Source: Tubulanus polymorphus (taxonomy: Eukaryota; Animalia; Nemertea). From it: 64,000 nucleotides of DNA. This document shows, piece after piece, positions 1 to 64,000 of the stretch. The stretch is taken from contig NC_134030.1 of the NCBI RefSeq assembly GCF_964204645.1, positions 21,598,210 to 21,662,209 on the forward strand, in the 5' to 3' direction. The number at the start of each line of letters is the position of its first letter. The stretch's first letter is position 1. Both the position numbers and the translations under genes were made by a program. The notes below the pieces were generated by a model that was not told the DNA's origin, searched no databases, and saw only the letters and a list, made by a program, of their open reading frames with translations.

Positions 1-479
1 ATTTTTTTGTGCATCCTTCAATTCCAAAACTAGAAAAAAAAATTTTTCATTTCCTTAAAAAGAATCCGTGCTCCAAGCGATTAAAAAAGGCCGTTACCGT
101 CACCTCTTTAAACCCACGTCTATCTTTCCATCCAATTCACCTAAATCGACCCCAATTGCCGAGCTCTATAGAGCCGGTACAACAACACGTAGATATATAA
201 AATCGCGGATATTTTTCGATAAGTATCGATTAAAAATAATCGTCTGCGTTTGCGATACTGAAATAAATAACAGAAGGCGAAACTAGAATTCGTTAAAGAT
301 AGATCGAAAATTCGAGAATTTCGATCATCGCCACATTTTACGCGATATTCAGAGACTCAGCAATTTAACGGTCTATTCCTTTTAGAAGTGTATCGAATTT
401 ATTTCGATCTCTTGGCCTCCTCTGATTCAGCCCCCCGCTACGTTTAAAAGCTTTTTAGTCGTTTTCACTAATGCGGGTA

Positions 480-583
<104 letters not shown>

Positions 584-3091
584 CGCAAAATCGATCAAAC
601 TATGATCAAACTATCATCGGTGTTTGCGCTGATTTTGCGGACGGTTTTTGCCACAGAAAAAGACCGACGATTTTTGTTGCTCGAGTTGATTTTCGAATTG
701 ACGCATTTTCGGGATATACGCGCGCATGCGCAGATGCGATACATCGTGGGATTTGCCACAAATACGAACGTAGAGACTTACTGTGGCAGTCGAGACTTTG
801 AATTTTGAAGCGGGAATAGTTCCTGTATTTTTTTTTTGGATAATTCGCAAAGCGTTGGCTACAAACATTAACAGCAGATGGTAATTTGAGTCAAGCGGCG
901 GTCCATATCAGCCGAATGTAAAGTTGAAATTTGACTGAAGAGTCGAGAAGAAAACACAATATCTGTGGAATAACGCGAGAAATCCCACAATAAAAACAGC
1001 CAAAACGAGAAACTTGAATAGAAGAGTAGTATATATTTGTTATTCAGTACAAAGAGTATAAAGGAGTAAATATTTGCGCAAGGCGTTTCGGCTAAAGACT
1101 ATATAAGCCTTCATCGGGCGTACTGATGGTTGAGATACTGGACCCGGTTCCACAGTTGTGAGTTAGAGTTGAGTTAGAATTAGTTCTTTTTCAATTAGTT
1201 AACTCTGGGTTAATTCTTAACTCAGAACTGTGGAACTGGGTCCTGAACTGTTGCGGCCAACTAGACCGTGTTCGGGGCCCTCGGGGTTTTTTTTGTACGT
1301 TACTTGTGGTAATCAGCTACTATATACGGTTGTCTTTTTGCCTTGCGCGAGGAACACGTTTTTACACTACTTACAACTTCGATATGAGCCCGGACCCTGT
1401 GGTAAGGAATGATGGCCACTTGAGACACTTTTAGCCCGGTTTTCAAGTTTAAGAACGATTGGTTGTTAAGAGACAAATATATCTAGCTGTTCATTTTAAC
1501 CGAACATGAAGTTGAAATAATGACAGAAATACCGAGCATTTTAACGAATTGAAAAGATCTGGAAATTATATTTCTGAAAGTTGATTTTTCGGATATATAC
1601 GCCATTTTAAGCCGCGATCAAGCACACGGGCATCTTTGGCCCGAACAAAGAAGTCGGCCCAAGCCCGACCAAAATTTGCACGATCAAATAAATCCTTGCG
1701 TGCGAATTGCAACTGGTACCGGAAGTGACTCACTTAGCTTTGTTTAGTATTGAGTGAGTGGTTTGCGCCGGAACGCGCTCTCTAAATATATTAAGCACGG
1801 GCCAAATTTGGCTCGAGCCTGATCGGTGCCAAATGTGGCCCGGGCCAAATCGTCTCCCCGTAGTGGCGGTTTTAGTGGATTTTGGAATACCCGGAAAGTA
1901 CAAACAAGCATATATAGTTGTTTCAGTTATTATGAGAATCTTTTGCTCAGTGTATTCGCCGTTTTTCAAGTCGAATATTCTTTCTTGCGGGTATACGGTC
2001 AAAAAATAGATGATAAAAGCATCTTAAAACATGGCTTACGTCATTTACAACGTACTATTTGCAATATTCATACTATATATAATTGGAGGGATCTGTAAAC
2101 ATCCAGGCCTATTTTGGTAAATTCAGCGAGTTTTGAAGTTGGTGTTTGAAATACTGATTACACGACATGGACACCTGGTGCACAAGCGGTATCCTCTATT
2201 GCCACAGTCGCTGCACATGTGTATATATTCCATTGAAGAACTGGACATATTTTTAAAAAATCCATTAATTTGGAGCCTTGTGATGGATTCTAAAAGATAA
2301 ACAAATATGAGCTGTAAAACTAAATTGAAAGTTTATTGGACGCCTCGCAAAATAACACATATATTTTGCTTAATATTATCGACAATAAATGGTGAAACGT
2401 CGAGGATCAATTTAAGTTAAGTTTGATTTGAATATACCGATAATTGAATTGAATTGAATTGAATTTACCGGCAACGGGTAGCACGATATATTGATGACGT
2501 TGTGTACATGCCCTCAAAAATAATCATCTAAAACAATCAAATATAGAATAAGAGTTTTGAAATATATTCAATTACCAAATAAACGCAAAAATTGAGTGCA
2601 CATCATCGACTACCTTGAATAAGGCTGAGTTATCAATGTATAAACATTATTGTAACGGCTTTTTCGGCGTCAAAAATCGATATCGATTGGTATGATCGGT
2701 CGCTACATATCGCTTTAGTGCTAACTATTCGAAGTATGAAAATTATCAGGCGATTGGTGTATCGATTTTTTTCAGTACACAATAAACCCATCCGTAAAAG
2801 AAATCACCGATTCACCGCACACAACAGCGCCACCTTCATTAGCGGAAAAATACCCCGTTTCCGATCTATAACTATGTGACGACACAAAGAACTCGGAAAT
2901 CAAATATCCAAATCGAACTGGTAATTTTCTACATGACAGGTCTCTCGAGGTCATGACAAACCGACCGGAAACCACCATCATTTCTGTACTTGTCACGTGA
3001 TACGTTTCGTAGCTAATGACCTCAGAAATTACTTGAATCGACGCCGATCTGAATTCAGACTCGTGGATCGGGTTAATCACAGACATGACTT

Positions 3092-3300
3092 TTAAGACCA
3101 GTCTTAAGAACATCGATTAGTTGTATAGTTCTAAGAACGAACTTAAGACCAATCTAAAAACTAAAGGGACCAGTCTAAGCCTATTTTCTAACCAATATAA
3201 CAAATTAAGACCAGTCTAAGCTCATTTTGGTTCTATAACCAATCTAACAACTTAAGAACAGTTCAAGCCCATTTCAACCAATATAACAAATTCTCATTTT
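3092..3300. repeat. Dispersed 'ttaagaccagtctaag' repeat family (internal motif of the Harbinger-like MITE family)
   Basis: Same motif recurs at about 7375-7500, 15560-16020, 51171-51405, 57134-57700 and 60300-60420. Confidence 0.8.
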
Positions 3301-3778
3301 GGTCCTTTAGTGACATTTTATAAAACTACAGCTTGACTAGATCAGCGTTCACAACTCTGGCACTGTGTCAGTAATGTCAAGGTCTCCTAACGTCACCTGC
3401 CGCAGCAGCAGCGAGCACTTCAGTAAGATTTATGAGCCCCATCAACACATAGGAAAACTCGCAAAAGTATTGACGCTTTGTTTTGAAATATCGCTGATTT
3501 ATTTCTACGAAGTCCCGCATCTGAACGGTTTCGACACGAAGTAAGGATTACAAAGCTATTTATCACAATATGACAGATCTGGGACTCAAACACTTCAGAA
3601 ATAAATTGGAAAAATGATTATAGACTACGTCATCACATAGTTGTCTCACTCACTGGGGGTGTCACCTAGAAAAATTAATTGCGTCGCAATTTGTTTTTGA
3701 TAGATATTGATCTGTCATCTGTTTGATGCTTGTAGCTGGAAGAATAGTCTTGTAGGTTTATAAACTAACTCTGAAAAT

Positions 3779-4560
3779 CCAGTTCCACTGTTTTATGGAT
3801 TTGATGACTTATAGATCTAGTTCCACAGTTGTGTGGGTTTAAATTGACTCTGAATCCAGTTCCACAGTTGTGTGGGTTTAAATTGATTCTGAATCCAGTT
3901 CCACAGTTGTATGGGTTTAAATTGACTGTGGATCCAGTTCCACAGTTGTGTGGGTTCAAATTGATTCTGAATCTAGTTCAACAGTTGTATGGTTTAAATT
4001 GACTGTGGATTCAGTTCCACAGTTGTGTGGGTTCAAATTGATTCTGAATCCAGTTCCACAGTTGTATGGTTTAAATTGACTGTGGACCCAGTTCCACAGT
4101 TGTGTGTGTTTAATTCGACTCTAAATCCAGTTCCTCAGTTCTGTGGGTTTAAATTGACTGTGGATCCAGTTCCACAGTTGTGTGGGTTCAAATTGATTCT
4201 GAATCCAGTTCCACAGTTTTACGGGTTTAAAATGACTGTGGATTCAGTTCCACAGTTGTGTGTGTGTTTAATTGGACTCTAAATCTAGTTCCACAGTTGT
4301 GTGGATTTAATTTAACTCTGAATCCAGTTCCACAGTTGTGTGGGTTTTGATTTAACTCTGAATCTAGTTCCACAGTTGTGTGGATTTAATTTAACTCTGA
4401 ATCCAGTTCCTGTGTTGTATAGGTTTAATTTGACTGTGGACTCAGTTCCACAACTGGGCGGGATTAATTTGACTCCAATAATTCCACAGTTGTGTATAGT
4501 TTCAATTTGACTCTGGATCCAGTTTCACGAATTTGTGGGTTGAATGTGACCGTGGATCCG
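3779..4560. repeat. ~39-bp 'ccagttccacagttg' minisatellite
   Basis: Tandem degenerate copies; the same core occurs at 1140-1250, 14617-14680, 40281-41137, 58570-59040 and 59450-59930. Confidence 0.92.
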
Positions 4561-5461
4561 TCCCACATTCAAACCTAGGCAAGCTCTAGTCCAATACCTG
4601 GATCCGTTTCAGAGTTGCCCACAAGATGTCTTGTGTCGATTAAGCCGTACAGTCACGTTCATGCTTTTACCTTTCAATATCGATATCTTATAGCGCGGCA
4701 AATAAGAATCCGTTGCATTATTCATGATACTTTGAACGCACGAACCTGATATTCAAATTCACCCATTTATGAAGGACACACCGTCAATTATGTCGACACA
4801 TTTTTAACGCCGCGACAAACAGTTTGTCCTAGTTAGTGAACTTGCGTTATCAAAAAGAAACGTTTTTCACGGCCGAGGCGGTAATAGCGTTTATCGTATA
4901 TACCCCGACAGCCAGAGCTCTTAGTCATTTTCACTTGACTGGGTCCGGTTTTATTGAGACTGGTAGCAACAAAAACCCGGGGCTAACTCATTTTTTTTTC
5001 AATGGAGTTAACCCCCGGATTCGAAGATAATACCACTCTAAAACTCCTGGGGTCCTGATGAGTCTGTTCTAGTGGACCCTTTAAACAATTCAAGGACCAG
5101 TAAAATATCGCCTTAAAATTCATAAAATTCGACATATTTTTGACGAAGAAAATTCTCAGAATTTCAAAATTTTCGTCTCCTGAAAGTTCAGCCGATTCTT
5201 TCTCCAAAATCATGCGCATTTTAGTCCGGAACAATATAAGAATAACTTGATTTCGCAAAAAAAACCGTTTTTTTTCAAGCAGAAATTTCCGATAAAATGC
5301 CGTAATTTGTTTTCCAAAAATCTACAAAATAATTTCTTACACAGTGACATCGTATCGCTGCGGGCCGCCAGTTCCAGTATTCCTCCGTATTCGTCCGTCG
5401 CGCGCCGCATTATTCCGAACTGGTCCGCCGGCGGAATCCGCGTCAGCGATACAGAACGAGG

Positions 5462-5499
5462 CTCTCTCTCATGCTCCACGCTCTACGCGATAATTACAG
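5462..5499 (+). promoter_or_regulatory. RPS19: RPS19 non-coding first exon starting in a 5' TOP-like pyrimidine tract
   Basis: CTCTCTCTC at 5462-5470; donor CAG|GTGAGT at 5499/5500; acceptor TTCAG at 6426-6430, 12 nt before the ATG. Confidence 0.75.
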
Positions 5500-5886
5500 G
5501 TGAGTTTCTGCCTCGTTAAAAACGCCGTTAATTACCGAATACGTTAATTAATTCCGTCCATTCGATAACCGCTTTAAAGCTGACGTCTGCCCGCATCTCG
5601 GGGAGGTTTAAACCCGAGGTTTTAACGGTTCTGATTGGTATTTTTGACCGGTTTAAACCGGTGGTATTTTCGCTTTGACTCCCGACAGGCCGGAACCGAA
5701 GGAAGTGGTATCAATTTAATTTTATTGTTTTTCGGGTTATTCCATGGTTTGCTCTGTCGAATATATTTACATAGTCTATTAGTAGACTAGAGAAGGCTAG
5801 ATTTGTGTAGTTTTAGTTAGTAGTAACTGGTGGGCCAAGTGTCTGAAGTGTTAACTGAAGATGCAAGGTTTAGTCAGTAACTAAAG

Positions 5887-5999
5887 TAAGTCAGTATCCG
5901 GACTATGGTTTGGTTAAGTCAGTATCCGGACTATGGTTTGGTTAAGTCAGTATCCGGACTATGGTTTGGTTAAGTCAGTATCCGGACTATGGTTTGGTT
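5887..5999. repeat. 28-bp tandem repeat x4
   Basis: taagtcagtatccggactatggtttggt repeated four times in the RPS19 intron. Confidence 0.95.
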
Positions 6000-6442
6000 T
6001 AGCCACCGAACTGCTATTTGGTTTACTCAAGTATTGGATCATTAGAAGTTAGAATATTCCATTTTCCTTCGATTTGAGATTCTAGTATTAAATCACGAAA
6101 AACAACAAACAGGAAGGAATTCAAACCTTCTAATGATGAAATGTTGTATCCTGTCATCTAGCTTGAACAAACAGGGACCGGAAAAATTGGTCCAAGGTTT
6201 AGTCAACGTGCGAGTCAATGATAGGAATGATAGTTTAGTAAATTCACAAACATGATGTCAGGCGATGTGGGATACTGTCAAAATTGAGTCCCGCTTTGTG
6301 GCTTAGTCAATAACTGGGATGGAATTCAGTCATTAGGGAGCGTCTGTTCGGGCTGAAACCTTTAACTAGATTGTTTTTATAAAATACTAGATTTTAGTTA
6401 ATTCTAAATTTTTTCTATTTCTCCCTTCAGCCTGGAATCAAG

Positions 6443-6901
6443 ATGCCTGGTGGAATCAGCGTTAAAGATGTCAACCAGTCCGAGTTCGTCAAAGCTCTGG
6501 CCGCGTTCCTGAAAAAATCCGGCAAAATGAAGGTGCCCGACTGGGTCGACCTCGTCAAGACTGGAATCCACAAAGAACTGGCGCCGTACGACGACGACTG
6601 GTGGTTCATCCGATCGGCTTCGATCGCGCGCCATCTTTACATCCGTGCCCCGGTCGGCGTCGGCGCGTTCTGTCGCATTTACGGCGGTCGCAAGAACAAC
6701 GGCGTCGCGCCGTCTCACTTCTGTCGCAGCACGCCGTCGATCTCGCGTAAGATTCTGCAGTCGTTGGAGGCGCTGAAACTCGTCGAGAAGGACACGGCGT
6801 CCGGCGGGCGTCGTCTGACCAATCAGGGCCGTCGCGATCTGGACCGCATCGCCGCGCAGATTAAACTGAGGAATAAACGACGCGCCGAAAAACGAAAGTA
6901 G
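6443..6901 (+). CDS. RPS19: 40S ribosomal protein S19 (eS19), 152 aa, single coding exon
   Basis: [41 protein letters not shown]...[17 protein letters not shown]...[16 protein letters not shown] is the eS19 signature; AATAAA at 6999-7004. Confidence 0.98.
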
Positions 6902-9435
6902 ACTTTTGTTCGTTAATGAATAATTCCCGATTCCCGAGTAAAAAAAAATGATTACTGCGTTTTCTGTTGTTGCGGGATAAATTTTGTAAATCGAAAGGAA
7001 TAAAAATCAGCGCAGTAAAATATCAATTGATATTATTTCTATTTGATTTTATTTGATCCCTAATTTTGCTGGACCGGGTTTATGAGATGGTACGCATTAC
7101 ACATGAAAAGACAAATCCCACAATTGTTGAAGGACTGGAAAAAAGTTAATTTGAAAAGCGGAAAAGTTTAATTTAGAATTTTTATTCGTAATATGTCTAG
7201 TGGTTCCTACCGCAGTGACCTCAAGACTGAAGAAAAGTATATGAAATATAATTTATTTGTCATCATTATATCATGCAAGATACAATGTATGAGTGAAACA
7301 TAGTTTTTACAGACAGGATGAGGCACTGGTAGGGACTGATCAATTTCTAGTATTTTGGATGAACTTTTGGGGCCGGCCAGTTCCATAGTCAGGGCTTAGA
7401 CTTTAGTTACAAGAAGCCAATCTACCAACTTAAGACCAGTCATAAAGTTTAAGGAGAGACCACTTTTGGTCTTAAGTCTCGGCTACGTAACTGGCCCTTA
7501 GTCTGTTAACAATTGTGGACGGATATTGATAGAAGTTTGACTGAATCTGGGTTTCATTCAGGACATATAGTTAGGTCTTCATATTTCCATCAGGTTAATC
7601 CGTTTTAGGCTTGTGGGACCTCATTAGACCCATCTTCATTTTATTTCAGAGGATTCTTATAAAGATCAGGGAATTAGATTCATGGATTTCTGACTTGTCT
7701 TCTGGTACTGTCTCTGTACCCAACTGCGGGAAAACATGAACTAACACTGAATGGTCGTAATGCGAGGGCCCCTCAAGGATTCTTGGGTTGATCAGGGAAG
7801 TGTAATGATTACACTTTCCTGGGTTGATTAAGGGGATGGACCTGAAAATTGTAACGGGCGCTTAATTTTAAAAGGGCAGGTTATGCAATGTGAGGGCTGC
7901 AGGGAATCTTTCTGTCGTAAATTGGGTGAAAAAGTGAAGAGTTTGTGTCGAGAATTCGTATTTGTCGGTTAGGTATTGGATGTTGATAATTTTTAAGATA
8001 TCGTGGAAGGAAGGGAAAGTGGATTGTTGATAAGCAAGATAGCTTTTGCTTATAAATTAGAACACCATCATCAAAAGAACCAATACGGCGGCAATGATTT
8101 TAGTTCACGGATATCCCGCTATCGTAATTCATAGGGGCAGCACTGAACGGTTGAGATCTTATATGGCCTCACTTGTCTACTGTGGCATGCGAGTAATACA
8201 AATATTTTTCTAAGTGAAATATCATAAATTATTCAACACTTTTTTATTCTAACTAAATAGTTGTATCAACGTTGAATCTTTACTTTGTGGAGAATCTGCT
8301 TTTTGAATGATTTCCAAGCTACTTATCATAGCACTATTTGCTCAGCGAATTTATTAGCATTTAGTGAGTAAAGCGGCAAACTCACATGCCACATAAAGAA
8401 TTTAAATCAAATTAAATTTTATTTCTTAAATTTTCAGAGACCATATTGATAAAATATATATATCATATAATGTTCCACTTATTCAGCCGCCTGCGCGAGC
8501 GTAGCCCCGAGACGATCGCGTGAAACAATTGTCAGATTTAGTTTCGTTTTAGTTCGAGTTTTAAAATTTTCAATCAAGAATTCTGACAAGTATCAGCAAG
8601 GGCCGACGTGGTTGAACGCGATCGGCTCTTGACGACTCGCAGGTTGTTCCGTTTTCTTAGCCATGATCGTGATCGATCGATGGAGGAAGTGATTAAATAT
8701 CAATTAATCTGACTTAGTCGTTATTAACGAGAGGTTTATCCGTTAGAGTCAGGAACCAAGCGCGCGGCCCGACCGGTTCGCCGGCCGGGAAATTGACTGA
8801 AGTAAATGCTCGATCGTTTGCGGGTATCCTGTACTTCAGACGTTTTGAGCGAGTGATACAAACTGCGCAACAAGATTCGATCGGTAGCTATATGACCAGT
8901 AACACAGAGAGGGCTTAGATTTAAGACCAATCTTACAACTCATGGGCCAATCTAATTATTCTCGGTTTTACTCACTCACTCGCTGGAACTCAAAGTCAGT
9001 CAAGATCATTTAGGTTCTACGATCAGTTTTTAAAGATAGGCTATAGTGTATGGTTTAAGCTTATAGCGACCCGATTTACCTAGCAACTTGAATATCTGCT
9101 CAGAGATGATGACGTGTTAGAGGTGATTCTCGCCCAATTGTATTTCGCCAAAAATAGCCTGACTGAGGCCAGTAGCGGGCATTGTTCACACCAAGTTTTA
9201 ACTTTAAGTTGTTTAGACAGAGCTTCAAGTCTTCATAAAAAGGGAAGATTAATTTGAAGTTTATTGAAGCCTTGAAGAATAACATATATTGCTTATTATT
9301 CGTCGACGATGAACGTTCCGCACCAATTTTTGGAACGGTATTTCTGGCATAATATGAAACTATACTTGAGTATCAAAATAATCATAAGTTCTATGCTTTG
9401 ATTAAGATTTATTTCTCTGATCACTTTTCTTGTAG

Positions 9436-11035
9436 GTGTTTTCGCGTGCGCCATTGTCAACGCTCTTCCGATATTCTGCATCACGAGCAGCGTTTACTGC
9501 ATGATCGCCATCGCCTACGAACGCTACTGCGCCACGGTGCGCGCGCTGGACGCCTCCAAACGACTGACCACGTGCCAAGCTCGCGCGACGATCGCCGTCA
9601 TATGGGTCGGAGCCGTCCTGATTTCGTCGCCGACCGTTTACGAATACCACGTCTACGACAAGTGGATCGATAACGCTTCGCACGCCACGTGCGGTAACGA
9701 AGGCCGGTCGCGCCTGTTCGTCATCGGTCACGCCTTTTTCATCCTATTCTCGACCTATATCATTCCGCTGGTAGTGATCGTATGGCTGTACGTTAATGTA
9801 ATCAGGTTCTTCTGCCGGAAGGGTAGCGAGGTTGAACCGGTATCGTCTGGCGGTTCAGTAGTCGCCGCGCAGCCGCAGACGTCGGTCGTATCGAAAAATA
9901 AAATCCGTCTGGTGAAAATGTTCATCATTGTTGCGGCGCTGTTCGCCGTCTCCTGGTTACCGTATTTCGTAACGTTCATGATAATGGTAATGATTCTAAC
10001 ACCGTCATTTTTGAAATTCGAATTTTTAGCCAACCGGGCGCGTTAGCCACTTTGATTGGTTAAAACTAATATTCAAATCAGCCGTATTTGAATATTTGGG
10101 CGGATCCGCAGGGGAATCGTTAGACTTATATGTCCATCATACTTCAATTATGCTTTTTTTCCATTTTTGTCAACAGACAAGAATTTCTATTAAAAGAACA
10201 GTCATTTTTGAACGAAACTAATACATTTTGACAGACACAAAAAAAGAATAAATTTGAAAACATTGTCTTAACGTATCTATCCTTGTACGTCAGCTGTATG
10301 ACTGAAAAACATACAACTAACAGTATTCATTATTTATGGTTGGAATTGATAAATCTTGAAAGAGATTTCGTAAATTTCAATACGATGTTAGAACTGATCT
10401 TCAAAAATAAAAGCTGAATAAAACAGAATAAATTTGTTTCTAAAAAAATTCCAAATCATTTTCTTAACGAAAAACTAGGAATAATTGATAGGACACATGG
10501 CGACCACGTTTGGCCAGTTGCTTGCTTATTCACTAAAAGATTGCCTTTTGAACGACAACGCCCCCTCCCCTTAGTAAAGTTCATCAGAATTAGCTTCTGG
10601 ATCCACCGCTTCAAGTTACCAATTATCTCTTTTTACGGTTATTACGCAAATAAGAATCGTTTGAATTAATTATTAGGATAAATATTATAGCATTTCTAAT
10701 TTCAGAAACTGAACGGTAAGGACGAAACGGCTGAATCGAACGGTTACTTGAACATGCTCAAAATATCACTGACGGTTTTCAGTACGAGTTATAACGCGGT
10801 TCTGTACGGGGTTTACTGCCCCCAGTATCGACAAGGATACCGACGGATACTGTGCTACCTCTGCCGTCATCCGCCAGGAGCAGTGTCATCGAAAGTTTCC
10901 AATCACGTCGTCAACAAACGGTCGACTATCGACTCTCAGGGTGCTGGTTTATCCAGCGTTATCGCAGGGAACCTTAACGGTGGTCACCCGCATGCGCAGG
11001 AACTTTTATACGCGGGAAATGAATCATTTATGTAG
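9436..11035 (+). CDS. Class A (rhodopsin-like) GPCR, neuropeptide-receptor-like; exons 9436-9986 (TM3-TM6) and 10706-11035 (TM7, C-tail); 5' exon(s) not located
   Basis: TM3 Cys and SVYCMIAIAYERY; TM4 IWVGAVLISSP; TM5 YIIPLVVIVWLY; TM6 LFAVSWLPY; TM7 STSYNAVLY then helix 8 and Cys; phase-0 intron 9987-10705 (GT..AG) keeps frame; AATAAA at 11545-11550. Confidence 0.88.
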
Positions 11036-11075
11036 AATCTTGGATCTTATCATTTTTTCAGACTGCGGCAATACA

Positions 11076-11342
11076 GGATTCCACTTGTGGTAAGTGAGGA
11101 TCCACAATATGTCGCTAGTGCGAGTTGGGACATCAACTACTGCGACAAAAAGAGGATTCCACTTGTGGCAAGTGAGGATCCACCAGGTGTTGCTAGTGTG
11201 CAGTAGGACATCAACTACTGCGACAAAAAGTGGATTCCACTTGTGGTAAGTGAGGATCCACCAGGTGTCGCTAGCGCGAGTTGGGACATCAACTACTGCG
11301 ACAAAAAGAGAATTCCACTTGTGGCAAGAGAGGATCCACCAA
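11076..11342. repeat. 78-bp tandem/dispersed repeat
   Basis: ggattccacttgtggcaagtgaggatccaccaggtgtcgctag unit; inverted copies at about 42777-42897 and 54680-54905. Confidence 0.88.
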
Positions 11343-12601
11343 TACTCAATTTCTTCTAGATTCCAATTAAATCAAATCGAGAGTAAATCAATTATCAATG
11401 AAACCATACCAAATACTGAGAGTGGTAAAATGATTCAATCTGGTGGGATTGCTTTCTGACCGATGAACCAAGTCAGGTTTCGTTGTGATACGAATTTCAG
11501 TTTGTTCAGTTTCACGAATTGTCAAATAATTGTAAAACGTGAAAAATAAAGTATAATTTAAATGTCGATAATGAAAGTTTTCCTTTACTTCTCTTCAACT
11601 TGAGAGTTCCTTCTAATGGGTATCAAGATGTTAAAGAGAGTGGACGTGAAGCACAAAAGGTGCGCGTGTTCTAGTACAGGGCTTTGACTATGCTCTGCTG
11701 CCATCTCTGGTAGCGGGGGTTCTAACTCTGGCATGAGTCGTTTCGGCTGCTATCTCTACACTATCCGCGAAACTACAATCCCCTATATTTTGGTTGATCC
11801 CAAATGTTAATGAGATATGAGATAGAGAGCCGATCGGTCGACGATGAGGTCAGGCACTAGCCGCTAGTCGGGCCATCGCGCGTCAACGAACGGAGAATTT
11901 GTTTTATCTCCACTATACCATAAGGTGCTGCCGCTATACTCATCGTTTGCGGATTTTTCAAACACTAACATCGTCCAACTCTGGCAATCGATCATTGGTT
12001 CAAAACGGACCGAAGCAGAAAATTGATTGCCAGTGTGCCGGTTCCGGATGATCCGGCGCTAAGGAGGTTAACAAATGTTATTTTTTTGTCAACGAAATTG
12101 ATAAAAAGTAGACACAGGTTTACCGCAATAAGAAATTGATCCCTAATGGACGAGAGGATCCCATCCGGCGGTTTCGGTTCGCAGTGCACTGGCCGTTATC
12201 AAGGGTCCGTTTCTGCGTCCGAATATATAGCGCTCCGTCTGGTGGCGCCATCTGAGCTGTCAAAAGTTACTTCCTGGTTCGGCTATTTATTTTTTCGCTG
12301 TTTTTGTGTTGTTGTTTTGTTTGTGTTTTTGACGCTGAACTTGCTGCTACTGATTTGTTTCTCACCTGCGATGATTTAACACCTGGACGTAAGTTTCAAA
12401 CTAACTTGTTCTCGGTTATTTAGAATTATTGCCCTCGAATGAGGACAGGACATGTCAAAAATTCAAAAATGAAATGTGCCGGTCACCTGATGATAAGCTG
12501 ATCCGGATGTCATGATCGGATGAGAGGTGAGGGAACGTATTCAATGCGGTAGTAGGGTGTGGGTTGTGGGGGGGATGGTATTTTGAGTGTGAGGGGTTGT
12601 T

Positions 12602-12930
12602 CACAGGGACTTGTCACAATTGATAGTGAATGAATATAACCAGTATCAATGACCAACCCCAGTTGAGTATCCCTGTATAATTAAAAAAAAAACAAGGGAG
12701 ATAGAGTGATGGTTAAAGGCTCGTTGGAAGCAGAAAGTCTTCTAGTTTGTATTAAAGCTAATTTCATGTGATTCTGTTGAGGATTTTTGGAATTACAGTC
12801 GATTGAAGTGGAAAGGTCATTTTCAGATAGACGATTAGTTGCCACCCTTGTTTTTTATTATACAGGGATAGTGGACCTGGTCATTGATACTGGTTTATTC
12901 ATTCACTATCAAATGTGACAAGTCCCTGTG
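12602..12930. mobile_element. MITE/foldback with ~95-bp imperfect terminal inverted repeats
   Basis: cacagggacttgtcaca...aacaaggg mirrored by cccttgtt...tgtgacaagtccctgtg. Confidence 0.8.
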
Positions 12931-13051
12931 GGGTTGTTTTAGGCAGGGGACAACTGGCTGCTGTTTAGTGTCCCTACTAGTGGTGTGTAGTACCTAACGC
13001 TAACCCAACCATAATTTGGATATTTGTGTTTTTCAGAAGGTTTTTTGTACA

Positions 13052-16000
13052 ATGGTGTATTGGTGTTGTCGGCCTGGGCCGCATTGGTTACCGTTTTTAG
13101 TGGCTGTCGGTACGCCGTTAACTTTCGTAATCACGTAAGTTTTATACGGGTCAACATTCACGAAACTGGGTCACGATTTGTGCAACTTTCATGAAACGTG
13201 ATTTTCGCAAATAGCAAGAATTGGTGAAATCAAATATCCATTCAAATTTCGTGAAATTTCATACTTAGCCCTTTCATTGCTGACTGTTTTAGACTGAAGT
13301 GCGGGAAGTTTTTTTGGAAAACTCCATCCCAGTGCAGTGTATTACAGGCATACTGCTGTATTGTGTCTGTCCTGCAGTGCGGTGTATTACAGGCATACTG
13401 CTGTATTGTGTCTGTCCTGCAGTGCAGTGTATTACTGGCACACTGCTGTATTGTGTCTGTCCTGCAGTGCGGTGTATAACATGCATACCTACCCGTAGTG
13501 CAGTGTATCATTGGTTGACAATGTTTGACAATAGTAGCTGCCATCTTCCGATATGCATTTCAAATGATAGATAATTTTGTAGACACTTCGCACTGCAAGG
13601 TGGGCAAAACACGGGTCGATTATACACCGCATAGCGGGGTATGCCGATGAAAGGATTAGATTCAGTTCTAAGCTGAAGATTTTCTTATTATATTCAGTTA
13701 CGTGATTTCTGTATTAAATGGCCACGTAGAGGCGGGATTTCCGTACATAAGGTACGTCAATCAATAACAGCAAAAATTCGAATTTTTGATAACAGAAATT
13801 TTTGCCAAATTCATTCAGACGTATTTAGTGAATTTGTTGATCTGAATTTTTCAGCGACACTGGAACAAATTCTCCGGAAAGTTGTATATTCGGTCAATTA
13901 CTGAACATTAATGCAGTTTTAGGTACGTGAACAATATTTCAAACCCTGAAATGAAGATAGATTTCTAAAGAAAACTGATCATCCACACATTCTTAACATG
14001 TGTTCAGTGCTTCATCTGAGATATTTTTAATTGAAAATGAACTACAAACACCAGATATTAGACATTTTATCAGCACACTTTCAAAAACTGATCGTCCACA
14101 CTTCACATGTGTTCAGTGCTTCACCTGAGACATTTTTAATTGAAAATGAACTACAAACACCTGACATTAGACATTTCAGCACACTTTCAAAAACTGATCG
14201 TCCACACTTCACATGTGTTCAGTGCTTCACCTGAGACATTTTTAATTGAAAATGAACTACAAACACCAGATATTAGACATTTTATCAGCACACTTTCAAA
14301 AACTGATCGTCCACACTTCACATGTGTTCAGTGCTTCACCTGAGACATTTTTAATTGAAAATGAAATACAAACACCAGACATTAGACATTTTATCAGCTC
14401 ACTTTTTCGGCTACAAATGATATTTGATTTCAAATTTGACTTTGTTTCTCACAGTTGGAATTGTGGTGTATATTCGTTACAAACAGATTATCGCTTACTA
14501 TCGAAACGAGGCAATCGTACAGCTTTACATTCTCAAACTGAACAAGGCGTCGTTGATCATCGGAATACTGGCAGGACTCGGACTGAGCGTGGTTGCTAAC
14601 TTCCAGGTACTGTAAACTGGGTCTACGACTGTGGAACTGGATCCACAACTGGTGGAACTGTGTCCACAACTGTGGAAGTGCACGTTTGTGATATATTTGT
14701 ATTATTATTATTTCAGGAGACGAACGTTCTAGCTGTTCACCTGATTGGAGCGTTTACTGGTTTCGCGTGTGGTTGTATTTACGCGTGGATCCACGCGGTC
14801 ATCTCGTATAAAATGCAGGCGTTCGTCACTCATCGCGCCGTCTGTCATCTACGTCTGTTCCTCGCGATAGTCGTCACTTTATTCTTCGTTTTGAGTATCC
14901 TTTGTCGAAATTCGTTACGTGTTTTTCGTTTTCCCCCGTAAAGATTCCGTTAAATAATAAGATAAAAACCGACTATCTACAGATTAAAAGAATTTAAAAA
15001 CAAGAATTTATTTATTCAATCTAAAATATATAGAATACACGACGTTTCGATCTCACCCTAGAGATCATCGTCAGGTGTTACGATGATCTCTATGATGATC
15101 TCTATGACGATGATCACACCTAAAGATGATCTCTAGGGTGAGATCGAAACGTCGTGTATTCTATATATTTTAGATTGAATAAATAAATTCTTGTTTTTAA
15201 ATTCTTCTAATCTGTAAATAGTGGAATTTTATCTGATTATCCGTTCACCACGTTTCAGTGTACAGGTTATCGTTCTACTCCGTTAAACTCTCACAATTTC
15301 GATATATTTCGATATAGCGCGATATTTTAGATGTTCTTTAACCCGAACAGCGTTCACTTTCGATCCGATATCGAAATACTTGTTCCACGGAAAAAACCCG
15401 CGCAAGTGGTACCCTAAGGACGGGGTGAGTCACACTGCATGATATAACACTTCTAGAAATGCTTCAATAATGGTGGGATCTTTCGAGTTTGTTAACATTT
15501 GAATCTGCGGTTCAGTCTCGGGCCTAAGATTTTCAAGGCTGAATTGGTTATACAAAACAATGAATTTAGACTGGGCTTATATTGTTAGATTGGTTATAGC
15601 TCTGGTCTTAAGTTTTAAGATTGGCTATAGAAGCAAAATGAGCTCAGACTGGTCTTAAGTTGTTAGATTGGTAATAAAACCCAAATGAGCTTAGACTGGT
15701 CTTAAGTTGTTAGATTGGTTATAAAACTAAATTAAGCTCAGACTGGTCTTAAGTTGTTACATTGGTTATAAAACTAAATTAAGCTCAGACTGGTCTTAAG
15801 TTGTTATATCAGTTATCATACCAAAATGAGCTTAGACTGGTCTTAAGTTGTCTAAGATAAGCTCAGACTGGTCTTAAGTTGTTATATCAGTTATCATACC
15901 AAAATGAGCTTAGACTGGTCTTAAGTTGTCTAAGATAAGCTCAGACTGACTAACATCTGAATACTAGTCCTAAGAAATAAGACCACTTATGGACTTGAGC

Positions 16001-19000
16001 CACGACTGTGTGACTTGGCTTTAGTCTTAAAGTCCCGTGTATAGGTATCTAATGGTTTCTTACTCTTTCTCTCTCCTCTTTCTTACTCTTTGTTGGTTTG
16101 TGATAATCTTTGCACACCGGTTTTTGTGGTGAATGGTAGATCATCACTCAGGAGCGTACATGAATCAGACTTTAGACTGAGCCCACCTTAACCTCACCGA
16201 GCAATCATCTCATGAGATGATTGCTCGTAGCCTCAACAAAGACCTGTTGATGATTTAAACACATTCAGGCAAACCTGCTTTAACCCTTTCAGTGCGTCTA
16301 CACTGCAGTGCAGTGTATAAATCAGTGATAGATTTGCTTGTACACCGCACTATGGTGTATTGATGTCATTAGTAATTAGTTTTTATCCCTCTTGAAAAAT
16401 GGCAGCAAGTGTCAAACATAGCGAGATATAAGTAACTAATGATACACTGCACCGCGGTGTAGACGCACTATAGCCGTATTCCCGTTATTCAACACACTAG
16501 GGTGGAATTTTTCAAAATGTTCAAATTATCTCCAGCACTATAGGGTAGTAATTAGTCCGCACTGAAAGGGTTAAGACTTAGATCTTGACATACAGTGGAT
16601 TATTCATCAGTTGAATCCAGATTAAATCCAAATTAAATGATTACGATGGCTTGAAAAGATTCTCAGTCGGCTAAGCTTTAAAGTTGACCCTGTACAAGTT
16701 GACCCAGCAGCTTTAGAAATGACCTAATTCCAAATTCTATTGCCATTTACAAAATTAGTTGAAATCATCATTTTCCTAGTCTGGATACGTGTGCGCTCCT
16801 GACGTTGAGTGGAGTGGATGGTTCTGTCTTTGATTCTAACCTCCTATTTTCTTTTCCTTGACTGTAAAACTAAACGCAGCCAGTATATTCGGCATGCTAT
16901 CGATACGTTTCAAGCCAAAAACCGGAACCAAATGGTTTCCTGATAACGCGGTAAGTAAAGCAGTTTGAAGGTCGTTTTCTGAGCGCCTATAAGTCAATTG
17001 GAGAAAAAAAATGTCTCAAATGACTCCGAATCGAGTCTAAACGTCACTACTCTCTTAGTTTTTGAAAATGTCTCAAAGAATTGAGTCTAAACGTCACTAC
17101 TCTCTTAGTTTTTGAAAATGTCTCATATAATTGAGTCTAAACGTCACTACTCTCTTAGTTTTTGAAAATGTCTCAAAGAATTGAGTCTAAACGTCACTAC
17201 TCTCTTAGTTTTTGAAAATGTCTCAAAGAATTGAGTCTAAACGTCACAAATCTCTTAGTTTTCAAAATGTCTCATATAATTGAGTCTAAACGTCACTAAT
17301 CTCTTAGTTTTCAAAATGTCTCTTTGAATTGAGAAAAGAATCAAAACTAAAGGCTACTGCTCCAAACCTGTTGCTCATATCACATGATTTTTTAGTCTCA
17401 CAACACAGGTGCCCACCCTTCCAAATTTGGCTCCATTCCACAGGTCGCCAATCTGTGGCCATAAAAAAGAGTCATGAAATAAACTACAGAATAATGTTTT
17501 ATCATTCAATGAATTTTGTTTATTAATTCACACAAATTACACGATGTGGAATCAGTTTATCCGCTATGGAATCAATAATTTAACCACAGTGGAATCAGAT
17601 ATTCCCGGCCTGTTCATTGGCTTTACGCCACCATTCGTCGTAAGCCGTCTTCTTTCGACGGCTAAGAGCGAGTTCTTCAGCTGAATCATCAGCTGCAGCA
17701 GCAGTTTCAGCGTTCACCATCGACCACAAACTGATCACTAACAACATGATCGGAAGTAAACTTCTCAACATTTTCATCAGCATTGACGCTACAAATTAAT
17801 ACAATCTGTTTTATTATTGTTTAACCTCCGTGAAAGAAAGATCTTCATTCTATTTGTTGAATTAGTTTTTACAAGTTTACAGTGAAATTAGAATTATAAC
17901 TTACCGATCATTTTAACAGTTGTTTCGGCGACAAATCACAGATTTATACGAGCAATTTACGAAGCTGAAATAGGAACGAATACATCGGTGATATTTGAAC
18001 TGAATTTCAGCAGTCATAAAAATATTTAATTCATCTATAATTAATCATAGAACCTACATCTGATGCTAGTTAAACTTAACAGAATTGAATATAGAAAATA
18101 TCTAAAAAATTTTTGACAATTTGAAAATGTTAGAATTATTTCTTGTAAATTTCATTAAACCAACATCTGTTTCAGATAAAGTTAACAAATTCAAAAAAAC
18201 ATCAAATTTCTAAAATTAGAATCAAGTTTTAACAATTTTAAAATGTTGAAATTAGTTCTTGTACAATTCGTCCGTAGCAATAACTACACAATATGAGATC
18301 AATGTTGATGACTCTACGATTGATGAACTTACCTTCGAATACAAACGATTCCAAGTTGATGAAATGTTGATGAAACTGATTGGTTTATATTGACTATGTC
18401 CGCACCACCTGCCTCTCATCTCACACTGGCCGAAATTATCAAAGCAGAAATTTACAATCGATCCTTTTTTTGTCGAATCAGGAATTGAAAAAAATCCACG
18501 CGGGAAACGGAGAATGCGTGCAAAAAATCAACCGAACCATGAATTCAATAATAGATACATCCAAACTGTTACCGGAGCAGTTTTACTGAGTCCTGTTGTG
18601 ATAGAACAAAAGAGATGCGTGCAAAAAACTAAACCAACCGTACATCAAAAACATATGCCACGATTGTTCACTATTTTCATGGGCTTTGATTTGATTAATA
18701 CATGTAATTGATGAATTGATCAGGACTTTTAAAATTTTCGAAAATGTAATGTCGCAGTGAAAAAACACCATCAGCAAACCTAGAATTTCCTACCAAATCA
18801 TACGACAATTTTCACCATTTTCATTCTGGATATAAACAAACTATCGGTTATAACGTATTTCCAGCTGACCCCTGGAGCCGCAGTTGTATCAGGGAGGAGG
18901 GGGGTTAACTAAAATGAAAAACGAATTAACCCCGGGTAAAAGTTCATACCAAAAAATCTCAAGTTTTATAGACTGATATTAACTCAAACACGCGGGTTAA

Positions 19001-22000
19001 CTCAATTGAAAAAGAATTAGGTTAACCCCCGAATAAAACTTAATACCTGTCTATAATGCCAAGCGCTCTCAAGTTTTATAGACTGGTATTAACTTAAACA
19101 CGCGGGTTAACTCAATTGAAAAAGAATTAGGTTAACCCCCGAATTAAACTTAATAACTGTCTATAATGCCGAGCACTGAAGTTAACTATAAGTTCCGCTA
19201 TAAGAACAAGGCGAATCCAAAGCGGTGCGTATCCCCCCTAAAAATGTCGAGTCGCCCTGAAACTAGGGGAAAATGAAAAGTATTAAACTGACACCTGAAA
19301 AAATTTGAATTCATTCCCGCTTATTTCCCACAATCATTTAGTGTTTTCCGATGAGATTTTTCTTTTGGGGATGACCTTACAGATACCCCCTATTTGGGGG
19401 AGGGGTTGCACCCGGCCTCCTTGTATCAGAGCTTAGGTCCGCCCGTTTGTTATAATGTATAATACTGTGCATCGTATAATCGAAGAAATTGACGACAAAA
19501 TGAGATATGCTAACTGTACTGCAGCGGTTTGTTGTACGGGACCGTAAACCATGTACGGGACCGTAAACCACGTCTGGTATTCGATCAGACTAAAACTCTT
19601 TAGAAAATAAAGTTCACTATAAGATAAGCTCACACTGGTCTTTCTTAAGTGGTTAGATTAGTTATAACACTAAAATGAGGTTAGACTGGTCTTAAGTTTT
19701 CAGATCTGGGGCCACTTGCATTGGCTTTCACTTAGACAAATATAAGATCAACTTAGCCAATCTAACATCTGAATACTAGTCCTAAGAAATAAGACCACTT
19801 ATGGACTTGAGCCACGACTGTGTGACTTGGCTTTAGTCTTAAAGTCCCGTGTATAGGTATCTAATGGTTTCTTACTCTTTCTCTTTCCTCTTTCTTACTC
19901 TTTGTTGGTTTGTGATAATCTTTACACACCGGTTTTTGTGGTGAATGGTAGATCATCACTCAGGAGCGTACATGAATCAGACTTTAGACTGAGCCCACCT
20001 TAACCTCACCGAGCAATCATCTCATGAGATGATTGCTCGTAGCCTCAACAAAGACCTGTTGATGATTTTAACACATTCAGGCAAACCTGCTTTAACCCTT
20101 TCAGTGCGTCTACACTGCAGTGCAGTGTATAAATCAGTGATAGATTTGCTTGTACACCGCACTATGGTGTATTGATGTCATTAGTAATTAGTAATTATCC
20201 CTCTTGAAAAATGGCAGCACCTGTCAAACATAGTGAGATATTAGTAACTAACGATACATCGCACCACAGTGTAGACGCACTATAGTGGTATTCCCGTTAT
20301 TCAACACACTAGGGTGGAATTTTTCAAAATGTTAAAATTATCTCCAGCACTATAGGGTAGTAATTAGTCCGCACTGAAAGGGTTAAGACTTAGATCTTGA
20401 CATACAGTGGATTATTCATCAGTTGAATCCAGATTAAATCCAAATTAAATGATTACGATGGCTTGAAAAGATTCTCAGTCGGCTAAGCTTTAAAGTTGAC
20501 CCTGTACAAGTTGACCCAGCAGCTTTAGAAATGACCTAATTCCAAATTCTATTGCCATTTACAAAATTAGTTGAAATCATCATTTTCCTAGTCTGGATAC
20601 GTGTGCGCTCCTGACGTTGAGTGGAGTGGATGGTTCTGTCTTTGATTCTAACCTCCTATTTTCTTTTCCTTGACTGTAAAACTAAACGCAGCCAGTATAT
20701 TCGGCATGCTATCGATACGTTTCAAGCCAAAAACCGGAACCAAATGGTTTCCTGATAACGCGGTAAGTAAAGCAGTTTGAAGGTCGTTTTCTGAGCGCCT
20801 ATAAGTCAATTGGAGAAAAAAAATGTCTCAAATGACTCCGAATCGAGTCTAAACGTCACTACTCTCTTAGTTTTTGAAAATGTCTCAAAGAATTGAGTCT
20901 AAACGTCACTACTCTCTTAGTTTTTGAAAATGTCTCATATAATTGAGTCTAAACGTCACTACTCTCTCAGTTTTTGAAAATGTCTCAAAGAATTGAGTCT
21001 AAACGTCACTACTCTGTTAGTTTTTGAAAATGTCTCATATAATTGAGTCTAAACGTCAATACTCTCTTAGTTTTTGAAAATGTCTCATATAATTGAGTCT
21101 AAACGTCACTACTCTCTTAGTTTTTGAAAATGTCTCATAGAATTGAGTCTAAAAGTCACTACTCTCTTAGTTTTTGAAAATGTCTCAAAGAATTGAGTCT
21201 AAACGTCACTACTCTCTTAGTTTTTGAAAATGTCTCATATAATTGAGTCTAAACGTCAATACTCTCTTAGTTTTTGAAAATGTCTCATATAATTGAGTCT
21301 AAACGTCACTACTCTCTTAGTTTTTGAAAATGTCTCATATAATTGAGTCTAAACGTCACTACTCTCTTAGTTTTTGAAAATGTCTCATAGAATTCAGTCT
21401 AAACGTCACTACTCTCTTAGTTTTTGAAAATGTCTCAAAGAATTGAGTCTAAACGTCACTACTCTCTTAGTTTTTGAAAATGTCTCATATAATTGAGTCT
21501 AAACGTCAATACTCTCTTAGTTTTTGAAAATGTCTCATATAATTGAGTCTAAACGTCACTACTCTCTTAGTTTTTGAAAATGTCTCATAGAATTGAGTCT
21601 AAACGTCACTACTCTCTTAGTTTTTGAAAATGTCTCATAGAATTCAGTCTAAACGTCACTACTCTCTTAGTTTTTGAAAATGTCTCAAAGAATTGAATCT
21701 AAACGTCACTACTCTCTTAGTTTTGAAAATGTCTCATATAATTGAGTCTAAACGTCACTACTCTCTTACTTTTTGAAAATGTCTCAAAGAATTGAGTCTA
21801 AACGTCACTACTCTCTTAGTTTTGAAAATGTCTCATATAATTGAGTCTAAACGTCACTACTCTCTTAGTTTTTGAAAATGTCTCAAAGAATTGAGTCTAA
21901 ACGTCATTACTCTCTTAGTTTTTGAAAATGTCTCAAAGAATTGAGTCTAAACGTCACTACTCTCTTAGTTTTGAAAATGTCTCATATAATTGAGTCTAAA

Positions 22001-25000
22001 CGTCACTACTCTCTTAGTTTTTGAAAATGTCTCATAGAATTGAGTCTAAACGTCACTACTCTCTTAGTTTTTGAAAATGTCTCATAGAATTGAGTCTAAA
22101 CGTCACTAATCTCTTAGTTTTCAAAATGTCTCTTTGAATTGAGAAAAGAATCAAAACTAAAGGCTACTGCTCCAAACCTGTTGCTCATATCACATGATTT
22201 TTTAGTCTCACAACACAGGTGCCCACCCTTCCAAATTTGGCTCCATTCCACAGGTCGCCAATCTGTGGCCATAAAAAAGAGTCATGAAATAAACTACAGA
22301 ATAATGTTTTATCATTCAATGAATTTTGTTTATTAATTCACACAAATTACACGATGTGGAATCAGTTTATCCGCTATGGAATCAATAATTTAACCACAGT
22401 GGAATCAGATATTCCCGGCCTGTTCATTGGCTTTACGCCACCATTCGTCGTAAGCCGTCTTCTTTCGACGGCTAAGAGCGAGTTCTTCAGCTGAATCATC
22501 AGCTGCAGCAGCAGTTTCAGCGTTCACCATCGACCACAAACTGATCACTAACAACATGATCGGAAGTAAACTTCTCAACATTTTCATCAGCATTGACGCT
22601 ACAAATTAATACAATCTGTTTTATTATTGTTTAACCTTCGTGAAAGAAAAATCTTCATTCTATTTGTTGAATTAGTTTTTACAAGTTTACAGTGAAATTA
22701 GAATTATAACTTACCGATCATTTTAACAGTTGTTTCGGCGACAAATCACAGATTTATACGAGCAATTTACGAAGCTGAAATAGGAACGAATACATCGGTG
22801 ATATTTGAACTGAATTTCAGCAGTCATAAAAATATTTAATTCATCTATAATTAATCATAGAACCTACATCTGATGCTAGTTAAACTTAACAGAATTGAAT
22901 ACAGAAAATATCTAAAAATTTTTGACAATTTGAAAATGTTAGAATTATTTCTTGTAAATTTCATTAAACCAACATCTGTTTCAGATAAAGTTAACAAATT
23001 CAAAATAACATCAAATTTCTAAAATTAGAATCAAGTTTTAACAATTTCAAAATGTTGAAATTAGTTCTTGTACAATTCGTCCGTAGCAATAACTACACAA
23101 TATGAGATCAATGTTGATGACTCTACGATTGATGAACTTACCTTCGAATACAAACGATTCCAAGTTGATGAAATGTTGATGAAACTGATTGGTTTATATT
23201 GACTATGTCCGCACCACCTGCCTCTCATCTCACACTGGGTGAAATTATCAAAGCAGAAATTTACAATCGATCCTTTTTTTGTGGAATCAGGAATTGAAAA
23301 AAATCCACGCGGGAAACGGAGAATGCGTGCAAAAAATCAACCGAACCATGAATTCAATAATAGATACATCCAAACTGTTACCGGAGCAGTTTTACTGAGT
23401 CCTGTTGTGATAGAACAAAAGAGATGCGTGCAAAAAACTAAACCAACCGTACATCAAAAACATATGCCACGATTGTTCACTATTTTCATGGGCTTTGATT
23501 TGATTAATACATGTAATTGATGAATTGATCAGGACTTTTAAAATTTTCGAAAATGTAATGTCGCAGTGAAAAAACACCATCAGCAAACCTAGAATTTCCT
23601 ACCAAATCATACGACAATTTTCACCATTTTCATTCTGGATATAAACAAACTATCGGTTATAACGTATTTCCAGCTGACCCCTGGAGCCGCAGTTGTATCA
23701 GGGAGGAGGAGGGGGGGGGGTTAACTAAAATGAAAAACGAATTAACCCCGGGTAAAAGTTCATACCAAAAAATCTCAAGTTTTATAGACTGATATTAACT
23801 CAAACACGCGGGTTAACTCAATTGAAAAAGAATTAGGTTAACCCCCGAATAAAACTTAATATCTGTCTATAATGCCAAGCGCTCTCAAGTTTTATAGACT
23901 GATATTAACTCAAACACGCGGGTTAACTCAATTGAAAAAGAATTAGGTTAACCCCCGAATAAAACTTAATACCTGTCTATAATGCCAAGCGCTCTCAAGT
24001 TTTATAGACTGGTATTAACTTAAACACGCGGGTTAACTCAATTGAAAAAGAATTAGGTTAACCCCCGAATTAAACTTAATAACTGTCTATAATGCCGAGC
24101 ACTGAAGTTAACTATAAGTTCCGCTATAAGAACAAGGCGAATCCAAAGCGGTGCGTATCCCCCCTAAAAATGTCGAGTCGCCCTGAAACTAGGGGAAAAT
24201 GAAAAGTATTAAACTGACACCTGAAAAAATTTGAATTCATTCCCGCTTATTTCCCACAATCATTTAGTGTTTTCCGATGAGATTTTTCTTTTGGGGATGA
24301 CCTTACAGATACCCCCTATTTGGGGGAGGGGTTGCACCCGGCCTCCTTGTATCAGAGCTTAGGTCCGCCCGTTTGTTATAATGTATAATACTGTGCATCG
24401 TATAATCGAAGAAATTGACGACAAAATGAGATATGCTAACTGTACTGCAGCGGTTTGTTGTACGGGACCGTAAACCATGTACGGGACCGTAAACCACGTC
24501 TGGTATTCGATCAGACTAAAACTCTTTAGAAAATAAAGTTCACTATAAGATAAGCTCACACTGGTCTTTCTTAAGTGGTTAGATTAGTTATAACACTAAA
24601 ATGAGGTTAGACTGGTCTTAAGTTTTCAGATCTGGGGCCACTTGCATTGGCTTTCACTTAGACAAATATAAGATCAACTTAGCCAATCTAACATCTGAAT
24701 ACTAGTCCTAAGAAATAAGACCACTTATGGACTTGAGCCACGACTGTGTGACTTGGCTTTAGTCTTAAAGTCCCGTGTATAGGTATCTAATGGTTTCTTA
24801 CTCTTTCTCTTTCCTCTTTCTTACTCTTTGTTGGTTTGTGATAATCTTTACACACCGGTTTTTGTGGTGAATGGTAGATCATCACTCAGGAGCGTACATG
24901 AATCAGACTTTAGACTGAGCCCACCTTAACCTCACCGAGCAATCATCTCATGAGATGATTGCTCGTAGCCTCAACAAAGACCTGTTGATGATTTAAACAC

Positions 25001-28000
25001 ATTCAGGCAAACCTGCTTTAACCCTTTCAGTGCGTCTACACTGCAGTGCAGTGTATAAATCAGTGATAGATTTGCTTGTACACCGCACTATGGTGTATTG
25101 ATGTCATTAGTAATTAGTAATTATCCCTCTTGAAAAATGGCAGCACCTGTCAAACATAGTGAGATATTAGTAACTAACGATACATCGCACCACAGTGTAG
25201 ACGCACTATAGTGGTATTCCCGTTATTCAACACACTAGGGTGGAATTTTTCAAAATGTTCAAATTATCTCCAGCACTATAGGGTAGTAATTAGTCCGCAC
25301 TGAAAGGGTTAAGACTTAGATCTTGACATACAGTGGATTATTCATCAGTTGAATCCAGATTAAATCCAAATTAAATGATTACGATGGCTTGAAAAGATTC
25401 TCAGTCGGCTAAGCTTTAAAGTTGACCCTGTACAAGTTGACCCAGCAGCTTTAGAAATGACCTAATTCCAAATTCTATTGCCATTTACAAAATTAGTTGA
25501 AATCATCATTTTCCTAGTCTGGATACGTGTGCGCTCCTGACGTTGAGTGGAGTGGATGGTTCTGTCTTTGATTCTAACCTCCTATTTTCTTTTCCTTGAC
25601 TGTAAAACTAAACGCAGCCAGTATATTCGGCATGCTATCGATACGTTTCAAGCCAAAAACCGGAACCAAATGGTTTCCTGATAACGCGGTAAGTAAAGCA
25701 GTTTGAAGGTCGTTTTCTGAGCGCCTATAAGTCAATTGGAGAAAAAAAATGTCTCAAATGACTCCGAATCGAGTCTAAACGTCACTACTCTCTTAGTTTT
25801 TGAAAATGTCTCAAAGAATTGAGTCTAAACGTCACTACTCTCTTAGTTTTTGAAAATGTCTCATATAATTGAGTCTAAACGTCACTACTCTCTCAGTTTT
25901 TGAAAATGTCTCAAAGAATTGAGTCTAAACGTCACTACTCTGTTAGTTTTTGAAAATGTCTCATATAATTGAGTCTAAACGTCAATACTCTCTTAGTTTT
26001 TGAAAATGTCTCATATAATTGAGTCTAAACGTCACTACTCTCTTAGTTTTTGAAAATGTCTCATAGAATTGAGTCTAAAAGTCACTACTCTCTTAGTTTT
26101 TGAAAATGTCTCAAAGAATTGAGTCTAAACGTCACTACTCTCTTAGTTTTTGAAAATGTCTCATATAATTGAGTCTAAACGTCAATACTCTCTTAGTTTT
26201 TGAAAATGTCTCATATAATTGAGTCTAAACGTCACTACTCTCTTAGTTTTTGAAAATGTCTCATATAATTGAGTCTAAACGTCACTACTCTCTTAGTTTT
26301 TGAAAATGTCTCATAGAATTCAGTCTAAACGTCACTACTCTCTTAGTTTTTGAAAATGTCTCAAAGAATTGAGTCTAAACGTCACTACTCTCTTAGTTTT
26401 TGAAAATGTCTCATATAATTGAGTCTAAACGTCAATACTCTCTTAGTTTTTGAAAATGTCTCATATAATTGAGTCTAAACGTCACTACTCTCTTAGTTTT
26501 TGAAAATGTCTCATAGAATTGAGTCTAAACGTCACTACTCTCTTAGTTTTTGAAAATGTCTCATAGAATTCAGTCTAAACGTCACTACTCTCTTAGTTTT
26601 TGAAAATGTCTCAAAGAATTGAATCTAAACGTCACTACTCTCTTAGTTTTGAAAATGTCTCATATAATTGAGTCTAAACGTCACTACTCTCTTAGTTTTT
26701 GAAAATGTCTCAAAGAATTGAGTCTAAACGTCACTACTCTCTTAGTTTTGAAAATGTCTCATATAATTGAGTCTAAACGTCACTACTCTCTTAGTTTTTG
26801 AAAATGTCTCAAAGAATTGAGTCTAAACGTCATTACTCTCTTAGTTTTTGAAAATGTCTCAAAGAATTGAGTCTAAACGTCACTACTCTCTTAGTTTTGA
26901 AAATGTCTCATATAATTGAGTCTAAACGTCACTACTCTCTTAGTTTTTGAAAATGTCTCATAGAATTGAGTCTAAACGTCACTACTCTCTTAGTTTTTGA
27001 AAATGTCTCATAGAATTGAGTCTAAACGTCACTAATCTCTTAGTTTTCAAAATGTCTCTTTGAATTGAGAAAAGAATCAAAACTAAAGGCTACTGCTCCA
27101 AACCTGTTGCTCATATCACATGATTTTTTAGTCTCACAACACAGGTGCCCACCCTTCCAAATTTGGCTCCATTCCACAGGTCGCCAATCTGTGGCCATAA
27201 AAAAGAGTCATGAAATAAACTACAGAATAATGTTTTATCATTCAATGAATTTTGTTTATTAATTCACACAAATTACACGATGTGGAATCAGTTTATCCGC
27301 TATGGAATCAATAATTTAACCACAGTGGAATCAGATATTCCCGGCCTGTTCATTGGCTTTACGCCACCATTCGTCGTAAGCCGTCTTCTTTCGACGGCTA
27401 AGAGCGAGTTCTTCAGCTGAATCATCAGCTGCAGCAGCAGTTTCAGCGTTCACCATCGACCACAAACTGATCACTAACAACATGATCGGAAGTAAACTTC
27501 TCAACATTTTCATCAGCATTGACGCTACAAATTAATACAATCTGTTTTATTATTGTTTAACCTTCGTGAAAGAAAAATCTTCATTCTATTTGTTGAATTA
27601 GTTTTTACAAGTTTACAGTGAAATTAGAATTATAACTTACCGATCATTTTAACAGTTGTTTCGGCGACAAATCACAGATTTATACGAGCAATTTACGAAG
27701 CTGAAATAGGAACGAATACATCGGTGATATTTGAACTGAATTTCAGCAGTCATAAAAATATTTAATTCATCTATAATTAATCATAGAACCTACATCTGAT
27801 GCTAGTTAAACTTAACAGAATTGAATACAGAAAATATCTAAAAATTTTTGACAATTTGAAAATGTTAGAATTATTTCTTGTAAATTTCATTAAACCAACA
27901 TCTGTTTCAGATAAAGTTAACAAATTCAAAAAAACATCAAATTTCTAAAATTAGAATCAAGTTTTAACAATTTTAAAATGTTGAAATTAGTTCTTGTACA

Positions 28001-31000
28001 ATTCGTCCGTAGCAATAACTACACAATATGAGATCAATGTTGATGACTCTACGATTGATGAACTTACCTTCGAATACAAACGATTCCAAGTTGATGAAAT
28101 GTTGATGAAACTGATTGGTTTATATTGACTATGTCCGCACCACCTGCCTCTCATCTCACACTGGGTGAAATTATCAAAGCAGAAATTTACAATCGATCCT
28201 TTTTTTGTCGAATCAGGAATTGAAAAAAATCCACGCGGGAAACGGAGAATGCGTGCAAAAAATCAACCGAACCATGAATTCAATAATAGATACATCCAAA
28301 CTGTTACCGGAGCAGTTTTACTGAGTCCTGTTGTGATAGAACAAAAGAGATGCGTGCAAAAAACTAAACCAACCGTACATCAAAAACATATGCCACGATT
28401 GTTCACTATTTTCATGGGCTTTGATTTGATTAATACATGTAATTGATGAATTGATCAGGACTTTTAAAATTTTCGAAAATGTAATGTCGCAGTGAAAAAA
28501 CACCATCAGCAAACCTAGAATTTCCTACCAAATCATACGACAATTTTCACCATTTTCATTCTGGATATAAACAAACTATCGGTTATAACGTATTTCCAGC
28601 TGACCCCTGGAGCCGCAGTTGTATCAGGGAGGAGGAGGGGGGGGGGGTTAACTAAAATGAAAAACGAATTAACCCCGGGTAAAAGTTCATACCAAAAAAT
28701 CTCAAGTTTTATAGACTGATATTAACTCAAACACGCGGGTTAACTCAATTGAAAAAGAATTAGGTTAACCCCCGAATAAAACTTAATACCTGTCTATAAT
28801 GCCAAGCGCTCTCAAGTTTTATAGACTGGTATTAACTTAAACACGCGGGTTAACTCAATTGAAAAAGAATTAGGTTAACCCCCGAATTAAACTTAATAAC
28901 TGTCTATAATGCCGAGCACTGAAGTTAACTATAAGTTCCGCTATAAGAACAAGGCGAATCCAAAGCGGTGCGTATCCCCCCTAAAAATGTCGAGTCGCCC
29001 TGAAACTAGGGGAAAATGAAAAGTATTAAACTGACACCTGAAAAAATTTGAATTCATTCCCGCTTATTTCCCACAATCATTTAGTGTTTTCCGATGAGAT
29101 TTTTCTTTTGGGGATGACCTTACAGATACCCCCTATTTGGGGGAGGGGTTGCACCCGGCCTCCTTGTATCAGAGCTTAGGTCCGCCCGTTTGTTATAATG
29201 TATAATACTGTGCATCGTATAATCGAAGAAATTGACGACAAAATGAGATATGCTAACTGTACTGCAGCGGTTTGTTGTACGGGACCGTAAACCATGTACG
29301 GGACCGTAAACCACGTCTGGTATTCGATCAGACTAAAACTCTTTAGAAAATAAAGTTCACTATAAGATAAGCTCACACTGGTCTTTCTTAAGTGGTTAGA
29401 TTAGTTATAACACTAAAATGAGGTTAGACTGGTCTTAAGTTTTCAGATCTGGGGCCACTTGCATTGGCTTTCACTTAGACAAATATAAGATCAACTTAGC
29501 CAATCTAACATCTGAATACTAGTCCTAAGAAATAAGACCACTTATGGACTTGAGCCACGACTGTGTGACTTGGCTTTAGTCTTAAAGTCCCGTGTATAGG
29601 TATCTAATGGTTTCTTACTCTTTCTCTTTCCTCTTTCTTACTCTTTGTTGGTTTGTGATAATCTTTACACACCGGTTTTTGTGGTGAATGGTAGATCATC
29701 ACTCAGGAGCGTACATGAATCAGACTTTAGACTGAGCCCACCTTAACCTCACCGAGCAATCATCTCATGAGATGATTGCTCGTAGCCTCAACAAAGACCT
29801 GTTGATGATTTAAACACATTCAGGCAAACCTGCTTTAACCCTTTCAGTGCGTCTACACTGCAGTGCAGTGTATAAATCAGTGATAGATTTGCTTGTACAC
29901 CGCACTATGGTGTATTGATGTCATTAGTAATTAGTAATTATCCCTCTTGAAAAATGGCAGCACCTGTCAAACATAGTGAGATATTAGTAACTAACGATAC
30001 ATCGCACCACAGTGTAGACGCACTATAGTGGTATTCCCGTTATTCAACACACTAGGGTGGAATTTTTCAAAATGTTCAAATTATCTCCAGCACTATAGGG
30101 TAGTAATTAGTCCGCACTGAAAGGGTTAAGACTTAGATCTTGACATACAGTGGATTATTCATCAGTTGAATCCAGATTAAATCCAAATTAAATGATTACG
30201 ATGGCTTGAAAAGATTCTCAGTCGGCTAAGCTTTAAAGTTGACCCTGTACAAGTTGACCCAGCAGCTTTAGAAATGACCTAATTCCAAATTCTATTGCCA
30301 TTTACAAAATTAGTTGAAATCATCATTTTCCTAGTCTGGATACGTGTGCGCTCCTGACGTTGAGTGGAGTGGATGGTTCTGTCTTTGATTCTAACCTCCT
30401 ATTTTCTTTTCCTTGACTGTAAAACTAAACGCAGCCAGTATATTCGGCATGCTATCGATACGTTTCAAGCCAAAAACCGGAACCAAATGGTTTCCTGATA
30501 ACGCGGTAAGTAAAGCAGTTTGAAGGTCGTTTTCTGAGCGCCTATAAGTCAATTGGAGAAAAAAAATGTCTCAAATGACTCCGAATCGAGTCTAAACGTC
30601 ACTACTCTCTTAGTTTTTGAAAATGTCTCAAAGAATTGAGTCTAAACGTCACTACTCTCTTAGTTTTTGAAAATGTCTCATATAATTGAGTCTAAACGTC
30701 ACTACTCTCTCAGTTTTTGAAAATGTCTCAAAGAATTGAGTCTAAACGTCACTACTCTGTTAGTTTTTGAAAATGTCTCATATAATTGAGTCTAAACGTC
30801 AATACTCTCTTAGTTTTTGAAAATGTCTCATATAATTGAGTCTAAACGTCACTACTCTCTTAGTTTTTGAAAATGTCTCATAGAATTGAGTCTAAAAGTC
30901 ACTACTCTCTTAGTTTTTGAAAATGTCTCAAAGAATTGAGTCTAAACGTCACTACTCTCTTAGTTTTTGAAAATGTCTCATATAATTGAGTCTAAACGTC

Positions 31001-34000
31001 AATACTCTCTTAGTTTTTGAAAATGTCTCATATAATTGAGTCTAAACGTCACTACTCTCTTAGTTTTTGAAAATGTCTCATATAATTGAGTCTAAACGTC
31101 ACTACTCTCTTAGTTTTTGAAAATGTCTCATAGAATTCAGTCTAAACGTCACTACTCTCTTAGTTTTTGAAAATGTCTCAAAGAATTGAGTCTAAACGTC
31201 ACTACTCTCTTAGTTTTTGAAAATGTCTCATATAATTGAGTCTAAACGTCAATACTCTCTTAGTTTTTGAAAATGTCTCATATAATTGAGTCTAAACGTC
31301 ACTACTCTCTTAGTTTTTGAAAATGTCTCATAGAATTGAGTCTAAACGTCACTACTCTCTTAGTTTTTGAAAATGTCTCATAGAATTCAGTCTAAACGTC
31401 ACTACTCTCTTAGTTTTTGAAAATGTCTCAAAGAATTGAATCTAAACGTCACTACTCTCTTAGTTTTGAAAATGTCTCATATAATTGAGTCTAAACGTCA
31501 CTACTCTCTTAGTTTTTGAAAATGTCTCAAAGAATTGAGTCTAAACGTCACTACTCTCTTAGTTTTGAAAATGTCTCATATAATTGAGTCTAAACGTCAC
31601 TACTCTCTTAGTTTTTGAAAATGTCTCAAAGAATTGAGTCTAAACGTCATTACTCTCTTAGTTTTTGAAAATGTCTCAAAGAATTGAGTCTAAACGTCAC
31701 TACTCTCTTAGTTTTGAAAATGTCTCATATAATTGAGTCTAAACGTCACTACTCTCTTAGTTTTTGAAAATGTCTCATAGAATTGAGTCTAAACGTCACT
31801 AATCTCTTAGTTTTTGAAAATGTCTCATAGAATTGAGTCTAAACGTCACTAATCTCTTAGTTTTCAAAATGTCTCTTTGAATTGAGAAAAGAATCAAAAC
31901 TAAAGGCTACTGCTCCAAACCTGTTGCTCATATCACATGATTTTTTAGTCTCACAACACAGGTGCCCACCCTTCCAAATTTGGCTCCATTCCACAGGTCG
32001 CCAATCTGTGGCCATAAAAAAGAGTCATGAAATAAACTACAGAATAATGTTTTATCATTCAATGAATTTTGTTTATTAATTCACACAAATTACACGATGT
32101 GGAATCAGTTTATCCGCTATGGAATCAATAATTTAACCACAGTGGAATCAGATATTCCCGGCCTGTTCATTGGCTTTACGCCACCATTCGTCGTAAGCCG
32201 TCTTCTTTCGACGGCTAAGAACGAGTTCTTCAGCTGAATCATCAGCTGCAGCAGCAGTTTCAGCGTTCACCATCGACCACAAACTGATCACTAACAACAT
32301 GATCGGAAGTAAACTTCTCAACATTTTCATCAGCATTGACGCTACAAATTAATACAATCTGTTTTATTATTGTTTAACCTTCGTGAAAGAAAGATCTTCA
32401 TTCTATTTGTTGAATTAGTTTTTACAAGTTTACAGTGAAATTAGAATTATAACTTACCGATCATTTTAACAGTTGTTTCGGCGACAAATCACAGATTTAT
32501 ACGAGCAATTTACGAAGCTGAAATAGGAACGAATACATCGGTGATATTTGAACTGAATTTCAGCAGTCATAAAAATATTTAATTCATCTATAATTAATCA
32601 TAGAACCTACATCTGATGCTAGTTAAACTTAACAGAATTGAATACAGAAAATATCTAAAAATTTTTGACAATTTGAAAATGTTAGAATTATTTCTTGTAA
32701 ATTTCATTAAACCAACATCTGTTTCAGATAAAGTTAACAAATTCAAAATAACATCAAATTTCTAAAATTAGAATCAAGTTTTAACAATTTCAAAATGTTG
32801 AAATTAGTTCTTGTACAATTCGTCCGTAGCAATATCTACACAATATGAGATCAATGTTGATGACTCTACGATTGATGAACTTACCTTCGAATACAAACGA
32901 TTCAAAGTTGATGAAATGTTGATGAAACTGATTGGTTTATATTGACTATGTCCGCACCACCTGCCTCTCATCTCACACTGGGTGAAATTATCAAAGCAGA
33001 AATTTACAATCGATCCTTTTTTTGTGGAATCAGGAATTGAAAAAAATCCACGCGGGAAACGGAGAATGCGTGCAAAAAATCAACCGAACCATGAATTCAA
33101 TAATAGATACATCCAAACTGTTACCGGAGCAGTTTTACTGAGTCCTGTTGTGATAGAACAAAAGAGATGCGTGCAAAAAACTAAACCAACCGTACATCAA
33201 AAACATATGCCACGATTGTTCACTATTTTCATGGGCTTTGATTTGATTAATACATGTAATTGATGAATTGATCAGGACTTTTAAAATTTTCGAAAATGTA
33301 ATGTCGCAGTGAAAAAACACCATCAGCAAACCTAGAATTTCCTACCAAATCATACGACAATTTTAACCATTTTCATTCTGGATATAAACAAACTATCGGT
33401 TATAACGTATTTCCATCTGACCCCTGGAGCCGCAGTTGTATCAGGGAGGAGGAGGGGGGGGGTTAACTAAAATGAAAAACGAATTAACCCCGGGTTAAAG
33501 TTAATACCAAAAAATCTCAAGTTTTATAGACTGGTATTAACTCAAACACGCGGGTTAACTCAATTGAAAAAGAATTAGGTTAACCCCCGAATAAAACTTA
33601 ATACCTGTCTATAATGCCAAGCGCTCTCAAGTTTTATAGGCTGGTATTAACTTAAACACGCGGGTTAACTCAATTGAAAAAGAATTAGGTTAACCCCCGA
33701 ATTAAACTTAATAACTGTCTATAATGCCGAGCACTGAAGTTAACTATAAGTTCCGCTATAAGAACAAGGCGAATCCAAAGCGGTGCGTATCCCCCCTAAA
33801 AATGTCGAGTCGCCCTGAAACTAGGGGAAAATAAAAAGTATTAAACTGACACCTGAAAAAATTTGAATTCATTCCCGCTTATTTCCCACAATAATTTAGT
33901 ATTTTCCGATGAGATTTTTCTTTTGGGGATGACCTTACAGATACCCCCTATTTGGGGGGAGGGGTTGCACCCGGCCTCCTTGTATCAGAGCTTAGGTCCG

Positions 34001-37000
34001 CCCGTTTGTTATAATGTATAATACTGTGCATCGTATAATCGAAGAAATTGACGACAAAATGAGATATGCTAACTGTACTGCAGCGGTTTGTTGTACGGGA
34101 CCGTAAACCACGTCTGGTATTCGATCAGACTAAAACTCTTTAGAAAATAAAGTTCACTATAAGATAAGCTCACACTGGTCTTTCTTAAGTGGTTAGATTA
34201 GTTATAACACTAAAATGAGGTTAGACTGGTCTTAAGTTTTCAGATCTGGGGCCACTTGCATTGGCTTTCACTTAGACAAATATAAGATCAACTTAGCCAA
34301 TCTAACATCTGAATACTAGTCCTAAGAAATAAGACCACTTATGGACTTGAGCCACGACTGTGTGACTTGGCTTTGGTCTTAAAGTCCCGTGTATAGGTAT
34401 CTAATGGTTTCTTACTCTTTCTCTCTCCTCTTTCTTACTCTTTGTTGGTTTGTGATAATCTTTACACACCGGTTTTTGTGGTGAATGGTAGATCATCACT
34501 CAGGAGCGTACATGAATCAGACTTTAGACTGAGCCCACCTTAACCTCACCGAGCAATCATCTCATGAGATGATTGCTCGTAGCCTCAACAAAGACCTGTT
34601 GATGATTTAAACACATTCAGGCAAACCTGCTTTAACCCTTTCAGTGCGTCTACACTGCAGTGCAGTGTATAAATCAGTGATAGATTTGCTTGTACACCGC
34701 ACTATGGTGTATTGATGCCATTAGTAATTAGTAATTATCCCTCTTGAAAAATGGCAGCACCTGTCAAACATAGTGAGATATTAGTAACTAACGATACATC
34801 GCACCACAGTGTAGACGCACTATAGTGGTATTCCCGTTATTCAACACACTAGGGTGGAATTTTTCAAAATGTTCAAATTATCTCCAGCACTATAGGGTAG
34901 TAATTAGTCCGCACTGAAAGGGTTAAGACTTAGATCTTGACATACAGTGGATTATTCATCAGTTAAATCCAGATTAAATCCAAATTAAATGATTACGATG
35001 GCTTGAAAAGATTCTCAGTCGGCTAAGCTTTAAAGTTGACCCTGTACAAGTTGACCCAGCAGCTTTAGAAATGACCTAATTCCAAATTCTATTGCCATTT
35101 ACAAAATTAGTTGAAATCATCATTTTCCTAGCCTGGATACGTGTGCGCTCCTGACGTTGAGTGGAGTGGATGGTTCTGTCTTTGATTCTAACCTCCTATT
35201 TTCTTTTCCTTGACTGTAAAACTAAACGCAGCCAGTATAATCGGCATGCTATCGATACGTTTCAAGCCAAAAACCGGAACCAAATGGTTTCCTGATAACG
35301 CGGTAAGTAAAGCAGTTTGAAGGTCGTTTTCTGAGCGCCTATAAGTCAATTGGAGAAAAAAAATGTCTCAAATGACTCCGAATCGAGTCTAAACGTCACT
35401 ACTCTCTTAGTTTTTGAAAATGTCTCAAAGAATTGAGTCTAAACGTCACTACTCTCTTAGTTTTTGAAAATGTCTCATATAATTGAGTCTAAACGTCAAT
35501 ACTCTCTTAGTTTTTGAAAATGTCTCATATAATTGAGTCTAAACGTCACTACTCTCTTAGTTTTTGAAAATGTCTCATAGAATTGAGTCTAAAAGTCACT
35601 ACTCTCTTAGTTTTTGAAAATGTCTCAAAGAATTGAGTCTAAACGTCACTACTCTCTTAGTTTTTGAAAATGTCTCATATAATTGAGTCTAAACGTCAAT
35701 ACTCTCTTAGTTTTTGAAAATGTCTCATATAATTGAGTCTAAACGTCACTACTCTCTTAGTTTTTGAAAATGTCTCATAGAATTGAGTCTAAACGTCACT
35801 ACTCTCTTAGTTTTTGAAAATGTCTCATAGAATTCAGTCTAAACGTCACTACTCTCTTAGTTTTTGAAAATGTCTCAAAGAATTGAATCTAAACGTCACT
35901 ACTCTCTTAGTTTTGAAAATGTCTCATATAATTGAGTCTAAACGTCACTACTCTCTTAGTTTTTGAAAATGTCTCAAAGAATTGAGTCTAAACGTCACTA
36001 CTCTCTTAGTTTTGAAAATGTCTCATATAATTGAGTCTAAACGTCACTACTCTCTTAGTTTTTGAAAATGTCTCATAGAATTCAGTCTAAACGTCACTAC
36101 TCTCTAAGTTTTTGAAAATGTCTCAAAGAATTGAATCTAAACGTCACTACTCCCTTAGTTTTGAAAATGTCTCATATAATTGAGTCTAAACGTCACTACT
36201 CTCTTAGTTTTTGAAAATGTCTCAAAGAATTGAGTCTAAACGTCACTACTCTCTTAGTTTTGAAAATGTCTCATATAATTGAGTCCAAACGTCACTACTC
36301 TCTTAGTTTTTGAAAATGTCTCATAGAATTCAGTCTAAACGTCACTACTCTCTTAGTTTTTGAAAATGTCTCAAAGAATTGAGTCTAAACGTCACTACTC
36401 TCTTAGTTTTGAAAATGTCTCATATAATTGAGTCTAAACGTCACTACTCTCTTAGTTTTTGAAAATGTCTCAAAGAATTGAGTCTAAACGTCACTACTCT
36501 CTTAGTTTTGAAAATGTCTCATATAATTGAGTCTAAACGTCACTACTCTCTTAGTTTTTGAAAATGTCTCAAAGAATTGAGTCTAAACGTTACTACTCTC
36601 TTAGTTTTTGAAAATGTCTCATAGAATTGAGTCTAAAAGTCACTACTCTCTTAGTTTTTGAAAATGTCTCATAGAATTGAGTCTAAACGTCACTACTCTC
36701 TTAGTTTTTGAAAATGTCTCAAAGAATTGAGTCTAAACGTCATTACTCTCTTAGTTTTTGAAAATGTCTCAAAGAATTGAGTCTAAACGTCACTACTCTC
36801 TTAGTTTTTTAAAATGTCTCAAAGAATTGAGTCTAAAAGTCACTACTCTCTTAGTTTTTGAAAATGTCTCATAGAACTGAGTCTAAAAGTCACTACTCTC
36901 TTAGTTTTTGAAAATGTCTCATAGAATTGAGTCTAAAAGTCACTACTCTCTTAGTTTTTGAAAATGTCTCATAGAATTGAGTCTAAAAGTCACTACTCTC

Positions 37001-40000
37001 TTAGTTTTTGAAAATGTCTCATAGAATTGAGTCTAAAAGTCACTACTCTCTTAGTTTTTGAAAATGTCTCATAGAATTGAGTCTAAACGTCACTACTCTC
37101 TTAGTTTTTGAAAATGTCTCATATAATTGATTCTAAACGTCACTAATCTCTTAGTTTTCAAAATGTCTCATATAATTGAGTCTAAACGTCACTAATCTCT
37201 TAGTTTTCAAAATGTCTCTTTGAATTGAGAAAAGAATCAAAACTAAAGGCTACTGCTCCAAACCTGTTGCTCATATCACATGATTTTTTAGTCTCACAAC
37301 ACAGGTGCCCACCCTTCCAAATTTGGCTCCATTCCACAGGTCGCCAATCTGTGGCCATAAAAAAGAGTCATGAAATAAACTACAGAATAATGTTTTATCA
37401 TTCAATGAATTTTGTTTATTAATTCACACAAATTACACGATGTGGAATCAGTTTATCCGCTATGGAATCAATAATTTAACCACAGTGGAATCAGATATTC
37501 CCGGCCTGTTCATTGGCTTTACGCCACCATTCGTCGTAAGCCGTCTTCTTTCGACGGCTAAGAGCGAGTTCTTCAGCTGAATCATCAGCTGCAGCAGCAG
37601 TTTCAGCGTTCACCATCGACCACAAACTGATCACTAACAACATGATCGGAAGTAAACTTCTCAACATTTTCATCAGCATTGACGCTACAAATTAATACAA
37701 TCTGTTTTATTATTGTTTAACCTTCGTGAAAGAAAGATCTTCATTCTATTTGTTGAATTAGTTTTTACAAGTTTACAGTGAAATTAGAATTATAACTTAC
37801 CGATCATTTTAACAGTTGTTTCGGCGACAAATCACAGATTTATACGAGCAATTTACGAAGCTGAAATAGGAACGAATACATCGGTGATATTTGAACTGAA
37901 TTTCAGCAGTCATAAAAATATTTAATTCATCTATAATTAATCATAGAACCTACATCTGATGCTAGTTAAACTTAACAGAATTGAATACAGAAAATATCTA
38001 AAAATTTTTGACAATTTGAAAATGTTAGAATTATTTCTTGTAAATTTCATTAAACCAACATCTGTTTCAGATAAAGTTAACAAATTCAAAATAACATCAA
38101 ATTTCTAAAATTAGAATCAAGTTTTAACAATTTCAAAATGTTGAAATTAGTTCTTGTACAATTCGTCCGTAGCAATAACTACACAATATGAGATCAATGT
38201 TGATGACTCTACGATTGATGAACTTACCTTCGAATACAAACGATTCCAAGTTGATGAAATGTTGATGAAACTGATTGGTTTATATTGACTATGTCCGCAC
38301 CACCTGCCTCTCATCTCACACTGGGTGAAATTATCAAAGCAGAAATTTACAATCGATCCTTTTTTTGTCGAATCAGGAATTGAAAAAAATCCACGCGGGA
38401 AACGGAGAATGCGTGCAAAAAATCAACCGAACCATGAATTCAATAATAGATACATCCAAACTGTTACCGGAGCAGTTTTACTGAGTCCTGTTGTGATAGA
38501 ACAAAAGAGATGCGTGCAAAAAACTAAACCAACCGTACATCAAAAACATATGCCACGATTGTTCACTATTTTCATGGGCTTTGATTTGATTAATACATGT
38601 AATTGATGAATTGATCAGGACTTTTAAAATTTTCGAAAATGTAATGTCGCAGTGAAAAAATACCATCAGCAAACCTAGAATTTCCTACCAAATCATACGA
38701 CAATTTTCACCATTTTCATTCTGGATATAAACAAACTATCGGTTATAACGTATTTCCATCTGACCCCTGGAGCCGCAGTTGTATCAGGGAGGAGGAGGGG
38801 GGGGGGGGGGTTAACTAAAATGAAAAACGAATTAACCCCGGGTTAAAGTTAATACCAAAAAATCTCAAGTTTTATAGACTGGTATTAACTCAAACACGCG
38901 GGTTAACTCAATTGAAAAAGAATTAGGTTAACCCCCGAATAAAACTTAATACCTGTCTATAATGCCAAGCGCTCTCAAGTTTTATAGACTGGTATTAACT
39001 TAAACACGCGGGTTAACTCAATTGAAAAAGAATTAGGTTAACCCCCGAATTAAACTTAATAACTGTCTATAATGCCGAGCACTGAAGTTAACTATAAGTT
39101 CCGCTATAAGAACAAGGCGAATCCAAAGCGGTGCGTATCCCCCCTAAAAATGTCGAGTCGCCCTGAAACTAGGGGAAAATGAAAAGTATTAAACTGACAC
39201 CTGAAAAAATTTGAATTCATTCCCGCTTATTTCCCACAATAATTTAGTGTTTTCCGATGAGATTTTTCTTTTGGGGATGACCTTACAGATACCCCCTATT
39301 TGGGGGAGGGGTTGCACCCGGCCTCCTTGTATCAGAGCTTAGGTCCGCCCGTTTGTTATAATGTATAATACTGTGCATCGTATAATCGAAGAAATTGACG
39401 ACAAAATGAGATATGCTAACTGTACTGCAGCGGTTTGTTGTACGGGACCGTAAACCACGTCTGGTAATCGATCAGACTAAAACCCTTTAGAAAATAAAGT
39501 TCACTATATTTTCGTCTAGCTCCACGGTATGATAACGCATAGAAAGGAGTCTAATGTTTTGGGCGGACATAATTCTTGAATTTTCCCATTTCTCATCGAC
39601 ATCACAATTGTTAACAATGTCTAACATCAATTTAACACAACCCGGGGCCGAAGTTGCTCAAAAGTTGGTTAAAGATAACCGGCGGATAAATACCATAGTA
39701 ACAATGAACTTTAAATCGTCACACTATCAACTATCCACTATTTAACTCAAAAGCCCAACGCAGACGGCACCGAAAAAAACATTTTTCCTCGTGCAAAAAC
39801 GTTTTCGATGTTTTTTGTCATGCCGTGTGCGGGGGAGGCAAAACACAAAACGCCGAACTGAAAAACGTTTTTCACGAGCAAAAAACGTTTTCTGAAAAAC
39901 GTGTTTTCTGTTTCGGCGAAACAAAGGTTTTGCCGTCTGCGTTGGGCTTAACCAATTCGAGCATCAAATATTCTAATATTTCTGTCGGTATGTTTCAGGG

Positions 40001-40193
40001 TTTTAAATACCACGTGATCAGTACGTCCAGTGAGTGGGTGATGTCTATCGGAATGATGGCTTATTTTCTGACGTTCATCCGCGAATTCCATCGAACGAAC
40101 ATCACTCCGATACAACTGTCGATCTACGTGCCCCGCGGGCCGATACGCGACTCACGCGCCAGTGCCGACACCTACGTCGCTAATGTCATGTGA
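13052..40193 (+). CDS. DRAM: DRAM (DNA damage-regulated autophagy modulator)/TMEM150-family membrane protein; coding exons 13052-13134, 13698-13751, 13855-13922, 14455-14606, 14717-14894, 15351-15424, 39999-40193
   Basis: Spliced translation gives the family motifs [54 protein letters not shown] and WYPKDG|[22 protein letters not shown]; all intron phases are compatible; probable 5' UTR exon ends at 12388 (GTAAGT). Confidence 0.93.
13269..13655. mobile_element. piggyBac-like MITE relative with internal 45-bp tandem repeat
   Basis: TTAG|CCCTTTCATTGC...GATGAAAGGA|TTAG; ends resemble the 16284-16570 element; 45-bp repeats at 13331-13480. Confidence 0.65.
13970..14405. repeat. ~109-bp tandem repeat
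   Basis: aaaactgatcgtccacacttcacatgtgttcagtgc unit about four times; second array at 50395-50865. Confidence 0.92.
14955..15278. mobile_element. Penelope-like retroelement remnant with ~105-bp inverted arms
   Basis: Near-perfect inverted arms at about 14973-15078 and 15116-15221; flanking direct repeat TCCGTTAAA at 14946-14954 and 15279-15287; hammerhead motif in the arms. Confidence 0.7.
15037..15078 (-). ncRNA. Minimal type I hammerhead ribozyme motif
   Basis: Minus strand reads ACAC-CTGACGA-T-GATCTC-tagggt-GAGATC-GAAAC-GTC-GTGT: stem I, CUGANGA core, stem II, GAAA, GUC cleavage triplet. Confidence 0.7.
16198..16227. repeat. 30-bp perfect palindrome, present in every array unit
   Basis: CGAGCAATCATCTCA|TGAGATGATTGCTCG. 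Confidence 0.95.
16284..16570. mobile_element. piggyBac-like non-autonomous element, 287 bp; array copies at 20096-20382, 25022-25308, 29839-30125, 34636-34922
   Basis: TTAA|CCCTTTCAGTGCG...CGCACTGAAAGGG|TTAA; 13-bp TIRs and TTAA target duplication. Confidence 0.88.
17033..17330. repeat. 50-bp minisatellite, unit 1 (~6 copies)
   Basis: gagtctaaacgtcactactctcttagtttttgaaaatgtctcaWWKaatt. Confidence 0.95.
17595..17783 (-). CDS. Secreted prepropeptide, 62 aa, copy 1
   Basis: Hydrophobic signal peptide ending VNA, acidic spacer, RRKK, 17-aa C-terminal peptide; acceptor TTGTAG 5 nt before the ATG; AATAAA at 17519-17524 (minus). Confidence 0.82.
   Translation of the reverse strand: MLMKMLRSLLPIMLLVISLWSMVNAETAAAADDSAEELALSRRKKTAYDEWWRKANEQAGNI
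17905..18390 (-). promoter_or_regulatory. 5' UTR exons (17905-17964 and ~18333-18360) and TATA box of the peptide gene, repeated in each unit
   Basis: Minus-strand donors GTAAGT at 17899-17904 and 18327-18332; acceptor TTTCAG at 17965-17970; TATAAA at 18384-18389. Confidence 0.68.
18958..19175. repeat. 110-bp tandem repeat (2 copies; 3 copies in unit 2 at 23774-24100)
   Basis: ctcaagttttatagactg...cgggttaactcaattgaaaaagaattaggttaaccccc unit. Confidence 0.9.
20845..22140. repeat. 50-bp minisatellite, unit 2 (~26 copies)
   Basis: Same monomer as 17033-17330. Confidence 0.96.
22405..22593 (-). CDS. Secreted prepropeptide, copy 2
   Basis: Protein identical to copy 1; same splice and poly(A) signals. 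Confidence 0.82.
   Translation of the reverse strand: MLMKMLRSLLPIMLLVISLWSMVNAETAAAADDSAEELALSRRKKTAYDEWWRKANEQAGNI
25771..27066. repeat. 50-bp minisatellite, unit 3 (~26 copies)
   Basis: Same monomer and variant order as unit 2. Confidence 0.96.
27331..27519 (-). CDS. Secreted prepropeptide, copy 3
   Basis: Protein identical to copy 1. Confidence 0.82.
   Translation of the reverse strand: MLMKMLRSLLPIMLLVISLWSMVNAETAAAADDSAEELALSRRKKTAYDEWWRKANEQAGNI
30588..31883. repeat. 50-bp minisatellite, unit 4 (~26 copies)
   Basis: Same monomer; variant order almost the same as units 2 and 3. Confidence 0.96.
32148..32336 (-). CDS. Secreted prepropeptide, copy 4 (A>V in spacer)
   Basis: [10 protein letters not shown] versus [10 protein letters not shown]; G>A at 32221. 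Confidence 0.82.
   Translation of the reverse strand: MLMKMLRSLLPIMLLVISLWSMVNAETAAAADDSAEELVLSRRKKTAYDEWWRKANEQAGNI
35385..37226. repeat. 50-bp minisatellite, unit 5 (~37 copies)
   Basis: Same monomer, longer array, different variant order. Confidence 0.96.
37491..37679 (-). CDS. Secreted prepropeptide, copy 5
   Basis: Protein identical to copy 1. Confidence 0.82.
   Translation of the reverse strand: MLMKMLRSLLPIMLLVISLWSMVNAETAAAADDSAEELALSRRKKTAYDEWWRKANEQAGNI
39751..39949. mobile_element. MITE with 19-bp perfect terminal inverted repeats
   Basis: AAGCCCAACGCAGACGGCA...TGCCGTCTGCGTTGGGCTT, with internal AAAACGTTTT palindromes. Confidence 0.8.
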
Positions 40194-40280
40194 CCGGTCC
40201 CTAACGTCACGTGACCAGTTAAACATCAGCAGACGCGAACTCAACTAGAACGCGAATGAATGAAACTCATTACGTCAGAT

Positions 40281-41137
40281 CTGTATCTAGTTCCACAATT
40301 CTGAAATCAGTTCCACAGTTCTGTATCTAGTTCCACAATTCTGAAATCAGTTCCACAGTTCTGTATCTAGTTCCACAATTCTGAAATCAGTTCCACAGTT
40401 CTGTATCTAGTTCCACAATTCTGAAATCAGTTCCACGGTTCTGTATCTAGTTCCACAATTCTGAAATCAGTTCCACGGTTCTGTATCTAGTTCCACAATT
40501 CTGAAATCAGTTCCACAGTTCTGTATCTAGTTCCACAATTCTGAAATCAGTTCCACAGTTCTGTATCTAGTTCCACAATTCTGAAATCAGTTCCACAGTT
40601 CTGTATCTAGTTCCACAATTCTGAAATCAGTTCTACGGTTCTGTATCTAGTTCCACAATTCTGAAATCAGTTCCACGGTTCTGTATCTAGTTCCACAATT
40701 CTGAAATCAGTTCCACAGTTCTGTATCTAGTTCCACAATTCTGAAATCAGTTCCACAGTTCTGTATCTAGTTCCACAATTCTGAAATCAGTTCCACAGTT
40801 CTGTATCTAGTTCCACAATTCTGAAATCAGTTCCACAGTTCTGTATCTAGTTCCACAATTCTGAAATCAGTTCCACAGTTCTGGACTCAATTGTACAGTT
40901 CAGGGCTCCAGTTCCTCACATCCGAAACCAGTTCCACAGTTCAGAATTTAGTTCCACGGTTCTGGGCCCAGTTTCACTCTGGACCTAGATTCAGTTCCAC
41001 AGTTCTTAAACCAGTTCCACAGCTCTGGACTCGATTGTGCACTGGTCCCAGTTTCACAGTTCTGGGTCCAGTTCCACAGTTCTGGGTCCAGTTCCACGGT
41101 TCTGGGTCCAGTTCCACGGTATCCAGTTCCACAGCTC
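40281..41137. repeat. 40-bp minisatellite (~15 clean copies to 40880, then degenerate 20-mers)
   Basis: ctgtatctagttccacaattctgaaatcagttccacagtt. Confidence 0.96.
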
Positions 41138-41435
41138 TGGGGCCGGTTGCCCCAAACGTAAACGTACTGAGACATGCTGGAAATCATCGTAATAATCACC
41201 GGTTACAGTTCGACGTTTAGTGTTACTGTTATTGTATTTAAAAAAGAACTTTGATGAAATCTTGAATAAAAACGAGCTCAACAACAACTGTTGAACTGGA
41301 TTCAGATCAGTGGTTTTTGCGAAGATTAGTGGCTATGTGCACATATAAGGTTGTCATTCACTTGGTTGATTTTGTCGAGCACTGTTTTGATATTGTGTGT
41401 TGAAAATTGGCGCCATTTTGGTAACTGCTTTATTA

Positions 41436-41655
41436 GGCTAAACAAAAATGATACCTTGTTTCTCCGCAGCGGCCGGGTCATTTTTGTAAAATTTGATAAA
41501 ATTTGTAAACAGTTCATTTCTATACCGGCCGGGTCTGTCATGGTAAAATTGATCACGATTTTAAAAAAAGTAATGTATAGGGTAGATAGGCGGCCGGCCG
41601 GGTCAACATTTAAGCTCAGCAGAGCGGAGAAACAAGATATCAATTTTTTTTAGCC
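41436..41655. mobile_element. PIF/Harbinger (Tourist-like) MITE
   Basis: TTA|GGCTAAA...CTTGTTTCTCCGC mirrored by GCGGAGAAACAAG...TTTAGCC|TTA; 3-bp TTA target duplication. Confidence 0.8.
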
Positions 41656-43119
41656 TTATGTATACGACATATGAATTAGATTTCAATGAATTATTTTTCT
41701 TGAAACTATCAGTTCCATTAGCATAATCTAATAATTATCCTACAAATGTATAATTTGCATGTCGAGTCTATGTAATGTATCTGCTGGTGTACTTATATAT
41801 GGGTCAATTCATTCGCACCAATGAATTCATGTTTTTGTTAGAGAGCAGTGATATGTTTAAAATGTAAATTTGAATATGGCCAGTTGATTGTTTCTGTTTA
41901 AAATATAAAAAATATGGCCAGTCGTGAAAAGAGAGTCGGACACTAGGATTTGAACCCGATGACTTAGTGAGACTCTGTCACGTTCCTCCCTTCTGCAGGG
42001 ATTCGAACCTGATGACATCTTATGACTGTATCACATTCCTGGTTGGGGGGAGGGGAGTGGGGGACGGTCCACCTGATGCGCATATTGCGGGGTTGAGAAA
42101 AGGGGGTGTATGTACACTCGGTGCTTGTCTTTACGTAGCAAAAGACTTCTCTTTATGGAAGTCAAACACTAATACGGAACAAGTTTGAATTATTTTGTAA
42201 AACTTTATCATTACAATAAAAAGATGTTTGCACGCAAAAAAAAATTCTGACTACTCAAATTTTTATCGGTTTTTGTAGCAATGCCCCTTTCGATAGGAGC
42301 TTTGAGCGGGGTTTGAATCCATCCAAAAACGAAATGAAAAATAAGTCTACTTGTTAAGGTGTTAGCGGTTTATATTTCAACAAGATATTCCAGAAAAAAA
42401 AACAATGCGAAAAAAACCGTACAGCGAAAGAAAAAGTCTACATCAATGCGCAATTATAAGATTGACTCTTATGAAGTCAAAATTAAAGAGTCAAATGTTA
42501 CCCACACACATATTGTGAAACCAGCCTCTTGTCGTTTCTACAGAGTGGATTTAATCCTAGGCCTAACAAATAAGTGTACTTCAGCACCGCCAGGTGGCGT
42601 GACTAATAGCCATTCATACATTGTCGGATTTCATTTAAACTAATCAATCCGAGTCTCAGAAATGATTCACAATTTTCTGCTGTCAATGTTTGTTATAGTT
42701 TTCATTGATAATTGATTTACTCAAAAAGAAGAAAATTTGATTCAATTTTACTTGAAACCTAGAGAAAATTGTAACTACTAGCGACACCTGGTGGATCATC
42801 ACTTGCCACAAGTGGAATCCTCTATCGTGCAGTAGATGATGTCCTACTGCGCACTAGCGACGCCTAGTGGATCCTCACTTGCCACAAGTGGAATCCTATG
42901 TATCTACAGTCAGGCTAGAGTTCCCCATTGAAAAAGAGATAAATAAGTTAATCGAGTCAACTAATTAGCTAATTAACGCTATATTTAGAGCAAGGAATTA
43001 TTTTCATTTTGCTTCTCGCTGAAACCAAAAAATAGTCTGATAAATAAAGTTTAGATTTGAGAATAACGAGAAACCCGGTTCACTGAGACCGCTGATTCAG
43101 TCCGTCTGCTAAACCCGGT

Positions 43120-44037
43120 TCACTGAGTCCGCTGATTCAGTCCGTCTGCTGTGTGCGATGGAACAACTTCCGGTCGCCGTTGGTTACGAAACGTGATTAT
43201 TACCGCGAACATAAACAAAACTGTAACCCCTAGCAACGCGAGGGTCGACATCGCGTTGAAGAAAGTCCTGTATGTAATCCGACAATACCAGATTAGTCCG
43301 AGTATGAGTCCGAATAACGGGAACATCAAATTACTCATATCGACGTCGATGTGGTCCTGTTCGCGGTCCGCGCCGTTGTTGCCGTGTTGTTGTTGTTGGT
43401 GCGTCGCCGCGGATACGAGACAATGGATGACGCTGTTGTCGTCGACGTTGTACGACTGGAGGGTCTCGTTCTCCTGGCGCAGCTCCTGACCGTTGAATAT
43501 CAGCCGGATGTTGAAGTCGTCGGCGAGTTCCTCGAGAAAATGAGCGCTGAAAAAAGCAAATAACTTTATAATTTAATCCATGCACCTGGTGGATGGTCGC
43601 TTGCCGCAGTAAGATACGTACCGCTTGAATTGTCCGATTTGTTCGTTTGGTTTCGCTAGAACCACGCGCTCTCTGTCGTCCAAATATTTCAGTTTGATTC
43701 GAATCTGTTGCGAACTTCGTTGACGAAGTCCATCTTCTTGCGTCTGCTGAGAACTCGAGTCACCAGGGGGCGCCGGTTCCGCGTTTAAATTCGTAGTATT
43801 TTCTCCCTCGTCGGTGCGCGTAACGTCGTCTGCCGAAGTTTCGAACGCGTCCGGCGGTCCGTTGTCACGCGTAGTCGACGTAGAGGGCTCCGAGGTACGA
43901 GAACTAGTCGTAGCCTGGTCGCTGGTAGATGGCGCCGGTTGCAGCGATGATAACCATGCGATCAGTAACCCGAGTAAGATGAATAAAACAGTCGCGAAAA
44001 TAGTGACTTCATCACCGATACCTTCAATGACCGACAT
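43120..44037 (-). CDS. TMUB: Transmembrane and ubiquitin-like domain protein (TMUB1/2-like), exons 44037-43622 and 43546-43120, ~280 aa
   Basis: N-terminus MSVIEGIGDEVT..IAWLS; UBL IRIKLKYLDD..IGQFKR|AHF..IRLIFNGQELRQENETLQSYNV..SVIHCLVS; C-terminal LMFPLFGLILGLIWYCRITYRTFFN; phase-2 intron consistent; probable 5' UTR exon donor at 45241-45246. Confidence 0.92.
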
Positions 44038-44234
44038 CACGATATCTGCTGAAAAAATCAACAAATGTTTTCATATTATACATTTCATATTATACATTTT
44101 TTATATGTAATATAGTTCCAAAATATTGCGTCCAAAAAGGACAAAAATCAGTTAAAATCCCTTAGAATCAACTGATTGATTCATTTCTTCATCATCATTA
44201 GGAAACTTTTTAAGCCCATCATTAAACGCACTAT

Positions 44235-44980
44235 AACATCATGAGAGGAATTTATGAAGTACGTATGCTATGACATCATAGGAGGAATCTTAACGAGGAT
44301 GACATCACAAGCGGAATTTACAAAGTTAGTACTATATGACATCATGAGAGGAATCTATGAAATAAGTACGCTATGACATCATAGGAGGAACTCTTATTAA
44401 GCGGTGTGATATCATGAGAGAAATCTATAAAGTAAGTCTTCTATGACATCATAGGAGGAACTCTTTAAAGCGGTGTGACATCATCAGAGGAACCTATGAA
44501 GTAAGTATGCTATGACATCATAGGAGGAACTCTTTTAAGCGGTGTGACATCACAAGAGGAATCTTAAAAGTAAGTACACTATGACATCATAGGAGGAACT
44601 TTATTAAACAATGTGACATCATGAGAGGTACCTATGAAGTAAGTGTGCTGTGACATCATGAGAGGTACCTATGAAGTAAGTGTGCTATGACATCATAGGA
44701 GGAACTCTTTTAAGCGGTGTGACATTACAAGAGGAATCTATGAAGTAAGTACACTATGACATCATAGGAGGAACTTTATTAAACAGTGTGACATCATGAG
44801 AGGAACCTATGAAGTAAGTGTGCTATGACATCATAGGAGGAACTCTTTTAAGCGGTGGGACATCACAAGAGGAATCTATGAAGTAAGTATACTATGACAT
44901 CATAGGAGGAACTTTATTAAACAGTGTGACATCATGAGAGGAACCTATGAAGTAAGTATGCTATGACATCAGGAGGAATT
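44235..44980. repeat. Degenerate 'atgacatcataggaggaa' minisatellite
   Basis: About 20 copies of a ~30-33-bp motif in the TMUB 5' intron. Confidence 0.9.
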
Positions 44981-45821
44981 TAGGAGTAGAGTCAAGTCGG
45001 CCCACTGCCAACTGGAATCTATTACGCTACGACAAGATGAAGGCCATCAAACAGTGATGAAAAACATATGGATTCATTTCACGGTTTAACTTCCTGCGTT
45101 ACAGTGAATCGTATGGTGGTGGAAAAAGGAAGCATCGCCAATTTTCAATCGGAAAAACCTCAAACAACCGACCTCCTCTTCTAGCTGACCCCATCTTATT
45201 ATTTCTAATATTTTGAAAATTTAAATAAAAAAAACGTGAAACTCACTTTATTTCACCGATTCGATTGCGTGGCTGTGCGAATTACTGCCTTTTTAAAGAA
45301 GAAATCGATCAAAATTGGTGTCGAACTCAAATTTCCATGGGCGCGGCCATTTTGAAATTAATGCAGCCAAGGGTTCGAATCCTGAAAAATATACTCACAC
45401 CACAAAGGCGTAACAACGAGATCAAACGGAGCATAATCACGCAGAGAACAGAGAACAGTTCAATTTAGTGATGGAATATCCCATTTATTATTTCGTATAT
45501 TCAAGGGGCCTGAAAATTTGATAATGACTTGTTAGACTGGTTACCGGTCTCTATCTTCAATTATCTTCATATTGAATGGGACAGGCAACCAGTCTAATGA
45601 CTTGTGAAATTCTAGGAGCCAAATTCGGATAGGGCGGGTAGCGATGATGTGAGCCATGACATCTAAAGTGTCGCATTTCACATTATTATAATGCGGACGC
45701 GGACATGAAAACCGGACTAATGAAAAACCGGGCCATGATTCGGCCGGGGATACGTTATCCTCACTGCCTTTTGGCTTGCCGTTGGCTCTAGTCCAGCCGA
45801 GGCAAAAAACCCATTAAAACA

Positions 45822-45951
45822 AAAACAGCGCGAGATGACTTCAAAATAAAACAGCGCGAGATGACTTCAAAATAAAACAGCGCGAGATGACTTCAAAATA
45901 AAACAGCGCGAGATGACTTCAAAATAAAACAGCGCGAGATGACTTCAAAAT
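45822..45951. repeat. 26-bp tandem repeat x5
   Basis: aaaacagcgcgagatgacttcaaaat. Confidence 0.95.
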
Positions 45952-46390
45952 GTGGTGAAAGGCACCGCGTGATTTATCAATTCGATTTGAATTAACAATT
46001 AAACTAGAATTCATCATCAAAAAAACTGCATCTTCTAAAAATATACGCGAAAAAAACATTGACATCAAAACAAACAGCGCGCGACCAAAATCAGCAGAAA
46101 TATCAGGAAATAGATTCAACCAAATAAACCAGAAACCCAAGTACCACAGGAATAGGGCCCGACCGGGAGCGGTGGGGTGGGGTGGGTGCTGTCTGAACCT
46201 GAAACCAGTTGTAAGTAAATGTCATTTGTATTTTATAAGAAGTAGAGTTCAACAGTTCAACTCTTCATCTTACTCAAATCACACTTAACTCACGAACTGT
46301 CAAACATTTTCAATCCAGTTCAATTGTAAATAAATGCAACTTTTACTGTTAAAAAGTTCCACTTGAAATTACAATTGTATTTTATATTAA

Positions 46391-47093
46391 CAGCTGAAAT
46401 TATGTTCTAATTTATGGATTATCTAACTATTAACTAACTTTTCTAACTATTGAGGCAGGGTGAGGTTGATGTGAGGGGATACTGAAATAGAATATAAACG
46501 ATTAGACATATTATATACAGGTCGCACCTGAATTCTTCAGTCACTCTGTCATCATCATTCAACTTCAGGTTCAATCTTCTGTGACTAGGGGGTCTTGTTC
46601 TTCTCACTGAAATAGAACATACAGGCCGCACCTGAATCTGGCCACTCTGTTGTGTGCTGGGGGTGAAGACACGTACTCTGTGGCCTAGTCTTCTGGGGTC
46701 TTGTCTCAGCGATGACCCTGAAATTGTTCTGTTTATTTCAAGAAAAGTACATAATAGGCGTTGTTCTAGTAAAACAATGAATTTGAAGAAAAAAAAGGAA
46801 ATTCAGAAAAAAAGAAAAAAAAACACCTGCAAATATAGAAAGAAACCCTGGAAAAAAGAACCATGAAATACGGGATCCTGAAATAAAGATATTAGGCATC
46901 AAAGTAAAAAAATTGCTTCCTCCAACTGATGTCCACCTGAGATCTCCCAGGTCCCTCGCCGCGTATCGCACCCAAATTTATATTTACTTAAACTACCGCA
47001 TTTTATTTGATATTGTACTAATTTCTCTTACTTACTAACTCACCGAGTAAGTTCCTAATAAATAACTAAACCTATAAAACATAATTTCAGCTG
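46391..47093. mobile_element. Candidate TTAA-flanked non-autonomous DNA transposon, 703 bp
   Basis: TTAA|CAGCTGAAATTATGTT...AACATAATTTCAGCTG|TTAA. Confidence 0.65.
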
Positions 47094-47919
47094 TTAATGT
47101 TTTTCTAACTTACAGTTTATCCAATCCTGTGTGTGTAATGTATGAATCCAATGATAATCCTTGAGTCAATTTAGATACTTGTGTTTTTAACAACAGTTCA
47201 GCTTTTGAGAACAGTTTAAATTACATAATCCTGAACTAGTTTGAGCGAGATTCCATTCCAAATAAATCCTGAAAATGCAAGAAATTCCGAAAAAAATGTC
47301 GGCCAATAAAAATGCCATTTTTGAATTTACATGTATGTGAAATGAACCTACCGGGTTTGGATGGCGCTTAAAACCAAATACTGGAAAAGGATCCGAAATT
47401 GCGACCCACCGCGAAACCTACAAATAAAATCATACAATTTAGAAAAATAAATGAATTGATTTTTGACAGTTGTACAAAATACAGAGTTTTCACCGCTTTC
47501 AGAAAATATTTTGAAATCGTCAATAAAATTTTAACTAGAATTTTCATATTTGGGTCAGAAAATTGTTGAAGAAATCAACATAAAATTGATGGCGAATATT
47601 TCAATGTTTGACTTTATTAAAACTACAACAAACTCACCTTTACCAGTTACATCTTGAACTATTTAGAATATGTGTAACTCACAAGAGGTACATGTGATAT
47701 ATGTCTGATTTTACGGGAGACATGTGCGAGCACCTCTAGGTTTGAAGACATACCAGTTGTATAAGAGGTCTATCTATGGTACAACGCCACGTACGACAAG
47801 AATGGTCGAACAATGCGTTACATTTTACATTATCTAACTATTGGGGTCAGTAAACTTACACATGTCGAACTGTTATAATCCATCTTCGCTCTATAAACTG
47901 CGGAGCTTTACTAAAATCA

Positions 47920-48129
47920 CGATTGGTAGAACACTATATCCGTGTTGACGCGATGAGGAGAGAATCCCACAATGATAATAAAAAGTCCGAAAATGAAACT
48001 TCGAGATAGTAGTTTATTTCAACGTTTCGACTATATCCTAATAGTCATCTTCAGGAATAATGAGATACTACAGAAATTATGAGATATATATACAATCCTT
48101 TTTATTATCATTGTGGGATTCTCTCCTCA
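47920..48129. mobile_element. Penelope-like remnant with inverted repeat and 13-bp target duplication
   Basis: TTTACTAAAATCA at 47907-47919 and 48130-48142; inverted atgaggagagaatcccacaatgataataaaaa arms; hammerhead motif inside. Confidence 0.7.
48014..48060 (-). ncRNA. Minimal type I hammerhead ribozyme motif
   Basis: Minus strand reads TTC-CTGAAGA-T-GACTAT-taggat-ATAGTC-GAAAC-GTT-GAA. Confidence 0.62.
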
Positions 48130-49111
48130 TTTACTAAAATCAATCCATTCTCAACTGCGTATGAAGAATATATATATCGGGATATATCATCATGTAGGTC
48201 CCATCACAGAGACTTAAAGAAGCGATTGATTTGATTCAGAAAATTGAGTAATTATTCGGTATTTAGTGATTTCATTTCGTCAAAACCGGGTCCAGCTCGC
48301 AAAACATCGTCATCGTTGATTGGACGCATAATTAGTGATTCTCAACGGTGAATGGCTAACTGATACAAAATCTGCATATCTAAGTGAATAGCTAAACTGG
48401 TTAGAACCGGTTTAAGCGCGCATCACGTGACCTCGTATTGGCCGAGAACAAATGAATGACATCGGACATATTTCACGAGACTATTGATTAATCATCTACT
48501 TCTGAAGGTCACTAGAATCATTGTCCATATCAGAATCTTATCAAAACTATACAAACTTATTTCATGCAGAAAAAACTCACAAATTTATCAGAATTAAATT
48601 GTTTCAATTCATATCCCCTGTAAAACTAGGCGTTTTTTACAACTACAAATGATTATTCTGCGGATTTTGAACCATCCATTCAAACTGAATTTGAATTTTT
48701 TAACGTCGAAGTTAAATGTTTGAAGACGAGTGACTGGCTGAGAAAATTAACCGAAGTCTTACACCTCAACCACCACACTTTTCGATAGCTCAGTTGCTGG
48801 GTCAGAGGTCACAGCTTCCATTTCCAAGGATAGTTCTTTATTTCACAGCAACTAAAGGGGTCTATTTCACACCAAACTATACTGAGAAATATTGAAAACT
48901 ACATATATGAAGATTTCGGATCCAGGAAATGAAATCGTTTCTCAACCGACTTTTCAATACGATAGCTCAGTTTTCGGCCAAAGGCACCCTCAATTTTGTA
49001 AAAAAAACAATATTTCTTAACTAGACGCAAGCAGTGTTCCAAAACAAAAACGCATGCCTAGATATTGCCAAACGCTGACGCCAACCCTATGTCGGCTGTA
49101 ACTCTAATCCT

Positions 49112-49180
49112 AGCCAAGACGCGAACCCGGGACCGCCTTCTTGACAGCCGAACATGCGAACCACTAGACCATACACCAGT
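49112..49180 (-). pseudogene. tRNA-like (GTC/Asp-type loop) SINE head or tRNA pseudogene
   Basis: A box TGGTCTAGTGG, loop CTGTCAA, degenerate B box GGTTCGCGTCT; acceptor stem does not pair. Confidence 0.6.
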
Positions 49181-49296
49181 AGTGACAATCAGATTTTGTA
49201 AGTTCGTCTGGTTAGTGTGGTGACTGGTGACCACTCAGTTGTGGTGACAGTGACCAGTCAGGCGTGGATACTCTTTTCAAATCTTGGCATTTCAAA

Positions 49297-49444
49297 GGAT
49301 AAACTGATTCCACATCGTGTAATTTGTGTGAATTAATAAACAAAATTCATTGAATGATAAAACATTATTCTGTAGTTTATTTCATGACTCTTTTTTATGG
49401 CCACTGATTGGCGACCTGTGGAATGGAGCCAAATTTGGATGGGT
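49297..49444 (+). pseudogene. Orphan inverted copy of the peptide gene's 3' UTR/poly(A) region
   Basis: Reverse complement of about 17415-17562 with two mismatches seen; includes AATAAA; no peptide CDS upstream. Confidence 0.8.
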
Positions 49445-50014
49445 ACCCAAGACAAACCCTGGCCGCAAAGCCTCCTTGATTTCTTTGGCGGACAGGTTAA
49501 CGCTCAGCGGTCACCAGTCTATACTTCTAGCCAATCAGATACGTTGTTTTGCTAGCAGGTTTTCTTTATCAATAGCACGTCTCATCTGATTGGTTAAAAA
49601 TTCAAATTCCACGATTGAGAGTATAAGATATCCTCGGTGAGGACTGTTTCTTATGAAGAGGTTCCATGTGCCAATCGTCACTAGCAAGAACAACAAGACA
49701 TCAAATATTCAAATTCCCTGATTGAATTATAAGATATCCCCAGTGAGGGCTTCTTCTTATCAAGAGGTTCCTTGTGCCAATCGTCACCAGCAAGAACAAC
49801 ATGACATCAAATATTCAAATTCTCTGACTTTCAACAAACCTGTCAGAATTCCCCGAATTTGCCTGCGGGGAAAATCAAATATGGAATTCCCCGAGCTTCA
49901 AGAACCATCGGAAAATAAGTTTTCAACTAAAGAATCGACTCATAATTTCAATAATAATAATTTTAATATCATTATCACTTTAAATAATAATCAACAAACT
50001 TGACAACAACTAAT

Positions 50015-50128
<114 letters not shown>

Positions 50129-50394
50129 TTAATCATAATAGCATCGGTCGACTAATTCGTTCTGATTATTTTAATTAATGCCATCTTTATGAGATTAAAC
50201 TGTCCAGCAGCTAAAAAACAAAATCACGCTCTTCGGAAAATTCATGATATTTTTCAGGCAGAAGTATATTCGAACTAAAAAGTTGAATTCGGGGTTGGCG
50301 TGATATCTGTTGAGACAATGACTGATAATATTTGAGATCTAAAACCAAGGACCAGTTACACAGAGCATAGATTTACGTTTAAGACCGTAAACAG

Positions 50395-50865
50395 CTTTCA
50401 AAAACTGATCATCCACACTTCACATGTGTTCAATGCTTCATCTGAGACATTTCTAACTGAAAATGAACTACAAACACCAGATATTAGACATTTTAACAGC
50501 ACACTTTCAAAAACTGATCATCCACACTTCACATGTGTTCAATGTTTCATCTGAGACATTTCTAACTGAAAATGAACTACAAACACCTGACATTTTATCA
50601 GCTCATTTTCAAAAACTGATCATCCACACTTCACATGTGTTCAGTGCTTCACCTGAGACATTTTTAATTGAAAATGAACTACAAACACCAGATATTAGAC
50701 ATTTTATCAGCACATTTTCAAAAACTGATCGTCCACACTTCACATGTGTTCATTGCTTCACCTGAGACATTTTTAATTGAAAATGAACTACAAACACCAA
50801 ATATTAGACATTTTATCAGCACATTTTCAAAAACTGATCGTCCACACACTTCACATGTGTTCATT
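50395..50865. repeat. ~109-bp tandem repeat, second array
   Basis: Same unit as 13970-14405. Confidence 0.92.
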
Positions 50866-52156
50866 ACTACAGACTTCTCAACACTCTAGCTGCAGATTAA
50901 TATCTACTGTGTAACTGGACCCTGAGGTTGATTTAAACCACTGATGAAACTCAGTGAAATAATAATCATCACAGTTATTCATTTCACTAATTCACTATTC
51001 ATCTCTTGACAGTAAAATGCAATTCAAATCTTCATTTCAAAATCGCAATTTTTGCCAGCATCAGAATTTCTTCATCTGAGAATTTTTATTGTCAGGCAAA
51101 AAAAAAACTAACAATTTTCTCTTTTATGAATATATGTGATGTAACAGGAATGTAATTTTCAGTATTTTCTAAGACCAGTCTAAACTCAGTTTGGTTCTAT
51201 AATCAATCTATCAACTTAAGACCGGTCTTAGCTCATTTTGGTTCCAAAACCAATCTAACAACTTGAGATCAGTCTAAGCTTATTTGATTCTATAACCAAT
51301 CTTAAAACTTAAGACCAGTCTAAGCTTATTTCAGTTCAATAGCCAATCTAACCACTTTAGACCAGTCTAAGCTCATTTTGGTTCTACAACCAATCAACCA
51401 ATTTTAAGTACAACATATCTTAAATATCTTGGGAGACAGTCCCCGACACACATGCGCATTTGTTCCTTGCACGGCTAAAAATATCACAAACAAATTCATA
51501 CTTTAAAACATATTTTCTACAGTTAAATAAATAAATATAAAGATTGTCTTTTAATTAATAAACAATTGATTGATAATTCAGTGGAAATGCAATTAAATAC
51601 ATAGTAGTAGTAAGTACATAGTAGACTGTGCTATACCCAGCGCCAGATCAACTCAAGTGCAAGCTTGAAATGGTGCATTTTTCAAAGACGCCTTCAGGCA
51701 AGCCTTTTGAGTTCTTCAATTCTCTACTCCTCAGTGGCCTTAACGCAAGCGAGTTCCCCGATTCTCAAATGGAATGAAATATTCGCGCAAGGCACCTACA
51801 GATCAGTCATTCCTGGTTTTTTAACGAGGGTTAAAGTAGCAAATTTCATATTTCAAGGAAGCGTCTGCATCACTTTCATAACCCAAATAACTGCAGACTA
51901 CTCCTAAATCAGTTTATATCTCAGTAAACTGTTAATAATTCTGTCGTTTTGTAAACAAATTTCGATTTGCCAAAAATCGGGCGAAGAAAAAATCCTCTCC
52001 TGTAAAACTAAAAACATTTCATCGCCTACTTCTCGAAATTGAAGGAGTTTTAGAAGATTTTCAGCCTTTTGCCCAAATCAAAGGAGTTTCGAGCACGTTC
52101 AAAAAGAATTTTCAGTTTAGAAGGAGTTTTTAAGGAATCGAGGAGTCGTAGGGACC

Positions 52157-52260
52157 CGTAGGGACCCTGTCACAGCAGTCCCCGTAGGGACCCTGTCACA
52201 GCAGTCCCCGTAGGGACCCTGTCACAGCAGTCCCCGTAGGGACCCTGTCACAGCAGTCCC
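52157..52260. repeat. 26-bp tandem repeat x4
   Basis: cgtagggaccctgtcacagcagtccc. Confidence 0.95.
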
Positions 52261-52646
52261 GATGCCACCGAGTACAGCAGAGTCTACCATCACCTCCTAC
52301 TCATAAATATTCACGAATCCGCAGTTATTCGTATAAAAGCTGTGGCGTCAATACATTTTTTTTTCACTTTTCGGGAGTAAATTATCAAATTTCGATACAA
52401 AACGAAAAAAGCCTCCAAAAAAGTTATAATAAATACAAATCGCCGTTGATAAGTTGGATGATATATGTGTATATCGATTGTTATGTTTTGAAACGATGCC
52501 GTCCTTCCCCCCATGATGTCATACTACGCTTAATTTCAACTCTAACTCAAATCGACTTGATCCCAGTCGAAAAAATATCCGATTGTTCTAAATCTTGAAT
52601 ATAAAGTGTCAAGTTTTTTTTTCAAGAATTTTGAAATATTTCTTAA

Positions 52647-52939
52647 CCCTTCCAGTGCTGACTAATTAATACCCTAAAGTGCTGGAGATAATTTGAACAT
52701 TTTGAAAAATTCCACCGTAGTTGAATGACGGGAATACCGCTATAATGCTTCTACACCGCAGTGCGATGTATCGTTAGTCACTTATATTTAAATTCGTTTG
52801 ACAGGCGCTGCCATCTTTTGCCATCTTTAAGTATAGATAACGAAACATTACTGACAACATCAATGGATGTGATGCGGTGTACTAGCAAAGTCAATCACTG
52901 ATTTATACACCGCACTGCGGTGTAGACACACTGAAAGGA
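52647..52939 (-). mobile_element. Diverged, inverted copy of the piggyBac-like MITE
   Basis: TTAA|CCCTTCCAGTGC...CACTGAAAGGA|TTAA; interior is the reverse complement of 16284-16570. Confidence 0.85.
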
Positions 52940-53673
52940 TTAAGAAATACACACGTAAACCCTCTCCCCCTGTATCCTATGTATTAGGTGTATCGGATCT
53001 AATAATGGTCAACTTTCCCCTAGTTTTAGTAGTAAATACCTGATATAGGTCTTAATAGGACCAGCGCAGACGGACGTCCGAACTAAAACATCCTTCAATA
53101 CGGTGTAAAATGGATTAAAAATCGAAGTTATAGTTCAACTGCTCGTTCTTTCTGGACCTATGTACCACCAAAACTGACTGAGCAAGGCCATCTCCATCCG
53201 CCCCCTCCCTCAAGCTAAGTAGCAATAGACATTAGCAAATTACGCGGCCTCGTGCCACACCACTCAACATAAGATATGAATTTCAATAACTAAGGAAAAT
53301 CACTTAAATACACCATCACTCAATAAAATCTCTGCGGTTACTGCCTTGACTGGCGGAGGTAGAATCCATTTCGACCTACCATAGATTGAAAATCCTCTCA
53401 ATCGCCAGAGCAGGAACTCTCTCAAATGGTGATATTTTGAACTCGCAAAAATCCTCAATCGCCAGAGCTGGAATCATCAGAAGCCAACATTTCGTACTCG
53501 TAAAAATCCTCGTTCCTCAATCGCAAGAGCAGGAATTCCCAAATGGCATTGTTTCGGACTTACAAAAATCCTCCATAGCCAGAGCAGGAATCTTCAACTG
53601 TCGCTAGATGAAAGAACCTCAACTGCTCCAGAGCAGGAATTCTCAGATGGCAATTTTTCAAACTGATAAAACT

Positions 53674-56600
53674 CTAAACTAAACACGGTTGTTGACTGTG
53701 ATTGTTCATGCGTTGTTTCTCATCTTGTTCTTGCTCTTCGCGGATTTCTTGACGCCGCGCCTCCCAGCGCGCGATCCGCCGCAACGGGAAACAGATGACG
53801 CCGGCGACGACCAGCACACCGCCGGCCATGTAGAACGAGTAGTCGTAGTTACCGGTCGCGTCGAACAACGAACCTGAAATAAATAACAATAATAAATACA
53901 GCTGCAAAGCAGCGATAATGGGTTTTCTGCAAAGCGGCGATAATGGGTTTTCTGCAAAGCAGCGATAATGGGTTTTCTGCAAAGCAGCGATAATGGGTTT
54001 TCTGTCTAGCAACATCCTTAATGATGATAGTAGTAATAATAACAATCAATATAGCTGCAAAGCAGCAATAATGGGTTTTCTGTCTAGCAACATCCTGAAT
54101 GATGATAGTAATAATAATAACAATCAATATAGCTGCAAAGCAGCGATAATGGGTTTTCTGTCTAGCAACATCCTTAATGATGATAAGGCTAAACAACTCA
54201 GTTAACTAAATAGATTGCATGACATATAATACGCAATTTTAAACGGGCTGAGAATGAATGCTGCTGTATTTTAAAAGAAAATTTTAAAACCGATCATGGA
54301 AATGTATTTTTCGAGGTTGTCCAATCGCATCGCCCTTGTCCCTTCCTTCCCCCCGCGGGTACGTACCGGCTATCGGGGCTCCGATGAACGTGGACAGACC
54401 TTGACACAGAGTGACCAAACCAAACGCGCTTGTTAGTTTCTCGAGACCCATCAGTTCAACCATAATTATCGATCTCAACGACACAAACGCAGCTGAAAAC
54501 ACAAATACAACATTCAATTTTTCAATGTTAAAAAAACCGAATGAACAGAACTTTATACGAGAAAATATGTTTTCTTTACATTACGCTAGCGAGCGTATCA
54601 AAAATGCAGTACCGGCACACACTACTAGATGGCGTGACTTAACAGGCAGTTTTAAACACAGCAACACCTTGTGGACGTTCACTTGCCACAAGTGGAATCC
54701 TCTATTGCAGCAGAAGTTGATGACCTACTGCACACTAGCGACACCTGGTGGATGCTCACTTGCGACAAGTGGAATCCTCTATTGCAGCAGTAGTTGATGT
54801 CCTACTGCACACTAGCGACACCTGGTGGATCCTCACTAGCCACAAGTGGCATCTTCTATTGCAGCAGTAGTTAATGATCTACTACACACAAGCGACACCT
54901 GGTGGGCGAGATACTTACCGATGCACATTCCGAAGACACAAGCATACACGGTCAGTAACGGGTAATTAACGCAGAACGGAACGAGAACGGTAGCGACGCC
55001 ACCTATTACCAGCGCGACGTTATTAATCAGCAGACAATCGGCCCACGGTTGATCGGATACCCAGCCGCTGACGACCCGCCCGACCGTGTTCGTGATACCG
55101 AGTATCGACAGCAGGAAAGCCGCCCGTTCGGTATCGATCTCCAGTTGCTTAGCGACGGCGGGCAGGAAAATAAACGGCACAAAGAAACCTGCAAGTAACC
55201 GAAAAGATCTTTTATATTCAGTATATTCATTAAGAAATACGGATTCCGAAAATGTGCTAAATTTCTAAGGGGATAATCCTCCATTTAACAAATCTGTTTC
55301 AGCACATATTGCGATGACCTCAACAGAACGACCGGGATCCTAGAATCTTATGACCCTAGCATCCTTCCCTGTGTCCCTCTGCCTCTTTTAACTCCACAAA
55401 AATTTCACCCTCTCCACAGGCGGCCACCCTTTCACTTTTTGCATCCAATGCTCTCAAAATCAGCCGCTCATTACGATATCTGCTGTACTACTACACATCA
55501 AAGTCGATTATTGCTATGGAGAGGATAGCAGCGATATCACACGTAAAACACTGGACTGCACCAAAATTCAGCTTAATTTTCGAGTCGCTTCGACTTTTCA
55601 GCAACCACTATCAGGACAGCCACATTCATTCGACTTGTTTTTACCCTGACTATTCCATGACATGGAGCATTGTTTTCCCTGACTTTATCTTTATCTGCTA
55701 AGAATTCAATCAATTAAAACAATCAAATACCGTTTACGTAACACATATGGAAACTCTTTGATTTTACGCACAATCTACAAACAAGTTTTCCAACAAATAA
55801 ACACTTTTCTCCCAATATAACTTTTCCTTGATTTTGATCATTTTCTACAAAATTCCCCGACTCTTTTGAAGAAAAGAAAATTCCCCGATAATCAGGTAAG
55901 TGGCAACCCTGACTACGTTATACATCTGCTAAAGAATGACGGCAACCGTAGCTAACAACTTACCGATCATACAGAGAAAACAGCACAATCCGTAAACGAG
56001 AAACGTCAAACTGGCGAGTAAACTAAAATCGAACATTCCCGCGAACATCGCTTTAACGGCCCTGCACCGACCGGCTGGTTCCGACGTACCGTCGACGGAC
56101 TCATCCAGCGCCAAGTCCGGTATCGTAGTGATACTGCGCACGTACGACTCGACGTCCGGCTGCGCCTGGAACTCGGGCAGACGACTGACCGAGCCGGCGT
56201 AGAATATATCGCGACGGTACAGAGGGCGCCGCATGTCGAGTTCGATGCGCTCGATGTCACGGCACGAGCGATGCGAGTGAATCCAAACGTCGTCGCAACT
56301 ACGAAACAACAAACAGTGATCGGCCGCGCTCGCCGCAGCCTGCCCCGGCGCCGACGCCTTCTCGTTCTCCGATACGGCGCGTACGCGACATCTCCGGCGC
56401 GTCGACGCCACCGCCGGCGGCTGTTTACCGTCCACCATATCCCCGGCGCTCAAGAATAGTTTATTCGCGCTGCCCGAGGTGGCGCTACCACCCAATTCTT
56501 CTTTAATGCGCGTCAGAAGCGGGTTTTTCGGCGCCGAGAGACGATTCGCGTCTTTGTTGAAGTCGTCGTTTGTTTCGACAAATGCTTCTAATGGGAACAT

Positions 56601-59307
56601 GGCTCCATCTGGTGACGGGAACGTGGCATCATCCGATGACGGGAACGCTCCGCCGTCTGCTATCGGAAAGGCAACTCCGTCACCGTCATCTTGATGGTGC
56701 GGGCTACAATCGGGTGTCGAATCGCCCGCTACCGAATTTGGCACGTAGATTATCTTACCCTCGCCCGCGTCCAGCTCGGGCGAACTCGGGCTCGACGACG
56801 TCGGCGACTCGACGCCCGCGACGGGCACGTCCGGGCCCGGCTCGAGCGGGCGGAACAACGCGCCGGCGACGCAGCCGTTCAACACGACGCCCGCCACGAT
56901 CCAGGTGGCGCCCTTCCAGTTGTATTCGTCGAGCAGATACTTGACGAGCGGCGCGAAGATGAAGACGCCGATACCGGAGCCGCAGACGGCGATACCGGTC
57001 GCGAGCGCTCGACGCTTCTCGAAATAAAACCCGACCATCACGATCGAGGGCAGATACATCAAACCAAATCCAAAACCTACGAAAAAAACAAAAAACAGAA
57101 AATCAGAAAGTGAACAGTCAGCGGTCTAGACCAGGGGCCGGTTCCATAGACAGGACTTAGACTTAAGACCAGTCTAAGACCAACTTAGTTTTATAGCCAA
57201 TCTAACAGCTTAAGACCAGTCTTAAGATTTAAGACCACTTTTGGACTTAAGTCTTGACTATGGAACCGGTCCCCTAGTAAGTGACTGCACCCTGTTGATA
57301 TTGACCAGTCTCAAATTCAAACCGGGTTGAATTGATAATTACCTAAGTCGCAATTCAGGTAATTAAGGGAATTAATAGCGACGTGTTGGGACAGCGGAAA
57401 AAAGTAAGGCAGTCTAGACCAGGGGCCAGTTGCATAGTCATGGCATAGACTTAAGACTAGTCTAAGACCAACTTAGTTCTATAACCAATCTAACAACTTA
57501 AGACCAGTCTTAAGATTTAAGACCAATTATGGACTTAAGTCACAACTGTGCAACTGGCCCCAGGGGCTTAGACTAAAGTCATGGCTTAGACTAAAGACCA
57601 CTCTATGACCAACTTAGTTCTATAGCCGATCTAACAACTTAAGACCAGTCTTAAGATTTAAGACCACTTTCGGACTTAAGTCACGACTGTGCAACTGGCC
57701 TATGGGTCCTTTCAGATGGGTCATCCCTGGAGGAGGTCCTAACTGTACTGATTCATTTTGAGCATACAACTTAAATTTCTTATCGCCAATTTCTCAAAAA
57801 TTGAACGAGTTTTAAAGATGTTTCAGGCATTTTGCTCAAATTAAAGGAGTTTCCTTTAAAAACGCATTTTCTATTTAGGAGTTTAAAGCTGTACGGTTCC
57901 ATAGTCGAGAGACTTCAGCTCAAAAGTGGTCTCGAATCTCAAGACTGGTCTTAAGTTGGTTGGTTATAGAACTTCGGTCTTTGATTGTTGTCAAGTCAAA
58001 AATTATTTTTTGAAATTTTGGGGGGCCCTAACGACCCCAGAATTACTAGATCATCAGAAACCATCGGAAGAGATCATCAGAGACCCTCTAGAAGTATGAA
58101 AACCCGTTATTTTTTTAAATTAAGTTAGCACAGGCTAGCGATTTGAAATTCATTAAGTTAGCACGCAAAGAGTTAAGTCATAATCATGGAACAGACATCA
58201 GACTTCAAAGATTCTTAATTCTCATATGAAAATCTTGCAGAAAATTTTCATGAATTTCAAAACTATTTTCAAGCACTCACCTCCTAAAGCGCCGTAAATA
58301 CAAATCAGAACGTCGATGTTCGGAGACAGCACGCTCAACGAGAATGCTAGCGACGCAACAATACTACCGACAATCGTTACCACGCGACAACCAAATTTAT
58401 TCGCCAGACCACTAACCACCGGACCTGCCAAAAAAAAATTATATCAACAATTCAACTCACTTACCAGGGATGCATTTTGAAATGAAGGGTTCAGTTTATC
58501 TCCAAAACTTGCAGTTAAAATTAGTTCATTTTCAAATCAAGACTCAAAGTTTGACTGGACTGCAATCGTAGAACTGGGTTCTGAACTGTGGAACTGGGTC
58601 CTGAACTGTAGAACTGGGTCCTGAACTGTGGAACTAGATACAGAACTGTGGAACTGGATTCACAACTGTGGAACTGGATACAGAACTATGTCCAAAACTG
58701 TGGAATTGGGTTCAGAACTGTATAGAACTGGGTTCAGAACTGTGGAACTGGGTTCAGAAATGTGAAACTGGATTCCGAAATGTGAAACTGGATTCAGAAC
58801 TGTGGAACTGGATACAGCACTGTGGAACTGGATACAAAACTGTGGAACTGGATACAGCACTGTGGAACTGGGTAGAGAACTGTGGAACTGGATCCTGAAC
58901 TGTGGAACTGGATACAGAACTATGTCCAAAACTGTGGAATTGGGTTCAGAACTGTATAGAACTGGGTTCAGAACTGTGGAACTGGGTTCAGAACTGTATA
59001 GAACTGGGTTCAGAAATGTGAGACTGGATCCTGAACTGTGTATAAAGTGATACTCACCCATAGATAAATACATTCCGTTTAACACAGATCCGACGATTGC
59101 TGTTTTACCCAAACTCTCTCCGTAATAATCAATAAATTCGATCATGAATAATCCGAATGAGAAGCAGACGCCGTCGACGAGAACGTTTACGAGAAACGAC
59201 GCGAACGCCACAACCCAACCCCACCCACCATCCGGTGGTATCGGTGGCGATGGTATAACCGGCGCGCCTTTCTTGTTGTGCGTACAGCTGGTGTTGTTCT
59301 CTGCCAT
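53674..59307 (-). CDS. Monocarboxylate transporter (SLC16/MCT family), exons 59307-59058, 58424-58281, 57076-55964, 55188-54919, 54492-54367, 53873-53674; ~700 aa
   Basis: [44 protein letters not shown], long central loop with [35 protein letters not shown]; all introns phase 1 GT-AG; total 2103 nt in frame. Confidence 0.95.
53900..54185. repeat. Intronic tandem repeat
   Basis: gcaaagcagcgataatgggttttct motif repeated. Confidence 0.88.
57423..57560. mobile_element. Harbinger-like MITE; sister copy at about 57134-57272
   Basis: CAG|GGGCCAGTTGCA...TGCAACTGGCCC|CAG, containing the ttaagaccagtctaag motif. Confidence 0.78.
58570..59040. repeat. 20-bp 'gaactgtggaactgg' minisatellite; further block at 59450-59930
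   Basis: Reverse complement of the ccagttccacagtt family. Confidence 0.92.
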
Positions 59308-60615
59308 CCTGGAATTAAAAAAAACGGGAAACAAATGATGATTATGTTTCATGTTAAAAAGACTTACCGGGTACTGTACATCGGTGCCAGTTTCTAGTTA
59401 CAGTTGAACTTCGTGTTCATTTCTGATGTTTTAATTGGAGTCAAATTTTGAACTGTGGAACTGGATCCAGAACTGTGGAACTGAGTCCTGTTCTGTGGAA
59501 CCGAGATCAGAACTGTGGAACTGAGTCCTGTTCTGTGGAACTGAGTTCAAAACTGTGGAACTGAGTCCTGTTAAGTGGAACTGAGTCCTGTTCTGTGGAA
59601 CTGAGTCCTGTTCAGTGGAACTGAGTCCTGTTCAGTGGAACTGAGTCCTGTTCTGTGGAACTGAGTTCAGAACTGTGGAACTGACTTCAATACTGTGGAA
59701 CTGAGTCCTGAACTGTGGAACTGACTTCAATACTGTGGAACTGAGTCCTGAACTGTGGAAGTGGATCCGGGATCTGGTTTCACAGTTGTGAGTTAGAGTT
59801 AACTTTTAGTTTAAGTTAGTGCATTTTCAATGTTTTATTTAACTCACAACTGTGGAACTGGACACTGGAGTCCAAACTGTGGAAATGGGTTCATAAAACT
59901 GTGGAACTAAATCCTGAACTGTGTAACTAGAACCAAAATTAAATAAGAGCGGTCTGAAAAGTACCTCCTGCATTTTAAGACAGCAAAAAATAAATGAAAC
60001 GACCAATTTTTTTATCATTGAATACCAATGAGTTCATCGAGATAAGAGCTAGGCCTATAGTATACATACATGGCCTAGATGTAGAGATAATAATTCGTGA
60101 CCTGCCGGTCTATAAGGGGGTCAAAGGTCTAAACTCCTAAATTCTTCCACTATGAAACTTGTGACATTTGGGTAGGCCTAATACCAGATCATCCCACAGG
60201 ACGGAGCCACCGGGCACTTGGAATTTTACAGACTTTATGCCAAGCGCAAAAGTATCAGGAGACTTTAGTGACAGGGCCTATACCCTAATCCCCTCACCAA
60301 GGGATCAGTTATTTAGATTTCAGACCAGTTTAAGCTCATTTCAGTTCTATGGCCACCGGCAACCTAATAACTTAAGACCAGTTTAAGCTCATCTTAGTTC
60401 TATAGTTAATCTAACAGCTAATCTGAAGGCCGCGAGCGGGTCCCCAAAGCTGCCTTGTCGAAACGGAAAAGTGTCAAACTTTGTTAGGTTTAGGGTTAGG
60501 CTTTCGATATGGTTAGGGTCTGGAGGTCTAGGGTCCGTTTTACAGCTAGGATGATAGGGTTAGGATTAGGATTAGGTTGCGAGTGCCGTAGTTAAAACAT
60601 TCCGTAGACTTCCAT

Positions 60616-60689
60616 GAGTGTCAGTGGTCTAGTGGAAAGAGGCTAGCAATATTCCGGCTCGGGTTCGAACTCTGTCCGCTCTATTTTTT
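60616..60689 (+). ncRNA. tRNA-like Pol III element, degenerate
   Basis: A box TGGTCTAGTGG, B box GGTTCGAACTC, terminal GAGTG/CGCTC pairing, followed by T6. Confidence 0.5.
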
Positions 60690-61408
60690 CTAACTCTGTT
60701 CTCCACACTTTCCTTGAATTTTCTAAGTGGCGCACCTCAGTGCGCATGCGCGGCGTAAATCAGCCAATCAGAGCGTACCATTATTAGCAAAATAGCATTA
60801 GGCCTATCAAGATCAGGAATAATGCCAAAATATTGGCAATCACCTTCCATATAGTAAGTTAAAATGAAAAAATTCAGTGAGTGATCTTTTATTAGCGCTT
60901 ACCTGGTTCTTCCTTCTCTGTTTCTTTTCTCAAATTAATTGCTCTTTCCGATCAGATCAGATTTTGGTCCACAGAGATAGGGTTGGGGTCCAAATTAGGT
61001 CCGACCAGCGCCGTGCTGCACGGCACAAATCACAATTCGATTTTCTTGGGCGAAGAACACAAAGAGGCCGGTCGGTGATGTTGGCCTAGAACTTGAAGAC
61101 AAGGGGACCAACCACGGCACCTGTCACTAGGGGGCGCCACGGGTTTAGGAATCCTTTGAGATTGAAAGTGTCATCTTCGTTCCGCCGTGACGATCTGAAC
61201 TGACTGACGACGCCTGTTGACCTGGTATGACCTGACCCGGTCGTCTACTAGTAGTGGTCAATCAGCTGTCATCCGGCTTCCCAGGGTCCCTATTAGGTGC
61301 TAATCAGCATAGTCAGGTTTAAAATCCCACCAGGTGGCGGTAACGCACGGAAATATAGACTGGTTACCGGTTTCTATCTCCCAGGCTACCAGTCTAATAT
61401 TTTATCAT

Positions 61409-61737
61409 AGGCGTTTTTACAAGCATTCGATTTTTGCGATCGATCGCAGAAACGCATTAACGAGCACCGATATTTCACGATCGGCGTTTTTACGAACACG
61501 ATTTTCGATCGATTTTTGCGATCGACCAACTCGCTCGGAGCGATTTGATTTCCAAGATGGCGGCACCGGTAGTTGACGTAGATGCAATCTTTTTCTCAAC
61601 GTCGCCATGTTTATGTCATGTGATTAGCCAAAACCATCGTCATTTTTACGAACGCTCGATTCGACCGCACGCGGCACGATCGGAGCAAATCGTTCACGAA
61701 ATCGATTACGAAAAATCGGATGCTCGTAAAAACGCCT
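61409..61737. mobile_element. MITE with long imperfect terminal inverted repeats
   Basis: AGGCGTTTTTACAAGCATTCGATTTTT mirrored by AAAAATCGGATGCTCGTAAAAACGCCT. Confidence 0.8.
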
Positions 61738-62579
61738 TGGGCTATGGGCGGGTGGTTTACTGGTAGGGTCGGGCTATGGGACGATTAACCGGCCAGATCT
61801 GGCTTTAAACCGAGAAGGCCTTCGTGCCAGTGGTGCATCCGACCATCGTGGCCCCTGATCCACTTGAGCTCGAAAGACGCCGGTCCTCGACCCGGCAGCT
61901 AGCCTGGAACTGAAGTGATTATAACAGTATGACCCGGCGGCTGCGGAGAAACAAGGCTTTATTCAGGGCTGTAGCTAGCATTTAGGGGGCAGAACCCGAA
62001 AAGGGGCACTGGTACTAAGATATAACCCTATGAATAATATTTGGGAAAAGGGCACTTTTCCAAAATTTCTTGGCAACTGCCCCTGCTAAATACGGACCCC
62101 TGTTTCTATCTAGCACCGATTCAAAACAAACAACTATTAAACAAGCTTTATTATCTTTCGTTACAAACAGATACGTCTGAAATTGGTTTAACAAACGAAC
62201 AACATTGATTAGGTTGGTTTACCGAAAAACTTTACAGGATTCATCCAATGAAAAATGTTGCAAATTCAATCATCTGTTGTCATAATTTACAATATTTTCC
62301 AACAACATATTACTTGATCGATAAAAACCGAAAAAAATTGGACAATGACATCATGAGACCGAGGACACACTGCTCATATCGATAAAACCTTAATGAACAA
62401 GTTAATCAGCATTTTATAAATCATTGAAAAACAACATTTTATTCAATTATACCTTGATGAAGACAATTTTGAGATACGAAAAAAACATATTGAAAAAATG
62501 GACATCATAATAAGCAACGCCAAATTGTAAGTTTCTGCTGTGAACCATCAAAGAAATTTGAAAACGACTGATCTTCGTC

Positions 62580-62705
62580 TGGCCTCTACCCCTAGACCTG
62601 TCTGGTATGGTTGAACCTGCCAGGAGATATTATACCCCCACCAGCATAGCTCTCAGGATCATATGGAGGCACACAAGCTACTACACCACGTCAAGGTGTC
62701 AGTCA
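62580..62705 (-). mobile_element. RTE-clade (BovB-like) non-LTR 5' fragment
   Basis: Minus strand CACCTTGACGTGGTG..GCTTGTGTGCCTC..TGAGAGCTATGCTG resembles the conserved RTE 5' leader, recalled from memory. Confidence 0.55.
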
Positions 62706-62825
62706 CGTAGTAGGAGACCGTTTATAAAGTTAGTTATATAGCAAAGCTATTTCAACAAAGAGTAAATAAAACCTTCAAAAATTTTCTTTTTGTGCGTGTA
62801 CTTTACAAACGATCCCTTAGTAATT

Positions 62826-63500
62826 TAAGTCCTCATCTTCCATAAAACAATTATATTCACGTAAGTGAATCGGTGGGTGCTACTTCAATGAAAGCTTGGT
62901 CTTTCATCAGTTATTTAAAGCATTCTATTAGTTATTATTTAGTATGTTTTTTTTAATTTAGTTGTTTTTGGTTTATGCATGAACTCATGAGTCCATGGTT
63001 TATGGTTATTTGTTTGTTTATTTTGTTTATTACTAACTGAGCTCATAGAATGCTTTAAAAATAACAACAGAAAAGATCTCGAGATGCTGGCGTACTTAGA
63101 GGAGGTTGTTTTATGATAATGAAGAACCTTATATACTAAACATGTTATAAAATTATGTTTTACATTCTTTTTAATTATAAAATACACAATACAAATACCA
63201 GATTTTAGTAAGTCCTCACATCCATAAAACAATTAGTATTCACGTGTAGAGTGAATCATCGGTGGACATTTCAATGAAAGCTTGATCTTTCATCAGTTAT
63301 TCATTCAAAACATTCTATCATATCAGCCATATTTCGGTGTGTTTAATTTAGTTTTAGTTGATGGTTATTTCTTTGTTTATTACTAACTGAGCCGATAGAA
63401 TGCTTTTAAAATAACAACAAGAAAAGATCTCAAGTTGCTGGTATACTTAGAGGAGGTTGTTCTATGAATGAATGGACCTTACGTATTTACTAAACATGGT
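62826..63500. repeat. Diverged ~380-bp tandem duplication
   Basis: aagtcctca..ccataaaacaatta..ttcacg..aatgaaagcttg..acttagaggaggttgtt starts at about 62827 and again at about 63210. Confidence 0.85.
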
Positions 63501-64000
63501 ACATCATATTGATGAATATCTGATTACCTGGTAAAAGCCTGATTTATATCAATTGATATCGATTATATCCAGATTTCACACTCACATTTATTTAATTCCA
63601 TCACAATCATACCGCATTCACACTGTTAAAGGGGCCCCGTTTACAAAAGCGCTATAACGTCACTGCAGTTCCTGAATCATTGTTTATAATCCACTATCGT
63701 CTTTGCAGCTCCTGGATCAATGTTAATGAAATCCATGTTTGCAGCTCCTGAATCAATGTAGAAACTATCACCATAGAAGAAATCCACGGTTGAGTCTCGC
63801 TACAAGCTCCAGGATGAAGAAACTTGAGTTCATTTGAGTAGACCTGGAAATAGAAGAATCAGAGACGACAGAAGTATGTTGATTGTTGGGGGTTAGAGGC
63901 GAGGGTACTCGGGAGGGGGCGTTAGGAGGTCTTTGAGACTCCGGTGTTTGGTTTGTAGACAGTAGCTACCTGTTGGGAGTGAAAGAGGGTTTGATTATGA

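Follow-up and report, generated by a model that had tools for sequence, protein, structure and literature searches.

In the ribbon worm Tubulanus polymorphus, a DRAM-family gene holds a five-fold tandem array in its last intron. On the opposite strand, each unit probably has a functional gene of three exons, which would encode a secreted prepropeptide of 66 amino acids. The gene looks real and can be recognised from sequence alone. Some 20 genes (19 loci and one fragment) make up its family, which is without described relatives and of which it is a divergent member. The analysis covers a stretch of 64,000 nucleotides, here called the window.

The host gene is laid out as follows.
14421-14938, plus strand: two host exons (stop-free stretches 14421-14612 and 14600-14938), matching positions 62-114 and 107-181 of profile PF10277
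15331-15424, plus strand: penultimate host exon (...RKWYPKDG), with donor GTGAGT at 15425
39999-40193, plus strand: last host exon, matching profile positions 190-218 of 220, with acceptor AG at 39997-39998 and stop codon at 40191-40193

The stretch 14600-14938 scores 40.6 bits on PF10277 (Frag1/DRAM/Sfk1), above the curated cut-off of 30.3, and an own-genome scan agrees. Two further host exons score 27.2 and 18.9 bits, and in genomic order the exons are colinear with the profile. The junctions at 15424 (followed by GTGAGT) and 39999 (preceded by AG) are both phase 0. The intron between them spans 24.6 kb; elsewhere in the genome, two genes of the Frag1/DRAM family have their matched exons within some 1.6-1.8 kb.

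This intron is mostly array, the parts of which are listed here.
15932-39507, no strand: tandem array of five units, each 4.8-5.3 kb, which together take up 96% of the host intron
15602-15948, no strand: 47/78-bp minisatellite at the left array edge, with a relic wherever two units meet, for example 24547-24632
17028-17333, 20840-22143, 25766-27069, 30583-31886 and 35380-37229, no strand: 50-bp minisatellite tracts between units, with 6, 26, 26, 26 and 37 copies
25018-25312, no strand: dispersed repeat of about 295 bp, one per unit, high-copy genome-wide at 85-100% identity

The units run head to tail and occupy 23,508 of the 24,574 intron bases. On the left, the array begins within the 47-bp minisatellite (around 15853-15932), and on the right it ends at 39507. 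Every unit consists of a unique part of 3.5-3.6 kb plus the 50-bp minisatellite, and is mostly non-coding: next to minisatellites it contains the dispersed repeat and a 110-bp repeat. An Rfam search of the window gave no match. Full units differ pairwise by 0.09-0.80% substitutions, and the edge piece by 1.4-1.8%. A preliminary description of this DNA had the DRAM reading frame jump in phase from 15424 to 39999, over an intron almost entirely made up of five head-to-tail units that amplified very recently. The phases and exon order bear out the jump, the mapped borders the filling, and the small distances between full units fit the recent date.

The gene itself is found in five out of five units, always on the minus strand.
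17519-18393, minus strand: gene copy 1, TATA box 18393-18382, exon 1 ending at 18333
17964-17905, minus strand: exon 2 of copy 1, with the ATG at 17911
From 17788, minus strand: exon 3 of copy 1, stop codon ending at 17595, AATAAA at 17524-17519
22329-23202, minus strand: gene copy 2, exon 1 ending at 23142, exon 2 22774-22715, exon 3 from 22598, stop ending at 22405
27255-28128, minus strand: gene copy 3, exon 1 ending at 28068, exon 2 27700-27641, exon 3 from 27524, stop ending at 27331
32072-32945, minus strand: gene copy 4, exon 2 32517-32458, exon 3 from 32341, stop ending at 32148, the sole copy with an amino-acid change
37415-38288, minus strand: gene copy 5, exon 2 37860-37801, exon 3 from 37684, stop ending at 37491

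All five copies have the TATA box, both GT..AG introns (18332-17965 and 17904-17789 in copy 1), the AATAAA and a 62-residue open reading frame. Four of these frames are identical, and the one in unit 4 carries A39V. The 5' leader is formed by exon 1 (roughly 30-50 nt) and most of exon 2. The preliminary description already had a gene with these elements in every unit, but placed both introns in the 5' UTR and gave the product as 62 residues. The junctions stand, and intron 1 is indeed in the leader. Intron 2 is not: the first ATG of the predicted mRNA lies in exon 2 (17911-17909 in copy 1) and is followed by ATC G at the donor (ATGATCG, then gt), so that this intron, in phase 1, interrupts the coding sequence. 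The start codon in exon 2 puts MIAS in front of the 62-residue frame, which lengthens the predicted product to the 66 residues that a script computed from the predicted join of exons 2 and 3.

This product would begin with a signal peptide, followed by an acidic spacer, the basic convertase site RRKK and, at the C-terminus, a 17-mer. The signal peptide has K and R in its n-region and a 12-residue hydrophobic core, and its 9-residue hydropathy peaks at 3.2 over LLPIMLLVI. With V-N-A at positions -3 to -1, cleavage is likely between VNA and E; these calls are based on hydropathy and simple rules. The spacer has 16 residues and a net charge of -5. The 17 residues behind RRKK, predicted to be released, are weakly acidic, Trp-rich and Cys-free. 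They end in AGNI and the stop codon, without a C-terminal Gly as amide donor. The helical hydrophobic moment of the 17-mer is in the top 2% of shuffles, and AlphaFold predicts a helix (pLDDT 77-83). The parts of a secreted peptide, as claimed earlier, can thus be read in the sequence; secretion itself, cleavage at RRKK and a dosage benefit are things we infer.

Searches for relatives of this peptide came up empty. An exact-protein look-up and a word-indexed homology search returned none, nor did public protein collections that include transcriptome assemblies hold a matching protein. A profile search of 1.84 billion proteins gave three weak matches, all in long proteins, the best with an hhalign probability of 2%. 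On the 62-residue frame, Pfam yielded only chance-level matches. In Atlas searches, which likewise produced no relatives, the top scores of 0.83-0.84 went to bacterial hypotheticals.

Within the genome things are different. The contig has seven near-identical copies, not five: those of the array plus two dispersed ones, here called A and B. Elsewhere there are some 12 diverged paralogues that keep the TATA box, leader exons, splice sites and signal sequence at 82-98% nucleotide identity. By part, this is 84-98% for exon 1, 82-93% for exon 2 and 93-95% for the stretch encoding the signal peptide, where the identity extends to synonymous sites. The mature region is down to 70-71%, compared to about 62% for shuffled sequence. 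Introns and flanks are at shuffle level, and intron lengths range over 221-493 and 116-221 nt. The exon 2 end ATGAT(C/G)G, with GT(A/G)AGT opening the intron, occurs in every family member but L019, 18 in all, and the acceptor AG followed by CGTCA is kept in 19 of 19. The first ATG of the 62-residue frame is ACG in two paralogues, L017 and L019. The former retains the ATG in exon 2; for the latter no exon 2 was found. That exons and splice sites are kept in diverged paralogues whose introns no longer align is what makes the gene look genuine.

In most paralogues, the C-terminus consists of RR, a cationic Tyr/Lys-rich peptide and a Gly that would be an amidation signal; four paralogue types have this Gly directly before the stop. 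The Tyr-rich paralogues and L017 have ...DDSTEEEIARDLA followed by RR, while L019 has KK only. For the Tyr-rich subgroup, pN/pS values of 0.14 (spacer) and 0.38 (peptide) point to purifying selection. The family as a whole appears lineage-restricted. Its peptide part evolves fast, while promoter, leader and signal have hardly changed in nucleotide sequence. For the signal exon, gene conversion instead of selection could account for this near-standstill. A frameshift as the origin of the divergent C-terminus is out, given that the array peptide aligns in frame with that of L017 (YDEWWRKA versus FDYHVAKP).

The similarity does not stop at the exons. Upstream of the TATA box, there is a further element.
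18512-18627, minus strand: upstream motif pair TTTTTGCACGCATTC / ...CATCT, at distances of some 120 and 220 nt from the TATA box

The pair is present in every unit and beside most paralogues. It has 29 exact matches in the genome, versus 0 for the reversed control, and is specific to promoters of this type. In addition, promoter and exon 1 are 93-95% identical to three loci on two further contigs, C8 and C56. One of these, L029 on C8, encodes a signal, IQIEKR and an 8-Cys peptide that is unrelated to the array peptide; here the leader is joined without the signal peptide of the array family. L029 reaches 19.4 bits on Pfam PF07936 (Defensin_4/BDS-type toxin), E = 0.001, which is below the cut-off of 20.6 and covers profile positions 1-19 of 34.

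It is possible, although we are doubtful, that this palaeonemertean has a modular 'secretory leader', where a motif-bearing promoter and two leader exons have been joined to unrelated coding exons, those of a Cys-free amidated-peptide family and those of an 8-Cys toxin-like peptide. In that case, dose would have driven the expansion of a neofunctionalised member into the array, the most recent such event, and this member would have exchanged a cationic amidated peptide for an acidic Trp-rich one.

As to function, the product may be released in quantity as an exocrine peptide, for defence, as a toxin or in mucus, and not serve as a nerve signal. We hold this reading with slightly less than even confidence. 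It is suggested by the genes multiplying as whole copies, and by the same promoter and leader heading an unrelated Cys-rich, toxin-like gene. Rather unlikely is that these are precursors of neuropeptides or hormones, and that the array raises the supply of a signalling peptide. The layout of signal, spacer, dibasic site and short peptide would suit such precursors, as would the C-terminal Gly of the four paralogue types. Among the Atlas neighbours with low scores are precursors of PDH, NPF/NPY and diuretic hormone; at 0.76-0.77 these are a lead only. The amplified member however lacks the amidation signal, and the promoter and leader shared with the toxin-like gene also speak against it. Neuropeptide supply is usually increased through repeats inside one precursor; many near-identical genes are an unusual way of doing so. 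Furthermore, the family motifs are absent from a catalogue of nemertean proneuropeptides with 64 Tubulanus polymorphus entries (PMC8557429). LRSLLPIM and DEWWRK do not occur in its 27 supplementary files, and the one match of YKKYR there is to an unrelated Lineus protein. Similarly, LWSMVNA and a 14-residue family sequence are absent from two nemertean toxin surveys (PMC9415933, PMC10674772).

The array is present in the assembly. A distinctly unlikely alternative is that its count of five is an assembly artefact, and that the real haplotype contains another number of units. Long 50-bp satellites are difficult assembly targets, and units 2 and 3 are nearly alike, with only 3 substitutions in 3.5 kb. 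Against this, the satellite tracts between units are of unequal length, the 110-bp repeat number varies (2/3/2/2/2 for units 1-5), and the units carry a graded set of variants, some specific to one unit, some common to neighbours, as in resolved arrays. Because the units can be told apart in this way, a trivial assembly duplication is disfavoured.

Even less probable is a macrosatellite carrying a silent or dying gene, where the amplification was neutral and the open reading frame has no product. The largely non-coding make-up of the unit would fit, as would the loss of the family's terminal Gly. Since it lacks this Gly, and also the cationic Tyr-rich character, the amplified member could be a decaying or functionless offshoot. 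Yet the open frame, TATA box, splice sites and poly(A) signal are intact in all five copies. Between the array, copy A and copy B, 0 out of 391 exon bases have changed, compared to 14-20 changes in roughly 560 bases of intron and post-poly(A) sequence (Fisher p = 2e-5 to 6e-4). There is one amino-acid change among the seven near-identical copies. This argues for recent constraint on the exons of the array-type gene. As for other origins, a transposon carrying the gene is out, with the non-gene part of the unit being array-only except for the 295-bp dispersed repeat, and so is retroposition of copies A and B.

The best explanation as a whole, and a probable one, remains that of a working gene in each unit. 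A gene module of 1.28 kb would have been copied to three places on the contig. Copies A and B share only this module with the array, including both introns, which indicates duplication at the DNA level. The copy that ended up antisense in the last intron of the DRAM-family gene would then have been amplified to five, along with some 3.5 kb of adjoining sequence. The likely cause is unequal exchange at the flanking minisatellites.

Genes for secreted peptides with some 200 coding bases, located within introns of other genes, are routinely missed by annotation. To our knowledge, little is known about the peptide toxins and mucus components of ribbon worms. The array gene gives access to some 20 genes that together form an undescribed family. 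With its frozen leader and signal exons, its variable peptides with a predicted amide and its newly amplified divergent member, this family is a concrete candidate source of new bioactive peptides. If all genes that share the leader are expressed in one gland type, they would form a new nemertean effector superfamily, defined by its common 5' cassette and not by protein sequence. The mechanism is not of a new kind, but it does offer a case for how copy number and the sharing of leader exons build secretory repertoires.

Comparable systems exist. The preprodermaseptin-type precursors of frogs have a conserved 5' UTR and signal, an acidic spacer, Lys-Arg, a variable peptide and a Gly as amide donor (PMC6151546, PMC4885059). 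Frog and worm precursors are both small (59-70 residues), with a strongly conserved signal, an acidic spacer, a basic site and one variable C-terminal peptide. In both, the amidation Gly is frequent and conservation reaches into the 5' UTR. This is an analogy and not membership: there is no sequence similarity, and neither the word-indexed search nor the profile search of 1.84 billion proteins found homology in signal or spacer. The worm leader consists of two separate exons, with an intron splitting the coding sequence at the start codon, and also serves another gene without the family's signal peptide. The amplified worm member is moreover predicted to be acidic and non-amidated.

The Nv1 neurotoxin cluster of Nematostella vectensis similarly combines near-identical tandem genes for small secreted peptides with a few dispersed, more diverged copies, and copy number is thought to set the dose there (PMC9842752). 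For Nv1, a sodium-channel toxin rich in Cys, expression and activity are proven, whereas the worm peptide is Cys-free and known from its sequence. The worm array also has five copies only, inside an intron of another gene.

Conotoxin-type superfamilies share the frozen signal and the strongly diverged mature region. The worm family differs in lacking a cysteine framework and in showing no sign of a venom apparatus, and its Tyr-rich mature peptide appears to be under purifying, not diversifying, selection.

Finally, there are nested genes and gene-bearing macrosatellites, in which likewise a complete opposite-strand gene sits in a host intron and is repeated with a tandem unit on the kilobase scale. 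Here the last intron of the host is swollen to 24.6 kb.

The array lies within the last intron of a gene of the Frag1/DRAM family, on the opposite strand. This reading, already put forward in the preliminary description, follows from the host splice junctions and from colinear exons on both sides that match the Pfam Frag1/DRAM/Sfk1 profile. One of the three matching stretches scores above the curated Pfam cut-off.

Stop-free stretches of the host gene
14421-14612, plus strand: profile positions 62-114 of 220
14600-14938, plus strand: profile positions 107-181 of 220
39999-40190, plus strand: profile positions 190-218 of 220

The host exon ending in ...WYPKDG stops at 15424 and is followed by GTGAGT, and an AG at 39997-39998 precedes the last exon. 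Both junctions (15424 and 39999) are in phase 0. Of the 24,574 bases of 15425-39998, 23,508 are taken up by the array. In two other Frag1/DRAM-family genes of the same genome the matched exons span ~1.6-1.8 kb, so the last intron of the host is unusually swollen.

The window also holds other candidate genes. A rhodopsin-type GPCR exon (7tm_1, E = 1e-26) is found upstream of the DRAM-family gene, at 9402-10043 (plus strand). A complete ribosomal protein S19e at 6440-6898 (plus strand; Pfam E = 1.5e-56) has a single uninterrupted reading frame, making it an intronless gene or else a retrocopy. Long minus-strand frames of 114, 377 and 230 aa within 54836-59352 have hydrophobic segments and look like membrane transporter exons.

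Tandem Repeats Finder and self-BLAST of the window show that 15950-39457 consists of repeats of a unique block of 3.5-3.6 kb, with 6, 26, 26, 26 and 37 copies of a 50-bp minisatellite between blocks. Reading the unit edges gives five complete units and agrees exactly with the limits first described, 15932-39507. A unit starts in what remains of the 47-bp minisatellite found at the left edge of the array (15602-15948), and ends in ...gttcactata at 39507. Between full units the substitution level is 0.09-0.80%; for the edge piece it is 1.4-1.8%. Neighbouring units have private variants in common, and the units carry 2, 3, 2, 2 and 2 copies of a 110-bp repeat. The pattern is more in keeping with an array that was resolved than with a pasted duplicate.

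Each unit contains one dispersed repeat of ~295 bp (as at 25018-25312), with another at 52641-52943. A first look finds thousands of candidates across the genome, at 85-100% identity. The element is young and SINE- or MITE-like, and the unit already carried it before the amplification. A 109-bp tandem repeat occurs to either side of the array (14000-14405 and 50391-50863) and also occurs near dispersed gene copy B, described below, at 92-96% identity.

Every unit has one minus-strand gene. The TATA box, exons, two GT..AG introns, ORF and AATAAA are kept in all five copies, much as first described, and the junctions 18333/17964 and 17905/17788 are correct by sequence.

Array gene, copy 1 (intron lengths hold for each unit)
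18393-18382, minus strand: TATA box tcaatataaacc
ending at 18333, minus strand: short exon 1
minus strand: intron 1, GT..AG, 367/368 nt
17964-17905, minus strand: exon 2, 60 nt
minus strand: intron 2, GT..AG, 116 nt
from 17788, minus strand: exon 3 with the 62-aa ORF, stop codon ending at 17595
73 nt past the stop codon, minus strand: AATAAA

The preliminary description placed both introns in the 5' UTR, which holds for intron 1. Exon 2 ends in ...aaaATGATCG/gtaagt, in frame with exon 3, which starts CGTCAATG..., and exons 1-2 have no earlier ATG. The 62-aa ORF is present in exon 3 of each unit, but the full product would be MIAS plus these 62 residues, or 66 aa. Intron 2 would then split the coding sequence as a phase-1 intron within codon 3. 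The upstream start is also supported by two paralogues in which ACG replaces the first ATG of the ORF; one of these, L017, keeps the exon-2 ATG.

Searched in six frames, the 268-Mb assembly that the window comes from (G000) yields 19 family loci and one fragment. The 19 include the five array copies, 12 diverged paralogues, and two dispersed copies, A and B, with identical protein on the same contig, ~0.9 and 1.05 Mb off the array. Copy A adjoins a 60-bp minisatellite.

Family loci outside the array, by contig
G000:C6:22524673-22524858, plus strand: dispersed copy, identical protein
G000:C6:22665931-22666116, minus strand: dispersed copy, identical protein
C6 at 1.77-1.85 Mb: three diverged paralogues
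C6 at 10.90-10.91 Mb: six diverged paralogues within 16 kb
C10: two diverged paralogues
C4: one diverged paralogue

Identity of the array gene to four diverged paralogues, by segment
Exon 1: 84-98%
Exon 2: 82-93%
Signal-peptide part of exon 3: 93-95%
Both introns, upstream and downstream flanks: level of shuffled sequence

Intron lengths vary among paralogues (221-493 nt and 116-221 nt). With paralogue L019 left aside, the exon-2 end ATGAT(C/G)G/GT(A/G)AGT is found in each of the other 18 family members; the acceptor AG/CGTCA is found in 19 of 19. In the Tyr-rich subgroup, pN/pS is 0.14 for the spacer and 0.38 for the peptide.

The array and copies A and B have only a 1.28-kb module in common, at 96.7-97.9% identity. 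Within it, none of 391 exon bases is substituted, against 14-20 of ~560 intron and post-poly(A) bases (Fisher p = 2e-5 to 6e-4). Both introns are kept in A and B, which rules out retroposition and makes these copies DNA duplications.

Could this be a chance ORF inside a satellite? Family, splice and exon conservation, pN/pS and exon constraint together make that very unlikely; the array gene is very probably real. At the sequence level, the earlier proposal that a gene for a secreted peptide was recently amplified for dosage is also supported. Separately, paralogue L018 (G000:C6:10898249-10901404, ORF 1501-1677) has two compensating 1-nt indels in its signal-peptide region (…LLRSCCMWICLW…), and is probably a pseudogene or damaged copy.

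The array product has K and R in its n-region, a hydrophobic core, then ...VNA/E, an acidic spacer (net charge -5), an RRKK site and a 17-mer. Compared with shuffles, the 17-mer (net charge -1) ranks in the top 2% for helical hydrophobic moment. AlphaFold, given a shallow family alignment, models the entire chain as helical, and pLDDT across the peptide is 77-83. Paralogue precursors have the same signal and different mature ends.

Precursor ends of paralogues
Tyr-rich, P form: RR + GYSPGYKKYRSKYP + G
Tyr-rich, E form: RR + GYSEGYKKYRNRDYS + G
L014: RR + GYSESYKKYRGIPTSYP + G
L017: RRR + IRFDYHVAKPPKYNFGPRRT + G

These four peptides are cationic and, given the terminal Gly, presumably amidated. 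The array peptide aligns in frame with that of L017 (YDEWWRKA against FDYHVAKP), but has retained neither the Gly nor the positive charge. The signal-peptide DNA is near-unchanged even at synonymous sites (pS 0-0.07), and the introns are saturated. Nucleotide-level constraint or gene conversion could account for this.

Every unit has two copies of a 15-nt upstream motif, TTTTYGCACGCATYC (18512-18526 and 18613-18627, with matching offsets in the four other units), and the rest of the window has none. Genome-wide there are 29 occurrences, whereas the reversed control has 0, and ~18 of the 29 lie next to family members. Some paralogues carry the motif as the arms of a ~160 bp inverted repeat. It may be an enhancer that these genes share, or what is left of a MITE.

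Three loci missed by the protein search also match the array promoter plus exon 1 (206 nt). The same region is less close, at 73-88%, in the gene's own coding paralogues.

Promoter and exon 1 matches
C8:332490: 93% identity
C8:117292: 95% identity
C56:49140: 95% identity

The first of the C8 loci, L029 (G000:C8:332000-335000), has the TATA box, exon 1, a homologous intron 1 and exon 2 of the array gene. The promoter and leader module thus appears to be joined to unrelated coding exons. Exon 2 of L029 is without ATG, and two different exons follow (L029:1195-1266 and L029:1348-1467). They encode a different signal peptide, then IQIEKR and a 34-residue eight-Cys peptide (GTPCKCRGK...CCPN). No homologue of this peptide was found; its sole database echo is a sub-threshold match to Pfam PF07936, the BDS-type sea-anemone toxins (19.4 bits, cut-off 20.6). 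Two sister copies, at C8:117 kb and C56:49 kb, look dead: TTG stands in place of ATG, and a donor site is gone. Mainly because of this joining to unrelated exons, a gland-type, exocrine role is favoured for the array gene, on circumstantial grounds.

A homology search of 5.8 billion clustered proteins finds no relative, and neither do ESM Atlas and Pfam searches. A profile search of 1.84 billion representatives gives only three weak matches, all in long proteins (best hhalign probability 2%). In the nemertean neuropeptidome supplements (PMC8557429) the family motifs pick out no family member; their sole match, YKKYR, is in an unrelated Lineus protein. The family motifs are likewise absent from the supplements of two nemertean toxin surveys (PMC9415933, PMC10674772).

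Tandem amplification of a nested gene whose secreted peptide varies behind a conserved signal is a known kind of thing. The family itself is new. Frog preprodermaseptins have a conserved 5' UTR and signal, an acidic spacer, a basic site, a variable peptide and a Gly amide donor (PMC6151546). The array-gene family has this architecture but no sequence in common with them, so the likeness is one of analogy and not of membership. In genomic behaviour the array gene resembles the Nv1 toxin cluster of Nematostella, which also has near-identical tandem copies and escaped copies (PMC9842752).
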